Below are positions 1 to 64,000 of a DNA stretch of 64,000 nucleotides, piece by piece; the stretch's first letter is position 1; each line of letters begins with the position of its first letter. The notes under the pieces are model-generated. The model saw only the letters and a list, made by a program, of their open reading frames with translations. It was not told the origin of the DNA and ran no database searches. Location of the stretch: the IMG/VR virus record IMGVR_UViG_3300030109_006161, positions 1 through 64,000 of that record. The stretch is one strand, 5' to 3'. The position numbers and the translations under genes are program-made. The stretch comes from a virus.

Positions 1-111
1 ATGATCTGGCTGATCTTTTAGTTCCTGAAATCGTTTGTTCATAAATTTTAGAACGCCACCCTCAAAATTGACGAGGACGCCATCCATATCGCTAAAGACT
101 TGGTACTTCAT
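1..111 (-). CDS. HAD-family hydrolase, probable 5'(3')-deoxyribonucleotidase (N-terminal part; runs off window)
   Basis: Not in the ORF track. Hand translation from ATG at 111 gives MKYQVFSDMDGVLVNFEGG..., with HAD motif I (DxDGVL). GGAGG Shine-Dalgarno upstream. Confidence 0.8.
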   Translation of the reverse strand, partial: MKYQVFSDMDGVLVNFEGGVLKFMNKRFQELKDQPDH

Positions 112-130
112 AGGAGCACCTCCCTTCAAC

Positions 131-161
131 ATTATAATACCATATGTTTTTAGTAGGTCAA
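131..161 (-). promoter_or_regulatory. sigma70-type promoter for the HAD gene
   Basis: Minus strand TTGACC-N16-TATTAT with an extended TGn element, overlapping a TATAAT. Intergenic, upstream of GGAGG and ATG. Confidence 0.6.
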
Positions 162-166
162 GAAGT

Positions 167-727
167 TTATTTATCTTCTTGTGCGTCAAGGTAGGCGGCT
201 ATCGCCATCTGTTGCTTTTTCTTTTTTGACTTGCCCTTAAACTGCGGGGCGTCAGACTTGCGAAAATCTTTGACATAATCTCCGGCATCAGAATCTTTAT
301 CAAGTTTTTCTCCGACAACATGATCATACTCAAGATAGTTTTTGATTACGCCAATATAATCTGCAACCTTGGTCATCTTACTTTGAAGCCACGCCGGGTA
401 ATTATCGCCCGAACGAATCATTTGAAACACCTGTGAAGCATCTCGGGCTGTCTTATACATTTGACGCTTTGCCATATCGTCTTCGTGATCATGTGCTTCT
501 GGAATATTGTTTTCTCCAAGATCCTTCGAAGCCGCCACACTGGCATCAAAAGCTTGTTTTGATTTATTCAATATCTGCTGGGCGTTCAGCCCCTCACCAT
601 CTAAACGAACAAGCAAATTAGAAATCTGTGTGATTGCATTCTGCTCCAAATCAGCATCAGAAATTTCATTCAAACTCTTAATGTGTTCTTTGATTAGTTT
701 ACGGATTGTATCTTGTGTTAATTTCAT
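167..727 (-). CDS. hypothetical phage protein, possible internal head protein
   Basis: 186-aa ORF. N-terminus MKLTQDTIRKLIKEHI..LNE, with modules separated by Glu-ending linkers. Preceded by the candidate late motif. Confidence 0.55.
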   Translation of the reverse strand: MKLTQDTIRKLIKEHIKSLNEISDADLEQNAITQISNLLVRLDGEGLNAQQILNKSKQAFDASVAASKDLGENNIPEAHDHEDDMAKRQMYKTARDASQVFQMIRSGDNYPAWLQSKMTKVADYIGVIKNYLEYDHVVGEKLDKDSDAGDYVKDFRKSDAPQFKGKSKKKKQQMAIAAYLDAQEDK

Positions 728-730
728 ACA

Positions 731-1378
731 TTAATTAGGCGGTAAATTATCTATTTTCATCTTTGTTGTAAGAATACCTTTATTGTTCTCATTACGGATT
801 ATGAACTCAGCATACCTAGCAACTACAATAGCATCAGCACGGTCATCAACTCCTTTGGAGTAATTAACCCCATTCCTGTTAAAGGACCACTTAAATTTAG
901 CTCCCTCTTTTTCTATAACCTTTTCAACAACCATCTTTTTTCTTGCCGCACTTTTAGTGCCTCTGGGAAACACCAAACCATAAGAAGTTCTAGCTTTAGA
1001 GACATTTACTAACACTGGCTTAATGCCAAATATTTCAAAACAATTCCAACTAACTAAACCGTTGAATCTAGCTAGTGCAAGTAAAATATTCAAATTACTA
1101 TTGAATCGATGCGACAAACCACGCACAAAATCTTCAATATATATGTGGGTTATATTATACTTCTGGGATAATTGATAGAGTTCTGCTGCTACTGCCTCTG
1201 CCTTGATAAAAGAGTCAGGGTATTCTTTTTTATCTCCAATGTTCCAGTTGTCACTATGAAGTAGTTCCCTGGTCTCTTTAGTAACCTTTTCTCCATTATA
1301 CTCGATTGTATGAGTGGTTGGGTCGCCTAATACGCAAACCCCGATCATAGTAGTAGAAACATCAAGACCTAATATCAT
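731..1378 (-). CDS. RuvC-like Holliday junction resolvase
   Basis: RNase H-fold acidic motifs ILGLDVSTTMIG, IYIED, DDRADAIVVA. Confidence 0.8.
   Translation of the reverse strand: MILGLDVSTTMIGVCVLGDPTTHTIEYNGEKVTKETRELLHSDNWNIGDKKEYPDSFIKAEAVAAELYQLSQKYNITHIYIEDFVRGLSHRFNSNLNILLALARFNGLVSWNCFEIFGIKPVLVNVSKARTSYGLVFPRGTKSAARKKMVVEKVIEKEGAKFKWSFNRNGVNYSKGVDDRADAIVVARYAEFIIRNENNKGILTTKMKIDNLPPN
732..738 (-). promoter_or_regulatory. candidate phage late promoter CTAATTA
   Basis: 4 nt upstream of ATG 727 with no SD. Recurrent motif (see findings). Confidence 0.5.
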
Positions 1379-1389
1379 ACCTCATCTTA

Positions 1390-2583
1390 TCACATGTCAA
1401 GATTTAGTTTAAAGGTAAAATTATCAATTTCTCTTTTTAGGACAGGGTTAGCTAATTTTGCTATACCTAGAAGATTCTTATGTTCGTCAAAAATACCTAT
1501 TTGGCTTATGAAGGTCTGCTTCTGGAACTCATCATCGTAATTACAGTATTGACTCTGTACTGTGTTTTTGATAGCAATGTCTGTAGGTTCCACATAGCCA
1601 TTTCTGCCAGACGAAACTTTACTTGTCCAGTGAGATGAAGAGTATTCAATCCATGTTGGATTCAAAGAATTATTTGCCTCTCCTGCTTGAACTGTCGCAA
1701 ACATGGTCATAGATGGTATTTTTTGTGTACCCTTAAAGCTGACCGAATACAAACTAGCAGTAGCAGATGTTGGGTTGTTTCCGAACTCAAGCCACGTTGG
1801 CTTTGATAAACTGCCGGCACCAAAGTCATCAAGATCGTCTGAAATGGCGGCGGATGAAGTTAGTAATATAAAACCCTCATTGTAAAGAACGACGCCCACA
1901 GTTGAGCCACTAGTAGAACCAACCACTGATATCAACTCGCCATTCTTTCTTTTGTCAATTGCTTCACCAATTAACGTGCCGGTGTGATAGAATTTTAAAC
2001 TAACAGACCCTTTGTCAATACCATCTGAGAAAAATATTGATGGCACCTGAATCATATTAACTGCGCCTGTAACATAACTGCCTGTATAAGAATAACTGTC
2101 ACTAAGATACTTGTAGTAATTCATTGTGTTTTTTAGAGATATTAATGCTTTCCTTGAATCAGCATATTCGTCTAGTTGCTGCTCATATACAGCTTCGGAT
2201 CCAGGTCCGATACCAAGAGTTGGAAGATCTAGTCCTGTAAAGTAATGACGACCTATAGAAGATGTCATAGGATAGGAACCGTTGATCTGAGTACCAGCAG
2301 CAACTTCGTTATAGGCAGACCCAGTTATCGTTCTAGAGCCCAAATTCATAGTATTATAAAAACCATCTTTGATTATGAATGGTTGAATAAGTGATTGATT
2401 TGTGCCGTCTCGATCTACATTGTATTCGTACAAGCTAACAGTGCCTGTAGGAATGTTTCTACCCAAATCTCTTTCATTGTTTAGGTATGCGGCACCCTTA
2501 TATAAGACAAATTCATATGATGGTTTTGCCACCATACGATTTATCAGTATATCATCGGGACCAAACGAATGAAGGTAGGACAT
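1390..2583 (-). CDS. putative baseplate/tail structural protein
   Basis: 397 aa, S/T/G-rich. C-terminal FISQIGIFDEHKNLLGIAKLANP is shared with the neighbour 2596-3669. Located in the baseplate block. Confidence 0.55.
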   Translation of the reverse strand: MSYLHSFGPDDILINRMVAKPSYEFVLYKGAAYLNNERDLGRNIPTGTVSLYEYNVDRDGTNQSLIQPFIIKDGFYNTMNLGSRTITGSAYNEVAAGTQINGSYPMTSSIGRHYFTGLDLPTLGIGPGSEAVYEQQLDEYADSRKALISLKNTMNYYKYLSDSYSYTGSYVTGAVNMIQVPSIFFSDGIDKGSVSLKFYHTGTLIGEAIDKRKNGELISVVGSTSGSTVGVVLYNEGFILLTSSAAISDDLDDFGAGSLSKPTWLEFGNNPTSATASLYSVSFKGTQKIPSMTMFATVQAGEANNSLNPTWIEYSSSHWTSKVSSGRNGYVEPTDIAIKNTVQSQYCNYDDEFQKQTFISQIGIFDEHKNLLGIAKLANPVLKREIDNFTFKLNLDM

Positions 2584-2595
2584 CCATACCCCCTT

Positions 2596-3669
2596 CTAGT
2601 AATCGTTCCTGACTCTTAGGATCAACTCGCCAGCGGGTGTCTTTTTCAAAGGCTCGCTGAGTTTGGCAACACTTAGCAAAGCGTTGTCTTCACTATAGAG
2701 ACCCACTGTAGTAATGTAAGAGACTGGGTTATCCGCAGACACTTCTTTGACTCTCATTTTGCTAGCACTAAGATATGTGGGGTTGCTACTGAAGTTGAAA
2801 TCACCATTATTTATTCTACAAAAATAAATTGTAGAGTTTAGTTCTGTAGTATTATTAAAGCTGATGTTTTGAATCCTGTGTCTGAACGCATCACATGCGC
2901 CGCTAATACTACTGCTAACCAAAAGATTGAGCGGCTTGAGTCCAGCAGACGTCATTTCACAATCTTCTACAAACGCAGGTTGGAAAACAGACGCAGTTAT
3001 GACTGCAACGCCAGCTTGATAGAATACCAAACCGCAAGGTTTTGGCGAAGCTCCAGGGAACCCAGAACCAGTACCATACAGGATATTGAATTCACCAGCA
3101 GGAGAATTTGTTTTATATGCATTTGGACCATCTTTATCAAAAACAGTTAGAGTTTTTGCAAAAGGATTTGCAAAGGAAGCACTCACGCCAAGAATTGCCG
3201 TGAAACCATCAGCCTGTTTTTGAATCTCATCTTTTGTGAGAAGCCTTGCAAAGTTGATAACAAAAACTTCATTCATGTTGTCAGCAGCAATACCACTTGT
3301 AAAGTTACCGCTGACGTTTAGACGATTGATACTTCCTGTGCTATCGTACCCGGCAAGCATTTGCCCTAGTTCGTTATATATGTCATTTTTCTGATCTCGC
3401 ATACTGATGACAAGTGAACCCGAAAGAAGAGAATCTGTTACCCATCCAGCGGTTAGATCAAAAATGTGGTTAGCCGATGAACTTAGATACGGATAATCAT
3501 AAACAGACTGGAACATACCGTGAGTATAGTTCTTAATGTTGTTCTCGTTTGGGAAAGTACCATAAGTTCCAGATATAATTGTCCCGGTTAGAGGAATTGA
3601 CTCGTGAAGTTTAGTACGAGTGTTCGTAATATCTGTATTTGTATTTAATGTTTTAAAACTAGTCGCCAT
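2596..3669 (-). CDS. putative baseplate/tail structural protein
   Basis: 357 aa. C-terminal YITTVGLYSEDNALLSVAKLSEP is paralogous to 1390-2583. Confidence 0.55.
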   Translation of the reverse strand: MATSFKTLNTNTDITNTRTKLHESIPLTGTIISGTYGTFPNENNIKNYTHGMFQSVYDYPYLSSSANHIFDLTAGWVTDSLLSGSLVISMRDQKNDIYNELGQMLAGYDSTGSINRLNVSGNFTSGIAADNMNEVFVINFARLLTKDEIQKQADGFTAILGVSASFANPFAKTLTVFDKDGPNAYKTNSPAGEFNILYGTGSGFPGASPKPCGLVFYQAGVAVITASVFQPAFVEDCEMTSAGLKPLNLLVSSSISGACDAFRHRIQNISFNNTTELNSTIYFCRINNGDFNFSSNPTYLSASKMRVKEVSADNPVSYITTVGLYSEDNALLSVAKLSEPLKKTPAGELILRVRNDY

Positions 3670-3681
3670 GTTTATATCCTA

Positions 3682-4701
3682 TTATCCTGTATATTTCAAC
3701 AATTTAAGTGGTATCTCCAGACGAGAACCTGTAGTCATGCCTGTGATTCTAATTACAGTGTTGATGAATTTGAAACTAAGACCAAGAGCAGAAATAGTGA
3801 CAGTGCCTCCGAGAGTGTCAAATAGGTGCGTGCTGTTTTGCAACTGTACATCATTATTTGAGCGTAGGCTAAAAATTAGTCTAGATCCAAGTCTTCCTGT
3901 CTGATCGTTTAGTCCAATGACCGATCTTTCTACTCTTGTTACTCCATTACCTTGAACCAGTTCATAAGCTGGTTGAGCGTTACCGCCATTACCGCCAGCT
4001 TGAGAGGCAAAATACCCACTGTTTCTCTCAAGGTTCAACATATAAGAAGCTATATTGTCATCATCAATAAAAGATGGTTGTGCTACTGGTCGTGGATTTG
4101 CGCCGGTGGTGGTTGCTACTGATATCAGGCGGTTATCTACCTCGACCATATACCCCGTTTCAAACAAGCTTTGTTGTTGCTCGTTAGTACCAAACAACAG
4201 ACCCACTGATAAGTCGCCTGTATCCAAACCTTGATCGCAAATAATTCTAGATTCTTCGGCGGTTGCACCAGGGTGAGCGAAGCGATAGCCTGAGCTTGTC
4301 GCTGTGTCAAGGGCATTTGATATTTGAGTTGATGTAGTAGAATCTACTGAAACATAATAACCTCCGGGAACATCGACGGAAGTTGAGGAATCATTTTTGG
4401 TATTAAGCTTTACTACGGGAAGATATAGTAAAGAATTATCGCTATAAGACACTAAACGATTTTTTAGAGATGTTACGTTGTTTGTAAATGCTTCAAAAAC
4501 AGGTAACTTAAGAATTCTCAGATCTTCATACCCAGACCCGCTAACAGGTGATGTGTCATATAAAGAGTAGTCAATTTCATCATCGCCAACAGCAAATTTT
4601 GTAATTCGAAAACTGCCGTCGCCAAGCGCTAAGCGGCGACGACCTTCATCAGTCAAAACCGCATCAAGTATAATATCACCACTATTGTCTAAAAATCCCA
4701 T
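3682..4701 (-). CDS. putative baseplate/tail-fibre attachment protein
   Basis: 339 aa. N-terminal VLTDEGRRRLALG..ITKFAVGDDEIDY resembles tail-collar/baseplate N-termini. Paralogous to 11565-12494. Confidence 0.55.
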   Translation of the reverse strand: MGFLDNSGDIILDAVLTDEGRRRLALGDGSFRITKFAVGDDEIDYSLYDTSPVSGSGYEDLRILKLPVFEAFTNNVTSLKNRLVSYSDNSLLYLPVVKLNTKNDSSTSVDVPGGYYVSVDSTTSTQISNALDTATSSGYRFAHPGATAEESRIICDQGLDTGDLSVGLLFGTNEQQQSLFETGYMVEVDNRLISVATTTGANPRPVAQPSFIDDDNIASYMLNLERNSGYFASQAGGNGGNAQPAYELVQGNGVTRVERSVIGLNDQTGRLGSRLIFSLRSNNDVQLQNSTHLFDTLGGTVTISALGLSFKFINTVIRITGMTTGSRLEIPLKLLKYTG

Positions 4702-4740
4702 AACGTTTCCCTTGTTTGAATCTTACAAATTGATTCCTAA

Positions 4741-4747
4741 TAAATAG
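4741..4747 (-). promoter_or_regulatory. candidate phage late promoter CTATTTA
   Basis: In the 70-nt gap upstream of gene 3682-4701. Recurrent motif. Confidence 0.5.
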
Positions 4748-4771
4748 TTCCAATTTATCAATTTCATTCAT

Positions 4772-7700
4772 TTATGTTTGACCGCCGATGATTTCACCAT
4801 CAACCTTTACAATAAAATTGATTTTCAAATCAAATATTTTACCAGTATCTTTTGATGTAAAACGAACGACCATAGTCTGATCCTCTACTGACTCTCCTAA
4901 ACTGGAAGCTAAACTTCTAACTCCAATAAACCGATCCCCATCTTGCTGTATTGTTGGGAGTGACTGGATATTAGAAGCTTCAATTTTCACAAACCTAGTA
5001 AGATTTTTAGTCGCTGTTTTAGTCGATATTTTTCTTGGTTCAACTCGGTCTATTTCCGGGACAATCAAACCTTTATCCAGAACAAGTTTTATTCTATAAA
5101 TTTGACTTGGGTTAGAAACATTCCCATGACGATCATGAACCACAACGGTGTAAAAATAATCAACATTAGGAGATAGATTATCAAGCACATCGTAAGACCT
5201 GACATATTGAACTTCCATGTCTGATTGATCTCTTAAGTCCCTGTCTGTTGAAAACCTTCTTACCAAAACTTTATCGTTTGTATTTGGGTCGAAAGATTTA
5301 TATAATTCGTTATAGCTCTCAACATCAAAATCCATTCTTGTTGTTCGATATATTGCTATATTTTTTACATCCCGGATTGATTCATTGGCAAATTCTAGCT
5401 TACCTTCTGGAAGTTCATAATTGGTAAACTCACTTTGATACTCGTATAACTCTTCTAGGTTATTAGCTGCATCGCCAATAGAAACAACCTCTAAGGCGTT
5501 CTTACCAATATAAGATCCAATCTGAGGATTTATGTTTATGGCAAACTGACTAGCGTTGCCAACCAGTGGGAAAAAATTAACCTCTGGTGGTGATGGCGGG
5601 CGATCTAAAACTTTTGCTTTCGGATAAGATGTACCACCTGGTTTATTGGCTGCAAATGGAGCCGTTATTCTAACTTGTCTATAAAATTCATCTTGATAAA
5701 TTGGTATTTCATATATTGAAATATCTGGCTCTTCGTCTACATAAAATTCAAACTTTAGCTGGGCGTTGAGTGCTAAACCAGATTCATACACTAACCAACT
5801 TAAGGTTCTATCCGCTTCTTCTTTAGTCGCAATCGGTAAAATATTCTTCACCATTGTTAGGTCAAGTAATGGAGCAATTGCTGCTAACTTATATTTTGTA
5901 CCATAAACAACTCTGTACTCATGTAGCTCATACTTATATTCCCTACCATACATAATCTGCGTATCTATATAGGAAGTTACAAGAGGGCTGGCCTGAGTTT
6001 CAGGAGAGTTTCCAATTATAATATTTTGTGTGGGAACACTGTTAGCTCTACTTGGATCTGTTTTATTTATCCTATATGCCAAAACTTCACTAGGAGTAAT
6101 ATAATGGTTGTAGTTCAATATAGAATTGTAAGCTAAGTTAGAAAAACTTTCACCTCTACGCTCAATATCACGCAAAATGTTTGTGCAGCGAGAAGCCTGA
6201 TTCGCTGTTAAGACTCCTTGCTGATAGGGTTCGTCTTTCTCTCTTAATCCTCCTGGAGTATTGAGCGGCTTATTCTCCATCAATACTAGAACATCACCAA
6301 TGCCGGCATTAGAAGCGTTTCGAATCAAAACGGCAGGATCAAAAACTCTCATTGATAGCTCTAATCCTCTAACTCCATAGTCTCGTACAAAAGAAGACTC
6401 TAACTGTTCGCCAGCACTGGAACCTGATGTAGCTATATAAGTTGTAATAACTTCCTTAGGTGCTCTAGATGCCTGTCCTCCTTGCAGGATTGTAGACAAT
6501 ATAGGACTACTAATATTGTTCTCCCACATTTGACGACCTACATCACCAACAGGTTCCCTAGTAAAACTAACTTGTGTAAACATGGGGTTGGTGAAACGAT
6601 TTCTCATAACCTCAGAAAACATGTCAGTTTCACTTGATGGTATTACTACATTTCGTGTCATCGCTCCGATTTGACTTGCAACAACTCTGTTAAACCTAGG
6701 TATACCTTCAAATCTGTTAGACACGACTGAACCGTAAGTATTGTAATAATCTGCTGTTAAGTTGCCCCTACATGTAGCAACATTGTTTGCAATTCTCTTG
6801 TCAAGAGTGATAAACGTATCATACTTTTCTTTCTGAGCCACAGGAACGTTTGAGTCTAGTTGAGTAAATATGTTTCGAATATAAGCATTCGGTAAAGCAT
6901 TATCATAGGGAGCAACCTCATCATTTATTTGGGAAGAAGACACACCAAGTTCATACTCAGGATAATAATTGTTATAAGAACTTTTGATTCCTGCTTCATA
7001 ACCTCCTTGAAAAACATCACTTACTCGATCGGTTAAGTATGCCTGCGTTTTTTTTGTTGTTACATAGGGGTTCTCAATTGTTAAATTAAGGTGATTATAC
7101 TCCCTGACTGTATCTGCTGATGGTGACAACAATGCATCTTGAATAAGATATTGTTTATCCTGAGGCATGGATTTTATCATTGCCACAGACAACATATAGT
7201 AGTAAAATCTTATCAAGGTAGCTCTAGTGGAATATTGTACTGAATTATTTACTACTCCTTGTTCGTAGTCTTTAAGTCCATTAAACCTAGCCTCTGAAAG
7301 GTTTTGTATTTCTTGAATTCTTGTAATAAGATCACGAATTATATCCCGCACAGATGTGTTTTCCGGGAAACTATCAATATATGCTTGTCTGCCTCTGTTA
7401 GATGTTAATGACCTATCTCTATCAGATCTTGTTAGTCTGAAAGTTGTCGAACCCTCCCGGACGACTTGTGTCAAATTACCAAATATAAAGGTGCTTAGCT
7501 CTTCACCGTCTGGTCCAGAATTCAAAAACCCTAAAAACAAATAGAAATTAAACTCTACACCTATTTCTTCCGTTGGGCTTCTTGCCTGAAGATATTGGCT
7601 TAGTTCACTATTATCGTCGTTGATTGCCTGGATAATGGCAGATGCATTAAGCACCACTTGATCTATTAATTCTCCGGATAAACTTGACAGGGTTCCATCT

Positions 7701-8101
7701 TTATTTTGATAAACGTATGGATTATTAGAAGCAGAAGATCTACCTAATTCTCTCTGAGCTTCTTCTCTTGTGGCAGAATGCAACTCTCCAAAAGCAGAAA
7801 AAACAAATTGTCCGAAATCAAATGGATCAGCAGGAGCAAATTCTCCTTCGGGATCAGCCGTACCACCAGCGTTCCAAATGATATGAGGTAAATTGTTGCG
7901 TATTGCGCCCACGGTAAACTCTCGTAATCCACTGACATATAGCCTATCGTCTACGAGGTTACCAAACATATCACGAAAACCTGGTTCGTGTCTTAGCGCT
8001 AAAGTCCTTTCACCTAATCCTGTTTGTGTATAATATTTTGTTAAAGGATCTTTTTGATTATTCCTTCCAACATTTTGAATATTTATTAACCTTCTACCCA
8101 T
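4772..8101 (-). CDS. large hypothetical protein, probably virion-associated, with FN3/Ig-like C-terminal segments
   Basis: 1109-aa ORF. YIDTQIMYGREYKY and DNLSPNVDYFYTVVVHDRHGNVSNPS resemble FN3 strands. Confidence 0.5.
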   Translation of the reverse strand: MGRRLINIQNVGRNNQKDPLTKYYTQTGLGERTLALRHEPGFRDMFGNLVDDRLYVSGLREFTVGAIRNNLPHIIWNAGGTADPEGEFAPADPFDFGQFVFSAFGELHSATREEAQRELGRSSASNNPYVYQNKDGTLSSLSGELIDQVVLNASAIIQAINDDNSELSQYLQARSPTEEIGVEFNFYLFLGFLNSGPDGEELSTFIFGNLTQVVREGSTTFRLTRSDRDRSLTSNRGRQAYIDSFPENTSVRDIIRDLITRIQEIQNLSEARFNGLKDYEQGVVNNSVQYSTRATLIRFYYYMLSVAMIKSMPQDKQYLIQDALLSPSADTVREYNHLNLTIENPYVTTKKTQAYLTDRVSDVFQGGYEAGIKSSYNNYYPEYELGVSSSQINDEVAPYDNALPNAYIRNIFTQLDSNVPVAQKEKYDTFITLDKRIANNVATCRGNLTADYYNTYGSVVSNRFEGIPRFNRVVASQIGAMTRNVVIPSSETDMFSEVMRNRFTNPMFTQVSFTREPVGDVGRQMWENNISSPILSTILQGGQASRAPKEVITTYIATSGSSAGEQLESSFVRDYGVRGLELSMRVFDPAVLIRNASNAGIGDVLVLMENKPLNTPGGLREKDEPYQQGVLTANQASRCTNILRDIERRGESFSNLAYNSILNYNHYITPSEVLAYRINKTDPSRANSVPTQNIIIGNSPETQASPLVTSYIDTQIMYGREYKYELHEYRVVYGTKYKLAAIAPLLDLTMVKNILPIATKEEADRTLSWLVYESGLALNAQLKFEFYVDEEPDISIYEIPIYQDEFYRQVRITAPFAANKPGGTSYPKAKVLDRPPSPPEVNFFPLVGNASQFAININPQIGSYIGKNALEVVSIGDAANNLEELYEYQSEFTNYELPEGKLEFANESIRDVKNIAIYRTTRMDFDVESYNELYKSFDPNTNDKVLVRRFSTDRDLRDQSDMEVQYVRSYDVLDNLSPNVDYFYTVVVHDRHGNVSNPSQIYRIKLVLDKGLIVPEIDRVEPRKISTKTATKNLTRFVKIEASNIQSLPTIQQDGDRFIGVRSLASSLGESVEDQTMVVRFTSKDTGKIFDLKINFIVKVDGEIIGGQT

Positions 8102-8107
8102 TTTATT

Positions 8108-11100
8108 CTAGTATCCTGTTGTAAATAGAGAGCTAGTCACAGTTTCATTTACATTCATATTATCTATTTCCGGCTCAAATTCAAACTCTGTATTATTGGT
8201 CGTGCCTCCGCCAAGATAAAAATACTGATTATATAAAGGCATTCTAAAAGTTTCATCAAGATTAAAAATTCTAGCTACTTGTTGTATTTGTTCTCTATTA
8301 AGTTGTGAAGATAGCATATCTACATAATCAGATGACTGCAATTGACGCACACGACACAACAACTGACCACGCAGGTCACTTTTTTGTAATAGAGATATTG
8401 CATCACTTGATAATTGTCTCCATCTTGGTAGTCCTAGTTTTTTAGAAGAGGTATAAGGTGTTTGCATATCTGCATATGTTTCGTCATTTACTTCTAAGTC
8501 ATCAAACCCATCTAAGTATTCAACAACACATAACTGCTTGTAATTCATCCAAAAAGCCAAAAAGTTTACATAAGATTTCATGGGATCAAGAGCTTGTTGG
8601 TAAGGTGGTATGTCCTCATCATCACTATAAAAGCTAACTAAATCTTTTGAATCATCACTCATTATAGGATCGCCAAGCCTTGGACGGCAAACATCAAATG
8701 AAAGACCTGATTCAAAATCTCCTAGAGGCAATACATCAGGTGTAGAAGAAATAGCTAACATGCTTTTTATTTGATTAGGCATTTCGCTAATAGGGCTTTC
8801 TTCTATTTTTTCTTTTATGTTGGATTGGTTGATACCTAGAACTTTTCTCAAATCCGTAAAAGAGTTATAAGATGTATTAATTTTTGATACGTCACTAACT
8901 TTACCATTGATTTCCATTTCTGATAATAAAGAAAATGCTAATTTTATTGGCTTACTGCTAAGCTGTTTGCGAGTATCTAAATCTAACACAGAAGCTGCTA
9001 ATTGTAATTGGTCTTTATTCTTAATAGCAAGGTTCACTAATGATATATAAGATTGAGCCTCTAAAGAATTAAGACCTCCCAAAATAGTAGGAATTAGAGG
9101 GAGTCCTCTTTTATTATTGCACTCATCGTCGCCATCTGTTACAGTGGTATCTTGATCACCTGTAATTACACGAGGTGGTTCAAAACTTTCCGTGATGGAA
9201 TCTGAAATAGTTACTCCGTATTTGTCTAATAAAAGTTTAGACGCCCCGGAAAAAAGTCTATTGCTTTTTGTTTGTTTCTTTAGTTTAAGTGACAAATCGG
9301 GATAGAAAATACCCTTATCTTTGGTCTTTGTTTTTATCTCTACAATATCTTCCAACAATAATGCATATCTATCAAGATCATAATTTACAGATAACCCATT
9401 AGAGTCACCATATGATGGTTGAAATATAGTTTCCCTATTCGGGGAATATATGGCAAAGGGAGTAAAATATGAATAGGAGGAATTCAAGTATGAACCTGGT
9501 GGTATTGGTACCGTAGAACCCTGTCCCGTTTGAAAGTATTTCTTAAATTCATCGTTCATACGATTTTCATAACTCTCAATTGATATAGAAGGAAGACCTT
9601 CTTCATCAATATTAGCACCAACATAGTCCAGACCAAAGTTATAATCTTTACCTATTTCCACAGTGTTATTAAAAATATGTGTCGCTACACTAAAAGGAGT
9701 CCTATATGCTGGGAGTGTTCCCATTCTGGGGGACCTCTTTGATAAGTCTGGCTGATAACCGTATGGATCGTTTGGATAAGTTTTTAGAAGCTTCTTTGTG
9801 ATAAAATCAATCCCTACCTGTACCATCTGCTGTAGTCCTGAAAGTAACGATATGTTTATCTTACCAAAGTTTTTCTCCATGGCAGTAGCATAAATTTCAG
9901 CTAAATTTATCTTTTCATCTGAAGTGTTGAAGTTATTAATAAGACGGTCGTACTCCTGAACAAGATCTATAATATAATTGTATAATGTTGGTCCTTGAGT
10001 ACCGTCAGGATTTACAGTAACAATATCCTCAAGACTCGACAATAGAACACCTGTATTAGAAAGACTTACAAGCGCCCCAGAAGAATCTCTGAATCTGCCT
10101 CTTGTTAGGTCTTGATAAGATTTATCTATGTCCGATTTAATTTTTGTAAATCTATTTGAAACATTCCTTAAAAATTTACAAGAACTATCATAAACCGAAT
10201 ACTCAATCTCGTATCTAAACAAACCATTTATTTGTCTGTTTGGTTGAGACTCTGGATTGATAATATCTATTGCTTCAAAATATTGGATTCTTTTACTTTC
10301 TGTATCTGATGTCGAAAAATCGACAGGCTTAGCCATCTTAAGAGGCACCCTAGGAAATGCTTCACTGGGTTTTATTGGTACATTTTTAGATGTTGTTCCT
10401 AGAGAATTTGATGACCCAACAGCAGTTGGAGAGCAGAATCTTCTATAAACAGTTATGTCCTTGATAGAAGATAATTCTTTAGGTGCTAAAGGCGACAAGC
10501 CAGATATCATAGCTTCTGATAATTCTTCCTTATCATATAAAAAAGGATGCGAACTATTTTCTGACAGGTAAGAAGCTAGATCAATGGCAAAAAGAAGTCT
10601 ATTGTTGTTCTGATTATCTCTAGTGATCCAAAGTTCAGAAACATAATTTGAACTACTAATAACTTTCCGCAAGTCATTTTTTCTTGTCCCAAGAGAATTT
10701 AATAGTCTATTCTTTGTACCAATAAAACTCTCAGAAGTCAATGAATCAAGTGATAACACACTAACAGGTTCAAACAATTTAAGTTTGTTACTGTCCGTAT
10801 CATTATTTGATGTGCTTCCCAGCATACTAACAAACACATTTTCATTTGATATCGGTAAAAATAAATTCTTTGTGCCCCTAAGACATAAAGATTCAATCCT
10901 TGAGACTCCTGTATTTATTACAAAGTCTAGCTGAGTATCTGTGTTTGCTAAGCTTGGGTTATATACGAACGCATATACTGATAAATTACTAAAATCTACT
11001 CCTTGGTTTGCAAAATTTATAGAAATATCTTTTAGCATGACCTCTAGACTGTTAGTATTTTGTTTTGTTACCTCAATACTCCCATCTGATTTTCTCATCA

Positions 11101-11557
11101 CAAGTTTATTCATAGGACAATCATAAAGCAAAACATCTTGAGGAATTTTTCTCCCTGTACCAATAGGAGTTGTTTTTTCTTTAAAAATCATAGAAACTTG
11201 TTCTAAATTAGAAGCGAACGGACTAAAGACAGAATCGTTAGAGAGCAGACTATTATCGCCTAAAACTTTTTTTAGGTATTTATTGAACTTGTATGTAGTG
11301 CATTGAGTTGAGTAATAGTCATCGCTATTATATTCGTTATATCTTTGAGACACATAATCCATATTTTTAGCACTGGACTCTGAAAAAGTAAAAGCTAATC
11401 TCATCCTAAGTCCTGACAACTGTTCGTTCAGGTTTGTACCAGCAGAATAACTTACTCCTACATTAGATGAGATCTGTATAGAACTACTGCCACTCGGGGA
11501 CATCGAAGGTTGCAGTGAAATATCATTTATTTTTACTTCATGAGCTAAAATTAACAT
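8108..11557 (-). CDS. large hypothetical protein (structural block)
   Basis: 1149-aa uninterrupted ORF with no recognisable motif. Confidence 0.5.
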   Translation of the reverse strand: MLILAHEVKINDISLQPSMSPSGSSSIQISSNVGVSYSAGTNLNEQLSGLRMRLAFTFSESSAKNMDYVSQRYNEYNSDDYYSTQCTTYKFNKYLKKVLGDNSLLSNDSVFSPFASNLEQVSMIFKEKTTPIGTGRKIPQDVLLYDCPMNKLVMRKSDGSIEVTKQNTNSLEVMLKDISINFANQGVDFSNLSVYAFVYNPSLANTDTQLDFVINTGVSRIESLCLRGTKNLFLPISNENVFVSMLGSTSNNDTDSNKLKLFEPVSVLSLDSLTSESFIGTKNRLLNSLGTRKNDLRKVISSSNYVSELWITRDNQNNNRLLFAIDLASYLSENSSHPFLYDKEELSEAMISGLSPLAPKELSSIKDITVYRRFCSPTAVGSSNSLGTTSKNVPIKPSEAFPRVPLKMAKPVDFSTSDTESKRIQYFEAIDIINPESQPNRQINGLFRYEIEYSVYDSSCKFLRNVSNRFTKIKSDIDKSYQDLTRGRFRDSSGALVSLSNTGVLLSSLEDIVTVNPDGTQGPTLYNYIIDLVQEYDRLINNFNTSDEKINLAEIYATAMEKNFGKINISLLSGLQQMVQVGIDFITKKLLKTYPNDPYGYQPDLSKRSPRMGTLPAYRTPFSVATHIFNNTVEIGKDYNFGLDYVGANIDEEGLPSISIESYENRMNDEFKKYFQTGQGSTVPIPPGSYLNSSYSYFTPFAIYSPNRETIFQPSYGDSNGLSVNYDLDRYALLLEDIVEIKTKTKDKGIFYPDLSLKLKKQTKSNRLFSGASKLLLDKYGVTISDSITESFEPPRVITGDQDTTVTDGDDECNNKRGLPLIPTILGGLNSLEAQSYISLVNLAIKNKDQLQLAASVLDLDTRKQLSSKPIKLAFSLLSEMEINGKVSDVSKINTSYNSFTDLRKVLGINQSNIKEKIEESPISEMPNQIKSMLAISSTPDVLPLGDFESGLSFDVCRPRLGDPIMSDDSKDLVSFYSDDEDIPPYQQALDPMKSYVNFLAFWMNYKQLCVVEYLDGFDDLEVNDETYADMQTPYTSSKKLGLPRWRQLSSDAISLLQKSDLRGQLLCRVRQLQSSDYVDMLSSQLNREQIQQVARIFNLDETFRMPLYNQYFYLGGGTTNNTEFEFEPEIDNMNVNETVTSSLFTTGY

Positions 11558-11564
11558 GCTTTAT

Positions 11565-12494
11565 TTACCTTCCCTCATCGCCGAAATCAGAATCCCCATC
11601 ATCAATCTGGCACACATCAACTGGTGCATCTTGTCTGGCAGAATCATACATTGTTGAATTAGGAGAAAGATCTCTCCCAATAATTTCTCCGTCAGTAGAA
11701 ATATTCAAATAAAATTCTGAATATGTTTTATCTATCAAAGGAAATCCTTTAGTTATTTGTTCATCATTACCAAAAATATTTTGAGCTAACAATAATGGAT
11801 CATCAACCTGATTCATTAATATACTTGTTTTACTTGTTTCTTGTTTAATAAACGGCAGCGGGATCTGACGATTACCGCTATTTGCTGAGGATGATATGAA
11901 TACTTGTATATCAAAATTACCAGACCCTTTAAATATTGTATTCATTTCTTGCACGTCAAGAGTAATACTGTCAGAAGCTACTAAACTGTACGTTTTGCTA
12001 TTACTGTCGGGTATGTCATAGCTTATATAATTTATCTCCAAAGTAGCACTCATAACTGGTATTGAGTTATTTGCCGTATACACAACCCCTCTTTCCAGTG
12101 CTCTGTTTGAAGAAGGTGTAATTCTTACGTCCCAAGCTGGGATATTCTCGACCCATGGACTTCCTTTTCCAAGAAATCTATAAAATGATGCATTCCAAAT
12201 GTTATCCTCAGAATAAACTGCTTCACTTGTAGACTCTGGTCCTAAAGAAATAACTGGAGCAAGACTACTAGTAAATCTAGCTAAGGGATGGTGCCTAGGT
12301 GTTGAGTTTTTGATTCGATCAACAATTTGATTTTGAGTTTCTGATATATTAGCGTAAGTGCCGTCATAAAGTATTGCGTCATCATAAAAAGCGTAATGCC
12401 TAGGACTAAGAGAACCACTAGCAAACTGCTCCCTACCATAGGGCGTAAGCTCTATAGAAATAACTTCTTCTTTTTGATCAAAGAACTTTACCAT
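11565..12494 (-). CDS. putative baseplate protein
   Basis: Likely start is ATG 12494 (MVKFFDQ). IELTPYGREQFASG...AFYDDAILYD parallels the N-terminus of 3682-4701. Confidence 0.5.
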   Translation of the reverse strand: MVKFFDQKEEVISIELTPYGREQFASGSLSPRHYAFYDDAILYDGTYANISETQNQIVDRIKNSTPRHHPLARFTSSLAPVISLGPESTSEAVYSEDNIWNASFYRFLGKGSPWVENIPAWDVRITPSSNRALERGVVYTANNSIPVMSATLEINYISYDIPDSNSKTYSLVASDSITLDVQEMNTIFKGSGNFDIQVFISSSANSGNRQIPLPFIKQETSKTSILMNQVDDPLLLAQNIFGNDEQITKGFPLIDKTYSEFYLNISTDGEIIGRDLSPNSTMYDSARQDAPVDVCQIDDGDSDFGDEGR

Positions 12495-12519
12495 ATCTTT
12501 AAGTATCTCCAAAGAACAT

Positions 12520-15500
12520 TTATTCTTTGTCCGGTTTCATAACATTTCTGGCTATATTTTCAATAGAGGTTTTGATTAACTGTTCGTCAGAGCCACCAGT
12601 CTCTAGTGCTTCTTTATATTCTTTTTCTAAATCTGGTCGGAAGCCAACTTTGCCATCAATCTTAGCTAATTCAATCAAAGAACAGTAATCATAAGGCCAA
12701 TTGAAAGTAGGACTATCCAAAGAATGCTTCTTGATGTAGGTATTCTTAGCAAACTCATCTCTTTCTGCTAAGTTTTTCTCAACTTCTTGCTCTGGTAATC
12801 CCTGAAGAAGCATAAGCTCTTTAGCATTATCATACCCCAAAGCAGCAGGACCATCAATTTCTTCAGCTATAAACTGAGTATAATTAGCTACTCCCCTTTC
12901 TTTGACTCTGAAAACTAGCCATCTTATTTCTGGGACAAACCCGTCAGAACATTTCTTTGCTATATCTAACAAATCATATCTTGGATGCCCATCTTGAGTG
13001 ACTCCTAGCTTTATTTGCTGCTTCAGCACCTCAGGAAACTTAGTGGTAGAAGACCCTACATTATCTCCAGGCATATAGTGGTCGATTGCTGAGAAACTTT
13101 TTGTAAGCCTGTTTGCTATGTCCGGCATTATGTTTTGCCATATATCTGCAAGATCTTGTTTAGATAAAGATACTTTATGCTCCATCAAATAAACCACAGG
13201 AGATTGTAATATATCACTTCCCTTGAGTACTTCATCATACTCATCTGGTCCAAATGGGTTTATCACATTTGGAATTGTCGGGTACCCCTTAGGAACTAAA
13301 CCTAAAAGCTTATAAGCCAAAGACGGTGGTAAAGAATATTTAGTAAAATTCTTTCTAAATTCTTTTATTTTTGGACCCAATTTGCTTGCAGGTGCTTGCA
13401 AGTTTACAAGATTAGGCGCACCGTTGTCATCTAAGTAAAAAGGCAAAGCTAAAATAGCTTCAGAAATAGAATTTTCATTATCGTCAGCTAGTTCCCCCAA
13501 CCTTTTTGCTTTGGCTGGTTCAAACCCTTGGCGAATAATTTCATCCGGGTCAAAGCCGCAAAGATCAGCTAATGATGAAATAGACCTACCAGAGTCTATA
13601 ACAAACTTTGGAACCTTTCTAACATGGTGATACGAACCTGAGAAGTCTGTGAAGGGAACTGGCTTGGTAAATGTCGAAACATAAGATACGGCGATCCTGT
13701 CATATTCCTCATTCTTCCCAGTTGGTATATCCTTTATATACATATAAACACCATCATCAGAAGAAGGCGTAACACCGTACTGGTGCCACATTCCTTGAGT
13801 TCTCTGAGTATAAGAGCCGGGTTCGACAGAAGAAGAGAAATTATAAATATCAGAAGCTGTCCTGTTGGGAAAATCTAAAATAGGACACTCCCACTTAGGC
13901 ATAATAGTCCACTTGTTTGGATCTGTTGATTTATATATCTCACCATCTCCTGTCGGGAATTCATTGTTTATAAACAGAGAGGCATCGACGTCCATTCGAT
14001 TCAACCAAGCTCTATTCCATCCATACCCAGGCGTTGTAGTTGATGCTCTGCTGTTTCCATCAGCATCAACAAATGACCCAGAGGCTATATCGTAATAACT
14101 GCCACTTTCATTTATAAAATCAACAAATACTTCACCTCGATCATTATTGATAATTTCATCCAAGGTATACTCTTTTTTATCTCCAGTCGGTAAAAACGTA
14201 ATACGTGCCAAAGATGGACCATAATAATATGGCGCAGTAAATGGAGCAAACTCGCCTCGGTGTTTAGGCCAGGGTGGGTTATCCGGAACAAAACTACCGC
14301 TAGCTTTAAGTGTGTCCCAAGTATTTATCTCACCATGCGTAAAAGTAGATGGTCCAAAAGCGTGAGGATTACTGTACATATTAAACTGATCTGTTTTCAT
14401 TAGACCAATTTCCATCATGTATGCATTTTTTGGATTAATAGCTACTTTTCTTTCTGGCGATGTAGATGCTTGCGAACCCTTGGGTACGGCACCAAATTGA
14501 GACACAAATTTAGTAAGACTTCCTTCATGTCCGTATTTATTGAATTTCTTTTTCAAAAAGAATTTGGGAACATTTGCTAAGAAATTTGACATTGACTTTT
14601 TATAGAGAGATGTATCCGTCAATGCTGATGGCTCTATTGAAGCGCTTGCAATAACATACTGAAAGTAATCCGTTGAATCAGCAGAAATAATCTCAGAATT
14701 AGATCCAGTTGATAAATAATTTTCAGGTGCCAATATTGATTCAAAAGGCAAACGATCACTATAAAACAAAGCTCGGTTGACAAAACCTCCAACGCTTGAA
14801 GTGTTGAAATTTATATTCTGAAGTCTTCTGGTATTACTAGGAAGTAATCCATTTCCAAAAGAGGTGTCTAGAGTATACAAAGCAGGATAAGGCAATGCTC
14901 GTAAGCCGCCATTGTAAAGTGCAGTTCCCAGTTTTGAATCTTGCTTGTTAGTGAATACATTATAGATACTAGGAAGTACAGTAGACCAAGAGTCAGGGTA
15001 ATCTCTGTCAGCACGACGAATCGGATAATCAACTGCAATACCTGACTTTATTGAATTGTATAAAATACCAGGAGAGAAGAAGGGACGTAAAACAGTTCTT
15101 AAAGCTCGACGGTTTCCGGCATCGGCTCCCGTAAAAATAAAACTATTAGAGTATGATTGAGAAAAATGTGTTGCTATTTGTAAAGTTCTGTTTACAGGAT
15201 AAAAACCCTCATAAGGCAAAAGTTTAATTATAGCATCACTACTGATTTCAAAATGTCTCGGGTACTTGTTAAAAACGTAATTTCTATCTGTCTCATCAAG
15301 GGACATAAAATTATCTAAGAAATCAAAATTATCGGTTGTCGCATAACGATCGTAAAACTCTTCGTTAGTGCTATCAAAAACATTTACACTTGCACCAGTC
15401 AATTCCAGAGAAGAGGAAACAACAGACAAAAATGAGGCATTACTACTGTATTCACTAATGTGTTCGCTTACTCTAAATTCTGGCACAATCGTATAATCTT

Positions 15501-18500
15501 TACCTAAAAGTCTTATATCTTCTGCATATTTTTCATAAGAATTATAAAAAGGTGCTGAAGCTCCTCTAAGTTGTCCTTTCAGTGGACCGTCAACGTATCT
15601 TCTCTCTGCGCCCGCAGACCAAGTTGGAAGTGTATATACATTACCGGGTGATCGGGGTTCTGGTTGGTATTGGTTTGGTGAACTACCCAAAGTTCCTGTC
15701 ATCGTCGCAGTAGTATGAACGTATTGAGCGGATACAGTTTCTGTTCTTGTCGTTCCAATCTGACCGTAACTACTTGTAAGTCCATTGTACTTTTCGATAC
15801 CACTAGCAAAATTAGTATTTGCATCCTGAACGGCATGAAAGTAAGGAACCATCAATTCGCCTGCCGGTAACGTTGATTGATCTGCTAAAAGCACAGGTGT
15901 GTTAAAAGTACCAGTAAGCTGAGTTACATATATGTCTGTTTGTTCTGCCGTAAGATAAGGGTCAAGAGGCCAGATTGATCCTCTGCCAGGTCCAACACCT
16001 ATGGGATATGAAGGATCATATAGACTATATGGGTTTTGTTCTGATGCTTTATATCCATAACCCTGAGAATTTGTAAGCGATGTTCTTATTCTATACCAAT
16101 TGGCTGTTAGTTCTTCTAAAAGAATTGAATTATCAGCTAAAAGATCTAATCTGAAACTAGAAAAGTTTGTATAAACGAATTGGGTTGAAAAAGATTTATT
16201 GTCTCTCCAAAAATTATTATCAAAAGATAGACGAGATCGGCTTCCTGATAAGAAGGTGTACTTACCTTTAGGATAAATTGTCTCTTCATAGATAAACTCT
16301 TTTATCGTATCTATTCCATTTAGCTCACGAGATACATCATCAGAAGCTTGTTCTCTCAGTATTTCGTATGGTCGCCTTACTTTACCAAGAGCGTAGTTAA
16401 TATTACCATCTAACTCCTCATTGAGTTCTCTGTTAACAAAACCATTTAAGGATGTGCCATAAGAATATTTTATATCGAGATCTACTTTTGTTTCCTTACC
16501 CGTATCGTCCGATATCATAGGTGTTCTAATTTTATGTTTTAGAGCCTTATATTTTGTAGTTACATAGGGTTCATAAAATCTCTTAGAGTAAAAGTAAGTC
16601 TGACTATTACCTGCTCGATCAGTAGTGGTACGTTCAAAAGTAGATGGTGAAAATCTACTATTCATGTCGATTACTCTAGGATCTAATTCTATTAAGTTAC
16701 CCAGATCTCTCCTGTAAGCTCGACCAGCACGAGTCTCAGAGGCTCGAAGCTGAGTCCAAGGAGCAGAATAAGGCATATCAGACCAAATGTATCTTAAGTT
16801 TTGTCCTGAACCGGAGTATCCTGCTGTGTCAATGTATGTTCCTATGGAATCCGCACCGCCGGCAAAAAACTTAGTACCAGTGGCACCAGCAGCAAGAGAA
16901 AGCTGTATGACTGATCCAGTTACAACTGTGTTTCCTGCTGCACCGCCAACTGATTGTGTTAGGCTAGTGAAATTAGTCTCACCAAGATAGAGAAACGAAT
17001 TAACACCTATACTCAAATCTCCATTGGAAAAAGCTTCAATAACACCTAGTCTCAAACTTTCTGCATATTGATGAGAGGCACTGTACGCTGAAGATCCTCC
17101 TTGGATACCTAGGTCATACTCTGTGTCAGAAGCTTTGAAGACGCCGCCTGCATTTTTAACAGTAGTGTATGTGAAAGTTACAGACCTAGCGGCTGCGTCG
17201 GTGAGTATAACAGTCTCAAGGTGGTAATCAGCCGGACTACTACCCGCAAACTCAAGAAGGTAGTTTGCATTAGTGGCTGCTGTTGGTGTTGGGAGAAATG
17301 GGCTCGGCACAGTCATAACAGATGGGTACTCTGACCCTGATAATACATAATCACTATAGGTTCTTGTGTCGGAACCAGACAATGAAAAGAACCACTGCGT
17401 GCTATTACCGGCTGGTATGGGTCTCATAAAAAAGTATGTATCGTGCAAAGTTCCCGTAATATGAGTTAGCTGAGGAGATGTTTCGTAAATCTCTACACGT
17501 TGAGTAGAGTTTCTTTGAGTTTTTATAGGTGCAGCAACCGTAGTACTAGTACCAAGATAACCACCTTGACCCGTAAACGTACTCAATTCTTTCAAGTATG
17601 GTTTTCTTACTGGGATATTTCTGAACGGAAGTGCATTGTTCGGAGAAAACTGATCTGATCGAACATCTCTAAAAAGTTGATTTGAATCAACCTTTGACCC
17701 AGGGGCTGAAAACCTGCCCGTAAAGATTGTTTTGTTTGTGCGTCGAGTAGCAATCTGACGAGGGGCTGGGTAATCTGCGGAACCTGTCCTGCCAAGAGCA
17801 CGCATAGCTATAGTATTTACAAAAGCAGTCGGAGCATTATACGCATAATTTGCACTATTAAAAGCAAAGTCCATATTGGTTGCTGCTCTATTACTTGTTT
17901 GAACTACTTCATAATCTTTTATGTAATTCCCGATAATTCTTACACTGTTGGATGTAAGAAGAGTTTTAATGTTTGCAATATTTATTGGTGCTTTCGGTCC
18001 CATGCCACGAAGGTAATGACCTCTTGGGGCATCGCCGGTTTCAATAGTGCTAATTGTTCCTATCGGCTCAGTGCCACCAGCAAAAGCAGCGGTAGATGCC
18101 AGGCTATCTAAAAGATCTCCCGTGAAGGCAGTCCCATTTACTGACGATCCTGGTATTTTTGAAGTAATAAAAATCACCGCACCAGAAGAGAAATCTGCAA
18201 TTGCTATACGAAGACCCTGAATGTTTGCTGCTTCGTTTAGGGTTTGCTTAAGAGAGGTTGCTACATCTGTAATACTTGTAGCATCGTTAGTGCCCGTAGT
18301 ACTCTCATTACTCTCTTCCATGTCTGCGGTGGAATCAAAAACAGTTAGGAAAGTAACACCACCCAAAGTTAGAGTTAGTTCCAAACCATCATAATCATCT
18401 TTGTTGAACCCTCCGCCGCCTGCGGCGATCGTTATTGTGGATATAGCATAACCACCGTTTATTGACATAGAAAATTGTTCTTTTCTGTCAGATGTCATTA

Positions 18501-19173
18501 GCGGTGGGTTATGACGAGCCTGTATGCCACCAACATGTGTTTCAGTAAAGGGACCTTGGGCGGGGGTCACCTTTCCTCGGTTTAGGATTGAGTCTCCGTG
18601 AAAATTAGTAAAGTCTAAATTAGATAAACCTCGATCATCTAAAAACTTTCTATACCCAGACACCACAGTGCTTTTGAAAACACTAAACGGAGTAAATAAT
18701 TCTCCGCTATAATTTTCTCCACCTTTGGTTGCCTGAAAAGATATTCTTTTCTTGGTGTTCGGATATACTGAGGATGTTATATTTATTTCAGCCTCAAAAT
18801 TTCTGAATGTGAAATCTCTAGATCTAGGATTTTTATTCAGCATTTGATTACTGCCACCGTGATAAGTGTCACCAAACTCAGCAGAATGATGCATATTTCT
18901 ACGATGATCTAATTCTCGCAAAGCCTCTCTTTTAACCGACTGTCTGGTGTATAACATATCCCCTGAGCCTGAAAGTATAACACCATAGCGCTCTGCTCGG
19001 TTTTGCCACCAGGCACCGTTTTCGGTTTCTAGTCCTGATATCGGTGCGTGGTTATATTTCCAAGTTGTGGGAGTTTCTAATACAGACCTTATATTACTCC
19101 TTTGATTGGAGCCTCCAATTATTCTTTTATTGGGAGCAGGGGGTGCTGTATTTATTATTGTTTTGTTTGCCAT
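12520..19173 (-). CDS. giant virion structural protein (baseplate/tail associated)
   Basis: 2217-aa ORF, S/T/G-rich, with two Ala/Gly-rich modules ending in FAGG. Confidence 0.55.
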   Translation of the reverse strand: MANKTIINTAPPAPNKRIIGGSNQRSNIRSVLETPTTWKYNHAPISGLETENGAWWQNRAERYGVILSGSGDMLYTRQSVKREALRELDHRRNMHHSAEFGDTYHGGSNQMLNKNPRSRDFTFRNFEAEINITSSVYPNTKKRISFQATKGGENYSGELFTPFSVFKSTVVSGYRKFLDDRGLSNLDFTNFHGDSILNRGKVTPAQGPFTETHVGGIQARHNPPLMTSDRKEQFSMSINGGYAISTITIAAGGGGFNKDDYDGLELTLTLGGVTFLTVFDSTADMEESNESTTGTNDATSITDVATSLKQTLNEAANIQGLRIAIADFSSGAVIFITSKIPGSSVNGTAFTGDLLDSLASTAAFAGGTEPIGTISTIETGDAPRGHYLRGMGPKAPINIANIKTLLTSNSVRIIGNYIKDYEVVQTSNRAATNMDFAFNSANYAYNAPTAFVNTIAMRALGRTGSADYPAPRQIATRRTNKTIFTGRFSAPGSKVDSNQLFRDVRSDQFSPNNALPFRNIPVRKPYLKELSTFTGQGGYLGTSTTVAAPIKTQRNSTQRVEIYETSPQLTHITGTLHDTYFFMRPIPAGNSTQWFFSLSGSDTRTYSDYVLSGSEYPSVMTVPSPFLPTPTAATNANYLLEFAGSSPADYHLETVILTDAAARSVTFTYTTVKNAGGVFKASDTEYDLGIQGGSSAYSASHQYAESLRLGVIEAFSNGDLSIGVNSFLYLGETNFTSLTQSVGGAAGNTVVTGSVIQLSLAAGATGTKFFAGGADSIGTYIDTAGYSGSGQNLRYIWSDMPYSAPWTQLRASETRAGRAYRRDLGNLIELDPRVIDMNSRFSPSTFERTTTDRAGNSQTYFYSKRFYEPYVTTKYKALKHKIRTPMISDDTGKETKVDLDIKYSYGTSLNGFVNRELNEELDGNINYALGKVRRPYEILREQASDDVSRELNGIDTIKEFIYEETIYPKGKYTFLSGSRSRLSFDNNFWRDNKSFSTQFVYTNFSSFRLDLLADNSILLEELTANWYRIRTSLTNSQGYGYKASEQNPYSLYDPSYPIGVGPGRGSIWPLDPYLTAEQTDIYVTQLTGTFNTPVLLADQSTLPAGELMVPYFHAVQDANTNFASGIEKYNGLTSSYGQIGTTRTETVSAQYVHTTATMTGTLGSSPNQYQPEPRSPGNVYTLPTWSAGAERRYVDGPLKGQLRGASAPFYNSYEKYAEDIRLLGKDYTIVPEFRVSEHISEYSSNASFLSVVSSSLELTGASVNVFDSTNEEFYDRYATTDNFDFLDNFMSLDETDRNYVFNKYPRHFEISSDAIIKLLPYEGFYPVNRTLQIATHFSQSYSNSFIFTGADAGNRRALRTVLRPFFSPGILYNSIKSGIAVDYPIRRADRDYPDSWSTVLPSIYNVFTNKQDSKLGTALYNGGLRALPYPALYTLDTSFGNGLLPSNTRRLQNINFNTSSVGGFVNRALFYSDRLPFESILAPENYLSTGSNSEIISADSTDYFQYVIASASIEPSALTDTSLYKKSMSNFLANVPKFFLKKKFNKYGHEGSLTKFVSQFGAVPKGSQASTSPERKVAINPKNAYMMEIGLMKTDQFNMYSNPHAFGPSTFTHGEINTWDTLKASGSFVPDNPPWPKHRGEFAPFTAPYYYGPSLARITFLPTGDKKEYTLDEIINNDRGEVFVDFINESGSYYDIASGSFVDADGNSRASTTTPGYGWNRAWLNRMDVDASLFINNEFPTGDGEIYKSTDPNKWTIMPKWECPILDFPNRTASDIYNFSSSVEPGSYTQRTQGMWHQYGVTPSSDDGVYMYIKDIPTGKNEEYDRIAVSYVSTFTKPVPFTDFSGSYHHVRKVPKFVIDSGRSISSLADLCGFDPDEIIRQGFEPAKAKRLGELADDNENSISEAILALPFYLDDNGAPNLVNLQAPASKLGPKIKEFRKNFTKYSLPPSLAYKLLGLVPKGYPTIPNVINPFGPDEYDEVLKGSDILQSPVVYLMEHKVSLSKQDLADIWQNIMPDIANRLTKSFSAIDHYMPGDNVGSSTTKFPEVLKQQIKLGVTQDGHPRYDLLDIAKKCSDGFVPEIRWLVFRVKERGVANYTQFIAEEIDGPAALGYDNAKELMLLQGLPEQEVEKNLAERDEFAKNTYIKKHSLDSPTFNWPYDYCSLIELAKIDGKVGFRPDLEKEYKEALETGGSDEQLIKTSIENIARNVMKPDKE

Positions 19174-19177
19174 TTAG

Positions 19178-19184
19178 TAACTAG
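19178..19184 (-). promoter_or_regulatory. candidate phage late promoter CTAGTTA
   Basis: 4 nt upstream of ATG 19173 with no SD. Confidence 0.5.
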
Positions 19185-19203
19185 TCTCTATAAAAATATC
19201 TTG

Positions 19204-22200
19204 TCAGCCGTATCCGCCACCAGGTGGTCTTGGTCCGCCCTGAGGTCCTAACCCTCCGCCAAGTCCAGGATTCGGCTGACCTTGGAGTTGTCCTTGAACT
19301 TGTGGTCCTGGTGCCTTCTGTGAACGGTCTTCATGTGGTGGCGGTGGCTCTTGCGGTTGTTCTGGTGGAACATCGTTACCGCCAATATCATTAATTTCGC
19401 TTGGCTGTCCATTGGGTCTCAAAGGTTGTTGCGGCGGAAACGAGACAGGGTGATTAGGATCGCCAGGTACACCCATTGGCTCGTAACCTCCGCCAAGATT
19501 AGATATAGGTCCCGCATTTCCAGCACCCCAGGGGTTGGCATACTTTATCAAAGGTGCTTTATGTTGTATTTTATTTCGCTCTAAAGTATGGCTTTCAATT
19601 ACATTCCTAACAAAAGGTGCATATCTAGCAGATACAGGGAATAACTGCTGGATCATATTGCCAATTGCTGAATCTAACCACTTGTAATAATCTAAATATT
19701 TTTGTAAGTCTGGTCGCTCGTTTTGCACTTTCCTGAAAAATATTTCTCTCAACTTTTGCATCTTTTTGTATTCTAATCGATACTTGTTGACAGGTTCACC
19801 GATCAAATTATTAAATTCATCAATAGATGCAAACAAATGCAGCATTCGATTTGATATACTGCGATACATACTTTTTTCTACAGCATAAAAGCTGCTAGCA
19901 GGCTTTTTATAGGTTCCAAAAACTTCATCATCATTATTCAGAATCTTAATCATTTCCGTAGAAGAAATATATTCAGGCGGAAGCAGCTTATCTGTATGAA
20001 TAAATTCTTTTCGGGCTGGTTCAGAATAAGCTCCAAAGAAATCACCCCTCGCTGAATGTTTTCTTAAGTTTATATTACTAAACACCGTTCCTTGATAACT
20101 TCCAATATATTCATCACTAAATGAACCAGAAGATGCATCAGTTACGAGAAACCTGCCAGAACCATCACTGCTGGTAATATTTGTAAACTCCCAGTTTAGA
20201 GCCAAAGTTTGAATCGAAGGAGTATAAGATGATATTGTACCTGTCTGAAACAAATACGGATTCCTCGAAGGGTTCAAAACACCATGGGTATCTGCTTCTT
20301 TTGCCTGAAGGTCTAGCACTGTAATAGGAAGGTAATCAGTCCAATATCTAACACTGGTTGCTCTCACATCAGTTTGATTAGCAACAGTTCCTGTAAAATT
20401 AGTTCTGTGTGCGCCAGCGTATATACGTTTTGCTTTTGATAATATACTAGATCCACTACTGTATGTCAAGGTTGTTGTAGAAGAAAAACTATGCTTCTTC
20501 ATACCTGTGTCGTAGTTCACACCATAAAGACCCAACTCATAATTGTTTGTTCCCACACTAGTACCAAATACACTATCTGCAAACGGGTACTTGGTTGGCT
20601 TGAGAGTTAGGGATAAATTCCACTTTTTATTTTCGTATACATTTCGATATATACTGGAAGTTAGCAGTGTGTCGCCGGCTCGATTCTTAACTACAAAGAA
20701 AGCATCCTTAACTCTATAACCTGGAGATGTTATTTCTGCAAAGTCTCCAGGGCTCCTAACTGCAAAAACTTGAAGTCCATAATCATCTATAGCATTAGCC
20801 CAAGTTAGATCGGTTGAAGTATTATCTAAAATATATGGACTATGAAATCCAAACAATGAGGAACTGACAACACGAGGTAATTCTGCACCAGTAGAAACAT
20901 AAGCTTCTTTATTTGGAAAGATAAACTCTCCCTGGAGTGTAAAGGCAAATTGATCTAAATCTAGAGAACTGCTTATTAAACCTGATGACGCTGCATCATT
21001 AGCATCATAATATTGATATACTGTAGCATCTGCATCTGTCGTGGAAAGTAGTGACGTAAAATCAATATATTTTTTTGTACTTACTGATGACAAGTAACTA
21101 CTGCTAATTTCATAGTCTGCGTTGTTGGCGTAATTATTTAGAGCTATAACATCTTCACCAACACCGATACATCTTATAAAGTTTCTAACAGCTTTTTCAT
21201 TTCCCTTAGATTTTAGAATGTAATTCAGGTTGTTGTAAATATTCTTGTAGATAGAGTTTTTGATATCCGGCAAGTGCTGATCAAAATTTATTTTCTCGTC
21301 TCTTTCAAGGAATTGTCCCAAAACACCTATGTTTTCAAAAAGTTCTGGGGCGTCAATACCCATATTTTCAACAAGTCTGTCATTGTAAGGGAACTCATCA
21401 ATAGAGTTTGTCAAGGTTCCACTAACATACTTGTTATACTTAAGTTCTCTAAGAGAAGTAACCTGATTATATATCGTATCGAAATAACTAGATAAAATCT
21501 GTGTTATGTTTACTATTTCGTTGCCGTTATTTTCTTCTGTTTCAATAACCCAATTAGGTAAATGATTTAATAATCTTGAATTATTATTGTTATCATAGTA
21601 ATTTCCAGAAAGTTCGTAAGATGCTTTTAGAGAAGTATAAGATGGATTTGTACTTCTAACTATTGGATCGCCTCGCTCTATCACAGACACTATATTTTGC
21701 TGATCTATTGCTGAGCCTGTGTTTCTAGAGTATGATGCATCATAGCCGACATATAAACCATTTGATAATCTGCCGGAATAATCTAAAACAATTTGATCTA
21801 CACTTGTTGTTTCGGTAAGTCCCTCATTGAATTTGTAATAAACACCCAAACTAACGTTGGCGTCATATTTGTCAGAACCTCCCTCAACGTTATGAAGCCA
21901 GTATCTTCCAATTTGTTCTGCTGTTCTATTAGTTTTCCAGAACCTAAACTCATCCAAAGATGCAGATAGTTTACCTGCCCCAAGATAAGTGGCCGGAAGA
22001 GAGCCTGTTGGGTTTTGGCGGAGAGCACCAATATTAGCTATCATAGTACCAGTGACCTGGCTAATCGCACCATTGGCTGCAATCCCAGTATCTATACACT
22101 TGCCATTGACATAGAAATCTAAAAGCGGTGTGGACTGGGAAGTATCAAACACAAAGCCAAAATTTCTCCATGTTCCATCTGAAATTGTTATGTTTCCTGA

Positions 22201-22929
22201 GCCAGTGGGAACTAAAACATTATCGAAACCAGATGTCCCAGACATCATAGTAACCCTAAACTGAGTCTCAGATCCTGAAACTAATTCTATTCTAAAGCGA
22301 CCATAGTCATCTTCTGTTGAGTCAGTCTGTCCGTTTGTAAGGTCAAATATTACTTGGTTCGGAGACTCTGACCCTGAGTCTATCAGTTGATTTTTTTGGA
22401 GAAAAAACTCGACAGAGGAACCGCTGGGACCGCCAAATTCTAGATTAGATGTTCTATATTTAACCTCATTGAATTTAGTGCTCTTGTGTGGTCCACCTTT
22501 GACCTCTATATATTGTCCTAGAGATGAGGAGTAATACCCTGCTGAGTTGGAGGTAATTGTGCCGTAGGTTGCACCGTTAGTTATAAACCCAGTTGATCTT
22601 GGATAAATTACATCTAAAGTGTATTTTTCTAATGGATTTACATCATTATAAAAGTTAGTTTTTTCCAAAGAAGAGCCATCATAAGGATAATAACTCATGA
22701 TATATTGAAATGCATTCTTGTAATACTCATACGCTGAACCAAAGCGGACAAAGTTTTCTGGCTTTGAATAATCTACAGGAGGAAGAAAATAATCTTTCTT
22801 TTTCTGTAGGGCTTTGAGGTGCTCGTTAGACTCTATTCCACTGCCCAGCGTTTCGGCTGAGCTAGGTGATAAGTACTTGCTAACTAATGTACCTTCTCGA
22901 TTGCTCTGGTATAGCTTTTTTAAACTCAT
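19204..22929 (-). CDS. baseplate-associated protein with LamG/concanavalin-like domain and Pro/Gly/Gln-rich tail
   Basis: 1241 aa. LamG-like signatures DGTWRNFGFVF..DFYVNG and SLDEFRFWKTNRT..YYKFNEG. Low-complexity C-terminus. Confidence 0.6.
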   Translation of the reverse strand: MSLKKLYQSNREGTLVSKYLSPSSAETLGSGIESNEHLKALQKKKDYFLPPVDYSKPENFVRFGSAYEYYKNAFQYIMSYYPYDGSSLEKTNFYNDVNPLEKYTLDVIYPRSTGFITNGATYGTITSNSAGYYSSSLGQYIEVKGGPHKSTKFNEVKYRTSNLEFGGPSGSSVEFFLQKNQLIDSGSESPNQVIFDLTNGQTDSTEDDYGRFRIELVSGSETQFRVTMMSGTSGFDNVLVPTGSGNITISDGTWRNFGFVFDTSQSTPLLDFYVNGKCIDTGIAANGAISQVTGTMIANIGALRQNPTGSLPATYLGAGKLSASLDEFRFWKTNRTAEQIGRYWLHNVEGGSDKYDANVSLGVYYKFNEGLTETTSVDQIVLDYSGRLSNGLYVGYDASYSRNTGSAIDQQNIVSVIERGDPIVRSTNPSYTSLKASYELSGNYYDNNNNSRLLNHLPNWVIETEENNGNEIVNITQILSSYFDTIYNQVTSLRELKYNKYVSGTLTNSIDEFPYNDRLVENMGIDAPELFENIGVLGQFLERDEKINFDQHLPDIKNSIYKNIYNNLNYILKSKGNEKAVRNFIRCIGVGEDVIALNNYANNADYEISSSYLSSVSTKKYIDFTSLLSTTDADATVYQYYDANDAASSGLISSSLDLDQFAFTLQGEFIFPNKEAYVSTGAELPRVVSSSLFGFHSPYILDNTSTDLTWANAIDDYGLQVFAVRSPGDFAEITSPGYRVKDAFFVVKNRAGDTLLTSSIYRNVYENKKWNLSLTLKPTKYPFADSVFGTSVGTNNYELGLYGVNYDTGMKKHSFSSTTTLTYSSGSSILSKAKRIYAGAHRTNFTGTVANQTDVRATSVRYWTDYLPITVLDLQAKEADTHGVLNPSRNPYLFQTGTISSYTPSIQTLALNWEFTNITSSDGSGRFLVTDASSGSFSDEYIGSYQGTVFSNINLRKHSARGDFFGAYSEPARKEFIHTDKLLPPEYISSTEMIKILNNDDEVFGTYKKPASSFYAVEKSMYRSISNRMLHLFASIDEFNNLIGEPVNKYRLEYKKMQKLREIFFRKVQNERPDLQKYLDYYKWLDSAIGNMIQQLFPVSARYAPFVRNVIESHTLERNKIQHKAPLIKYANPWGAGNAGPISNLGGGYEPMGVPGDPNHPVSFPPQQPLRPNGQPSEINDIGGNDVPPEQPQEPPPPHEDRSQKAPGPQVQGQLQGQPNPGLGGGLGPQGGPRPPGGGYG

Positions 22930-24443
22930 ACATCTTCTTCTTGTATCTTAAATTTGAATACTTCATCTTGCTCTCTATATCCACCTTGTAAATAGTAAGC
23001 AAATTGAATTCCATAAGAGTATCCAGGCTCTAAAAACGATGTATCTAGTTCAAAATAGTTACCGCTCACATCATAAGAAAGTCTTGTATAGTTGTTAGCT
23101 ACCGTACCTGTTCCAAAAGGAACAATCTCAAGGCTATCTATTGTTCTAAAAACCCTATAGTATGCGTCCTCTACAATCGTTGGTTCGATTTCCTTGGTAG
23201 CAACTGTATATATATTCGGACTCCAGTCCTTGTTTCGGATAAACACTCTTAAATTAGGTTTTTGACCTTTTGTATAAGATGGACTCAAGTTAGTAATATT
23301 TGTAACGTACTCTGTGTCGTATAACAAATCTGATGTATCGACAGGAATTGGTTCATAAGATCCAGTGTAAAAATCAATTCTGTCAGCACCAGAGCCTGTG
23401 TGCCAGACATCAAACACAGTATCCAAGCTACTAGTAGAGGCAAAAGACGCTGTATAAATACCAGTAGCAGTTGTTCCATTCTCTAATAATAGACCTGCGG
23501 TAAGCGCTGTCACAGTAGCACCGTCAGAATCTACCACTACCAGTGGTGATCCATCAGGTGTTGTACTGCCAGAATATAATTCAACAGACAATAAATTATT
23601 TGCTAGATTAGGAATATTAGTCAACTGACCTCTTATAACGTTATATAAAAATAATGTATTTAGATTATCTGCGCTGGTTGCTAAGCTGCTACTGATGTAA
23701 AAATTGCCCCTGTTATCTTTACGAGTAGTATCCCAACGAGCCTCTAAGGTTGGACGGTAAAAATAATATTCACTGGTTCTAGAGAAAAACTTTTTCGTAT
23801 AAAGTGTTTCAGATGCAGACAAGGCAGAGTCTGGAAATTTTACCAAGAATCCGTAGTTTTCTATCTGATTAGCTTCATTCAACCACTTATATATTTGTTC
23901 TGAAACATCAACCGATAAATTTTCAAGCCCCGTTTCAAAAACCACACTAGCAGAAGTGTTTAGTCCCGATATAAACGAAGATCCTGTAACACCCCAATCT
24001 GCGGCTGATGTTCTTTTTTCCCAGTTGCTAAAACCTGCGTCTGTATAATTGTCCATATCCAGACCTCGACCCTCGGACCAACTTTGCGAAATCATCATCA
24101 AGTCAAGAGTAAAATCTTCTGGCAAAGTATTGCCATGTGGTGCATTGTATAAGTTTAAATTAAATTTTATACTTGCTGAATCGGCTGGCAGCACGCCAGA
24201 TGAAATATCAGACTGTATGCTACTAATAGGGAACTGAATTATAAATCTGCTTTGTTCCGCATTTTGTGCGTTAGTTAGCGACGGAGTTGTCGAAAGCGAT
24301 GCCGAGGTTTGTCCGTGAATAACAAAAGTCTCTAATACATCAGCAGCACCCATATTAGAACCAGTGGCTCTAGTTATAAGGTCTGACTCAAAAGCGTTTG
24401 TTATCGTATTGTCTAATGTAGCAAAATATTTCTTAATACCCAT
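22926..24443 (-). CDS. virion structural protein (beta-sandwich, DNRLRE/CBM-like N-terminal domain)
   Basis: 505 aa. SQSWSEG..W..VDVS..W..NYGFLVK..FFSR..RPTLEARW pattern. Directly follows the gp6-like gene. Confidence 0.5.
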   Translation of the reverse strand: MGIKKYFATLDNTITNAFESDLITRATGSNMGAADVLETFVIHGQTSASLSTTPSLTNAQNAEQSRFIIQFPISSIQSDISSGVLPADSASIKFNLNLYNAPHGNTLPEDFTLDLMMISQSWSEGRGLDMDNYTDAGFSNWEKRTSAADWGVTGSSFISGLNTSASVVFETGLENLSVDVSEQIYKWLNEANQIENYGFLVKFPDSALSASETLYTKKFFSRTSEYYFYRPTLEARWDTTRKDNRGNFYISSSLATSADNLNTLFLYNVIRGQLTNIPNLANNLLSVELYSGSTTPDGSPLVVVDSDGATVTALTAGLLLENGTTATGIYTASFASTSSLDTVFDVWHTGSGADRIDFYTGSYEPIPVDTSDLLYDTEYVTNITNLSPSYTKGQKPNLRVFIRNKDWSPNIYTVATKEIEPTIVEDAYYRVFRTIDSLEIVPFGTGTVANNYTRLSYDVSGNYFELDTSFLEPGYSYGIQFAYYLQGGYREQDEVFKFKIQEEDV

Positions 24444-24444
24444 T

Positions 24445-26241
24445 TTACTTTACAACTCCTACAATGTCTGTGCTAGGAAATAAAATTTCAGCAGCAGAAT
24501 CTTGCGGTATATTTAGATACCTACCATCAAATGACATATTAGCATCCACATCATAAACATAATTACTATAAGCGCCGCCAAATACATTATAAAGTTCCAC
24601 CTTTACCGTGTCAGTAACACCAGGAACATCATTCAGTAGCTTAAGTATTTCAGAAATAAAAATAGATTCTCCCAAAGAGAATTTTATATCAAGAAACTTA
24701 TCTAAAAGTTTCTGATTACATTTATCTAAAAGGTCAAACCGGTTTGCATCCAAATCTGCTATTATCTCATATCTGATACCTAAGTTGATTATTTTGCCAT
24801 CCAAAATATCAATGGTGTCATTTATCATCTTATACCTGTCTAGCCAAGTTTTTAAGTTTTGTTTGAGAGTAGTGTTAGCTTGAGATAGGTTACCATCAGA
24901 ATCCTCTGTCAACACATACATGTTTAGATTTCTTTTTAGTGAATTCTCGTCACGAATAACGTTTGCTCTTTTTATCTTTCCAAATTTAGGGTTCATACGA
25001 TAAGCTACGTTAATATAATCTTCTCTTGTTACGGCACGACCTTGTGATGCATATGACCCTAAAGCCCGAATACGAACCTCATCTGCGCTAATAGGTGCAA
25101 GATCTCCAAGAATTGGAGATTCGTTGTCCACTTCTATAGAAGTAATCATGGTAGATATTATATTCTCTGAGAGTGCTGCTCTATTTTTAAAAAGCAATCG
25201 TGGACTTATTATAGTAGCAATAGACCCAACTGAAGCGTTGGCAGTCTGTGTGGTATTAGCTGTGTAATCAATAGTCAAAGTAGTATTGGTAGGAACTACA
25301 CCAAATTTGTCTGTCTTAATAAGATTGGTTGGGTCAAAAGTTTCTGCCGTAACATAAGGCTTACTCGTTACATTTAAAACTACATCTGCTGGATCCGCTA
25401 TAAGATCCCCTGTAATATTCTCTGAGGAGCCATACCCAAATTGAACATGGGTATTGTTCTCTCTGTCGTGTTCTACCACATACCTTCTTGGCACTGGTTT
25501 AATTTGCATGGTATAAGGAACAGCTACACGAGTATCATCATCAGTATTTTTCACTTGTGAAATAACAACGTCTTGCGATAAATTTTCTACTTCGTAATAC
25601 ACATGCCCTTGAGTATCTTTGATAGAGATGATTTCTGTAACATTACTTCTATTAAGTGTAAGTTTCAAAAATCTTTGATAGTCTCCAACCTCAATCTGTT
25701 CTTGATACTGTTGTCCCGACACTACCTCACCCATGGCTTTAACTGCAAAAAATGTTGGGTTACCAGTTGTGGAGTCAGTTCGAGCCACTGTTATTTCATT
25801 ACTTGGATCTGAAAAATCAACATCATTGACGAGAGTATAAACAGAACTATTATTTCCAGCAAAGTTTGAACCAGCTTCTAAAATAGGGAAATAATTAAGA
25901 TCCGGTGCTCTGGAGTTGGCAGCAACAGGAACTAACATGAAAAGAGATATCTTTCCTGTAGATTTTCCAGAGCCCTGATGCTTGTACCCTAATGTCTCTG
26001 CCAAACGAACAACGTTATCAAACCTGATCGCACTATCTAAGAAGCTTTCATTTGCTTGAAAATCAGCATAAAAAGATAGTTGATCTCCAACGTATGCTAC
26101 AAGATCTAACATCAAAGATCCAAATGACGCCTCGCTAAAATCCTTGAAAGAGTTTGGATAATAACGTTTAGCATAATTTTCTAAGTCATTCTTGATTGAC
26201 TCAAAATCTCTGCTAGTATAATTTATCGGTCGTTTTGCCAT
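24445..26241 (-). CDS. baseplate wedge subunit, T4 gp6-like / baseplate J family
   Basis: DFESIKNDL..DFSEASFGSLMLDLVAY..LSFY..ANESFLDSA..LGY, internal VQFG, and QGRAVTREDY motifs. Confidence 0.85.
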   Translation of the reverse strand: MAKRPINYTSRDFESIKNDLENYAKRYYPNSFKDFSEASFGSLMLDLVAYVGDQLSFYADFQANESFLDSAIRFDNVVRLAETLGYKHQGSGKSTGKISLFMLVPVAANSRAPDLNYFPILEAGSNFAGNNSSVYTLVNDVDFSDPSNEITVARTDSTTGNPTFFAVKAMGEVVSGQQYQEQIEVGDYQRFLKLTLNRSNVTEIISIKDTQGHVYYEVENLSQDVVISQVKNTDDDTRVAVPYTMQIKPVPRRYVVEHDRENNTHVQFGYGSSENITGDLIADPADVVLNVTSKPYVTAETFDPTNLIKTDKFGVVPTNTTLTIDYTANTTQTANASVGSIATIISPRLLFKNRAALSENIISTMITSIEVDNESPILGDLAPISADEVRIRALGSYASQGRAVTREDYINVAYRMNPKFGKIKRANVIRDENSLKRNLNMYVLTEDSDGNLSQANTTLKQNLKTWLDRYKMINDTIDILDGKIINLGIRYEIIADLDANRFDLLDKCNQKLLDKFLDIKFSLGESIFISEILKLLNDVPGVTDTVKVELYNVFGGAYSNYVYDVDANMSFDGRYLNIPQDSAAEILFPSTDIVGVVK

Positions 26242-26259
26242 TCTGTTTTTTTCCTTGCT

Positions 26260-26664
26260 TTAACTAGTCGTCGTCGAGTTTATTATTAGATGATCTTGAG
26301 CGTTCAGAGGTAATACATTATATGATATTTCAATCCTAACTTCGTTAAAACCAAGAGAAGGGTCTTCGTCGCTAGTAATAAAATCTACCCCTGTTAGATT
26401 AATTGATGGTATATAAAGATCAATTTGTTCTCTCATTTTCTCCACTATCTTACTAAAAGTGGTACTATCAATTGCTTCGAATAAAAAGTTGTGTAATCCA
26501 ACACCAAAATCAGGAAGCATTATTCTTTCTCCAGGAGAAGTTAAAACAAGCATTCTAAAATTTTGACGGATAGTATCTAATAAATTACTATTAAGTTCAT
26601 AAGGCCCATAGGTATCACTATAGGTTAATGGGATTTTTGGTGATATTCCTTCTAGCTTACTCAT
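26260..26664 (-). CDS. baseplate wedge/sheath initiator, T4 gp25 / gpW family
   Basis: IRQNFRMLVLTSPGERIMLPDFGVGL..LFE signature, 134 aa, adjacent to the gp6-like gene. Confidence 0.88.
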   Translation of the reverse strand: MSKLEGISPKIPLTYSDTYGPYELNSNLLDTIRQNFRMLVLTSPGERIMLPDFGVGLHNFLFEAIDSTTFSKIVEKMREQIDLYIPSINLTGVDFITSDEDPSLGFNEVRIEISYNVLPLNAQDHLIINSTTTS

Positions 26665-29600
26665 TACTTCTAATTAGTCTCAACAGTTCAATACTTTCTG
26701 TTCTAATATCAGCCACAGATCTTACTATGGTACTGTAACGTTCTGGGGCTCCTGTTCGAAAAAAGTCTCTTGTTATTAATTTTCCAGTTTTTTGTCTAAA
26801 GAAATCAGTTCTAGGATCTCTAATTCCAACATTTCCACCGGCAGCTTGCTGGTACTGATCACTGATAGGTAAGTTATTCCTGTAGTATAAATAACGATTG
26901 GGATCTTCTCTATCATCACTTAGCCCTACTAAATATAGACCATAATTTCCTAGGAAATAGTTTCCAAACACATTATAAATTCTAGAGACCTGTTCAAAAT
27001 AAATATCTGGACTATTTTCAGTTGGCGTAAATCTTAACAAATCCTCAGATGATTCAATAACCCCCGGCATTCCTTGCCCTATTTTATACACAGCATCAGC
27101 TATAGTGTGAGTTACTGCGTAATGACCAAAGCGGTAAATGTTATTGGTTGTGCCGTATATAATATCATCATTTAATGAATTAGGTCCCCGAACTCTATTA
27201 GGATCATTTATTGCTGCTTGGGCTCGATCATATTCGTCTTGTGACAAGAATTGTCCTTCACCTGCTCGTCTATTAGCAGGATCAAATAACCTAAGCAAAG
27301 AAGGAGCTACAAAGGCGAAATCATCTAAAGCAATTCGCTGAATCGCCTCTGCTGTGCCTGGGTCAGGTGTTATTACTTGTCCTTGAACTGTTCTTCCTGT
27401 CAGATTTTTAACAGCAAATGTATCAGGAAATGTCTCTAACAATTCATTTCCCCTAAGACTTAGAAAGTCGTTTATTGAAATTAGTCCGAGATCGGTCAAA
27501 CCGTCGTCGTCCGACAACAATGTGTCTAAATATTGCTCTCTTGCTTTTACTTGATCTATATTGTAATAAGTAATGTCTCTATCCCCTGAATATGCTGGGA
27601 CTGTTACTGGGAATCCTGTATAAAGTGATGAAAATTTAGAAACTAATTGTCCCTTTACGGCTGTAAGTAAATTATCATCAGACCCTGCAATCTCAAGCTC
27701 GAACCTAAAGTAAGTATCGCTATATCTTTCAGCAAATTTTATACCTGTATCATACCATATCAGATACGATGCAATTTGAAAAGATATTGGAAAATAATAA
27801 GTACCTATTTTTAGTCCTAGTTCTGTAACATCATCAATTTCATCGTCGTCATTAAGTGTATAACAACTACTCAAAATTGTTCGAACTGAATTTCTCTGTG
27901 GCTGTGGAACGCCAAAATGATCTTGGGACCTTCCGGGACCGGCTCCTGGGTCTAAGGCTGCATCCATTGACCTATAGAATTTAGCCAACATTCGCTTGTA
28001 ACGATTAAAGTTTTCGTTTCCATCTACAAAAATAGATCTGTTAACATGACGGCTAGCAAATTTACTTAAGTTTTTCATCATACCATGAAGAACTGATTGT
28101 ACGATACTAAACATATTTTGTTCTGGAGTGTTGTCATCTGTTATGAGTGGGTTATTTTTAAACTTTTCTTCATAATTTTCGTCGCCTGGGTTAAGTCGGG
28201 GATACACCTCCTGAACCACAGGAATTGAACTATAAAAAGCACCGAGAATTTCCCTACTCTCAAGTTCAGCCTTAATCTTTCTAGTAAAATAATCAGTCAA
28301 CATCATCATTGTCCCCGTAGATCCCCATGACGGGTAGACAGTTACAAGAGGCATCATATTTACTAAAGATCTTTGCAGTCTAGTCTGTATTACTTGAATA
28401 GCTGACTGAGCCTTAAATAGCATTTCTGCTTCTATACACGGATCATCTGATTGTTCTAACGGTTCTCTATTTAGGGCTGTCACATATTGTGGCATCGTCC
28501 TTTTGGCTCTTGGGATGGAGACTTCCTTATTGATTGTATTATCAACACGCAATCGATAGTTATTCATAACAACACAGTCAATGTCTCTAGAACCTGACGA
28601 GGTTGGATCGTCGGCAATAGCAGCTACACTCGTTGGCATACCAATTGAATAATTGCCATAAGTATTTTGAAAATCAACTGTATGGTTGGAAGGCATTCTA
28701 AGTTGGCTATTATTTTGACGGTTTGTCATTATTAGGTCATAGTTTTCATCTATTTTTATATCATAGATACCATGAGAAATACCCTCAACATAAATTGCAT
28801 AATCTACATCATCTCGGTCTCCGTTTCTTCCAGGTTCAAAGTTTGTTGTTTCTTTTCTAATTGTCCCTTGAAAATTATATTCTGATTTTAATATACCTCT
28901 ATTTTGCTGCGGCAGCGTATAATGAATTTTAACTGATCCGTTTTGTCCTCCCTTAGGTCTCATTAGGTTATACCCAGTGTAAGAAGTATATGGGGCGAAA
29001 TTGGTATTGTCAAAAAAGTAATCAAAAACTTTTTCAGACACGTCTGAAAGGTAATCTCGCTCTTCTGCGGTTCGTGCGTTTTCACTGTTATCAATCTTGT
29101 TTTCTGGCAGGTCTCTTACAATATTATTAATCAAAGAAGTAGGTCCATGACGTAAAGTATAGTAAGAAACATCCCAAACATCATAATGAGGTTGAGTTAC
29201 TGTCCTATATTGAGGAAGTGGTAATCGACCTGGGCCATACGCAGCAGTTGTAAGAAAAGAATTAACATGAGATTGAACCTGACTAGCCCCAATCTCACCA
29301 AAGTTACTATCTGGTGTTCCTCCTTCTTCAGGATCTCCGCCAAATAATTCTACAACCCAATCAGGTACCTCAACACCTGCAACTCGAAGATTCTCCTGGT
29401 CTCTAATTCTTGTTTGTGCGTTACCAATAGAAACAGTGGATCCATAATTAGATGGTGTTATAAATATGGGTTCAGTACCTCCCTGGTCTATGAGGACTTG
29501 ACTGACTGGTAATTTTCTTAGGGAGGTAAAAATTTGAAAAAATAATTCAACACCCATCCTTGTGTGGTACATGTTATATTCGAAAGGAGACTCAGGTGCG

Positions 29601-32600
29601 GGGTCTTTGCCAAATAAATCGTCAAAAATACTCGCCAGCCAGCCAGCCAAAAGATTACTTAGATTTGCTATTTCTTTTAGGAAATCATCATACCATGTCA
29701 TCAATGGCAACGATGCAATAAGAGCTTCAAGTTCGGCTCTAATCCTTACTGCATCACGCAACCAATCACATAGATTGTTTATTTTTCTTATTTTATCATC
29801 AACTATAGCGGCATATTGAGCTTCAGCATCTTGAATATCAATTTGCAAAGTTAAGGGGTTTATAAACGAATCCCTATCTGCACAGTAAGCTTCTAAAGGA
29901 GATATACCACCTTCAGTGCCAACACCATCAGATTGGGCTCCTATCTCTAAGAAAAAATCAGCAATTTTTTGTTCGGTTAGTTCAAACTTATCATATGCGG
30001 TTGGAAATATGACAACTTCTTCTGGGGTAGAATCAGCAAACTGAGAGTAAGTTCTCATGTATTTGAATGACTTTAATGTCTGAGGGTTTCCTAAATTCTC
30101 GTACAAGTGCTCTAATATTTCATTTGGCAACTCACCATCCAGCAAGCGCTGCGCTTCTATTGGCGTTACCATATTTGAAACATCTCTTATGAAGGATCTT
30201 AATTGAGATATTGTTGGTGGCTCTTTTGTAACTTCTTCTATACCACCGACAACCTCTCTTTTGAAATTATATATTCCTACTTTCTCAGCAGCCGCAACTA
30301 AATCTACTTGGTCAACATAGTCACGGATATCAGCTAATCCATAATCATAATGACGAACAGGGTCTGTCAGTTGGTCTGCTTCTGGAGCACATCCTAAAAC
30401 TGCATTCAAAACATCCTTCGCTATACCAGCAACTATAGACTTAAGAAAATTTAATATTATTGTTTCAATAGCTTTTTGGTATATTGATGATTGTTTTGTT
30501 TTTAGCCCAAGCATTCCTGATTTTTTTAACTCAATCTTGACCGGCTTGTCAAGCGTAGTTCGAACTAAATCTTTTGTTACAGGGGGAGCGCCGATCGGAT
30601 CTAAAAATTGATCTTCAATAAGATCACCAAGAACATCTAACGAACAAAATATTTGTTGATTTATTTCTCTTTCGATATCTTGCCTAATTCTGTCTGGGTT
30701 TTCTGAATAAGCTTGTGCGTTAGCTAGAAACCTTTGTTGTTCTGCTGACATAATAGCCTCTTCACGAAGAACTATAATAGCTTGACGAATCATAGACCTT
30801 ACTCTGGTTTTACTATTGAAAGCCTGCCAAAAAGCCAAGGCATACTTAGCAGCTTTAGCTTGACCTGTGTCACAATCTATATTAGAAAGAGTAGAAGCAA
30901 TTTTATATCTTAAGGGTCGCTGAGAAAACAACCTTTCATATAAAACAGCATTCTCTGGTGTTGACAACTGTGTTAGTTTTTGAAATACGTTTTTCCTTCT
31001 TAGGTCTATAAGATTTTTTCTTTCTTCCTGAACTGCACGTTCAACTTCTATGGCATCAACATCTACTTTAGGGTAAGCATATTGAGATAAGAAACTTAAG
31101 ACATCCTGTTTGTTTGATTGAGATTTTACAGTCGCTGACTCGTATATCTCCGTAGAGAATCTTATAAACGAATAACTGGTTGCAGTCAATAAACTAAAAG
31201 CATCCAAAACTCGCACAATCTCTTCGTTGGAGTTTATATAAGCCCTATTACCACACCCATGAGAATAAAAACTTCCGTTTATGCAAATGTGATCTAAAGT
31301 ATAATCATCGCTAAAAAACATTTCAATTCTGTCTTCATCTTGAACTGATATTTGATTATAGTTATAGAACAAAGCTAATAGATCAAAAAATGAATTTAGG
31401 CGGTCTACCTCTTTCTCTAAGTTGATGTTAGAGATAAGTTCGGGGGTAATGTTACTATCAAATAAATCAGCATCATACTCACGCAACATCAAACGAACAT
31501 AAGTCAAGTTTCGCAGCAACTCTTCAACCGTAAAGCTAGCACTAAAGGTGCTTTTGTTTCTAGGTACAGTTGGAGCAAGACTTGGATCACCAATAATTCT
31601 TCGTGCTTTTTGTAATGGCCTTAATTCATATTCTTGATAAGATGGTTGATTATATTCACTTGATTCATCTACAGATAACGACGTTATTCTAAATGCTGGA
31701 ATTTTTATTGCATAAGTCCACCTTGAGCCTGGGCGAGCATCCTTATATGTCATTAGAGGAAATTGGCGAGGAGGCAAACCTATTGAGTTAGATACTGCGC
31801 TTAGATTTTCTTGAGAATATCTTCCGGTGATTTTCAAAATTTCTTTAATGGCTCGGTTTATTATTCTACTATAATTGTTCTTAACTTGGTCTGAAGATTC
31901 AATCCAAATATTATCAATATCTTCTTGTGTTATAGGAGCATCCTCAAAAAGCCTAATATACCTGTCTTCGTCTGATTGTAACTCAAATTCTCTTTTCATT
32001 TTGCGCATTGCGCTCAGTGTACCTATAAGATCATTCGACAATATATTAGTTCGGGCAACAAAATAATAATTATTGTCAGCAGAATTATAGTAAACACGGA
32101 CTGGTTCTGTGCCAGGTTCGCAGTTTTTACGCCAATCATAAAGATCTACATTTGTATCAGAACCAACATAAGTACTAATATCAGGCGGAAGTTCTAATAG
32201 GTCCAAACCTACATCTTCGCTATATTGAGTCTCTGGTAACCCTAAAGATCTTCTCAGTTTGTTTTTGTAAACACGAGAGTGATTCTCTGGTATTGCTATT
32301 AGTTTAGCCAAATCTTGTTCGAGTTCGTATTCTCGTAAATAAAACTCAGGACTTGTCTCAGAGCTATATTTTTCATAGACTCCATTCTCTCTCAACAAGT
32401 TTGCTAAGTTTCTTAGTTCTTGTATGGACTCAGTAACACTAATTGGTTGGGGTTGGGATATTCCATTGACAACAGTAATTTTTCCGTTCTGTGGATACAG
32501 AGCAAAGTATGCTCTCAAGTCTTCCACAGAGACTGAAACATTTTCTAATCCTGAAACCTCTGTGCCAACTCCAGGAAACTTATAAAAATAAAGATAACTT

Positions 32601-32740
32601 TCATGTATGGCATCAATTATAAGTTTACTATTATCATCATCATAAGAATATCCCGCACCACGACGAGCGTTGTCATCAAACCGGTTTGGGTATGGGTTGA
32701 TTATTCTTTTTTGATTTTCTGATAATTTTGAGAAAGTCAT
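26657..32740 (-). CDS. giant hypothetical protein (structural block)
   Basis: 2027-aa uninterrupted ORF between the spike-like gene and gp25. Appears helix-rich. Confidence 0.5.
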   Translation of the reverse strand: MTFSKLSENQKRIINPYPNRFDDNARRGAGYSYDDDNSKLIIDAIHESYLYFYKFPGVGTEVSGLENVSVSVEDLRAYFALYPQNGKITVVNGISQPQPISVTESIQELRNLANLLRENGVYEKYSSETSPEFYLREYELEQDLAKLIAIPENHSRVYKNKLRRSLGLPETQYSEDVGLDLLELPPDISTYVGSDTNVDLYDWRKNCEPGTEPVRVYYNSADNNYYFVARTNILSNDLIGTLSAMRKMKREFELQSDEDRYIRLFEDAPITQEDIDNIWIESSDQVKNNYSRIINRAIKEILKITGRYSQENLSAVSNSIGLPPRQFPLMTYKDARPGSRWTYAIKIPAFRITSLSVDESSEYNQPSYQEYELRPLQKARRIIGDPSLAPTVPRNKSTFSASFTVEELLRNLTYVRLMLREYDADLFDSNITPELISNINLEKEVDRLNSFFDLLALFYNYNQISVQDEDRIEMFFSDDYTLDHICINGSFYSHGCGNRAYINSNEEIVRVLDAFSLLTATSYSFIRFSTEIYESATVKSQSNKQDVLSFLSQYAYPKVDVDAIEVERAVQEERKNLIDLRRKNVFQKLTQLSTPENAVLYERLFSQRPLRYKIASTLSNIDCDTGQAKAAKYALAFWQAFNSKTRVRSMIRQAIIVLREEAIMSAEQQRFLANAQAYSENPDRIRQDIEREINQQIFCSLDVLGDLIEDQFLDPIGAPPVTKDLVRTTLDKPVKIELKKSGMLGLKTKQSSIYQKAIETIILNFLKSIVAGIAKDVLNAVLGCAPEADQLTDPVRHYDYGLADIRDYVDQVDLVAAAEKVGIYNFKREVVGGIEEVTKEPPTISQLRSFIRDVSNMVTPIEAQRLLDGELPNEILEHLYENLGNPQTLKSFKYMRTYSQFADSTPEEVVIFPTAYDKFELTEQKIADFFLEIGAQSDGVGTEGGISPLEAYCADRDSFINPLTLQIDIQDAEAQYAAIVDDKIRKINNLCDWLRDAVRIRAELEALIASLPLMTWYDDFLKEIANLSNLLAGWLASIFDDLFGKDPAPESPFEYNMYHTRMGVELFFQIFTSLRKLPVSQVLIDQGGTEPIFITPSNYGSTVSIGNAQTRIRDQENLRVAGVEVPDWVVELFGGDPEEGGTPDSNFGEIGASQVQSHVNSFLTTAAYGPGRLPLPQYRTVTQPHYDVWDVSYYTLRHGPTSLINNIVRDLPENKIDNSENARTAEERDYLSDVSEKVFDYFFDNTNFAPYTSYTGYNLMRPKGGQNGSVKIHYTLPQQNRGILKSEYNFQGTIRKETTNFEPGRNGDRDDVDYAIYVEGISHGIYDIKIDENYDLIMTNRQNNSQLRMPSNHTVDFQNTYGNYSIGMPTSVAAIADDPTSSGSRDIDCVVMNNYRLRVDNTINKEVSIPRAKRTMPQYVTALNREPLEQSDDPCIEAEMLFKAQSAIQVIQTRLQRSLVNMMPLVTVYPSWGSTGTMMMLTDYFTRKIKAELESREILGAFYSSIPVVQEVYPRLNPGDENYEEKFKNNPLITDDNTPEQNMFSIVQSVLHGMMKNLSKFASRHVNRSIFVDGNENFNRYKRMLAKFYRSMDAALDPGAGPGRSQDHFGVPQPQRNSVRTILSSCYTLNDDDEIDDVTELGLKIGTYYFPISFQIASYLIWYDTGIKFAERYSDTYFRFELEIAGSDDNLLTAVKGQLVSKFSSLYTGFPVTVPAYSGDRDITYYNIDQVKAREQYLDTLLSDDDGLTDLGLISINDFLSLRGNELLETFPDTFAVKNLTGRTVQGQVITPDPGTAEAIQRIALDDFAFVAPSLLRLFDPANRRAGEGQFLSQDEYDRAQAAINDPNRVRGPNSLNDDIIYGTTNNIYRFGHYAVTHTIADAVYKIGQGMPGVIESSEDLLRFTPTENSPDIYFEQVSRIYNVFGNYFLGNYGLYLVGLSDDREDPNRYLYYRNNLPISDQYQQAAGGNVGIRDPRTDFFRQKTGKLITRDFFRTGAPERYSTIVRSVADIRTESIELLRLIRSNE

Positions 32741-32748
32741 TGTTTTAC

Positions 32749-33870
32749 CTAGTTTACGTTATTGAATCTACTTCTGAAATCAAAAGCTGCAATTGGATTA
32801 CTTTTACTATAATTCAACTTGTGATAAACAAAGTTTTTTTCCTGAATTGATAAGTTTATTATTTCAATAGGTAGTCTCTTCACTAATAATGATAACTTTG
32901 CAGCAGATGCGGCACCTGCACCAGGGACAAGGGCAGCAACAGCAGAGGTTAGTAACTCTAGTGTAAAAGCGGCTGACCCATGAAGATCTGTTATTAGGTC
33001 CACCAAATTATCCAGGACCTTTGCCAAATCATCTCCCTTAACCATTGGCTGTAAATCACTATCATTATTACCAGCAATAATATCAATTCCTTGAATGTTA
33101 TCACCAATAAACATTCCAGAGGCTCCGTTATATGTGTCAGTGCTAGTTACAAGTTTGATACCTTCACGTCCTATAATACGAACTGAATCTGCCTTGATTG
33201 CTATAGCAGACCTGTTCGTTAGGCTACCCACTTTTCCTTTTGCTAGTCCAAAATATTCTTTGGAGTCGATGTCCGCACGCTGTGAGATATAAATACGGGC
33301 TGCATCTAATTGAGGATCTTTGTTAGTAAGAACTCGCTGACCCTTTGGTCCGACTTCCCTAGCTAATATACCAGATAAACCAGCTATTATATCAATACAA
33401 CCAACATGAGTATTTGGCTTAGACCCTTTACCCTTTTCCATGGTGCTAGGTCTGTCCTTGCCCATAATAATGATTGTGTTATGTTGTCCTTTTATAACAT
33501 TTTCGGTGCTTGCCACATTATAATCAGGGTTAGGTTCAATTATAGGCTGTTGGTTGTACCCAGAATGAGTTCTTCCTTCACGGACCCCCAAATCTTCTTT
33601 AAGTGCTTTTTTTGCACCACTAAGCAATGAGTTGGTGATGGTTGGTCTGGTCGGTCCTGATCCTGGGAGCGGTTGCGGCGCTCTTTTTCTGACAGGAGCA
33701 GTTGGCGTTCTCTGAAAAGACAAGTTGCCAGCTTCATCGTTAGAATATTTATTTGCTAACTCCTCAGCACGAGCACTTATTTCAGCCTCTGATGCCTCCG
33801 GGTTATTTACAAACTCCCTCATGAAGTCATTAAGTTCCTCCTGAGTTAGTTCCTGAGGTCCATTACTCAT
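32749..33870 (-). CDS. putative baseplate hub/spike protein (gp5 C-terminal-like)
   Basis: Start at 33870 through a TAATG overlap with the upstream stop. Short beta repeats AIAIKADSVRIIGREGIKLVT and QPMVKGDDL. Confidence 0.5.
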   Translation of the reverse strand: MSNGPQELTQEELNDFMREFVNNPEASEAEISARAEELANKYSNDEAGNLSFQRTPTAPVRKRAPQPLPGSGPTRPTITNSLLSGAKKALKEDLGVREGRTHSGYNQQPIIEPNPDYNVASTENVIKGQHNTIIIMGKDRPSTMEKGKGSKPNTHVGCIDIIAGLSGILAREVGPKGQRVLTNKDPQLDAARIYISQRADIDSKEYFGLAKGKVGSLTNRSAIAIKADSVRIIGREGIKLVTSTDTYNGASGMFIGDNIQGIDIIAGNNDSDLQPMVKGDDLAKVLDNLVDLITDLHGSAAFTLELLTSAVAALVPGAGAASAAKLSLLVKRLPIEIINLSIQEKNFVYHKLNYSKSNPIAAFDFRSRFNNVN

Positions 33871-35072
33871 TAGAGAACCCTCCACCACTTCATTTGCATG
33901 AATTGTTTTGGATCTATATAACTAGACTTATCACTTGGACTTCCAGTAATCCACTCAAAGTGTAAATGTGGGGCGGTTATACGACCTGAGCCGGCAGATA
34001 TTCCCAGCAGTGAGCCTCTAAATACTTTTTGACCTGCTTTTACCAGCGGGATTCTCTCTGGATCTTGAAGGTGGCAATACCTTAGATAAAATGTTTGAGG
34101 ATCCGTACCTGGACCATATTGACTGTAGGCATCATACTTAACCAAAACATAATTACCCCAACCTGATTGATATTTGATAGCTTCGACTGTTCCATCAAAA
34201 CAGGAAATAATAAGATTACCTAACTTAGCCCTCATGTCAACGCCTCGATGCATTGCAGTCTTTGCTTCTGATTCACCTCTTGCTCTGAGCGTTCTCATGC
34301 CAAAGGCAGATCCATAAACTTTACTATTTGTTATAACAGGCCATTTTGGAGATTCTCCTGGGGAAGATACTCCAGCCTCGGATAAGGGGCTTCCAGATTC
34401 AGGGTTAGTAAATTCTAATTTTTTAACAATTCCACAATCTTCAATCGCAATTTGTTGACCGGGCTCAGGAAGAGGGGGCAATGATAAGATGCACTTATCT
34501 CCAAAAGTTTCCTCTATATATCCCCCGGAATTACGCCAAACTTGAACTACTCTACCCACCTCTGAATTACTAGAAAATTGTGTAGCAGGGTTATTAAATT
34601 CAACGGATACCAAGGTACCAAATTTTAGTAGTTGTGACCCCTCCGATACATTGTGTACTACTAGTGGGTGAAAACCTGTCGCTGGGTCATTCTCATCATT
34701 CGGGACTGGTATCCAAAAATGACGTGGATCTGAAAGAACTCTAACCCTAACCAGTTGGATATTTTTACTGGGGTCATCTTTTTTGATAACATCAACCAGC
34801 GGAGAGCGAAGTTCATCGACTGCAACTACAACAGCATATTTTGCGACTTTCAATTCAGCAGTTATATTAGGAGTATAATTTTTCTGTATTATATGCCGAA
34901 GAGCCTCAATCGGGCTTGTTATATCTGCATCATAAAATTCAGTACCTATTGCAGGACCAGTTTCAGTTTCCTCTAGAAAATGCTTGATGCCCTCTTTAGA
35001 TATCACATCTTTTTTATAAGAAGATTGCATTTTTTCAAGATTTTTAGTTATTGCTTTACCTAAGGTACTCAT
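33870..35072 (-). CDS. baseplate-associated M23-family peptidoglycan endopeptidase
   Basis: M23 motifs HRGVD, GWGNYV, YCHL and PHLHFE. The N-terminal region is a possible gp5-like OB fold. Confidence 0.8.
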   Translation of the reverse strand: MSTLGKAITKNLEKMQSSYKKDVISKEGIKHFLEETETGPAIGTEFYDADITSPIEALRHIIQKNYTPNITAELKVAKYAVVVAVDELRSPLVDVIKKDDPSKNIQLVRVRVLSDPRHFWIPVPNDENDPATGFHPLVVHNVSEGSQLLKFGTLVSVEFNNPATQFSSNSEVGRVVQVWRNSGGYIEETFGDKCILSLPPLPEPGQQIAIEDCGIVKKLEFTNPESGSPLSEAGVSSPGESPKWPVITNSKVYGSAFGMRTLRARGESEAKTAMHRGVDMRAKLGNLIISCFDGTVEAIKYQSGWGNYVLVKYDAYSQYGPGTDPQTFYLRYCHLQDPERIPLVKAGQKVFRGSLLGISAGSGRITAPHLHFEWITGSPSDKSSYIDPKQFMQMKWWRVL

Positions 35073-35073
35073 A

Positions 35074-35364
35074 TTATTCGTCCTTCAGTATATCGAACAA
35101 CTGGTTTTTGTCATCATCTGATAAACCAGTTTGGGATGAACTATGATCTTTCTTGTAAACTAAGTTAGCTAGCTTCACTAACTGTTCGTTGCTTCTCTGT
35201 AGTGTTTCTACAAATTTTGCTGCGGTGGCACCAGAGTCTGAGTATCTTTCTCTGGATACGTTCATGTACTCTTTTAAGTTATCAAGCAACAACTCTGTCT
35301 CTTGGCGATCCTTATGGATATTCTCAAGAGCTTGTTCTATTAGGGCATTAAGGTCTTTTTTCAT
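35074..35364 (-). CDS. hypothetical helical protein, first gene of the structural block
   Basis: 96-aa ORF, tightly packed, preceded by the candidate late motif. Confidence 0.6.
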   Translation of the reverse strand: MKKDLNALIEQALENIHKDRQETELLLDNLKEYMNVSRERYSDSGATAAKFVETLQRSNEQLVKLANLVYKKDHSSSQTGLSDDDKNQLFDILKDE

Positions 35365-35368
35365 ACAA

Positions 35369-35375
35369 TAAATAG
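35369..35375 (-). promoter_or_regulatory. candidate phage late promoter CTATTTA at the head of the structural block
   Basis: 4 nt upstream of ATG 35364 with no SD. Lies in a 15-nt gap after the sigma-like gene. Confidence 0.55.
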
Positions 35376-35379
35376 AGGG

Positions 35380-36066
35380 CTAGTTAAATTCTCCTTCGTT
35401 CCATTTCTTTTTGAAAATTTTATATCTTTCCCTCATTTTATTCAAAGCACTAACTATTTGCTTTGTATTGAGACCGGTTATCTCCCTCATGTATAGATAA
35501 ATTGCCTTTTTATTGAAAATTTCTATCTGCTCTATGTTTTCCATCAAAGTAATAACAGCGTTGAGAACCTTCTCCTCGTTTGGCTTCAGTTTAAGTTTTT
35601 GCCATCCACTGACTTCGCCAAGAAGTGATTCCCAAAATTGACGTTCTTCGATTCCCATCTCTAGATCTACTGTATTATTTTGATCTATTATTTCAACTTC
35701 CCTGATCATTGAATCATAAGGGATTTCTCTTTTGTTCTTTTTAGTTTGTTTCTTAGCCTTATGAGTAAACCAGTTTTTTGTTACTACTGAAAAATACGAA
35801 AAAGCTTTCTTATTTTTTGAGGGGTCAAACTTACTGAGAATTGTTGTGAGCCATATTTTACAGTCGTCTTTATGATGTTCTACATTCTCCAAAGATGTAA
35901 ACTTATAAGTGTAAACAATCTTATTAACAAGCTCATCAAATGCTGGCTGGATGTGTTCTATATAAAGTTCTGATCTTATGCTCGTATCCTCTGTGGCACA
36001 GTAATTTATTATTGCTTCTTCCGTCTTTTCTGTAAAATAATAATTCTTTTTCTTCGTTCTACTCAT
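35380..36066 (-). CDS. phage sigma factor-like protein (T4 gp55-like, sigma region 2)
   Basis: LSKFDPSKNKKAFSYFSVVTKNWF matches the region 2.3 pattern FDP..K..F(S/A)Y. C-terminal HTH-like REITGLNTKQIVSALNKMR. Confidence 0.65.
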   Translation of the reverse strand: MSRTKKKNYYFTEKTEEAIINYCATEDTSIRSELYIEHIQPAFDELVNKIVYTYKFTSLENVEHHKDDCKIWLTTILSKFDPSKNKKAFSYFSVVTKNWFTHKAKKQTKKNKREIPYDSMIREVEIIDQNNTVDLEMGIEERQFWESLLGEVSGWQKLKLKPNEEKVLNAVITLMENIEQIEIFNKKAIYLYMREITGLNTKQIVSALNKMRERYKIFKKKWNEGEFN

Positions 36067-36358
36067 CAGGTAACTCCGTACCTGATAACTGATTGCTATT
36101 GATAAATTCCTCTATCATATTAGCAGTGCCTGTTGTGTGTTTCATAAGTGACTCCAAGACTGGTTCTCCAAAAAATATATCTCTATTGTAAACATCCTCT
36201 AAATGTTCTTCATATTCTGCTAGTGAAAATAGTAGTTCTTTAGTATCATCACCAATATGAGATAGATAATTTAAAAGCTTCTTGCAATACCAAGCTAAGA
36301 CGCCATTCGCAATTATAGATATAACTAAAAATATACAAAGTAACCAAGTGCTTATCAT
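36059..36358 (-). CDS. small membrane-anchored protein
   Basis: 99 aa with an N-terminal hydrophobic helix (WLLCIFLVISIIANGVLAWY). Confidence 0.6.
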   Translation of the reverse strand: MISTWLLCIFLVISIIANGVLAWYCKKLLNYLSHIGDDTKELLFSLAEYEEHLEDVYNRDIFFGEPVLESLMKHTTGTANMIEEFINSNQLSGTELPDE

Positions 36359-36615
36359 TTTTTATAAACTTTCTTACTCAATTTCTTCTTGTACTCTTTT
36401 AATTCACTTTTGCCGTCTTCTATAGCTGTTTGAACTTTAGTACCTACCTTCTCTTTGTTATTATAACATTTTTTTGTCACTCGTAAAACATTAGATAAAT
36501 TTTTCTTGATATTCTGCGATTTGCAGAAAGTACATTGTATATTTTTTTCTTTGTATGAGTGCCGAATATCAAAATTTTCTTCACACTCTAAACAAGTATA
36601 ATTGTATAGGGGCAC
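36355..36615 (-). CDS. FmdB-family zinc-ribbon protein
   Basis: MPLYNYTCLEC...F...CTFCKS (CxxC..CxxC). GTG start. Confidence 0.8.
   Translation of the reverse strand: MPLYNYTCLECEENFDIRHSYKEKNIQCTFCKSQNIKKNLSNVLRVTKKCYNNKEKVGTKVQTAIEDGKSELKEYKKKLSKKVYKK
36460..36487 (-). promoter_or_regulatory. sigma70-type promoter inside the zinc-ribbon gene, pointing to the sigma-like gene
   Basis: TTTACG-N16-TATAAT with a perfect extended -10 (TGTTATAAT). Confidence 0.45.
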
Positions 36616-36809
36616 TATTCTGTTGCTACTTCAAAACCTTGATTAGCTTGAGTGTCACCAAAAGATGGTGGATTTGTTACAACCACCTCGCCTGTTTCAT
36701 TGATTTCTAAATTCCAATCAGATAAAAGCTCGGTAATATCAGATTCCTCAGCTAAGCATTTCTGCAAAGTCATCAAAAGAGCGCCAATTGCTTGATTAGA
36801 TAGTTTCAT
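36615..36809 (-). CDS. hypothetical protein
   Basis: 64-aa ORF overlapping both neighbours. AGGAG SD upstream. Confidence 0.6.
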
Positions 36810-37767
36810 TTATTTTCTCCTTATCCTTATCATACATAAGTTTTGCTAATTGTTTAAATGTAGTTTCAGGTTCCCATCCTAATATTTCTTTAGCCTTAGT
36901 TGAGTCACCTAGAAGATAGGGCACTTCATGGGGTCGAAATAATCTAGGGTCAATCTCTACATATTTATCAATATCTAAACCAGCATATTCGAAAACAACT
37001 TTTAAAAATTCAGATACTGTGTGAGTTTCTCCTGTAGCGATAACAAAATCGTCAGGCTCCTCCTGCTGGAGCATAAGCCACATGGCTTTTACATAGTCTC
37101 CTGCAAAACCCCAATCTCTGTGGGCTTCAAGATTTCCAAGACGAAGTTTATCTTGCAATCCATGTTTTATTCTAGCGGCGGCGAGGGTTATCTTCCTTGT
37201 TACAAATGTTTCTCCACGGCGAGGAGATTCATGGTTGAATAAAATACCACTGCAAGCAAAAAGTCCATATGATTCTCGATAGTTCCTTACTAAATTATGA
37301 GCGAACAGTTTAGCACAAGCATATGGGGATGCTGGTGTCATGCGAGATGTTTCCGTGAATGGGTATTCCTCACTGTCACCATACATTTCCGAGGATGATG
37401 CTTGGTATAATTTACACTCTGGTCTAATAGTCCTTATAGCCTCAAGGATTCTCAATGTTCCCATAGCGATACCATCCACTGTATTCTCGGGAATATCAAA
37501 AGAAACCCTAACATGAGACTGAGCGCCCAGGTTGTAAAACTCATCTGGTTCATAATTTATAAGAAGTCGATATAATGAACCAACATCATTTAGATCATAA
37601 TATTCTAGTATAAAATTTTCGTTATCGTATATATGATCAATACGATCCGTACAAATCATAGAGGTGCGACGTTTAGCGCCAATAACTCTATACCCTTTTT
37701 CTAAAAGAAGTTCTGCTAAATACGAACCGTCTTGTCCGGTAACCCCAGTAACAATAGCTGTTTTCAT
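36796..37767 (-). CDS. gmd: GDP-mannose 4,6-dehydratase
   Basis: [57 protein letters not shown]. Confidence 0.95.
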
Positions 37768-38630
37768 TGTAGTTCCTTTTTCAGGTTCTCAAAACATTCA
37801 GCAATACCTTGCCTAATGTCTATTTTAGCATTCCATCCTAGATTATTTAATGGCTCAATATCTGCCTGAGTGAAGAGAATATCCCCCGGTCGATCTGGAA
37901 CATATTCAAATTCAATGTCTGGAAAGTATTCTAGTACTATTTTCTTTATCTCATTTAGTGATATGTTTTTTCCGGTACCAATATCAAAATATTGTCCGTG
38001 AAAATCTGCTTCTGATTGCATTGCAAAGATATTGGCGCTAACCACATCTCTTACATTCACCATATCCCTTCTTTGTTCTCCGTCGCCAGTAATAAATGGA
38101 TTCTTTCCGTCCCTAATATATTGCATATAGTTCGAAATAGCTGTCGCATATGGACCTAGTGCCGACTGATCTGGAGAGTATACATTAAAGTATCTTAAAG
38201 TAACAGTATCAATATTAAATACTTTTGCATACAGCAAACATTCCATTTCAGACACTAACTTCTGGAGTCCGTATGGGCTGTTTGGACTCTTACCATCGCC
38301 AACTACAGAAGATGAACCAGAGTAAATAACCCTTTTTGCTTTGACTTTGTTTGCAAAATCAAGAACTTTAGTAGTAGCCAGAACATTATTTGTCATGGTT
38401 TCTACAGGGTATTCCATACTATAAGCTACCCTTGGGATGCACGCCATATGGAAAATAACTTCTGGTTTAAATAATTCATAGGATTTATCCTTCTGGAACA
38501 CTGTAAGAAGATCTTGACTTGGATCATTCTTGTAGTCTATTCCTATAACCTCATGTCCTTGGTCTCTCAACTCCCTACACAGGTGAGTACCAATATAACC
38601 TTGGTGACCTGTAACTAAACATCTAGTCAT
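37764..38630 (-). CDS. NAD-dependent nucleotide-sugar epimerase/dehydratase
   Basis: [15 protein letters not shown] (YxxxK), [15 protein letters not shown]. Confidence 0.88.
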
Positions 38631-39558
38631 TTGTTTTACCTCTTATGTTAGGGTAATTATCTACAAACCACTCACAAGACTTTTTTATTCCTGTATCGAA
38701 TTTAGTATATTTATTTTCATCCCACCCTAAATCGAGTAAGTTTTTATTACTGCTTGGTTTTCTGAATTGTCCGTTTGGCATATTAGGATTCCAGGCAATT
38801 TCTCCTTGATATCCTAAATTACTACACAAAGATTCAGCAACCTCTCGAATAGAGAGTTCATCTGTGTACCCTATGTTTATCGGTTCAGATTCATCATAGT
38901 TGTCAATTAAGTAAAATAAAATTTCTGCAATGTCGAGAGAATAAGTAAACTCACGCCTTGGTGATCCATCACCCCACACTTCCACGGTGGGTTCGTCGTT
39001 TAGTTTTGCCTCATATATTCGCCTCATAAGGGCAGGTATGACATGCCCATCTTCAAGGTGGTAGTTATCATTCTCGCCATATAGGTTGTTAGGAATAGCA
39101 CACATAAAGTTACAGCCATATTGTTGGCGATATGCCCTGCTTTGCACTTCGATCATTCTTTTAGAGTATGCGTACCCAAAATTAGATGAGTGAGGAGGTC
39201 CTAAGTGTAATTGCTCCTCAGTAATTGGATATGTTACACTGTCTGGATAGACGCAAGTAGAAAGCATCGATACAACTTTGCTAACACCAGAAAGCATACT
39301 TGAGTGTAAAACATTTGAATTTATCTTACAATTTTCAGTAAAAAATTCACCAACGTAATCTGTATTTGCTTTTACTCCGCCGACACGAGCAGCTAAATGT
39401 ATAACTGTATCATAATGACCACTCTTCATAAAATCTAGAACTTCTTCTTCATTTACAAGATCAAGTTCGCCCCTAGTTGGAAAGTCTGCATCAGGCTTAA
39501 CTTGTTTTATAGCATGACCTACCATGCCAGCACCACCAGTGACTAATATTTTACTCAT
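38623..39558 (-). CDS. fcl: GDP-L-fucose synthase (epimerase-reductase)
   Basis: TGGAGMVG, HLAARVGG, STCVYP, YAYSK, PNNLYG..HVIPAL, WGDGSPRREF. Confidence 0.88.
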   Translation of the reverse strand: MSKILVTGGAGMVGHAIKQVKPDADFPTRGELDLVNEEEVLDFMKSGHYDTVIHLAARVGGVKANTDYVGEFFTENCKINSNVLHSSMLSGVSKVVSMLSTCVYPDSVTYPITEEQLHLGPPHSSNFGYAYSKRMIEVQSRAYRQQYGCNFMCAIPNNLYGENDNYHLEDGHVIPALMRRIYEAKLNDEPTVEVWGDGSPRREFTYSLDIAEILFYLIDNYDESEPINIGYTDELSIREVAESLCSNLGYQGEIAWNPNMPNGQFRKPSSNKNLLDLGWDENKYTKFDTGIKKSCEWFVDNYPNIRGKTND

Positions 39559-40420
39559 CGATAACTGCCCTGCCTTTTAGTTTTTCCCAGTCTTTCTCTG
39601 GTCTTACTTCTAAATTTTTTTCCCAGACTGCTTGTAGAACTTTCGGGGTAACGCCAATTTGCTGCATGATGTAAATCATGGCATTAACATCTTTGGGAAA
39701 ACACGATCCACCAAAACCTTTCTTGCCATCTGGACCTGGTACAGAAAAATGACTAGTACCTATTCTAGTATCATATACCGAGGCTTCCACAACTCTATTG
39801 TAGTCTGCATTTAGACTGTCACATAGCTGTCTCATTTCATTGGCAAACGAAACTTTAGTAGCCAGGTAGCAGTTGCAAAAATATTTGGTTATTTCTGCTT
39901 CTAAAGACCCACATATAACATAGGGGACTTCTGGGAATTGTCTCATATACATTGCCTTAATGGTTTCCAAAGATGATTTACACTTATCCCCGCCTAAAAC
40001 AATTCTTTTTTGGTTCTTGAAATCTTCTATATGATTTGCTTCCGTTAGAAACTCAGGATTGAAGATTACATCTACAGTTTGAGATGACTCTTGTTGTAGT
40101 CTTTGTGTTGTTCCAGGAGGAACCGTTGACTTTATAACAATAATTTTACTTCCGTAACGGTTGGCATTTGCAATACCGTCTATTTGAAGAACTGTCTGTT
40201 CCACAAGTGATGTATCACATGATCCGTCCTGTCTCATTGGAGTAGGAAGGCAAACAAAAAGTATATTAGATTTAGATACCAACTCCTCTAAATTATTGAC
40301 GGTCGATAAATCTTGATTGTATTTATCATACGTTTCAACTTTATTTTTTTCACATAAGCCTGTCCTGATGGAAGATCCAACAAAACCACAGCCAATTATT
40401 CCTACTGTTGTATTACTCAT
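39551..40420 (-). CDS. UDP-glucose/GDP-mannose 6-dehydrogenase family (short form)
   Basis: GCGFVG, CLPTP, KSTVPPGTT, NPEFL, catalytic GFGGSCFPKD. Lacks the usual C-terminal domain. Start 40420 follows GGGAG. Confidence 0.88.
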   Translation of the reverse strand: MSNTTVGIIGCGFVGSSIRTGLCEKNKVETYDKYNQDLSTVNNLEELVSKSNILFVCLPTPMRQDGSCDTSLVEQTVLQIDGIANANRYGSKIIVIKSTVPPGTTQRLQQESSQTVDVIFNPEFLTEANHIEDFKNQKRIVLGGDKCKSSLETIKAMYMRQFPEVPYVICGSLEAEITKYFCNCYLATKVSFANEMRQLCDSLNADYNRVVEASVYDTRIGTSHFSVPGPDGKKGFGGSCFPKDVNAMIYIMQQIGVTPKVLQAVWEKNLEVRPEKDWEKLKGRAVIDE

Positions 40421-40421
40421 A

Positions 40422-41249
40422 TTACTCCCATCGAAACCATCCGTCAAAATTTACTTGACTTAGGTTCTTATTCGAGGTTCCCTTCCAGGGTCGCCAGGGA
40501 CCATACACACCAACTTTGGATGCGTCACTTAATGCTGAAGCCCACCACCCAAGTGTCCCATGTTGAAACATTATATTATCAAAAGATCTTATAAAATTAA
40601 AGTCTTCTACAATTGTTCTTTTTTCCATAATTGGTTTATACTCTGCAAAACCCTCAATGAATGAATTGAAATAATCCACCGACTCTTGGGGCGATACTCT
40701 ATTTTCAGCAGGAACATTATAGTGAAAACTCATATTAGCCAATTCTGTCTCGCTTACAAAATCCCACTTAGGCATATCAGTTACAATGTGAAGTTTTTCA
40801 AAATCAAACTTTTCTATTGCACGCTTATAACTATCTACTTGTGGTTTGGAATGAAATTCGTTCTTATAGAATAATCTATCTCCAGCCCTAAAATGTATAA
40901 CTAAATCTTTATCTTTTCTCTTCTCTACTTTTGGATACCAAGATTTTATCTTATCAATGTCGTCATGAAAATGTTGGTAGTTTTCGAAATAACCAGATAG
41001 TATAAATGTCTCGTCTTTGTATTTTTTATCAAAACACATTTTGTATGCGGGCTCAGAAACCATAATCCCAGAGACAGCAGAACTATCTATAAACTTCAAT
41101 CCTAAAGATTGTAAAGATGATATAGCATAATAATCTGGTGCTGGTGGGACACAATATGTTTCTTGTCCTAAATAATCTGCCAGTAATCGAGCAGCATTAT
41201 ACTGAAACAAGTTATTACCAAAACCATTTGTTAGTCTAACGCAAACCAT
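40422..41249 (-). CDS. GT11 alpha-1,2-fucosyltransferase-like protein
   Basis: GFGNNLFQY, IHFRAGD, TLGWWASAL. Confidence 0.82.
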   Translation of the reverse strand: MVCVRLTNGFGNNLFQYNAARLLADYLGQETYCVPPAPDYYAISSLQSLGLKFIDSSAVSGIMVSEPAYKMCFDKKYKDETFILSGYFENYQHFHDDIDKIKSWYPKVEKRKDKDLVIHFRAGDRLFYKNEFHSKPQVDSYKRAIEKFDFEKLHIVTDMPKWDFVSETELANMSFHYNVPAENRVSPQESVDYFNSFIEGFAEYKPIMEKRTIVEDFNFIRSFDNIMFQHGTLGWWASALSDASKVGVYGPWRPWKGTSNKNLSQVNFDGWFRWE

Positions 41250-42163
41250 TATTTATTTTGATCCCTCTCTCTATAAATTATTCTTATCTTTTCGATGTTT
41301 TCTAGCATGGTAGAATAGTTTTTATTTATCCAGGACTTCTTTTCTTCTGTTGACGCATTATAAGGGCAGTGAGGGATATTTCGTAGAATATACATTATAA
41401 TATCATTTTTTAAATTTACATTATGTTTACTACTAACTTCATATAACAATTGTATCACCCACGGGAACCGAGGATAGGCAGCCAAGCCATCTAAATACAG
41501 TTCGACCAAATCATTATGAGTATTGAAAAGATGATAATGCTCTTTTTTTATGAAAAAACAATCCTGATAAGTGCAGAGGAGCTTGTAGCCCTTTTCTTCA
41601 AAAGACTTATTCATTATGAACAACCCTTGTTGCATATTATCTTTAGATATTTCTGTTGGTAATCTTTCTTGGTATGTTGGGTTTAGCATCTGCCCGCCCT
41701 CTATACAAACAACTGTTGGAAAATGTTTTTCGATGGCTTCGAAAACATCTAAATCAATCCCATCTATATCTATAGAGCAAAAATCTATACCATCTGTTAC
41801 ATAATCATCTACAAGGTTATCAAATTTTGTTTCGCCGTCAGGGGTTACAAAAGAGTTGATTGTTATAACGTTATCATTTTCTGAATAGTTTTTTTCTAAA
41901 TCATTGTATCTATCCTTTTCAGGCTCAATCAAAATACCACCCCAACCATTTAGGAAAAGCTTTCTAGTATTAGAGCCCTTTATACCATCCCAAGCCCCAA
42001 ACTCAACAAAAGTGCCATTTTCCACGCCAATCCTTTTAAAAATTTCTTCGATTAGGAAATCGTTTTGGTTATAATCGTATTTTCTTCTGTGTGATTGTGG
42101 TTCAGCGTGCCATTTTTCATGGTAACCAACAAAATCTAACAAGTTTTCTTTCTTCTCAACCAT
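41249..42163 (-). CDS. FkbM-like SAM-dependent methyltransferase
   Basis: FVEFGAWDG..SNT..GWGGILIE, SIDIDGID, PTVVCIE. Probable start 42163. Confidence 0.75.
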   Translation of the reverse strand: MVEKKENLLDFVGYHEKWHAEPQSHRRKYDYNQNDFLIEEIFKRIGVENGTFVEFGAWDGIKGSNTRKLFLNGWGGILIEPEKDRYNDLEKNYSENDNVITINSFVTPDGETKFDNLVDDYVTDGIDFCSIDIDGIDLDVFEAIEKHFPTVVCIEGGQMLNPTYQERLPTEISKDNMQQGLFIMNKSFEEKGYKLLCTYQDCFFIKKEHYHLFNTHNDLVELYLDGLAAYPRFPWVIQLLYEVSSKHNVNLKNDIIMYILRNIPHCPYNASTEEKKSWINKNYSTMLENIEKIRIIYRERDQNK

Positions 42164-42965
42164 TATTATCCTGTCTGTGATCTGGTATAGAGACCCAATT
42201 ACCATCTGCGTCTAAAAGCTTTTCATCCCACCGAACATAAGGAAATTCCGTGATTGGTTGAGTTTTATCATATGCGTAAAATGGTCGGCATATACTTGGA
42301 ACCAACATTGTTGTTTTCCCGGTCTGTGTAAGATACTTTTCTAGAGCTACTTCCGGGCAGTCAAAATTGTCATCAGTGCGAGTCTCATCTTCACCGTCCA
42401 TATAAATAAAGGAACAATACTCATCGAAAGTTGAAGGATTTGAAAATGAAAAAAACCAAGGATCCCTGTGACCGCTTGGGTAAACAGTGGAGTGAATTAT
42501 ACCATCAGCTATTTCGAATTGCTCCAAATAGACAGGCTTCAAAAACATTGAATTATCTGGTCTACATCTTACAACGACATCATAATCAAAGCCGTTCTCT
42601 TTAGAATAATTCATAGCCATCAAATAACCTTTTCTTATATTAGACATTTGATTATTCATTCTTTTTTTGAAGTACCCCAAAGTTCCAAAATCACTATCAT
42701 CAAGGTTTTCATTCTCTTCTATAGAAACCTGTTTCAAATTAGTGCCATAAGCATGTCTAATTTGAGACTCAAGTGTCGCTGAATCTTCTGCTGAAGTTAT
42801 GTTATATTTTTGACTAGTGCTGGAGCCCAATGTGTGAATTGTATTCCTGTTGCAGGCATAAACAAACACATCTGCATTATTTGGCTGTATAATATGTTTC
42901 AGGTGGTTTTCTAAATTTACTTGATAGTCTCTCATTTGACCTGTTATTAATATCGCCACCCTCAT
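42156..42965 (-). CDS. putative glycosyltransferase-like protein
   Basis: MRVAILITGQMR...YDVVVRCRPD pattern, common in glycan loci. Confidence 0.55.
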   Translation of the reverse strand: MRVAILITGQMRDYQVNLENHLKHIIQPNNADVFVYACNRNTIHTLGSSTSQKYNITSAEDSATLESQIRHAYGTNLKQVSIEENENLDDSDFGTLGYFKKRMNNQMSNIRKGYLMAMNYSKENGFDYDVVVRCRPDNSMFLKPVYLEQFEIADGIIHSTVYPSGHRDPWFFSFSNPSTFDEYCSFIYMDGEDETRTDDNFDCPEVALEKYLTQTGKTTMLVPSICRPFYAYDKTQPITEFPYVRWDEKLLDADGNWVSIPDHRQDNNG

Positions 42966-44161
42966 GAGATAACTTCTAAGTTTGGAAAATATCTAATAAA
43001 CTTTAGAGATGTGCCACTTATTTCATTTGCACGGGCGCTGATCTCCTTGAAGAAATTCCATGCCAAAGGAACGACTACTAGTTTATCCTTATCCTCAGCA
43101 CTTAAAGATTGAGGGTCTTTTATCTCTATATTTCTTCCCGGTGTCAAAAGGTTCCACTTCAACTTATTATCATCTACAATATAATCTAGATCTATCTTGG
43201 CAAAGTTCAAGAAAGTATTTCCCTTTGCAGCAGCACCATATCCCACCACTTTGTAACCATCAGCTTTATATTCTTCAACAGCTTTTCGGAAATCTTCAAC
43301 AACTTTATTACAATTATTTGCGTATTGCTTATAAGTTTCTATACTGTACAGACCTCTTTTGTTTTCGTCTTCAATTTGCTTTTCAGCTAAGGACTGGTTT
43401 CTGTCACCAAGCCTCAGTACAAAGACATAACTTCCCCCATGAACATCTGTTTTCCTAACATCAACCAAAGAAAACCCATTTATATTAGCACATATTTTCA
43501 TAGATAAAGAACTAAAAAATGAAAGGTGCTCGTGATAAATGGTATCAAATTGATTATCAAGTATCATATCGGCTTGAGAAGTTTGGATTATAACATGTCC
43601 TTCATCTTCTAAGCTAACAGAACAAGCTTGAAGGAATTCATGCACGTCGTCAACATGGGCGAAGACATTTTGCGCTGTTATAAGATTAAACTTTGTCTGG
43701 AATGATAGGGCAACCTCGGGATTCCAATATTTACACAATACATTATGGTTATCTTTACTAAGTGGGTATAAATTTTCTGCTGGATCAACGCCAAAAGTTT
43801 CCCACCCTTGTTCCTTGAATTTATCTAATTGAGTGCCATCATTACAAGCAACATCTAAAACCTTACCCTTTATCTTAGTATATTCTTCGCACAAACCTAC
43901 AAAATCAGAAAAATATTGATGTAGAGTCTTACTTGTACCGCTGACATAGAGATAATCCCTAAACATCAAGTCTGGATTTACTACGACGCTTAGTTGTGTG
44001 TGGAAACAATCATTACAGGTGCAAATTTTCAAAGGATAAGATGCTTGATCCTCTCCTTTGTGGTAACTATTAGCTAGAGGTTGTTTATTTAGATCTAAAA
44101 CCTCAGTTAGATTTTCTGATTTACAAACTCTACAATTATTTATTTCTGTATATTCTAGCAT
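42962..44161 (-). CDS. NDP-sugar C-methyltransferase
   Basis: Zn ligands CRVC..CNDC, DVACNDG, NVFAH, FDTIYHEHLSFF, HGGS, GYGAAAKGNT. Confidence 0.88.
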   Translation of the reverse strand: MLEYTEINNCRVCKSENLTEVLDLNKQPLANSYHKGEDQASYPLKICTCNDCFHTQLSVVVNPDLMFRDYLYVSGTSKTLHQYFSDFVGLCEEYTKIKGKVLDVACNDGTQLDKFKEQGWETFGVDPAENLYPLSKDNHNVLCKYWNPEVALSFQTKFNLITAQNVFAHVDDVHEFLQACSVSLEDEGHVIIQTSQADMILDNQFDTIYHEHLSFFSSLSMKICANINGFSLVDVRKTDVHGGSYVFVLRLGDRNQSLAEKQIEDENKRGLYSIETYKQYANNCNKVVEDFRKAVEEYKADGYKVVGYGAAAKGNTFLNFAKIDLDYIVDDNKLKWNLLTPGRNIEIKDPQSLSAEDKDKLVVVPLAWNFFKEISARANEISGTSLKFIRYFPNLEVIS

Positions 44162-45083
44162 CTGATCTGTTCCCCATATTCATGGAATTATAATTATCTA
44201 CCAGTGATTTAGTAATACTCTCCACTGTTTCTTCAAATTCAAAATCAAACTCTTTTTCAAATTTTTCGGGGTTTATCAAAAAATCATACGCTTTGGCTTG
44301 AAGTTTAACGTTTGTTATAATTTCTGGTGGTTTGTCGGATATAACCAATTCAGCACCTGTTACTTTAGCTACCCCAGATGCAATGTCTTTGGCATTTGAA
44401 TTAAAAGAAGCCAGGTTATACATGCCCTTGTTGGACTCATTACCTTTCTCTATAATTGCTTTAACCGCTCGGCATAAATCATAAATACCAAGTATTGGTC
44501 GATTGACTTCTGGGTTGAAACAAAATATCTTCTTATTCTCTATTGCATTATAAGTCATAGCATTAATCATGATATCGTTTCTCAAGTTTGGAGAATATCC
44601 GTTAACAGTTCCAAACCTAAGACCAAAATAAGTCTTACTTGATAATTCTGCATATGAGTCTATTTCATGCTTAGATAAATCATAGAAGTTGTTTGGTTTA
44701 AACTTTGAATAAGATTCATCTACCACCCTGGCACCAGTGTCGCCATAAACAGATGAACTACTTGCATATATAAATAATTGTTCATCATCGATTTTACCTA
44801 GTAGTTCAGCAAAATTTACTACATTATTTCTTAGTGTTGACATCATATTATTTTCGCACATCTTTACACTAGAGTGCCCTGCTAAAAGAATAACAACACT
44901 TTTATCAATCAAGTCTCCATCATTTATGGAATTCATATCCTTGTTTAGGTTATCAGGATTACAAAAGTTACCAAACCATTCAGTGTCAATAGTTGACACA
45001 TCGTATTCTTCCTTAAGGTGATTATACAAACGAGTACCAATGTACCCACAACCGCCAATTATTAGAACCTTCTTTTTTACCAT
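44136..45083 (-). CDS. NAD-dependent nucleotide-sugar epimerase/dehydratase
   Basis: GGCGYIG, YASSSSVYG, YDLSK, LRFGTVNGYSPNLR. Confidence 0.85.
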   Translation of the reverse strand: MVKKKVLIIGGCGYIGTRLYNHLKEEYDVSTIDTEWFGNFCNPDNLNKDMNSINDGDLIDKSVVILLAGHSSVKMCENNMMSTLRNNVVNFAELLGKIDDEQLFIYASSSSVYGDTGARVVDESYSKFKPNNFYDLSKHEIDSYAELSSKTYFGLRFGTVNGYSPNLRNDIMINAMTYNAIENKKIFCFNPEVNRPILGIYDLCRAVKAIIEKGNESNKGMYNLASFNSNAKDIASGVAKVTGAELVISDKPPEIITNVKLQAKAYDFLINPEKFEKEFDFEFEETVESITKSLVDNYNSMNMGNRSDARIYRNK

Positions 45084-45385
45084 ATCTTGTGACGACCTCT
45101 TAGTATTTCATAAAACATGATCCAATCACATGCCTTAGCTTTTAGTGTGGTCCACCCGTAGTCCTTTTTACCTTCCCATGCTAGGGGTTTATTTTTTTCA
45201 AAAACACCATGAGCGACCCAAGCAAAAGGATAAACAACCAAAGGAATGAGTGGGAACAAAAACCAGTACCAATTATACACTACTGTAAAAGTAAATGCAA
45301 TTGTAAACAACTGACCTAGGAAATGTAATAGTTTACACTTTGGGTGCTGATGTAATGTTAAATAAAATTCGTAGTATTCTTTCAT
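45077..45385 (-). CDS. DUF962/Mpo1-like small membrane protein
   Basis: FYLTLHQHPKCKLLHFLG, YPFAWVAHGVFEKNKP, hydrophobic core. Confidence 0.75.
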   Translation of the reverse strand: MKEYYEFYLTLHQHPKCKLLHFLGQLFTIAFTFTVVYNWYWFLFPLIPLVVYPFAWVAHGVFEKNKPLAWEGKKDYGWTTLKAKACDWIMFYEILRGRHKIW

Positions 45386-45401
45386 GTGTTATTTCCTTAG
45401 A

Positions 45402-46331
45402 TTAGTTTTGATATTTATTATCTATCTTAACTAATGGGAAAACTTTCAAAAGCTCATCAATACCATTCTCAACTGTAATAGTAGTTTCAAATCCTAACGA
45501 ATTAATCTTATCATAAGAAACAACATAGTTCCTTTTATCAACATCGCCATCGAAATCAGCATAATGTACATAACACTCTGTTTTAGACTGAATTAGATCG
45601 CAAACGTCTCTCTTGGAATAATTCATGGAATTTGACCCGACGTTATAAACTTCACCACTCATCCTATCAGAATTATTTACAGCGAACTCAAACACTCTTG
45701 CAATATCTCTAACATGTATAAAAGTTCTCATAAAATGAGATTCATAAATAACTATGTATTTTTGAGTGTGTGCCAAATAAGATAAATCATTTACAAGCAA
45801 ATCTAATCGTAATCTTGGACTTACACCAAAGGCTGTGGCAAAACGAAAGGCGCTACTGTTTTCATATTTCATCACCTCTTGTTCGCCAAGAGTTTTACTT
45901 ATACCATAAATACTCAGGGGATTCAGTGGTGTTTCTTCAGTACACACGTCTTCAACTGCGCCATAGTTTGAACCTGTAGAACCATAGACTAAAAACTGCT
46001 TGCCATCCAGACAGGAAATAACATTTTTAGTACCCTGGTGATTTACTGCGTGGGCTAATTCCTCATCTCTGCGACAGGCAGCATAGCCTACAATAGCTGC
46101 AAGGTGTATAACAATATCCTGTCCTTCTGTTGCTTTTTTTAGCTCGTCAACATCAAGTATATCACCCTTGATGAATCTAAAGTTGGGTTCACCAAAATTG
46201 TGAATAAGCCCACTACCATCAACAGTCAAGTTATCATACACTGTAACTTGATGACCGTTTTTCAATAACAAAGGAACTAATGTTGTACCGATATAGCCAG
46301 CACCACCAGTCACAAGTATCTTTTTACTCAT
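45402..46331 (-). CDS. NAD-dependent nucleotide-sugar epimerase/dehydratase
   Basis: TGGAGYIG, HLAAIVG, YGISK, RFATAFGVSPRLRLDLLVN. Start 46331 follows GGAG. Confidence 0.88.
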   Translation of the reverse strand: MSKKILVTGGAGYIGTTLVPLLLKNGHQVTVYDNLTVDGSGLIHNFGEPNFRFIKGDILDVDELKKATEGQDIVIHLAAIVGYAACRRDEELAHAVNHQGTKNVISCLDGKQFLVYGSTGSNYGAVEDVCTEETPLNPLSIYGISKTLGEQEVMKYENSSAFRFATAFGVSPRLRLDLLVNDLSYLAHTQKYIVIYESHFMRTFIHVRDIARVFEFAVNNSDRMSGEVYNVGSNSMNYSKRDVCDLIQSKTECYVHYADFDGDVDKRNYVVSYDKINSLGFETTITVENGIDELLKVFPLVKIDNKYQN

Positions 46332-46347
46332 TTTTTTCTCCATATCA

Positions 46348-46376
46348 AATATAAATTATAATTTTTGTTTCGTAAA
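46348..46376 (-). promoter_or_regulatory. possible internal sigma70-type promoter
   Basis: TTTACG-N17-TATATT in the only sizeable gap within the sugar cluster. Confidence 0.35.
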
Positions 46377-46379
46377 GAT

Positions 46380-47297
46380 CTAAAGATTTTCTTTATAAAA
46401 GTCAACCGTGTTCCTGATACCTTCTTTATGGTCGTAAAAAGAAAAGTCAGGAAACTTTTCCCGGAACAACTCTGTCGATAGAATTTTTACGGGATCGCCA
46501 TCTGGATACTGAGTATCAAATACTAATTCTCCTTCAAAACCACAAGCCTCTTGAATAAGCAGTGCCGATTCCTTAATTGAGTATCCCTTAGCTTGACCTA
46601 CGTTAACAGGGTATTCAAGATGATCTATATCCATAGCTCGAATTAACACCTCTACAAAATCATCAACGTAAGCCCATTCTCTAACAGGATTACCAGTTCC
46701 CCAAACAACAAACTCTCTATCTCCAGCTTGTTGTGCTTTTAGCATTCTTATAACCATGCCATTCAAGGCATGAGTCTTAGTTGGATCAAGGGAATCCCCA
46801 GGTCCGTATGTGTTAGGTAATAGCAAATTTACAGTTTTTACCCCATATTGATTGTAATAACATTGGGATAGGTAATAAATTGCTCTTTTAGAGTTACCAA
46901 AAGAAAAAACCGAATCGTGAACTCCTCCATCGAGCCAGTTTTCTTCTAATTGAATTGAACTATCTCCAGGGTACGAGCAGTTAGAAAACGGTTGAATTAT
47001 TTTTATCTTAGGGTTATAATCTAGCACTGCCCTGTAGACATTCAAGTTCATCTGAAGGTTATCACCATATACGTCAGCAGCATATTTTCTAACATACATC
47101 ATACTACCGCCATGTGATGCAAGGTTATAAATCAGGTCAGGGTTTTCTTTTTCCAGAAAATTTCTAAATGATTGATAATCTAAAAGATCAAGTCCTAGAG
47201 TCTTGGAAGTCCTAGAGACAGTGTGTCCTTCTTTCACAAGGCGTTCATAAACCTTTTCACCAATAAAACCAGTACCACCAAGCACTAAAATTTTCAT
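46380..47297 (-). CDS. GDP-fucose synthase-like SDR (second copy, catalytic Tyr replaced by Phe)
   Basis: GGTGFIG, SNCSYP, FGNSK, PNTYGPGD..THAL, WGTGNPVREW. Confidence 0.8.
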   Translation of the reverse strand: MKILVLGGTGFIGEKVYERLVKEGHTVSRTSKTLGLDLLDYQSFRNFLEKENPDLIYNLASHGGSMMYVRKYAADVYGDNLQMNLNVYRAVLDYNPKIKIIQPFSNCSYPGDSSIQLEENWLDGGVHDSVFSFGNSKRAIYYLSQCYYNQYGVKTVNLLLPNTYGPGDSLDPTKTHALNGMVIRMLKAQQAGDREFVVWGTGNPVREWAYVDDFVEVLIRAMDIDHLEYPVNVGQAKGYSIKESALLIQEACGFEGELVFDTQYPDGDPVKILSTELFREKFPDFSFYDHKEGIRNTVDFYKENL

Positions 47298-47298
47298 T

Positions 47299-47982
47299 CT
47301 ATTCTCCTGAGTATCTAAAAGTATAGCCATGGATTTTTATCCTAGGTCCGTAGCCATTATAATAAGTTGATTTTATAATTTTGTTTAGGTCTTCCTTGGA
47401 AATGTTAATATCAATATTTTCTAGTTTGTCGATATCTCTTATTCGACCTGTTTTCTTACCCCACTCATCCGTATTTAGAGAAGATATCCTAGATAGTTCG
47501 TCAGGACCCTGCACTGATAGTATATGTATTATATTAGCAAAAGAATCAAATTGACATCTATGAACCTTATCTAGTAAACTCCCTACGTCATCTTCATCTT
47601 CTATAATTACTTTGTAAACATTTATTATAACTCCATTGTCAACATTCTTATTCATATAATGAACTGTTACCCCAGTTTCAGCATCTTCATTATATAAAGC
47701 CCAATTTATACCACCAGACCCTGGGTATCTAGGGTGTGATGGGTGAAAGTTTATAGCTGCGATACTAGCCTTATTTAAGAACTGTTCTGGTAAAATACAA
47801 TAAGACTTATAATGAAATATATAATCTCCATTCCACTCTTGGATTTCTTTTGGTATTTTACTACCTCTTTTTTTAGATGCTTTCCAGAAGGTTGTTTCAA
47901 AACCTTTTGACACAAGAAGATCTACAGCGTTGTTACTATATCGACAATCCTCAAAACCTATAAAGAGTGCTTTATTACTCAT
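47299..47982 (-). CDS. formyltransferase (probable sugar N-formyltransferase)
   Basis: INFHPSHPRYPG..NWAL, TGVTVHYM..VDNGVII. Confidence 0.82.
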   Translation of the reverse strand: MSNKALFIGFEDCRYSNNAVDLLVSKGFETTFWKASKKRGSKIPKEIQEWNGDYIFHYKSYCILPEQFLNKASIAAINFHPSHPRYPGSGGINWALYNEDAETGVTVHYMNKNVDNGVIINVYKVIIEDEDDVGSLLDKVHRCQFDSFANIIHILSVQGPDELSRISSLNTDEWGKKTGRIRDIDKLENIDINISKEDLNKIIKSTYYNGYGPRIKIHGYTFRYSGE

Positions 47983-48568
47983 TCTTAAACACATCCATTT
48001 GAGATAGATCAGGCCAGTCAGTGTAAACCCACTGTTTTGGTTTAGTGACTATTGCGTCAGGAAGCTTCTTAAGTCCAAGCTCTGCCGTTTCTGGTGTCAT
48101 ATAATAATGATAACCTATGGACTTAATATTCTGTACTGACCAGGAAAGATCTGGACTTCTTCCGTCATAAGACATTCTTTTCAAGGTGTCATACTCTTCC
48201 TTGTTGTCAAATAAAATAACCCCACCCCTACCGAGGCTTAAATGTTTTCTAAATTGAAAACTGATACACATGTATGTCCCTGGGATATAGCTATTTTCTT
48301 TCCAGTGAACGGCGGCGTCAATAATGTTTTCTGTTAGATAATAATAATCTTTCCACTTTTCATCGGTCCATTCTAGTTTTATGTTTAGTTTATCAGCCAA
48401 CATAGGCACAGACAAATAAGTGTGTCTTGGCACCTTTATTTTATTTGTACCCTTCATGCGTAAACAAAGTTCTAAACCATGAGTACAACAATCTACTGCC
48501 ACTGCATATGGCGCTCCAAAAAACTTTGCTATTTCATTTTCAAAATCTGTTATGGATTGGAACGACAT
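47975..48568 (-). CDS. short DegT/DnrJ/EryC1/StrS-family PLP enzyme
   Basis: FENEIAKFFGAPYAVAVDCCTHGL, IIDAA, SFQFRKHL..GRGG, GYHYYM. Only 197 aa. Confidence 0.75.
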   Translation of the reverse strand: MSFQSITDFENEIAKFFGAPYAVAVDCCTHGLELCLRMKGTNKIKVPRHTYLSVPMLADKLNIKLEWTDEKWKDYYYLTENIIDAAVHWKENSYIPGTYMCISFQFRKHLSLGRGGVILFDNKEEYDTLKRMSYDGRSPDLSWSVQNIKSIGYHYYMTPETAELGLKKLPDAIVTKPKQWVYTDWPDLSQMDVFKNE

Positions 48569-49539
48569 TTGATTTCCCTCGCTTTGTTTAGAATATTATC
48601 AGCCATATGTTTCCAAGTATAATTTTGGGAGACTAAGTTATAAGCGTTATTTATAATTCTACTTCTTTCACTATCATTCGAAAGATAAAAATCTAGTTTT
48701 TCTTCGAAGTTGCTAAGATCATTTTCAAATGTAACACATGTTTCACCGTCTATGAAGAAGTCGCCATACTGTTCTGGCATATTATTACACAATATCAAAG
48801 TTTTTGAAAGTGCTGCCTCAAAATACCTAGGACCTATATCTAATAGCGGACCAGTTGTTGAAAGCCATATTTTGCACTCATTTATTTTCGTTGCATAATC
48901 CTCAAGTGTATTGATACGATATTCTAAAGTGTTGCTAGAATTCCAGAAAACATTATATTTTTCGTTATTATTGATAATGTTACCAACTCTTTCTCGGAGG
49001 TTGGAAGTTGGTCCTTCAATTTTATTACTACCATCAGCCTCAATACCATGAAGGGCACCTGAAAAACCTATATCATAGATCTTCTCAACTTCACGAGGAT
49101 GGAACAATTTTGGTGTGGCTGTAAAAAACGATCTCTGAGATGGTACGCCAGCTATTTCTCCATATCTTTTATAGTTATGCTCTTGTGATTCTAATAAAAG
49201 ATCTACATTGTTTATTTTACAAAAGTTTAGTTTTTCTTCTAATAAATTCTGGGGTTTGTGGATCAAACAAAAAACAGGGATGTCAGTTTCTGCTAATCCT
49301 TCAATTTTTCCAAATGCCGCTGATACAGGGATAGCAAAATAACCAAGACCAAATACGATTAAATCAATAGGAGCGTCGCCTGCTATATTAAGAAGATCAT
49401 CTATATGTTTAGGTATGCCCTGTACTAACCAGATATTCACATTTTCATTTGTTGCAAGTTCTCGGAGAAGGTCTCCATAATATTGATACATATAATCATC
49501 AGATACTTTATTCTCGGCGTCAACATATATTATATTCAC
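48550..49539 (-). CDS. glycosyltransferase (GT-B, CgeB-like C-terminus)
   Basis: YDIGFSG, YATKINECKI, PRYFEA, YTWKH pattern. Confidence 0.75.
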   Translation of the reverse strand: MNIIYVDAENKVSDDYMYQYYGDLLRELATNENVNIWLVQGIPKHIDDLLNIAGDAPIDLIVFGLGYFAIPVSAAFGKIEGLAETDIPVFCLIHKPQNLLEEKLNFCKINNVDLLLESQEHNYKRYGEIAGVPSQRSFFTATPKLFHPREVEKIYDIGFSGALHGIEADGSNKIEGPTSNLRERVGNIINNNEKYNVFWNSSNTLEYRINTLEDYATKINECKIWLSTTGPLLDIGPRYFEAALSKTLILCNNMPEQYGDFFIDGETCVTFENDLSNFEEKLDFYLSNDSERSRIINNAYNLVSQNYTWKHMADNILNKAREIKCRSNP

Positions 49540-50444
49540 TTAGAGTTATCCTTTACTCCTGGAGCGTAGTCACACAAATGACGTAGAGCGCCTTGACTGT
49601 GATATCCTTCGTCTACAGTTTTTAGATCATGTATGTTGTCCCCATGGTGTATGAGGTAAAACAAACTGTTTACGTCATTATCTCCCCATCTATACTTGTA
49701 AATGCCACCATATTGATTCACAGCGTTGATCCACTGTTTCCATTCAGGCGTTTCAAACATAGAAATCTTAACAACATATGAATCGGCACAAGGATAGAAA
49801 TGAAAGTTTTTATCAGCCTCTGGATCTGATAATAAATTTTTCATAAACTCGGATTTTGGTTCGACATTATAATGCTTCAAATAGCCTTTTACAAACTTCC
49901 AAAGATTGATTCTGGTATCAAAGTTTCCCTGGTGAGGTATTTTCTTTGTTTGATCATATACCTTCAGAGCACCCATCGGTTCGGACTGATTCTTCATAAC
50001 TTCGAATGGATCGTAAGTCATCGGCTTAACAAACATAGACTCATCGTCAACACTCATTGTATAATCATATTTTTCAAATTCAGTATTAGGATAACCATAA
50101 TAATTTGACATAAAGTGACACATGTGTAGATATCCCTTACGAGATATTGGAAATTGTGTCCTTACATACCAAACATCCTGTCGATTATAAAACAACTGAT
50201 CTTCTGGGATGTGTGCTGGTGTTTCGTATGGAATAGATACAAAATTAACATTTTGTGGTGTCTCATTAGCAATCATCTGCCTGAATTCTTCTGAATCATA
50301 GATGTCATCAAAATAGAATACATAGACTGGGTAGTCATGCTTAATATTGTAGTTTTCCCACAAAGCTTTAAGGCTCTGTTGAATACAGGCTTTTCTAGAA
50401 GAAATGTATGTTATACAAGCTTTTAGTTTATTATCATTTTCCAT
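49536..50444 (-). CDS. GT15 (Kre2/Mnt1-like alpha-1,2-mannosyltransferase family) protein
   Basis: YPVYVF, GYLHMCHF, YDY..SVDDES..YDPFEVM, GGIYKYRWGD. Confidence 0.72.
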   Translation of the reverse strand: MENDNKLKACITYISSRKACIQQSLKALWENYNIKHDYPVYVFYFDDIYDSEEFRQMIANETPQNVNFVSIPYETPAHIPEDQLFYNRQDVWYVRTQFPISRKGYLHMCHFMSNYYGYPNTEFEKYDYTMSVDDESMFVKPMTYDPFEVMKNQSEPMGALKVYDQTKKIPHQGNFDTRINLWKFVKGYLKHYNVEPKSEFMKNLLSDPEADKNFHFYPCADSYVVKISMFETPEWKQWINAVNQYGGIYKYRWGDNDVNSLFYLIHHGDNIHDLKTVDEGYHSQGALRHLCDYAPGVKDNSK

Positions 50445-51447
50445 ATCTAACTCCTGCGCTTTTATATATATCTGTTATCAAGTCCAACGAATCAAAAGAG
50501 ATAGAGACATCAAAATCATCAAGCTTGGCGTATAACTCTGGGTGGTTCGGACACGAGCCTTTGTACTTACCATAAGAATTTGATTCTTTCGCCTCTTTCA
50601 ATTGTAATATTATTTTTTCGTATTGCTTTTTTAGGTCTTTATGTTCTTTTAGGAAGTGTACTTTGGTTATTTTATCTAAAGCCTTGCCGCCGAGTTCTAT
50701 GAAGCCATACTCTGTCATAATTGCCATAGAACATTCTATGTTTTTTGGCTCGCAGGCTATGGTAATCTCAACTGTTCCGCCAAAATCTCCAAAGTTCATC
50801 AAAGAATAGACAGTATCTTCTATGGTGGTTGTCTTATGCTTTGTGTTATACAAAGAAGATGAGTCAACTTGAGGCTTTCCAAAAAGATAACATAAGATGT
50901 CTAGGTAATGTATGCCACACTCGTGAAGAGTTCCGCCTCCAAGAAGAGGATTGCCACGCCAGTCGTCAAAATATTCCTGAGGTCTTTGCCATCGCTGAAT
51001 CAGGCTGACTCCTCTAATCTTACCCAACAGACCTGAATCTATCATTTGCTTAACGGCAGAGACGACTGGATTTAATCTTACTTGCAGAACTGAATATGCC
51101 CTCTGGTTATTATCTTTTGCTATCTTCTCTATTCTTCTGGCTAGTTCTGAACTGATACACACGGGTTTTTCTATCAACACGTCGCATTTGTTTTCCAAAC
51201 AGTATTTTGCTTGGTGGAAATGTAGTGAATTTGGAGTAGCAATAACCACAAAATTTATATCTTCATTATCAACCATATCTTTGAAGTCTGTGTACGTGGC
51301 TACATCGTACTTCGATGATAGTTTATTGAGTAAACTTTCATCGATATCACAAAGTGCTTTAAGTTCAAAGTCTTTATTCTTTTCAATCGATTCTAGATGG
51401 CGGACTAATATCTTACCACAGCCGATTATTCCTACTGTATACTTCAT
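50434..51447 (-). CDS. Gfo/Idh/MocA oxidoreductase (WbpB/WlbA-like sugar 3-dehydrogenase)
   Basis: IIGCGKI, IATPNSLH, EKP, WQRPQEYF..WRG..GGTL..GIHYLD. Confidence 0.82.
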   Translation of the reverse strand: MKYTVGIIGCGKILVRHLESIEKNKDFELKALCDIDESLLNKLSSKYDVATYTDFKDMVDNEDINFVVIATPNSLHFHQAKYCLENKCDVLIEKPVCISSELARRIEKIAKDNNQRAYSVLQVRLNPVVSAVKQMIDSGLLGKIRGVSLIQRWQRPQEYFDDWRGNPLLGGGTLHECGIHYLDILCYLFGKPQVDSSSLYNTKHKTTTIEDTVYSLMNFGDFGGTVEITIACEPKNIECSMAIMTEYGFIELGGKALDKITKVHFLKEHKDLKKQYEKIILQLKEAKESNSYGKYKGSCPNHPELYAKLDDFDVSISFDSLDLITDIYKSAGVRYGK

Positions 51448-51452
51448 ATTTT

Positions 51453-52262
51453 CTACTTATAGTTTCCATCACGAATTTTTTTAGCCACGCTTTCTGCAAT
51501 GGGACAATCTCCTGTTATCCCCTTCCTTTTGTATACAGGCTGATTATAAACAACTTCTGGATAGTGTCCTGTTGACGGTCCTCTTAATCCCAATTCAGCA
51601 CGAACTCCTGTCATGTGAATCTTCATTTGCTCTAGTGCCATTAAGCATAGTGGCTCAGCAAGACGGAAATTAAAACCAACATACTCATGGTTGTATTTTC
51701 CAACTTGACCTTGGTCGCATATTGATCGTATTTTTCTTGCATCCAACTTAGAGTTTTTAGGAATGCAGATCATACCGCCTTCAAATGTTGATATATTTTT
51801 TGTCTTGTAAAAAGAGAAAGTACCAACATCAGAAATCATACCAGCATTTCTATTTTTGGAATCAACAGCACCGAAAGACTGTGCTGTATCTTCAATAACA
51901 ACTAGGTTATGTTTTTCTGCTATTTCCATAATTGCATCCATTTCACATACTCTTCCATACAGATGAACTGGTATAATAGCTTTGGTATTAGGAGTTATGG
52001 CAGCTTCAATTTTTTCTGGGTCGATTAAGAGTGTCTTTGGATCTATGTCAACAAATACTGGTTTTGCTCCGGCAATAACTATAGCATTAGATGTTGCTAT
52101 AAAAGTAAGAGGCGTAGTGATTACTTCATCTGTAGGTTCAAAATCCATAGACCACAAAGGGGCAATCAAAGCAGAAGTGCCGTTGTTTACTGCAATACAG
52201 TCCTCAAGATTATATGTATCTTTTACATATTCTTCGAAAATATTTCTAACAATTGCTGGCAT
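51453..52262 (-). CDS. DegT/DnrJ/EryC1/StrS sugar aminotransferase (WbpE-like, shortened)
   Basis: NNGTSAL, TFIATSNAI, IIPVHLYG, IEDTAQSFGA, SFYKTKNI..EGG, GFNFRL. Start 52262 follows GGAG. Confidence 0.88.
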   Translation of the reverse strand: MPAIVRNIFEEYVKDTYNLEDCIAVNNGTSALIAPLWSMDFEPTDEVITTPLTFIATSNAIVIAGAKPVFVDIDPKTLLIDPEKIEAAITPNTKAIIPVHLYGRVCEMDAIMEIAEKHNLVVIEDTAQSFGAVDSKNRNAGMISDVGTFSFYKTKNISTFEGGMICIPKNSKLDARKIRSICDQGQVGKYNHEYVGFNFRLAEPLCLMALEQMKIHMTGVRAELGLRGPSTGHYPEVVYNQPVYKRKGITGDCPIAESVAKKIRDGNYK

Positions 52263-53148
52263 AGACTTTCTCCATGAAAGAATCATACAAAGCTGCTGTA
52301 TCTTTTATATTATAACTGTAATCGGAATAATTTTTAACTTTATTAGAAAAATCCAAAATAGGTGGATTATACAGTTCGACAGGACTATAATCCCAATCGT
52401 TCTCTTTTATAACAATAGCATCGCTACCTGCTATTTCTTTTGTACCTCCAGCACTGGAACAAATGATCTGACATCCTGATGCCAAGGCATCAACTACCAC
52501 ATTAGGACAATGATCTAACCAAGCGAGATGAATGAAGTACTTTGAGGCTTTATAAAGGGAATACAATTGTACTTGAGTTAAGTTTCCGAAGTAAGTTATT
52601 TGAGGATGTTTTACTTTTTCTTCTGGTGGCACAGAACCTGCAACTATTAATAGATCATTATCACCACAATGTTCTAAGAAGTATCTAATGTTTTCGTTCA
52701 ATCTTTTATGAGGTCTCCAAGAGGAAGCGCAGCACCAAATATTATCGTACTTGTTATTGTTCATCTCTTCTGTTTTCACAATTGTTTGTAAATCAGCACC
52801 GTTGTGAATGACTGTAGAGCAAGGATGTTCTCCAAAATATTTCTTTATAAGTGTTTCACAGAAACTTGACTGGTAAATTACACCCTCACACATCTGATAT
52901 GTTCTCAAAATATTCTTGTTGAGTAAGTTGTAATCTTGTGCTGTATTAAAGTAAATGCCATCCAACCTTAGAACTTGAGGGATATTCAATTTTTGACGAG
53001 GTGATTCAATAAAGCATAGAGACATATCAGCCTCGGCTATTGTTGTAAATTCGTGACCCATTTCTACTAACTTTGGTCCAAGTTTGTTTGCAAAAGAGTT
53101 TGGACCGCTCGTACTATTGAGATTTACGTTTTCTAGATGTAACTTCAT
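52246..53148 (-). CDS. glycosyltransferase (GT4-like)
   Basis: VIHNG, HKRL, CPNVVVDALASGCQII..GGTKE. Confidence 0.8.
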   Translation of the reverse strand: MKLHLENVNLNSTSGPNSFANKLGPKLVEMGHEFTTIAEADMSLCFIESPRQKLNIPQVLRLDGIYFNTAQDYNLLNKNILRTYQMCEGVIYQSSFCETLIKKYFGEHPCSTVIHNGADLQTIVKTEEMNNNKYDNIWCCASSWRPHKRLNENIRYFLEHCGDNDLLIVAGSVPPEEKVKHPQITYFGNLTQVQLYSLYKASKYFIHLAWLDHCPNVVVDALASGCQIICSSAGGTKEIAGSDAIVIKENDWDYSPVELYNPPILDFSNKVKNYSDYSYNIKDTAALYDSFMEKVYASNC

Positions 53149-53150
53149 TT

Positions 53151-54764
53151 CTACAACCTGTCATATTTTTGCTTTTTTCTTATTTCAAGCATGTATTCAT
53201 ATTGTTTTTGTGCCTTTGTTTTATTGACAGCATTTGGATTAGTTACATTATACACATAAGTAACCTCGGGAACAAATTTAGACCTAGAGCCTGCCATTTC
53301 TAACATAGGTAACATCATAACTTGATCGTATGATATTTCGTAAAAGTTTCCTTCTTTATTGATTAGATCTTCTTTTTTTACTTTATCCCACAAAGAAAAT
53401 TTAAAGGTCTTAAGGTGTGATGCCCGCCACTTATCGGATCTAAAATTATTGTTTTCGATTATTTCTTGGGGATATTCACTAGCCTCTTCTCCGATACCTC
53501 CGTCTGGGAATCTAGCAAAACTACCATAAGTCATCAAACAATCAGAGTTTTTGTAATAGTGGTTTAGTTGTGATAATACATTACAATTTGGAAACCAATC
53601 ATCACCGTCTAAAACAACTATTACATCTTCTGGTGAGGGTTTTGACTCTAGGATTGTATCATATATGTTTTTTAATGCATATTTTTTATTAGAGCACTTC
53701 ACAACACTAAACTTGTCGCCGGTTGTAAATCTTTCCGCAACTTGAAATGTATTGTCGGTAGACATATCGTCAGAAACATAACATTCATAATTTTCATACT
53801 TCTGATCTTGAACGCTTTCGATTGTTCTTGAGATCCAGTTTTCAGAATTATAAACAGGAACAATAATCTTAAATCTTGTATCTTCTGGCTCTTGGTGTAT
53901 TTGTGGGACTTTGCTTCCCATATGCTTATATGTTTCACTCCAGAAAATATCCGCCCTGGTCTGGAGGTACTCTAATGCATGTTCTCTTGAGCCAGTAAAC
54001 CAGTCTTCATTTTTGTGTTGTACATTATCATTGAGTATAAGCTCGCAACCAAGTAATTTTGCCTCAATAACTGTTCTCGGACATGTGTCGGAACCCTCTG
54101 GTAGGAAAATAAATCCTTTTGCTTTTGCAAACTTTTTCAACATCGCAGAGTACTCTACCCCTGAGAAGGTTTCATATGGTATTTCTTTCTGTATAGCATA
54201 TTCTACTGCCTTATTTGATCCTTTAACCCATGAGGGAGAGTCTTGAATCAGCCAAACATTATCTTTTTCATTTTGATCCAAAGAGTTTATATATTCAATA
54301 GTTTGATTATTAAATACAGAACTTAGAACACGAGTTGTTGGCTTTTCAAGAAAGGGGAACAAATCGTAATAGATTTGTCTTTGTGCTGCGGACATAAACC
54401 AAAGGTTGTTTGCTTTTGCGAAAAATATTGAAAATAGTTTTCCCCTTTGGCTGTTTTGACAATCACATTTACCCTCGCTAGCTATATGTTTTTCTGGCAA
54501 TCTATAAGAGCAAAACTTATAATCATATTCTATGACTGTATAGTTTAGATTTTTGCACGCATAAAGAATAATATCATTAGGTAACCCAGCACAGTTGCCA
54601 AATATCCAGTATTTATCCTGATGTTCGTCTATAATTTGCTTTGTTACTTTTTGAGAATGAACTGTCAATACAGGTATTTTTGTTGCATCAATAATTGCCT
54701 GAGTTGTTAGCTCACCTCCGCCCACGTAATCTTGGACGAAAAGGTCTTGGACAAAAACTATCAT
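53151..54764 (-). CDS. bifunctional glycosyltransferase (N-terminal GT-B-like plus C-terminal GT2)
   Basis: N-terminal half VGGGE..DTCPRTVIEAKLLGC. C-terminal half IIVPVYN..DDMSTD..LDGDDW. Confidence 0.82.
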   Translation of the reverse strand: MIVFVQDLFVQDYVGGGELTTQAIIDATKIPVLTVHSQKVTKQIIDEHQDKYWIFGNCAGLPNDIILYACKNLNYTVIEYDYKFCSYRLPEKHIASEGKCDCQNSQRGKLFSIFFAKANNLWFMSAAQRQIYYDLFPFLEKPTTRVLSSVFNNQTIEYINSLDQNEKDNVWLIQDSPSWVKGSNKAVEYAIQKEIPYETFSGVEYSAMLKKFAKAKGFIFLPEGSDTCPRTVIEAKLLGCELILNDNVQHKNEDWFTGSREHALEYLQTRADIFWSETYKHMGSKVPQIHQEPEDTRFKIIVPVYNSENWISRTIESVQDQKYENYECYVSDDMSTDNTFQVAERFTTGDKFSVVKCSNKKYALKNIYDTILESKPSPEDVIVVLDGDDWFPNCNVLSQLNHYYKNSDCLMTYGSFARFPDGGIGEEASEYPQEIIENNNFRSDKWRASHLKTFKFSLWDKVKKEDLINKEGNFYEISYDQVMMLPMLEMAGSRSKFVPEVTYVYNVTNPNAVNKTKAQKQYEYMLEIRKKQKYDRL

Positions 54765-54766
54765 CC

Positions 54767-56038
54767 CTAGCCCTCTTGACTTAGGGATGCAAACATATTA
54801 TTTATCTCTTCGTCGTCTTTTGATGTGTCAATATATGGATCGAAAACATCCAAGTATTTATTACAGATTATATCTTCACTAAAATTATGTTTCAGGTGTT
54901 CCTTTAGACCTTCAGCACGAACATTGCGGTAATTTAGACCGTTATACATTTCTCGGAGTCTTTTTTTGTAACTTTCTTCTTCAGGATAACACCATTGAGC
55001 TTCCTTAGATATGACCCCTTCCCAAACAACTTCGGGTTGAACTGGTCCAATACCAAATTTGATCTTTTCAAATAAAGGTGTATCTTTTACTTTCCCTGAT
55101 TTTTCATTTTTTACTGGCGCATAAAGGAAATCATTTTGTCCCGACCAAGCTGGGGCAATAACAGGAAGTCCAGAATAAGCAGCTTCAAAAATTGGTAAAC
55201 CAAATCCTTCACCATGCGTTGTTGTTACATATGCCTTAATTTTAGGGTGCGTATACAGTCCGTGCATTTCTTCAGCAGTCATATCTCCGTGGATGAAATA
55301 TACTTTACACTTTCTATCTGATCCATACGATGCTAAAGTTAGCTCAATATGTCTTGCTAGTTTTTTTCTATCGATAAGCGACATATTCATCTGATGACTT
55401 TTAATTACCAAGCCAACGTCTTCATTGTGCTTGAACTCATCTACAAACCACTTAATACTAGCTACAATATTTTTTCTTGGACCCCACTGAGCAACAGTAA
55501 GGAAATTAAAATTACTCGAAATATCAATTTTGTCTGACATATCCACTGGCTCTAAATTCTTCACAGGATAACCAATAACTTCTACTGGGGTCTGACATTT
55601 TAGCAAATGAGTAGCACCAGTATTCTGATCTTGTACATGGTATTCAGTTCCTTCAAAAACATTTTTACTATGATTAGAGATAACAACAATTTTATCCATA
55701 AGGTTTGCTTGTTGTAGCCAAACTGGATCGACTCTATCAACTTCAATCCCGGCAGTAACTCCAATATTCACTTGTGCTAATCTTTTCCATTCATTTGGAA
55801 TAGTAACTTGAATAGATAAGTCAAAATGAGGTGGAGGCGAGGACATTTTATCCATGTCTTCTTTGAGATAGGGTCCTATTTTTTCAGGCTGCATGATCCA
55901 CGAACTTTGTCCCCACTCCAAAGGCTGTACACAAACATTAATGGATGAATTTCTTTTAAGTGACTTATAAACAAGTCTTGCATGTTCCCCATATCCACTT
56001 CTGGATAAAATTGGTGCTGTTAGTAATACGTTTTTCAT
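54767..56038 (-). CDS. glycosyltransferase (GT4-like)
   Basis: SGYG, RKN, GEGFGLPIFEAAYSGLPVIA..WSGQ. Confidence 0.85.
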   Translation of the reverse strand: MKNVLLTAPILSRSGYGEHARLVYKSLKRNSSINVCVQPLEWGQSSWIMQPEKIGPYLKEDMDKMSSPPPHFDLSIQVTIPNEWKRLAQVNIGVTAGIEVDRVDPVWLQQANLMDKIVVISNHSKNVFEGTEYHVQDQNTGATHLLKCQTPVEVIGYPVKNLEPVDMSDKIDISSNFNFLTVAQWGPRKNIVASIKWFVDEFKHNEDVGLVIKSHQMNMSLIDRKKLARHIELTLASYGSDRKCKVYFIHGDMTAEEMHGLYTHPKIKAYVTTTHGEGFGLPIFEAAYSGLPVIAPAWSGQNDFLYAPVKNEKSGKVKDTPLFEKIKFGIGPVQPEVVWEGVISKEAQWCYPEEESYKKRLREMYNGLNYRNVRAEGLKEHLKHNFSEDIICNKYLDVFDPYIDTSKDDEEINNMFASLSQEG

Positions 56039-57309
56039 TTTATTTCAATTGTCTCCCAACGGGTATAATTTTTTCGGCTATCCCAAGACCCTAAGCGATG
56101 GTGTAAATCTTGTAGATAATCAACCCAAAACTTTTGATAACTTTCAAATGCGTAGTTTTTCTCAACATGTTGTCGTCCGGCTTTACCTAAATTATCACGT
56201 TCTTCTGGTGTCATTTTGTAAATCTTCTCAAGGGCGTCAGCAACATCTTTTTCACAAGTCCTGTCTTCAAAAATATAAGGAACATGCTGCGAGCCAATAA
56301 TAGCTTTAGAACAAGGCTCAATACCTACTCCAAACCAATTTTCTCCATCAGTTACTTGCTCTTGCAGTCCGCCAGTCATAGTATTGACTACAGGAGTTTC
56401 TGTCGATAAAGATTCCAAAGAACTTAATCCAAAGCCCTCGGCATCAGCAATATTTATAGTGCAGTCTGCCAAATTATACAACAGAGCTAAATCAGGTGCA
56501 GCTAGTTTTTGTCTGGAGAATTTTATCTGCCCCTGGTCGCATCCAACTGTTGCTGCTAGATATTCTAATGGTTGTCCGTGAGGATCGTTTGTGTCTGTAT
56601 GCATAATAAGACATGCTTTATCATGTCCTACTCGATCAAGAAATGCCTTAAACCAATATACTAATGATCCGCTTTGCTTTCGTCGTGCATTGCGATTATT
56701 CCAGAAGAAAATAAATTTATCCTCCAGGTTCATGTTCTTTTTCATTTCAGAAATTTTTGTGAGACTTTCTTTGTCAGTTACTTTCTTGAATATATCTGGG
56801 TCAACTGCGTGTGGTAAGTAAACTTCCTCAGTTGTTGGCGATGCTTTCTGAACGCATTGACTAGTAACTTTAGAAATTGTAACAATAGCATCTGTACTTA
56901 GATAATATGGTGCATTGAATTCTGGAGTGGGAAAGTTATCCCACACATGATAATAAACCATTGGTACAACTTGTCTGATTTCAGATTCCATTTGCCATAA
57001 CCAGTCATAAAATCTAGGATCGGTCATGAACCAGATTAGGTCAGGTTTTTCTGATAGTATGGCGCTTCTTATTTGATTTGGCGTACCATAAGCATCCACG
57101 GGAATAATCTTCCAAGAAGAGCCATATTTTTCTAGTCCATGCTCTATTACACTGTAATCTTTATGTTTGATTGCTCCCGCAAAAGATACAACTTCAAATT
57201 TACCACTCTCTAGTAATGCTTCGATCATATATTTTGTCTGAGTAGCTACACCCGATGGTAATAAGGGGTGGTCGCTTAGTGTAAGGATTTTTATCTTCTT
57301 ATCGGACAT
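56035..57309 (-). CDS. glycosyltransferase (GT4-like)
   Basis: PSGVA, PHAVD, NRNARRK, AEGFGLSSLES..PVV..TGGLQEQ. Probable start 57309. Confidence 0.85.
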   Translation of the reverse strand: MSDKKIKILTLSDHPLLPSGVATQTKYMIEALLESGKFEVVSFAGAIKHKDYSVIEHGLEKYGSSWKIIPVDAYGTPNQIRSAILSEKPDLIWFMTDPRFYDWLWQMESEIRQVVPMVYYHVWDNFPTPEFNAPYYLSTDAIVTISKVTSQCVQKASPTTEEVYLPHAVDPDIFKKVTDKESLTKISEMKKNMNLEDKFIFFWNNRNARRKQSGSLVYWFKAFLDRVGHDKACLIMHTDTNDPHGQPLEYLAATVGCDQGQIKFSRQKLAAPDLALLYNLADCTINIADAEGFGLSSLESLSTETPVVNTMTGGLQEQVTDGENWFGVGIEPCSKAIIGSQHVPYIFEDRTCEKDVADALEKIYKMTPEERDNLGKAGRQHVEKNYAFESYQKFWVDYLQDLHHRLGSWDSRKNYTRWETIEIK

Positions 57310-57320
57310 GTTTGTTTTTC

Positions 57321-58160
57321 CTAATTGCAATATTCTGACCTATAAAATTCACATACACCTGGGCGGTGTTTGCAACTAGTACAGGAGTTTCTATTCTTAA
57401 TATAACGTTCATTTGTGATATTGTATAGAGCAGTTGTCAAAGATTTTAGTGCGTCGGTTGTTCTTTTTTTCGCTGCTGTAACTCTTACAAATTCAACTTT
57501 TTTACCTGGTTTTGCAGTTCTTTTCAAAAGAACAAAATGGCAGTCAAGATCATCTGGGCTTACGTCGTACTTTTGAGAATAAAAATGTTTATACATCACA
57601 AGTTGATAAGCCATTGTTTTATCACTTTTCTTTTCTCGTCGCCAACCCCAAGAACAAGTTTTCCAATCAATCAAGTGAACCTTTTCATCTTTATTTGAAT
57701 GAACTACAAGATCAATAAAGCCCTTAAAGTTTTTCTTTGCATCCTTGAATTCAGTAATAGGCTCATAAAGAAATTCTTCAGCAGCCAATACGTGCCAGTC
57801 CTCGCCAAGCTTTCCAAATTTTTCTACTAGAGAGCGATAAAGGTCGGGAATAATTTCAATACCGTGTGCTAGCCACTCTTGCAAATCAAAATCGTTAGCT
57901 GCTCGTTGTTGTTCTAGTTCTGGCAGTGCTTTTAGTTCTTTTACAAACTGTTGCTTCAGCAGATTGATTATTTTTTCTTGAGACCTATATTGTTCAGTCT
58001 TTGTGAGAGTTTCCTCACATAAGGTATGTAAAGCTTTACCAAAGGCAGTATAAATATTTCCTTCAAACTTATTGATCTTATCGATATAGGTAAGTTTATG
58101 ATAGTGCGGGCAAATAAGCCAATTCTTCCACTCTGAATAAGAGATATGTTTTCCAGCCAA
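57321..58160 (-). CDS. PD-(D/E)xK nuclease, Cas4/RecB-like with Cys cluster
   Basis: SYS..CP, GKALH, GFIDLV..LIDWKT, QLVMY, C-terminal CTSC..C..C. TTG start. Confidence 0.85.
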   Translation of the reverse strand: MAGKHISYSEWKNWLICPHYHKLTYIDKINKFEGNIYTAFGKALHTLCEETLTKTEQYRSQEKIINLLKQQFVKELKALPELEQQRAANDFDLQEWLAHGIEIIPDLYRSLVEKFGKLGEDWHVLAAEEFLYEPITEFKDAKKNFKGFIDLVVHSNKDEKVHLIDWKTCSWGWRREKKSDKTMAYQLVMYKHFYSQKYDVSPDDLDCHFVLLKRTAKPGKKVEFVRVTAAKKRTTDALKSLTTALYNITNERYIKNRNSCTSCKHRPGVCEFYRSEYCN

Positions 58161-58175
58161 AGTTTCGTCGCTTTC

Positions 58176-58835
58176 TTAGTTGTTGACGAGTTCATCAATC
58201 TTGTTATATAGTTCGGGACTAATTTTCTTTAGTTTTTGCTTGCTTCCTAAAAAATACTCTTCGAATCCAGTTCCAAAATATTCACGGAGAGAAACAGATG
58301 CATAAGGTCTTATATACATACCAGATGTAATCATTTTAAGCAAGTTTCCTCCAACCCTTTTGTATAAAAAGACATCAAAATTACGGTCATACTCAAGATT
58401 CATGAAATTATATTCTTTAGTCCAGTATCCTTCAGATCTTAATTCAAATTCTAGCTCCGCTCGTTTTTTGAGGAACTCCTTTTTGATTTTCTCATCTGCG
58501 TATATCTCTTCAGGGTACAGCATTTCTACATGATGTGCGAACTCATGAATTATATCATCGATAATATCAGCGGCATTATCTTGTTTGTTGGTAATATAAA
58601 AGATACCATTATCGTATAATGCATTAGCATCTTTCTTATCAAATATAGGAATATGTTCTATTCGAATTTGATTTAGAGATCTAAAGAACTTTGATGGTAA
58701 TAATTTTTCTACAGAAGATAAAACACTTTGGAGATCTATATTATCCGGACAGGGGTCAACCTCAACAACATCTACCCCAGCAAAATTAAAATACTTGGGC
58801 GTATTGTTTACTCTTTCAAATATATAATCTCTCAT
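58176..58835 (-). CDS. HExxH zinc-metallopeptidase-like protein
   Basis: IIHEFAHHVE plus downstream YASVSLREYFGTGFEEYF (third-ligand Glu). Confidence 0.6.
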   Translation of the reverse strand: MRDYIFERVNNTPKYFNFAGVDVVEVDPCPDNIDLQSVLSSVEKLLPSKFFRSLNQIRIEHIPIFDKKDANALYDNGIFYITNKQDNAADIIDDIIHEFAHHVEMLYPEEIYADEKIKKEFLKKRAELEFELRSEGYWTKEYNFMNLEYDRNFDVFLYKRVGGNLLKMITSGMYIRPYASVSLREYFGTGFEEYFLGSKQKLKKISPELYNKIDELVNN

Positions 58836-60136
58836 AGAATTTCCGAAGCTAAGGTTGCTAATTTAGATCTTTCGCCTTTAACTAGTGTCACATGACCCGC
58901 AATATCATATTGTTTGAATTTTTCAACAGCATGAGTAAGACCGTTTGAAACTGAATCAACATAAGAGTTATCAATTTGTTGGATATCTCCAGTAAGCACT
59001 AATTTAGTTCCATGACCTACCCTTGTTATTATAGTCTTTAATTCGTGGGCTGTTAAGTTCTGAGCTTCGTCTACAATCAAGAAAGCATTGGAAATTGAGC
59101 GACCTCTAATGTATGTCATAGCTTCTATTTCAATGGTTCCTTGTTCTATTTGCATATCTAAAGCACCACGGTCGCCAAACAGTTGTTCTAAGTTGTCTCT
59201 AATAGGGGCAATCCACGGCATCATTTTTTCTTCTAAAGTTCCCGGCAAAAATCCGATATCTCTACCCATGGGTTGAACTGGACGAGTTATAATCAATTTA
59301 TCATATCCACCTTTTGCACTAGTGGTATTCATAACTTGCTCCAAGGCGCAAGCTGTGGCTAATAATGTTTTACCAGTTCCTGCTGGTCCTGTCAAGGAAA
59401 GAACATGTATATCTTTATCGAATAAGAGATCCATTGCATATTGCTGTTCTTTGTTGTTCGCTGATAAACCCCATATGTTTTTGTATTTGTTTATCTTTCG
59501 AAGAGGTTTATCATAGTCCATAAAACGACAGATTGCTGACTTACTTGTACCTTCATTTTTTAATATAAGGTATTGGTTTGGGTAAAGTTTTGTTCCTTGT
59601 TGTGGTAATAATGTTTCTTTACCGGTATAAAATTGATCTATAAGGCTAAACTCTACCTCTACTTCTTGAGTTCCGTCAAATAAATTCTCTATAGAGTTAA
59701 TTACTTTCTCAGGTTGGTAGTCGTAACATTCTATACCGTGGGCGTCGCACTTTACTCTCATATTGAGATCACGAGACACAACAATAACTTCTTTGCCTTC
59801 ATCAATTAATCGGAGAGCAACAGCTATAATTTTATTATCAGCATCATTGTTATCTACCCCAGGAGGCATGTATTTTTCATCAAAATGTGCCGCTATTACT
59901 CTGCCTTTGCCTCTTCCTAAAGGAGCACCGGTAAGTAAACTACCTTTAGAACGAAGTGAGTCTAAAACTCTATTCATAGTTCTAGCGTTTAAGCCAGCAG
60001 TATCCTGCCTGTGTTTATGACGATCAATCTCATCTAAAACTATAGTTGGTATTGCGATATCGTTTTTACCAAAAGCTAATATGGAACCTGCCTCCGTGAG
60101 GTATACATTCGTATCTAAAATGATGGTTTTTTTCAT
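58832..60136 (-). CDS. phoH: PIN-domain PhoH-family ATPase (PhoH2/YlaK architecture)
   Basis: PIN motifs ILDTNV..DNKII..VSRDLNMRVK. Walker A GPAGTGKT, IGFLPG, RGRS, DEAQN, GDIQQID. Confidence 0.93.
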   Translation of the reverse strand: MKKTIILDTNVYLTEAGSILAFGKNDIAIPTIVLDEIDRHKHRQDTAGLNARTMNRVLDSLRSKGSLLTGAPLGRGKGRVIAAHFDEKYMPPGVDNNDADNKIIAVALRLIDEGKEVIVVSRDLNMRVKCDAHGIECYDYQPEKVINSIENLFDGTQEVEVEFSLIDQFYTGKETLLPQQGTKLYPNQYLILKNEGTSKSAICRFMDYDKPLRKINKYKNIWGLSANNKEQQYAMDLLFDKDIHVLSLTGPAGTGKTLLATACALEQVMNTTSAKGGYDKLIITRPVQPMGRDIGFLPGTLEEKMMPWIAPIRDNLEQLFGDRGALDMQIEQGTIEIEAMTYIRGRSISNAFLIVDEAQNLTAHELKTIITRVGHGTKLVLTGDIQQIDNSYVDSVSNGLTHAVEKFKQYDIAGHVTLVKGERSKLATLASEIL

Positions 60137-60163
60137 ATTTTCCCTGAAATAAGTGGGTTTATA

Positions 60164-60170
60164 TAATTAG
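60164..60170 (-). promoter_or_regulatory. candidate phage late promoter CTAATTA heading the phoH-glycosylation operon
   Basis: Between the tmRNA terminator and the phoH start. Same motif as before the structural genes. Confidence 0.45.
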
Positions 60171-60195
60171 TTTGGTCGGTATACTTAAAGGTAAT

Positions 60196-60217
60196 AAAAA
60201 AGCCGCCCGGAGGCGGC
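60196..60217 (-). terminator. intrinsic terminator of tmRNA
   Basis: GCCGCC-TCCG-GGCGGC hairpin followed by T6, immediately after the CCA end. Confidence 0.88.
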
Positions 60218-60540
60218 TGGTGGAGGTAGGGAGAATCGAACTCCCGTCTTGTCTAGTTCCATAGAAGGGTCATTCACAAGGTTAGGTCTGTTTTTTTCGT
60301 CAGACAGCCCGCTTGACTAGATCATCTTATTATGGCTGAGATAATCAAAAGCACTTAGAAGACAAAATACGGCTTTCTGTTTTTTGGCTGCCGTCGCCTC
60401 AAGTCAAGTCAGGTTATTAAGCTGCTTGTGCTAGTTGAAAATCGTCGTTTGCGATTAAAAGTTAAGCGTTTTTAGTGAGCCACGCTTCCCTCACCCTTGC
60501 ACCTTTTCTACTTCCCCATCAGTCGATACCGGTTACCCCC
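60218..60540 (-). ncRNA. ssrA: tmRNA (one-piece), tag peptide ANDDFQLAQAA
   Basis: 5' GGGGGUA pairs with 3' UACCUCC-ACCA (G3-U wobble, Ala identity). T-arm GGGAG-UUCGAUU-CUCCC. Pseudoknot 1: GUGAG/CUCAC plus AAGCGU/ACGCUU. Tag frame 60452-60414 ends in UAA UAA. Confidence 0.95.
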
Positions 60541-60550
60541 TTGTATAATA

Positions 60551-60579
60551 GTTATACACTATAACGAATTACTTGTCAA
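60551..60579 (-). promoter_or_regulatory. sigma70-type promoter for tmRNA
   Basis: TTGACA-N17-TATAAC, ending 10 nt upstream of the mature 5' end. Confidence 0.6.
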
Positions 60580-60601
60580 TTTATTCTTACATAAGTATTA
60601 T

Positions 60602-60724
60602 AGCCGGCTGTTAACAGCTTAGCTGTAAAGGCTGTTAAGAATTAAAAAATAGTTAAAAGTAGTTAAAACAGTTAAGGCTGTTAAAGCTTGCAAGCTATTA
60701 TAACCAACTCTGACAAACCGTTAA
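60602..60724. repeat. GTTAA-core short repeat tract with palindromes
   Basis: GTTAA at 60610, 60634, 60652, 60662, 60671, 60680 and 60720. Palindromes GCTGTTAACAGC (60607-60618) and AGCTTGCAAGCT (60685-60696). Confidence 0.7.
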
Positions 60725-60730
60725 GGGTAT

Positions 60731-61549
60731 TTATGAAAATAAATCTAATTCTTCTGAATCTGATTCCTGATTATCATCCGAAGGTTCTGGTTCTCCTACG
60801 TTTCCTAGGTCTTCTTCTCCAGACTGCTCTTCTTCGTACTCATCGGTAGTAACGTCTGGTAAGTCTGATTGAAGTTCATCTTCGAACTTGTCAAAATAAA
60901 GAAGCATGTTTGTAATTAGGTAATCATAAAAGACATCTTTATCTTCTTCATCTGCCAACATATCATAAGCATCAACAATTTGTTTCTCTACAGCCTTAAA
61001 GGTAACTGAGGCAAAGTTTCTACCGGTTTCATTTTGGTCTTCAATTTTTACAAAAGGTTCGTCACCATCCTCTGCGCCTTCAATGTCAATAAATTCACCC
61101 TCTACAGATTGTTCTTCTTTTCCATCTGATTGTGGATCTAAATCAATTGATATCTTTTCTAATAAAGTGTCAGAATCTACTGTATATTCAATATCTTCAG
61201 TTGCGACTGCTTGTTCGCCCTGGTTTTGTGATTCAATAGGTCTCAATGTGTTTTCTATGGCATGAACTATATGATTACGAAATGATGTACGTTGCTCTTT
61301 AGAGGTAGTAAGCATTTTATAATCATCTTCTACGATAGGAATTATTTTCTCCAACAAATCAGCAAGAACATTAATGCCAGTGCTTCGACTAGCTTCATCA
61401 GTACCTGTCTCAGCTTCGATTAATTGACGAACTACTTTTCGAATCTTTTCTTCGGCAAGTCTTTGTTGTTCTAGCTTTACAGCTATTCTTTTACGAACGT
61501 GTTCTCTGATAAGTTCTTCAGCAATTAGTTGGTTTCGATCAATAGTCAT
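60731..61549 (-). CDS. acidic hypothetical protein, possible head/scaffold-associated
   Basis: 272 aa, very D/E-rich. N-terminal helical EELIREHVR..EEKIRKVVRQLIE. Confidence 0.55.
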   Translation of the reverse strand: MTIDRNQLIAEELIREHVRKRIAVKLEQQRLAEEKIRKVVRQLIEAETGTDEASRSTGINVLADLLEKIIPIVEDDYKMLTTSKEQRTSFRNHIVHAIENTLRPIESQNQGEQAVATEDIEYTVDSDTLLEKISIDLDPQSDGKEEQSVEGEFIDIEGAEDGDEPFVKIEDQNETGRNFASVTFKAVEKQIVDAYDMLADEEDKDVFYDYLITNMLLYFDKFEDELQSDLPDVTTDEYEEEQSGEEDLGNVGEPEPSDDNQESDSEELDLFS

Positions 61550-61559
61550 GGTATTATAA

Positions 61560-64000
61560 TTATCTCCGTCTTTGACGTTTTGCTTTTCTAACTTTTGGTT
61601 TCTCTCTTTTAGGTTTATTTCTTACCTTAACTGTGCCACCAAAAGGACCAGCATATCCAGCCACCGCACCAGCACTCATAGCAGACATTTCATCTAATGT
61701 GTTATCAATCAATGAGTTTAGTCTTTCGGTTTGTGGAATTACAGAATTCCAAATAGCATTTCCATCTACACCCGGCGGCATATATGCTAAAAATGTTTCT
61801 TTATCTCTCTCAGCAATTGCTTTTCTAAGATCACGAGCACTGTAAACAAGACCTTCTTTAGATTGCACTGGATCCTCAACGATGTCCTCTACATTTACAC
61901 CGGGGTTATGACGCTCAGCATACGATTGCGCTCGGTCAAAGCGGGTATCACCTACATCCTTACTGCTCTTCACTAAAAGAACTGTATCTCCGTCAGTAGC
62001 AGACTCAGGATCAGCAACAAACTCGTAGACTGCCTGGACTGGACTGCGATAGTCTGCAATTTTTGCAGTAATGTTTGGTTCACCATTTTCAAGGTACTCT
62101 TCCCAGATACGCAACGACTGTTCATTACTTACTTCTGGGTAATCAACGGGAGAAATTAAAACAATCACCTCATCCACATCAGGGCGCTTAGCAATCTTAT
62201 TCACATAATCAAAGTGACCACGATGTGGTGGTTTAAACTTACCAGGGAATAGAGCTATGCGCTTACCTTCTTTTTCAGTAATGACCTGAGTATCATTATT
62301 TAGTGATTCGTTTCTTTGCCCTGGGGATTGGTTTACTGCCTTGGTTAATTCATTTGCGATGACCGTGGTATTTCGGAGGGCTTTTTCACCAGCATTTATA
62401 GCTTTACTGCGATTTTCGTATGTGAAGTAATTACTAATATCCTCAGACAATTGTTGGGTTGCTTCAAAAACATTGTCGATAGATGTCGATAAATTGTCCA
62501 TGTATGTTTCGGCAATTTTAACAATACTGTCAGTATTCACGGGCAGTGTAGCCAAGACTTTATAATCGGCTTGTGCTCCACCAATTTTACCCAGAGTCGA
62601 TACAGTTATAGACCATTGGGCTCCGCCGTCGCCTTTATTCTTGGATTCAGTCAATAAAGAGTTGAATCTATTCCAAATTTTTCTATTTCGCTCAACTGTC
62701 AGATACTTCAAACCCTCTTCTGCTACTTGTGGATCTTCTTGGTCTACTTCGGCAGCAACTTGAGCCAATTTATCTCTTCGAACCGCATCATAGCCATTTG
62801 TATTTCTTAGGATCGTATATTGTTCTTCCCAATTAGCAGCTTTTCTGTATAGGTCGTAAGTATTCTTTGTTCCTTTTCTGTCAATACCAAAGACTCGCTT
62901 TGACACCTTGGCATCTGTACCCTGGGTAAGAAGATCAAAAATATTATCCCTTGTGATAACAAATTGTTCAATTTTTATTTCTTCGCCCAGTTTCCAGCCT
63001 ACAATATAAACAACCTCACCATATTCATTTAAAGCGTCAACCAAGTTTGTAAAACTACCATGAATTACGCCCGCCTTACCGGCCTTACCGTCTTTGGTCT
63101 TTTGCTTTCGTTTATCGCTAAGTAGCTTTAGACTAATTGGAACTCCTGTATGTCCTTCTAAGGTACTAAAAGCCATCATATCTTCGATAGGTAAATTACC
63201 TTTGTCAGTTATTTCTTTAGCTTGTTGTCCGGACAACATGGCAGACAGAAAACCCTCAAATACAAACCCAGCAGAGGATGATGTAAAGTTTTCGATAACC
63301 GCAGTTAAAGATTCAAGAATAATCAGGGTGCTAATCATTCTCTGAGGGGAGGTCATCTTATTATCAAGCTTAATTCTGTTTCTTAGATCTTCAAACCTTT
63401 TTTCAACACTAGCCCCTCCTGAAATTGTTGCAAAGATCTTCTCAACCTGAGACCTTTCCATAGATCCAGGATCCCCCCAAGCTTCTGATGGTGCAAACTT
63501 TGGCAAAGATAGAACAAACTTTCTAGCTCGATCAGACTTAATATTACTTTCTTTCTCTGTTATGATTGGTCTATCAACAACTAGAGATTCTTTTGTACTT
63601 CTTTTTAGATTCCCGTAACGGAACATCCCAAGTATCTGATTCATTGGGGCATAGTTCCCTGCAAATTTATAGGTATGTCCATCATAATCAAAGACCACCG
63701 CCTCGACTGGGGTAGTGATATTTGTAAAGTCTTTTATCTTATTAAGGTGCTGTTGCATAATTGCCATTGCCTCAGGATTTTCAGCACCTACTGAAGTTAT
63801 GTCTTTTACAGCTTCTGCTAATTCAGCTTTTAGACGTGCGACCTCTTTGTCATTGTCCGCAATGAAAATACTCTTCAATCCTTTTAGCAGTTCTACAGTA
63901 AAATCATGAACTATTGTCTCAAGTGGTTCAATTGCTTGTTTTAACAACATTTTTTGAGCTTTGATAATCTGCGTAAGGTCTTGTAAATCCTGATTGTTTA
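61560..64000 (-). CDS. multidomain protein with C-terminal HxGH cytidylyltransferase-like domain (5' end outside window)
   Basis: The frame stays open upstream of ATG 63950 to the window edge. ALFPGKFKPPHRGH and YSARDLRKAI are nucleotidyltransferase motifs. Confidence 0.75.
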   Translation of the reverse strand, partial: NNQDLQDLTQIIKAQKMLLKQAIEPLETIVHDFTVELLKGLKSIFIADNDKEVARLKAELAEAVKDITSVGAENPEAMAIMQQHLNKIKDFTNITTPVEAVVFDYDGHTYKFAGNYAPMNQILGMFRYGNLKRSTKESLVVDRPIITEKESNIKSDRARKFVLSLPKFAPSEAWGDPGSMERSQVEKIFATISGGASVEKRFEDLRNRIKLDNKMTSPQRMISTLIILESLTAVIENFTSSSAGFVFEGFLSAMLSGQQAKEITDKGNLPIEDMMAFSTLEGHTGVPISLKLLSDKRKQKTKDGKAGKAGVIHGSFTNLVDALNEYGEVVYIVGWKLGEEIKIEQFVITRDNIFDLLTQGTDAKVSKRVFGIDRKGTKNTYDLYRKAANWEEQYTILRNTNGYDAVRRDKLAQVAAEVDQEDPQVAEEGLKYLTVERNRKIWNRFNSLLTESKNKGDGGAQWSITVSTLGKIGGAQADYKVLATLPVNTDSIVKIAETYMDNLSTSIDNVFEATQQLSEDISNYFTYENRSKAINAGEKALRNTTVIANELTKAVNQSPGQRNESLNNDTQVITEKEGKRIALFPGKFKPPHRGHFDYVNKIAKRPDVDEVIVLISPVDYPEVSNEQSLRIWEEYLENGEPNITAKIADYRSPVQAVYEFVADPESATDGDTVLLVKSSKDVGDTRFDRAQSYAERHNPGVNVEDIVEDPVQSKEGLVYSARDLRKAIAERDKETFLAYMPPGVDGNAIWNSVIPQTERLNSLIDNTLDEMSAMSAGAVAGYAGPFGGTVKVRNKPKREKPKVRKAKRQRRR

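Follow-up and report, generated by a model that had tools for sequence, protein, structure and literature searches.

We identified, in an abundant uncultured marine phage, a newly recognised arrangement in which a conserved pair of GT4 glycosyltransferases is followed by a swappable 20-kb sugar island. Our best reading, with a probability of about 0.45, is that this array is a candidate for phage-autonomous, cytoplasmic glycosylation of the phage's own outer tail proteins. The window analysed here comprises 64,000 nucleotides of a 109-kb contig (positions 1 to 64,000 of IMG/VR record IMGVR_UViG_3300030109_006161).

Conserved GT4 pair and hypervariable cassette

The island consists of 22 minus-strand ORFs, overlapping or abutting, that span positions 36796-57330 of the window, with PIN-PhoH and nuclease genes on one side and a gp25/gp6-type baseplate block on the other. 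The initial annotation had correctly recognised a co-oriented cluster, with a gene count (20) slightly below our recount, and its "about 8" glycosyltransferase-like genes correspond to seven glycosyltransferase (GT) genes with eight GT domains. The remaining enzymes are GMD (E = 1e-128), two GDP-fucose-synthase-like SDRs, four other SDRs, a truncated NDP-sugar dehydrogenase, a GFO-type 3-dehydrogenase, two truncated DegT-like genes, a formyltransferase, a TylC3-type C-methyltransferase and an FkbM methyltransferase. These Pfam and NCBIfam matches agree with the sugar types proposed earlier (GDP-mannose-derived 6-deoxy, amino/formamido, and C- and O-methylated sugars). The array and the island boundary comprise:

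58832-60136, minus strand: PIN-PhoH ATPase, which opens the co-oriented array (Pfam PhoH 1.8e-51, PIN_4 3.9e-24); 51 related IMG/VR loci
58176-58835, minus strand: conserved 219-aa protein with a weak, below cut-off M90-like metallopeptidase C-terminus; kept in 47 loci
57321-58160, minus strand: PD-(D/E)XK (Cas4-like) nuclease, left of the GT pair (Pfam 1.5e-17)
56035-57330, minus strand: conserved GT4 number 1, B736L-like, with an EX7E motif (Pfam)
54767-56038, minus strand: conserved GT4 number 2, with number 1 as its predicted partner
53151-54764, minus strand: 537-aa two-domain transferase, with an N-terminal half assigned by eye as GT-B-like and a GT2 domain (Pfam, residues 300-430); semi-conserved, 24 loci
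52246-53148, minus strand: short GT4 (phrog_2170)
51453-52286, minus strand: DegT-type aminotransferase, LegC/PseC-like, without its C-terminal third (Pfam 1.2e-74, profile positions 29-235 of 360)
50434-51447, minus strand: GFO/IDH/MocA sugar 3-dehydrogenase-like protein
49536-50444, minus strand: GT15, Kre2/Mnt1-like alpha-1,2-mannosyltransferase family (Pfam 2.8e-19; PDB 1s4n, E = 1.1e-9)
48550-49539, minus strand: Glyco_trans_1_2 transferase
47975-48568, minus strand: 197-aa DegT-like short protein
47299-47994, minus strand: formyltransferase, probably a sugar N-formyltransferase
44136-47330, minus strand: three SDR enzymes, with that at 46380-47330 GDP-fucose-synthase-like
45077-45385, minus strand: 102-aa Mpo1/DUF962 membrane protein, within the SDR group above
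42962-44161, minus strand: NDP-hexose C-methyltransferase
42156-42965, minus strand: 269-aa protein of no assigned family
41249-42205, minus strand: FkbM methyltransferase
40422-41249, minus strand: 275-aa transferase, detected by PHROGs only (phrog_2644, E = 2.9e-9)
39551-40447, minus strand: truncated NDP-sugar dehydrogenase
38623-39558, minus strand: GDP-fucose-synthase-like protein
37764-38630, minus strand: SDR
36796-37767, minus strand: GMD
35074-36809, minus strand: five small conserved ORFs (a 64-aa flank gene, a Zn-ribbon and others) at the baseplate-side boundary

GT4 number 1 has 34 orthologues (53-77% identity) and is represented by more than 7300 metagenome clusters. By both sequence profile and fold, the best solved homologue of the pair is chlorovirus B736L, a GDP-Man-binding GT4 (PMC9614988), in line with the giant-virus parallel drawn in the initial annotation: GT4 number 1 matches PDB 3oy2 over its full length (E = 2.8e-15), and the same entry is the best Foldseek match of its structural model (pLDDT 88). 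Other fold neighbours are MshA, BshA, PimB, sucrose-phosphate synthase and trehalose synthases; the first four, which are also fold neighbours of B736L, act on small molecules and lipids. Weak, sub-threshold GT4-conflict matches were recorded as well. The two GT4 proteins are predicted to form a heterodimer, with a complex score of 0.85 against 0.00 for the best control. Among reference pairs, this mark was attained by 58 solved complexes out of 80 and by 2 mismatched pairs out of 110, although likeness to solved GT-B pairs may account for this pass. Contacts were at least 97% alike between runs, and the partner pLDDT was at least 89.

The GT4 pair and the neighbouring nuclease are retained in more than 40 relatives, whereas the cassette behind them is hypervariable, with 133 gene clusters among relatives. 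Complete relatives retain cassettes of 17-18 kb, and in one of these, G001, a GMD orthologue (75% identical) occupies the matching island edge. In minimal relatives, the GT4 pair is followed by one 220-aa ORF and then the small boundary ORFs, and thereby adjoins the baseplate module. The order nuclease-GT4-GT4 is common to Flavobacterium phage Immutovirus (vB_FspM_immuto) and Microcystis phage Mel-JY01, both of which also have a full-length counterpart of the wedge protein of the window phage (32% identity) and a variable sugar set behind the pair. Immutovirus orthologues were found for the nuclease (27% identity, E = 2e-25) and GT4 number 2 (30% identity, E = 7e-60); the formyltransferase had no match to Immutovirus among the best 20 of 53 phage records. 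The GT4 pair is also present in Rhodothermus phage RM378, with an upstream gene annotated as "similar to DNA polymerase I" and no adjacent sugar genes. The baseplate-adjacent position noted initially holds in this lineage, but in Immutovirus, Mel-JY01 and RM378 the pair lies away from the baseplate and has no structural genes beside it, which counts against virion glycosylation; in the latter two it lies among replication genes. The retention of the pair across more than 40 relatives and these three phages points to an acceptor that is intrinsic to the phage or universal, not to the surface glycan of one host.

It is very improbable that the cassette is a decaying mosaic, that is, horizontally acquired and partly non-functional cargo beside a GT4 pair that alone matters. 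Three island genes, the two DegT-like genes and the NDP-sugar dehydrogenase, are indeed truncated, which also speaks against the virion reading, and the LegC/PseC-like DegT fragment, missing from the corresponding place in relatives L003 and L014, separates genes that are adjacent there. However, across 20 kb the ORFs are tightly coupled, intact and free of internal stops, several relatives keep the short DegT-like form, and complete relatives maintain long cassettes.

Membrane machinery and promoter-like motif of the array

The initial annotation reported no Wzx/Wzy/ABC exporter or priming transferase in the cluster and proposed a search of the rest of the genome. None was found on the 109-kb contig: Bac_transf is absent and no protein has more than two hydrophobic segments, the 102-aa Mpo1/DUF962 protein, which the initial annotation named as the only membrane protein of the cluster, being the only one with two. 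With a CheckV completeness of 53%, this absence covers half of the genome; the gap is closed by the complete relative G001 (190.5 kb, terminal repeat, CheckV 100%), which likewise lacks a priming transferase and any protein with more than three hydrophobic segments. Furthermore, none of the 253 island ORFs of 48 relatives has two or more hydrophobic segments or encodes a priming transferase. The cluster is therefore not self-sufficient for lipid-carrier export, here or in the complete relative.

A phage without export genes could still use host priming and export enzymes, and remodelling of the host envelope is the less probable reading that we weigh most heavily against virion glycosylation. 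Nucleotide sugars would come from phage enzymes, which would also lengthen glycans on host undecaprenyl-phosphate intermediates, and the host priming transferase, flippase or ABC exporter, and ligase would then display the altered glycan, for example blocking superinfection or keeping progeny from sticking to debris. The gene families (GMD, Pse/Leg-type, DegT, formyltransferase, GT2 and GT4) are typical of O-antigen and capsule loci, and the cassette varies like a serotype locus. This is also the standard reading of cell-wall/LPS clusters with many GTs and NDP-sugar epimerases in the cyanomyoviruses P-SSM2, S-SCSM1 and S-SCSM2R (PMC12801897), marine myoviruses with similarly large sets of putative function. 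Those clusters include Kds and PgaA-type genes, whereas here a conserved GT4 pair anchors the cassette at a fixed baseplate-side site. Against host remodelling, the two anchoring GTs are shared by phages whose hosts span three phyla and differ in their envelopes, a carrier-linked or membrane step is missing from all of about 50 relatives, and RM378 has the pair without sugar genes beside it.

The head of the array carries a promoter-like motif:

60163-60171, minus strand: ACTAATTAT, 34 nt 5' of the PIN-PhoH start, shortly past the tmRNA terminator

For most of the 39 distinct relatives, a ACTANTTA-type motif occupies the matching place 5' of PhoH, and ACTANTTA precedes capsid-region, tube, wedge and fibre genes, including structural genes in G001 and G002. 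The form [AT]CTANTTA lies 5-60 nt ahead of 15 starts; the tail block accounts for nine of these and the island interior for none, and the early-type leader GTAAGGGAG is confined to 74-95 kb. The earlier observation that the operon head resembles sites before structural genes is thus borne out and extends to relatives, with the addition that the motif also stands before non-structural genes such as yeaH. From its sequence context, the array is probably driven by a late-type promoter, a timing that would give host remodelling only a short interval before lysis.

Candidate acceptors

In the proposed virion glycosylation, the soluble GT4 proteins, as a heterodimer, would lay the first sugar, probably mannose-based, on phage structural proteins, with the GDP-mannose supply raised by a core phage phosphomannomutase (present in four of four genomes searched). 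The variable cassette would make unusual nucleotide sugars (GDP-mannose-derived 6-deoxyhexoses, amino, N-formyl, C-methyl and O-methyl), five further cassette transferases would lengthen the glycan, and transcription would start from the late-type promoter shared with structural genes. A tail sheath is present in a complete relative, and the neighbouring baseplate block, co-oriented with the island as initially described, offers putative acceptors:

24445-35072, minus strand: inner baseplate (M23 hub, 379-aa and 2027-aa proteins, gp25, gp6-like wedge)
33870-35072, minus strand: M23 hub protein
26260-26664, minus strand: gp25
24445-26241, minus strand: gp6-like wedge
1390-24443, minus strand: outer baseplate and fibre proteins
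22926-24443, minus strand: candidate acceptor, [ST][GA]S 10 versus 1.4 shuffled
19204-22929, minus strand: candidate acceptor, 9 versus 2.9
12520-19173, minus strand: candidate acceptor, 15 versus 5.6
2596-3669, minus strand: candidate acceptor, 6 versus 1.0
1390-2583, minus strand: candidate acceptor, 4 versus 1.0

Orthologues of four of the five candidates (all except 12520-19173) are enriched for [ST][GA]S in G001 and G002 as well, and the inner baseplate proteins lack this enrichment. Enrichment is also seen, to a lesser degree than for [ST][GA]S, for the reversed form S[GA][ST], so part of the signal reflects local Ser/Gly richness; mucin-like Ser/Thr tracts were absent.

Transfer of the glycan or GT4 product to another cytoplasmic acceptor, such as a non-virion protein of phage or host, a small molecule or a glycolipid, is unlikely, slightly more so than host remodelling; it could yield a compatible solute, a decoy or an anti-defence modification. 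The small-molecule and lipid enzymes around GT4 number 1 and the GT4-conflict matches fit such a product, as does the Mpo1-like character of the sole island membrane protein, a family linked to lipid oxidation. However, this reading gives no role to the tripeptides enriched in the outer tail proteins, and a 20-gene pathway with seven transferases suggests an oligosaccharide rather than a simple glycoside.

DNA is a highly unlikely acceptor. GTs would glycosylate a modified base, in the style of T4, RB69 or MT/TET-dependent systems, and the nuclease would clear unmodified host DNA; the deeply conserved nuclease-GT-GT order and the position of the Mel-JY01 and RM378 pairs among replication genes would suit this, and phage GTs that add mono- to trisaccharides to DNA are known (bioRxiv 10.1101/2023.12.21.572611; PMC13326640). 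Yet five genomes, up to 100% complete, contain no ThyA homologue, C5-methylase or TGT/DpdA, DpdA was not found in the lineage, and Tet/JBP gave no match in a search whose control was also silent. Sugars on phage DNA, which the initial annotation had named as an outcome against virion glycosylation, thus lack their modification prerequisites, and LC-UV-MS/MS of Immutovirus virion DNA detected only dA, dC, dT and fdPreQ1 (bioRxiv 10.1101/2023.04.13.536721).

Related glycosylation systems

Maf flagellin nonulosonic-acid transferases work in the cytoplasm, where they attach CMP-activated sugars to Ser/Thr residues of a structural protein. Maf-type (PF01973) transferases, which would share this type of transfer, are absent from the window but were identified in the records of 14 of 41 relatives, in G001 as neighbours of NeuB and a CMP-sugar synthetase. 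At approximately 290-350 aa, these phage proteins are about half as long as bacterial Maf, and the Maf acceptor domain is therefore not conserved.

In the account of Freeman et al. 2023 given in PMC11256854 and PMC12619734, cytoplasmic GTs of mycobacteriophages Che8 and Rita are proposed to decorate structural proteins as a shield, with 2-4 GTs, no nucleotide-sugar pathway described, and the C-termini of capsid and tail-tube subunits as targets. Compared with the systems in that account, the window phage has 22 genes, outer baseplate and fibre proteins as likely targets, and no sequence relation.

The closest parallel in gene content is the autonomous glycosylation of chloroviruses PBCV-1/NY-2A (GMD A118R, GDP-fucose synthase, A064R, A546L/B736L and methyltransferase A061L), which share with the window phage a GDP-mannose-derived 6-deoxy-sugar pathway, soluble GTs, sugar methyltransferases and a lack of carrier or export genes. 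The comparison is between an algal virus and a bacteriophage, with only ~19-20% identity to B736L, a GT whose own role and acceptor are putative. In contrast to the chloroviruses, the window phage has its GTs as a putative heterodimer, with an exchangeable cassette behind them.

Gene content and variability of the sugar-gene island

The contig, G000, is a single IMG/VR record of 109,249 bp (G+C 38.7%; CheckV completeness 53%; no terminal repeat), with the window as its first 64 kb; the minus strand carries nearly all genes, and intergenic space is almost nil. Searches against Pfam, PHROGs and NCBIfam confirmed a cluster of sugar genes, hereafter the island, comprising 22 abutting or overlapping ORFs that run from 57330 down to 36796, in which nucleotide-sugar pathway genes and several glycosyltransferases (GTs) lie together in one operon-like array. 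The initial annotation, which had described 20 genes, about eight of them glycosyltransferase-like, was correct overall, although the gene count is 22 and there are seven GT genes with eight GT domains. By megablast, no DNA-level matches to the island were found among cultured phages.

Genes of the island (all on the minus strand; coordinates of the window where listed)
56035-57330, minus: GT4 number 1; 54767-56038, minus: GT4 number 2; 420-430 aa each
51453-52286, minus: DegT-like protein without the C-terminal third, 277 aa
49536-50444, minus: GT15 (Kre2/Mnt1 family), also matching PDB 1s4n
47975-48568, minus: DegT-like protein with an internal gap, 197 aa
39551-40447, minus: NDP-sugar dehydrogenase without the C-terminal domain
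island, minus: 537-aa protein with a GT2 domain and, by eye, a GT-B-like N-terminal half
island, minus: short GT4
island, minus: Glyco_trans_1_2 enzyme
island, minus: transferase detected by PHROGs only
island, minus: GFO-type sugar 3-dehydrogenase
island, minus: formyltransferase
island, minus: six SDR enzymes, two resembling GDP-fucose synthase
island, minus: TylC3-type C-methyltransferase and FkbM methyltransferase
island, minus: GDP-mannose 4,6-dehydratase (GMD), E 1e-128
island, minus: Mpo1/DUF962 protein, 102 aa, and one protein without functional annotation, 269 aa

Thus, a virus-encoded GMD/6-deoxyhexose pathway is present together with soluble GTs and methyltransferases (FkbM and the C-methyltransferase); the GDP-fucose-synthase-like match scored 266 bits, under the equivalog cut-off. 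Several genes are incomplete, and that the cassette is largely decaying appears very improbable. The 277-aa DegT-like gene is missing between the same neighbor genes in two related loci, L003 and L014, in which the GT15 protein is 88-92% identical. The GT15 family is best known from the fungal Golgi; the island member has no membrane anchor. Matches of the 537-aa protein N-terminus to designed armadillo-repeat structures in the PDB spanned 50 residues with no domain-level match and were judged compositional, and no PDB relative was found for a 269-aa island protein.

Upstream of the island lie genes for a PD-(D/E)XK nuclease, a 219-aa peptidase-like protein and PIN-PhoH. With PIN-PhoH as the query, 51 related IMG/VR loci were recovered (the M23 hub protein as the query yielded none), and more than 40 relatives share the order PhoH, peptidase-like protein, nuclease, GT4, GT4, with 53-77% identity among aligned orthologues of GT4 number 1 and 33-64% for GT4 number 2. 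Behind this conserved order, the genes vary. In four loci (L008, L009, L013 and L033), only one ORF, of 220 aa, stands between the GT4 pair and the small ORFs and baseplate genes, and in G001, a complete relative, and G002, a further relative genome, the pair is followed by 17-18 kb of mostly unrelated sugar genes. The GT2-GT4-GFO-GT15-GT1_2 segment of the window is common to L003 and L014, yet is not in closer relatives by PhoH. Clustering at 50% identity divided 253 island ORFs into 133 clusters, and their Pfam tally includes SDRs, GT2, PseB-type dehydratases, DegT, NeuB, radical-SAM/B12 enzymes, methyltransferases and MptE-like (Maf-type) proteins. The island is therefore a cassette that recombines at one fixed site, with the conserved GT4 pair as its anchor.

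The gene set of Maf-type nonulosonic-acid glycosylation, a PF01973 transferase with NeuB and a CMP-sugar synthetase, is not in the window: PF01973 is absent there, and was found in the records of 14 of 41 relatives. In G001, the PF01973 gene lies beside NeuB, CMP-sugar synthetase, GT10 and split transketolase-like halves (125611-126727; 5611-6724 of locus L060), and this island also holds a B12/radical-SAM enzyme and a NUDIX protein. The rare-sugar chemistry encoded at this site in G001 thus differs from that of the window.

Membrane steps and DNA as an acceptor

In a hydropathy scan of all 135 ORFs of G000, two hydrophobic segments were the maximum, reached by DUF962 alone; the initiating phosphoglycosyl transferase Bac_transf (PF02397) is absent from G000. 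Because this contig covers only half a genome, relatives were fetched, including G001 (190.5 kb, 1.6-kb terminal repeat, CheckV completeness 100%), which contains one of the 51 PhoH loci. Neither G001 nor G002 encodes a protein with more than three hydrophobic segments, and each of the 253 island ORFs, taken from 48 relatives, has fewer than two. Hydropathy thus yielded no flippase, polymerase, ABC permease or ligase, all multi-pass proteins, in G000, G001, G002 or the 253 island ORFs, and all seven GT genes of the window are devoid of membrane spans. The earlier remark that Wzx, Wzy, an ABC exporter and a priming transferase are missing holds on G000, at 53% completeness, and in the complete G001. 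The island does not qualify as a self-sufficient Wzx/Wzy- or ABC-type surface-polysaccharide locus. It also differs from gtrABC seroconversion systems, which need the GtrA flippase, the membrane protein GtrB and GtrC, whereas the window and the contig encode no multi-pass proteins, and the island GT2 domain matches a GtrB-like PHROG over the soluble catalytic part only.

The island enzymes could still remodel host glycans by relying on the carrier and export enzymes of the host, the usual reading of such clusters in cyanophages (PMC12801897). This appears unlikely, given that the GT pair is conserved across host phyla and that the membrane steps are wholly lacking in about 50 relatives. Modification of another cytoplasmic acceptor is a still fainter prospect.

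DNA was considered as an acceptor as well. Known routes of DNA glycosylation need a ThyA homolog (5hmC, 5hmU, 5hoC) (PMC13326640), and an alternative route combines a C5-methylase with a TET-type dioxygenase (bioRxiv 10.1101/2023.12.21.572611). In five genomes, of which three are 92% complete or more, searches revealed neither a ThyA homolog (PF00303) nor a C5-methylase (PF00145), and DpdA is absent from the lineage genomes searched; Tet_JBP (PF12851) also gave no match in five genomes, in a weak search for which the control was silent too. Furthermore, virion DNA of Immutovirus 2-6A, a Flavobacterium phage with an orthologous module, contained only dA, dC, dT and fdPreQ1 by LC-UV-MS/MS (bioRxiv 10.1101/2023.04.13.536721), that is, no glycosylated nucleoside. 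Given the missing DNA-modification genes and these nucleoside data, DNA glycosylation is a highly improbable function of the island. A role of the formyltransferase as a DpdN (fdPreQ1) enzyme was rejected, as the lineage has no DpdA and the protein did not match Immutovirus among the matches listed.

The conserved GT4 pair

When GT4 number 1 was searched by tblastn against 50,697 phage records, it matched only Immutovirus (Flavobacterium phage vB_FspM_immuto), Microcystis phage Mel-JY01, a 484-kb uncultured phage and Rhodothermus phage RM378. The first three are also among the full-length matches of the gp6-like baseplate wedge protein (30.5% for the 484-kb phage). In Immutovirus and Mel-JY01, the two GTs lie between a PD-(D/E)XK nuclease gene upstream and a variable sugar set downstream, whereas in RM378 the GT4 pair stands alone among replication genes. 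GT4 number 2 is 30% identical to its Immutovirus counterpart (E 7e-60) and orthologous to that of RM378 over the N-terminal half; the orthology of the nuclease to the Immutovirus protein holds as well. The module is located away from the baseplate genes in Immutovirus, Mel-JY01 and RM378, so the adjacency of island and baseplate noted in the initial annotation, which is true in the window, is specific to this lineage. In a metagenome protein collection, the GT4 number 1 family spans more than 7300 clusters, many from Tara samples, and the conserved pair is thus a simple marker. In GTDB, only phage-like MAG contigs matched, under inconsistent labels: loci L088-L098 are assigned to Pelagibacter (twice, one contig of 116 kb), Maricaulis, Flavobacteriales, Woesearchaeota, WOR-3 and others. 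These are probably mis-binned phage DNA, so the host labels are unreliable, and the GTDB matches offered no pointer to the acceptor.

In PDB profile searches, B736L of chlorovirus NY-2A (3oy2) ranked first for both proteins, matching GT4 number 1 over the full length (E 2.8e-15) and GT4 number 2 with E 6.9e-7. The AlphaFold model of GT4 number 1 (pLDDT 88) likewise retrieved 3oy2 as the top Foldseek match (E 6.9e-18, TM 0.69/0.75), followed by MshA, sucrose-phosphate synthase and PimB'; the best viral models were a 484-aa sequence, as long as the RM378 glycosyltransferase, and M1I9Z9. B736L, an enzyme with no known acceptor, binds GDP-mannose (PMC9614988); it is also a generic HHpred match for DNA glucosyltransferases (PMC6024577), and the resemblance therefore does not point to a particular acceptor. 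A eukaryote-type phosphomannomutase (PF03332, 153.7 bits) is encoded outside the window (76461-77126 of G000, minus strand) and in all four genomes searched, in which no sugar-1-phosphate nucleotidyltransferase (PF00483) was found. Because of the likeness to a GDP-mannose-binding enzyme and the presence of phosphomannomutase in all four genomes, a mannose-based conserved core of the glycan appears plausible.

Complex prediction for the two GT4 proteins gave a score of 0.85, compared with 0.00 for the best control, with at least 97% contact agreement between runs and partner pLDDT of at least 89; by comparison, 58 of 80 solved complexes attained this mark, as did 2 of 110 mismatched pairs. The model supports a heterodimer, although the score could reflect likeness to solved GT-B pairs. 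In the predicted complex, residues 424-431 of GT4 number 1, which form its conserved C-terminal tail, are docked as a strand against residues 245-253 of GT4 number 2.

Outer tail proteins as candidate acceptors

Downstream of the island are five small ORFs, followed by genes for the M23 hub protein, gp25 and the gp6-like wedge and, beyond the wedge, by large fibre and outer-baseplate genes spanning about 23 kb; most fibre proteins had no match in PHROGs or Pfam. An apparent 180-bp gap is occupied by a 64-aa ORF (36615-36809, minus strand) that overlaps the GMD gene at its end; this ORF, with 53-88% identity in relatives, delimits the island on the baseplate side. A gene for a RuvC-like resolvase (731-1378, minus strand; phrog_159) comes directly after the fibre genes.

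A Ser/Thr composition scan revealed no Ser/Thr-rich tracts. Compared with 300 shuffles per protein, the tripeptide [ST][GA]S is in about 3-7-fold excess in five outer tail proteins.

[ST][GA]S tripeptides in outer tail proteins, observed versus shuffled
22926-24443: 10 vs 1.4
12520-19173: 15 vs 5.6
19204-22929: 9 vs 2.9
2596-3669: 6 vs 1.0
1390-2583: 4 vs 1.0

Among the inner proteins, the wedge, the hub and the 2027-aa protein show no enrichment, and only one non-structural protein reached z = 3. For four of the five proteins, the orthologues in G001 and G002 are enriched too (for example, 46 vs 10.4, z = 12.5); the exception, 12520-19173, has no listed ortholog. The reversed tripeptide is also enriched, less so, and part of the signal is therefore local Ser/Gly richness. 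The enrichment is at most suggestive of outer tail proteins as acceptors.

The initial annotation had noted that the motif at the head of the operon also precedes structural genes, which is borne out in G000 and its relatives. Of 39 distinct relatives, most have the ACTANTTA-type motif at the equivalent position ahead of PhoH, between diverging flanks. The motif is found 10-60 nt before capsid-region, tube, wedge and fibre genes, as well as before yeaH and a few others, and shows a strand bias in G001 (52 vs 12 sites). G000 has 15 such sites near gene starts, nine in the tail block and none inside the island, and the sites of an early-type leader, GTAAGGGAG, are confined to 74-95 kb. We infer that the motif marks late transcription. 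Within the island, a sigma-70 scan performed no better than in shuffles (78 vs 81 promoters), and no convincing terminator was found at the island ends.

To our knowledge, glycosylation of virions by enzymes that the virus itself encodes has been demonstrated in just a few actinobacteriophages and in giant viruses of eukaryotes. Phage-autonomous glycosylation of the outer tail proteins is the best-supported reading here, with a probability of roughly 45%: the conserved, predicted GT4 heterodimer would prime, and the variable cassette would extend, a glycan on these proteins. The island shares soluble GTs with the mycobacteriophage type and, with the chlorovirus type, the GMD/6-deoxyhexose pathway, soluble GTs, methyltransferases and homology to a chlorovirus GT. 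On this reading, the system would combine, in an abundant lineage of marine myoviruses, the virion-glycosylation logic of chloroviruses and mycobacteriophages with an O-antigen-like swappable cassette. More tentatively, in what would be one of the most abundant lineages of uncultured ocean myoviruses, the core GT4 heterodimer, supplied by the core phosphomannomutase, might prime Ser/Thr residues of tail proteins, and a recombining cassette of 0-20 kb might write a strain-specific "virion serotype" glycan on the outer baseplate and fibres, as a phage counterpart of the bacterial O-antigen locus.

If an abundant marine lineage does glycosylate its virions by way of a swappable cassette, particles of different strains in the ocean would differ in surface chemistry, and with it in how they adsorb, how sticky they are, how well they withstand proteases and grazers, and how host defenses or lectins recognize them; the LPS-like gene clusters of marine phages, which have been puzzling, could then be read in another way. 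Immutovirus on Flavobacterium sp. LMO8 is a culturable model, making the question directly testable.

The 594-bp gap upstream of PhoH holds a tmRNA (60218-60540, minus strand; Rfam RF00023, 88.6 bits, full-length model) and a strong terminator, then ACTAATTAT 34 nt before the PhoH start. ARAGORN reported no tmRNA where Rfam finds one, and the tag reading frame seems to end in two stop codons. Most relatives retain the 3' end of the tmRNA and the terminator immediately before PhoH.

Follow-up and report, generated by a model that had tools for sequence, protein, structure and literature searches.

The baseplate and fibre genes of an uncultured aquatic phage (IMGVR_UViG_3300030109_006161:1-64000; this whole stretch of 64,000 nucleotides is called the window) lie downstream of six genes with glycosyltransferase (GT) domains (48550-57330), and short [S/T]-[G/A/S]-[S/T] tripeptides are dispersed over several of the encoded proteins. 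It has to be asked whether these tripeptides mark acceptor sites of O-glycosylation by the neighbouring enzymes, as the original prediction proposed, or belong to the architecture of the tail itself. The phage is a member of a clade of aquatic myoviruses of Bacteroidota, Cyanobacteria and Rhodothermota, which consists of the present phage, its IMG/VR relatives, LR756508, Flavobacterium phage immuto, Microcystis phage Mel-JY01 and Rhodothermus phage RM378, the last three being in culture; metagenomes, marine (Tara) samples included, are rich in the clade. Completeness is 53% for G000 (a 109-kb contig, about half a genome) and 98% for the relative G002. Motifs were counted as [ST][GAS][ST] with overlaps included, and the expectation was taken for each protein from composition-preserving shuffles (Table 1).

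Table 1. Features of the window, with motifs seen vs expected where counted; every gene of the set is on the minus strand
Feature	Coordinates	Strand	Motifs	Annotation or remark
397-aa protein	1390..2583	-	10 vs 3.4, z 3.7	
357-aa virion protein	2596..3669	-	10 vs 3.2, z 3.9	
339-aa protein	3682..4701	-	6 vs 3.2, z 1.6	weak excess; homologues in immuto and Mel-JY01
1109-aa and 1149-aa large proteins within the block	4772..11557	-	5 vs 4.5; 6 vs 7.7	not enriched
315-aa protein	11565..12512	-	4 vs 2.1, z 1.4	not significant
2217-aa fibre-like protein	12520..19173	-	28 vs 17.1, z 2.8	
1241-aa tail/baseplate protein	19204..22929	-	23 vs 8.3, z 5.2	ConA-like (Laminin_G_3) domain, Pfam PF13385
505-aa outer baseplate protein	22926..24443	-	14 vs 5.4, z 4.0	directly downstream of gp6-like gene
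gp6-like baseplate wedge protein, 598 aa	24445..26241	-	0 vs 2.6	PHROG 219 and 10646; internal negative control
Variable sugar-nucleotide and glycosyltransferase island	36796..54764	-		Pfam
Conserved tandem GT4-like glycosyltransferases	54767..57330	-		Pfam Glycos_transf_1; 431 aa (56035-57330), 423 aa (54767-56038)
PD-(D/E)XK nuclease	57321..58160	-		PF12705; always precedes GT4 pair in clade

Exact counting bore out the earlier hand counts, and the five proteins named in the original prediction all exceeded their shuffles (z 2.8-5.2). When seven proteins were pooled and the shuffling was confined to windows of 10, 20 or 40 residues, 95 motifs were seen against 47-52 expected (z 6.8-7.4). The tripeptide class as first proposed held in part: the Gly-centred form [ST]-G-[ST] was strongly enriched (49 vs 15.1, z 9.2), but in the present phage the Ala-centred (18 vs 12.8) and Ser-centred (28 vs 20.3) forms were only weakly so, and SGT, SAT, TAS, TAT, SST and TST showed no enrichment. 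TAS had been listed beside TGS, SGS, SAS and SSS as a usual form and turned out not to be common, while TGT and TSS, which had not been listed, were. Throughout the outer tail and baseplate proteins of the clade [ST]-G-[ST] stands about threefold above chance.

The order of the residues mattered, since TGS (15 occurrences), SGS (19) and TGT (12) outnumbered their permutations (3-4, 7-9 and 2-3, respectively), and an unbiased ranking of every tripeptide observed (3085) put SGS 1st, TGS 10th and TGT 11th. The remark that a hydrophobic residue often precedes the motif was correct, hydrophobics reaching 1.7 times background at -1 and also at +1; phi-[ST]G[ST] had 24 occurrences against 5 expected. 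Around Gly the enrichment was limited to Ser/Thr on either side and did not extend to N-G, D-G, G-N or G-D, and a middle position confined to Gly together with sides confined to Ser/Thr is unlike a generic turn preference. The codons of the motif were mixed, which places the signal at the protein level, and its flanks resembled one another no more than the flanks of S/T sites drawn at random do (z -0.1); it is thus a bare tripeptide and no piece of a repeated domain. It was found in at least five sequence-unrelated proteins within one virion module.

The excess was restricted to outer tail proteins, and it was shared by the relatives. In G002 the homologues of the 2217-aa and 1241-aa proteins are fused into one protein of 3185 aa with 55 motifs (20.4 expected, z 7.9), and the orthologue of the 397-aa protein carries 13 (2.9 expected, z 6.3); fibres, a 397-aa and a 251-aa protein were marked, the sheath and one neck protein more weakly. 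The major capsid protein of G002 (5 vs 3.4, z 0.9), its portal, terminase, gp6 and homologue of the 2027-aa protein of the window (upstream of the gp25-like gene) were unmarked, as were its counterparts of the 1109-aa and 1149-aa proteins (2 vs 3.6; 3 vs 3.9). The syntenic 1241-aa homologues were enriched as well in immuto (17 vs 8.5) and Mel-JY01 (24 vs 8.7), whose gp6-like homologues likewise showed no enrichment. Two distant homologues, the 505-aa one of LR756508 and the 357-aa one of RM378, had no excess in spite of the GT pair being present in both phages.

Individual sites were conserved across 35-80% identity with class-preserving exchanges among SAS, SSS, SGS and TGS. In the 505-aa protein 11 of the 14 sites were class-kept in 10 or more of the 13 close orthologues, and 57 representatives of this family had on average 12.2 motifs where 4.4 were expected. 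The 357-aa family is very large (at least 8000 metagenomic matches, some of them from Tara ocean samples); an alignment of 78 sequences, the query and 77 homologues, gave a mean of 10.1 motifs, and sites 28, 33, 63 and 225 were kept in 73-77 of the 77 homologues. The C-terminal 170 residues of the 397-aa protein are distantly related to the 357-aa protein (22% identity).

Such constancy could also be expected from an unmodified structural or assembly motif, i.e. a hydroxyl-Gly-hydroxyl cap or breaker at strand and helix ends in exposed loops, or an inter-subunit hydrogen-bonding patch, which the beta-sandwich tail proteins of the clade happen to use and keep at fixed positions. We consider this rather unlikely, although several observations speak for it. 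Most of the excess lies at positionally conserved sites: with these masked, the ratio of observed to expected fell to 1.5 for the 505-aa family and to 1.0 for that of the 357-aa protein, and lineage-specific insert domains gave just 1.3-1.5. The 505-aa protein consists of a CBM-like jelly roll and Ig/FN3-like sandwiches (AF2 pLDDT 89.4; fold matches), the motifs gather at strand and helix termini, and the hydrophobic neighbours on both sides suit such a role. On the other hand, at conserved sites the middle Gly exchanges freely with Ala and Ser, which would not be expected of a positive-phi turn glycine, Asn, Asp and Pro, the residues that commonly form turns, are not enriched beside Gly, and the motif recurs in unrelated proteins, in heterogeneous structural contexts and with unrelated flanks.

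Control phages bear on the same question. When 35 structural proteins from T4, lambda and T5 whose S/T content is similar were counted, z ranged from -1.6 to +2.7, and [ST]G[ST] totalled about 49 against about 47 expected; no excess was seen in the beta-rich gp12, gp34, gp37, gp10 and Hoc of T4, J and V of lambda, and pb1, pb4 and pb10 of T5. These controls leave the ordinary turn composition of S/T/G-rich beta proteins, offered earlier as the alternative, without support. The highest value belonged to the T4 sheath, a protein for which we know of no glycosylation, and this modest excess favours the structural account, as does the lack of avoidance in phage proteins outside the virion (15 vs 15.8 in G000, 28 vs 23.4 in G002). 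Avoidance there might be expected if a cytoplasmic enzyme read the bare tripeptide.

Exposure of the sites was judged by proxy, from the secondary structure of two AF2 models and from the substitutions at lost sites. Motif centres fell in coil in 17 of 24 cases, mostly beside a strand or a helix end, while 4 of the 14 motifs of the 505-aa model lay within beta strands; the 357-aa model (pLDDT 67) gave no match in the fold search. Where orthologues had lost the motif, the three positions turned polar or small (hydrophobic in 0-17%, background 33%), so the sites are probably exposed. Buried motifs would have spoken against the glycosylation idea; on this partial evidence the motifs do not look buried.

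The candidate protein-directed transferases are the tandem GT4 pair, which has orthologues in G002, immuto, Mel-JY01, RM378 and LR756508, and the order nuclease-GT4 pair is the same in immuto, Mel-JY01, G002 and RM378. In the 431-aa member E-x7-E is kept without exception; in the 423-aa member its second Glu is variable and replaced by Asn in G002 and RM378. The adjoining island encodes Gmd, five SDR epimerase/reductases, a UGDH-like protein, a C-methyltransferase, an FkbM-like methyltransferase, a formyltransferase, two DegT-like proteins and a Gfo/Idh/MocA protein together with GT15, GT1-like, GT4 and GT2 transferases, and it shares almost no gene with G002, immuto or Mel-JY01. Motif and pair are inherited together: among 50,697 phage records the same seven carry both a GT4 homologue and a 357-aa homologue, and GTs were present in 5 of 5 IMG/VR relatives tested. 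No relative devoid of the GT4 pair was found in either set to serve as control, and as both are clade markers, their co-occurrence counts as a single evolutionary event and not as a correlation.

The 109-kb contig, about half a genome, is devoid of flippase, polymerase, exporter and membrane-bound initiating transferase, and a hydropathy scan of it revealed no polytopic membrane protein, the sole two-helix protein being a 102-aa Mpo1-like one, which suggests a cytoplasmic acceptor. Host machinery could substitute for the export functions missing from the contig. A pathway of the O-antigen or capsule type does not fit this gene content, an ABC exporter being absent as well.

According to our proposal, [ST]-G-[ST], with Ala or Ser tolerated in the middle over evolution, would be a surface tag on outward-facing tail, baseplate and fibre proteins, read by a phage enzyme acting in the host cytoplasm. 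The likeliest reader would be the GT4 pair, which may start the glycan at one hydroxyl or at both. To this first sugar the island transferases could add further ones (6-deoxy, amino, N-formyl and C-methyl), for whose synthesis the adjacent genes (Gmd, SDR, DegT, formyltransferase, methyltransferase) would provide, and the tail would acquire a glycan coat peculiar to the strain, which might serve protection, adhesion or masking. We hold this scheme as a whole only tentatively, its chances being somewhat short of even. The original reading of the tripeptide as an O-glycosylation sequon is supported in part, by the excess, the conservation and the GT pair, and several neutral or negative results weigh against the hypothesised sequon. 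Considering that the pair is conserved without a GT-less control, that the motif is not avoided elsewhere and that two homologues lack the excess, glycosylation of virion proteins at the motif is plausible but unproven, and we would put it slightly below an even chance.

The specificity, the exposure and the outer-tail restriction of the motif would suit any reader, hence the place of a glycosyltransferase might be taken by another modifying enzyme (kinase, acyl- or methyltransferase), by a chaperone of tail-fibre assembly, or by a surface for ligands such as a patch of paired hydroxyls in contact with host polysaccharide; this is improbable, because none of these candidates is conserved together with the motif in the way of the GT4 pair, and the window offers no pointer to a particular alternative enzyme. 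That the motif follows, without any function, from composition, low complexity or repeats at the DNA level, as proteins so rich in Ser, Thr and Gly (17-21% S+T) might suggest, is largely refuted and can hardly be credited in view of z values of about 7 under local shuffles, the tripeptide scan, the unenriched permutations of the same residues, the residue specificity, the mixed codons, site conservation down to 35% identity and control phage proteins of equal composition without excess.

The sugars could in principle be destined for DNA, as in the glucosyl-hmC of T-even phages and arabinosyl-5hoC (PMC13326640). This is unlikely, since no ThyA homologue (PF00303), the kind of thymidylate synthase by which the hydroxylated pyrimidine is made in such systems, was found in G000 or G002, and published LC-MS data on immuto DNA (bioRxiv 10.1101/2023.04.13.536721) show canonical dA, dC and dT, fdPreQ1 in place of dG, and no glycosylated nucleoside. 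In the literature on the clade we found no proteomic or glycan data and no chemical sign of glycosylation in any member.

Virions of mycobacteriophages are O-glycosylated by phage-encoded glycosyltransferases, according to the account in PMC12582341, which cites Freeman et al. 2023 (Cell Host Microbe 31:1216). The present case resembles theirs in that phage GTs lie beside structural genes and virion proteins are the proposed acceptors, modified in the cytoplasm before or during assembly. In mycobacteriophages glycosylation is demonstrated chemically, and the glycans reportedly sit on C-terminal extensions rich in Ser/Thr that belong to capsid and tail-tube subunits, whereas the candidate sites considered here are internal tripeptides dispersed over baseplate and fibre proteins; acceptor tails of the mycobacteriophage type were not seen, the major capsid protein is not enriched, and the GT island is far larger (about 22 genes).

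A second comparison is with GtfA/GtfB, the two-protein O-GlcNAc transferase of Gram-positive serine-rich repeat adhesins. By analogy only, a cytoplasmic GT-B (GT4-type) pair would again act on Ser in Ser-small-Ser contexts; in the phage, however, the substrates would be tail proteins of several folded domains in which the tripeptide stands isolated, unlike the long Ser-rich repeats of the adhesins. A catalytic GT-B protein with a non-catalytic partner, the arrangement of GtfA/GtfB, may exist in the phage pair, one member of which is invariant in E-x7-E and the other degenerate in some lineages. Membership in the family was not borne out, as NCBIfam gave generic GT4 matches far below the cut-offs and no GtfA/GtfB model at E <= 0.01. 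A PDB sequence search with the pair returned weak generic GT4 matches or none, the best for the 431-aa member including the chlorovirus glycosyltransferase B736L (3oy2, E 9e-5); in these PDB and NCBIfam searches the GT4s resembled no characterised protein O-glycosyltransferase. Like the phage, the giant viruses with glycosylated fibrils or capsids (Mimivirus, chloroviruses) encode both rare-sugar synthesis (6-deoxy, amino, methylated) and GTs and decorate their own outer structures without host export machinery, as is proposed here; their hosts are eukaryotic and their acceptor rules different or unknown, in contrast to a tailed phage of bacteria with a proposed tripeptide acceptor. Three-residue acceptors dispersed over many proteins are also a feature of the Bacteroidota O-sequon D-(S/T)-(A/I/L/V/M/T) and of N-linked sequons, but these systems are periplasmic, while that of the phage would be cytoplasmic. 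No known sequon equals the motif, and the known ones were not enriched: D-[ST]-[AILVMT] 26 vs 21.7, N-x-[ST] 57 vs 63, and the PglB form [DE]-x-N-x-[ST] 7 vs 7.1.

Extended to the whole lineage, the proposal describes a widespread aquatic myovirus clade with sequon-directed cytoplasmic O-glycosylation, in which the GT4 pair reads the tag and a hypervariable island builds strain-specific glycans; this wider statement we regard as more doubtful still, closer to one chance in three than to even. Should the tag prove to be a glycosylation site, the decoration of virions with glycans would cease to be a speciality of actinobacteriophages and become a core trait of an abundant aquatic lineage, and protein glycosylation by phages would have its first simple acceptor motif. 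It would explain the large, fast-changing sugar islands without export genes, and would amount to a phage counterpart of O-antigen diversity borne on the virion itself. A glycan coat on baseplate and fibres would matter for host recognition, resistance to proteases and grazers, and the stickiness of particles in the water column. Even if it were purely structural, the motif would still amount to a sequence rule of uncommon sharpness for how tail proteins are built, specific to this clade.

The excess of the tripeptide [ST][GAS][ST] (core [ST]G[ST]) in outer tail proteins of the window phage is real, and it is sharper than first described. Exact recounting reproduced the hand counts of the original prediction (14, 10, 10, 23 and 28 motifs in the 505-, 357-, 397-, 1241- and 2217-aa proteins, named here by length, and 0 in the gp6-like protein), and composition-preserving shuffles yielded z values of 2.8-5.2 in these five proteins. 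When shuffling was confined to windows of 10, 20 or 40 residues the pooled excess persisted (95 motifs against 47-52 expected, z ~7), therefore local S/T/G-rich patches are not its cause. The order of the residues matters: TGS, SGS and TGT were counted 15, 19 and 12 times, whereas permutations of each occur only 3-4, 7-9 and 2-3 times, respectively. In an unbiased ranking of the 3085 observed tripeptides SGS stood 1st, TGS 10th and TGT 11th, the ranks between being taken by tripeptides found only two to three times. Strong enrichment of [ST]-x-[ST] was restricted to Gly at x (49 against 15.1, z 9.2), with Ala and Ser reaching only z 1.6. On both sides of this Gly only Ser and Thr were enriched (at the right position 34 against 8.1 and 15 against 7.0, respectively), and its classical turn neighbours Asn, Asp and Pro showed no enrichment beside it. 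The frequent hydrophobic residue before the motif was likewise confirmed, hydrophobics being 1.7-fold over background at -1, and similarly at +1. The 1109- and 1149-aa proteins, which lie inside the outer tail block, are not enriched.

Mixed codon usage in the tripeptides places the signal at the protein level and rules out a DNA-level repeat as its origin. Furthermore, the eight residues flanking each motif on either side resemble each other only as those of random S/T sites do (z -0.1), and by BLAST the carrier proteins are unrelated, save one weak paralogy between the 397- and 357-aa proteins. The motif is thus a bare tripeptide in unrelated contexts, and a shared domain as its source is also ruled out.

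The window covers the initial 64 kb of a 109-kb phage contig; all its genes are on the minus strand, and 730 bp separate the sugar island from the tail module (see the table). Of the nine proteins of the outer tail block only the 1241-aa one gave a Pfam or PHROGs match, to a ConA-like domain. The 2027-aa protein, flanked by the M23-peptidase protein and the gp25-like gene, has no PHROG match, is not motif-enriched (6 against 6.5) and diverges fast (23-55% identity among relatives); its location suggests a possible tape-measure or hub function. A 922-aa protein encoded outside the window has 22 motifs where 11.9 are expected (z 3.0). The word CTACTTA, a candidate late promoter, was matched only twice in the window, where 11 matches were expected, and was uninformative.

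Coordinates and order of the features discussed in the window phage and its relatives
Feature	Position	Strand	Remark
PhoH-like gene, PD-(D/E)XK nuclease, two GT4-like glycosyltransferases	pair 54767-57330	-	first in transcription direction
Trio PD-(D/E)XK nuclease, GT4 (431 aa), GT4 (423 aa)	57321-58160, 56035-57330, 54767-56038	-	window
Same trio, relatives' loci L019; L020; L033	5965-9884; 5376-10303; 8212-11893		
Sugar island transferases GT2, GT4, GT15, GT1-like	~18 kb	-	after GT4 pair in transcription direction
Sugar-nucleotide enzymes: Gmd, five SDR epimerase/reductases, UGDH-like, C-methyltransferase, FkbM-like methyltransferase	same ~18 kb	-	
Other island enzymes: formyltransferase, two DegT-like genes, Gfo/Idh/MocA gene	same ~18 kb	-	
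DegT/DnrJ-type aminotransferase gene	51453-52286	-	277 aa
GT15 homologue	49536-50444	-	
DegT/DnrJ-type aminotransferase gene	47975-48568	-	197 aa
Formyltransferase (PF00551)	47299-47994	-	within sugar island
UDP-glucose/GDP-mannose dehydrogenase-like gene	39551-40447	-	298 aa, TTG start
Tail module start: M23-peptidase protein, then 2027-aa protein		-	after 730-bp gap
2027-aa protein	26657-32740	-	
gp25-like gene	26260-26664	-	
gp6-like gene	24445-26241	-	
Proteins of 505, 1241, 2217, 315, 1149, 1109, 339, 357, 397 aa		-	transcription order, after gp6-like gene
922-aa protein	70357-73125 (genome coordinates)	-	outside window
Three tandem ~500-aa proteins of G002 (L028)	154526-159168	-	

The alternative offered with the original prediction, ordinary composition of S/T/G-rich beta proteins, was rejected by comparison with a control set of 35 T4, lambda and T5 structural proteins, many of which have the same 17-24% Ser+Thr. 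The set includes the fibres gp12, gp34, gp37 and pb1, the J protein and, as carriers of Ig/FN3 domains, Hoc, pb10 and pb4. Tail controls of like S/T content showed no excess: z ranged from -1.6 to +2.7, the T4 sheath alone being mildly high (z 2.7), and [ST]G[ST] totalled ~49 against ~47 expected. The outer tail block of the window phage gave 51 against 17.8, and its block from gp6 to M23 gave 6 against 4.1. The motifs were not depleted in the 84 non-structural proteins of the window phage (15 against 15.8).

The motif excess characterises outer tail proteins across the clade. In the 178.6-kb, 98%-complete genome of the IMG/VR relative G002 it is clear in the 3185-aa fibre (z 7.9), the orthologue of the 397-aa protein (z 6.3) and a 251-aa protein (z 4.2), weaker in the neck protein (z 2.7) and in the sheath (1123 aa, PHROG 23; 19 against 11, z 2.5), and absent from the major capsid protein, portal, terminase, gp6 and the homologue of the 2027-aa protein encoded upstream of the gp25-like gene. 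Syntenic tail proteins of Flavobacterium phage immuto and Microcystis phage Mel-JY01 are enriched (e.g. 24 against 8.7, 12 against 4.1, 10 against 3.3), with [ST]G[ST] counts of 8 against 2.5, 5 against 1.1, 6 against 1.1 and 28 against 10.1 in the homologues from immuto, and the gp6 homologues of both phages have no excess. No excess is seen either in two homologues from the most distant members, that of the 505-aa protein in LR756508 (1 against 0.8) and that of the 357-aa protein in RM378 (1 against 2.4), and other tail proteins of these two phages are enriched (z 3.6-3.7). G002 also encodes three tandem ~500-aa proteins strongly depleted of [ST][GAS][ST]: rich in Ser, Thr and small residues, they have 0-2 motifs each where shuffling predicts 6.7-10.5 (z ~-3), and a PHROGs search with one of them gave no match.

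The individual sites are well conserved. Orthologues of the 505-aa protein were found at 14 IMG/VR loci (41-80% identity), and 11 of its 14 sites each retain a motif of the class in at least 10 of the 13 full-length ones compared; members of the class swap freely (SAS/SSS/SGS/TGS at site 89, SAS/SSS/SGT/SGS at site 209). The family comprises 1161 representatives at 50% clustering; an alignment of 57 full-length members, made up of the query and 56 representatives sharing 35-64% identity with it, averages 12.2 motifs per sequence against 4.4 expected, with z >2 in 86%. For the 357-aa protein at least 8000 relatives were found in metagenomes, part of them from Tara ocean samples; its alignment of 78 sequences has a mean of 10.1 motifs, sites 28, 33, 63 and 225 being nearly invariant as a class. 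This free exchange of Gly, Ala and Ser explains the [G/A/S] centre originally proposed. When the conserved sites were masked, the remaining excess was 1.5-fold in the 505-aa family and 1.0-fold, i.e. none, in the 357-aa family. New motifs at variable positions exceeded chance weakly in the former (3.5 against 2.3) and gave no signal in the latter (1.63 against 1.62), and lineage-specific insert domains of the 505-aa family had only 1.3-1.5-fold excess. Since there is little excess outside the conserved sites, selection seems to maintain specific sites rather than a number of sites.

The motifs had been expected in surface-exposed loops, and their positions were read off the DSSP strings of two AF2 models. 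The 505-aa model (pLDDT 89.4, pTM 0.86) consists of a CBM-like jelly roll and Ig/FN3-like sandwiches; that of the 357-aa protein is of only modest quality (pLDDT 67), and Foldseek and VIA-align found no convincing fold match for it (best Z 3.8). Of 24 motif centres, 17 lie in coil, mostly right at a strand or helix end, 5 within strands and 2 in helices. Where family members lack the motif at a conserved site, small or polar residues replace it (hydrophobics 0-17% against 33-34% background). By these substitutions, an indirect indicator of exposure, the sites probably lie at the protein surface.

GT4 genes lie near the baseplate module in all five IMG/VR relatives tested. The trio of PD-(D/E)XK nuclease and two GT4 is conserved in the window phage, G002, immuto, Mel-JY01 and RM378 (GT4 identity 24-59%), and hardly any of the remaining 20 island genes is common to the window phage and the compared relatives; in RM378 the pair has no further flanking sugar gene and ribonucleotide reductase is next. 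The order of the trio is constant from Rhodothermus phage RM378 to the window phage, and everything downstream varies. Among 50,697 phage records the 431-aa GT4 and the 357-aa tail protein match the identical seven (immuto four times, Mel-JY01, LR756508, RM378), six of which are the sole full-length matches of the gp6-like protein; no orthologues in phages without the glycosyltransferases were found in this collection. As motif and GT4 pair both mark one clade, their co-occurrence is a single historical event. The E-x7-E motif is invariant in the 431-aa GT4, and its second Glu is Asn in the 423-aa partner of G002 and RM378. Neither GT4 resembles any characterised protein O-glycosyltransferase, and sequence comparison gave no support for a GtfA/GtfB, TibC-type or other protein O-GT identity of the pair.

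The GT15 homologue (Kre2/Mnt1-type alpha-1,2-mannosyltransferase; Pfam PF01793, E 2.8e-19) covers nearly the whole profile, and GT15 is a mainly eukaryotic family. Measured against a profile of 360 positions, both DegT/DnrJ-type proteins are short; since immuto encodes a 214-aa counterpart of the 197-aa form, the latter is conserved and not a fresh truncation. The dehydrogenase-like protein matches the N-terminal and central domains of its family, not the C-terminal one. In immuto, formylation of preQ1 in DNA has been proposed as the role of DpdN, a protein with PF00551 (bioRxiv 10.1101/2023.04.13.536721); the substrate of the formyltransferase in the sugar island might be an amino sugar or a deazaguanine base.

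Concerning other acceptors of the island sugars, a hydropathy scan of the whole 109-kb contig found no polytopic membrane protein, hence no flippase, polymerase, exporter or membrane-bound initiating transferase, in what is about half a genome and where host machinery could serve. DNA glycosylation of the T-even or 5-hydroxycytosine type requires a ThyA homologue (PMC13326640), and none was found in the 53%-complete genome of the window phage or in the near-complete G002. Published LC-MS data for immuto DNA show canonical dA, dC and dT and formyl-preQ1 in place of dG, and no glycosyl nucleoside (bioRxiv 10.1101/2023.04.13.536721). By elimination, a soluble cytoplasmic acceptor such as a virion protein is the simplest reading.

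O-glycosylation of the motif by phage enzymes is accordingly considered possible, and we put it forward tentatively. The single historical event behind the co-occurrence of motif and GT4 pair, the bias to conserved sites, the two distant homologues without excess and the unenriched 1109- and 1149-aa proteins cut against it, as does the absence of avoidance: non-virion proteins are free to carry the tripeptide, so a cytoplasmic enzyme reading it must need additional context, or its stray modification must be harmless. A structural cap or interface motif involving no modification is rather unlikely; the location of most centres at strand or helix ends fits it, and the free exchange of Gly, Ala and Ser argues against a glycine required for backbone geometry. 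That another kind of reader recognizes the motif is improbable, although the specificity of the motif, its probable exposure and its confinement to outer tail proteins would suit any reader, and a functionless by-product, given sites so conserved, is scarcely credible.

No literature on glycosylation of RM378 or immuto virions was found, and the search on Mel-JY01 returned nothing. Known glycosylation sequons are not enriched, and the window phage differs in defining features from mycobacteriophage virion glycosylation, as its GT4 pair does from the GtfA/GtfB system. Consequently, if O-glycosylation of the motif is true, it would belong to no described system and would represent phage virion glycosylation in a variant outside all of them.
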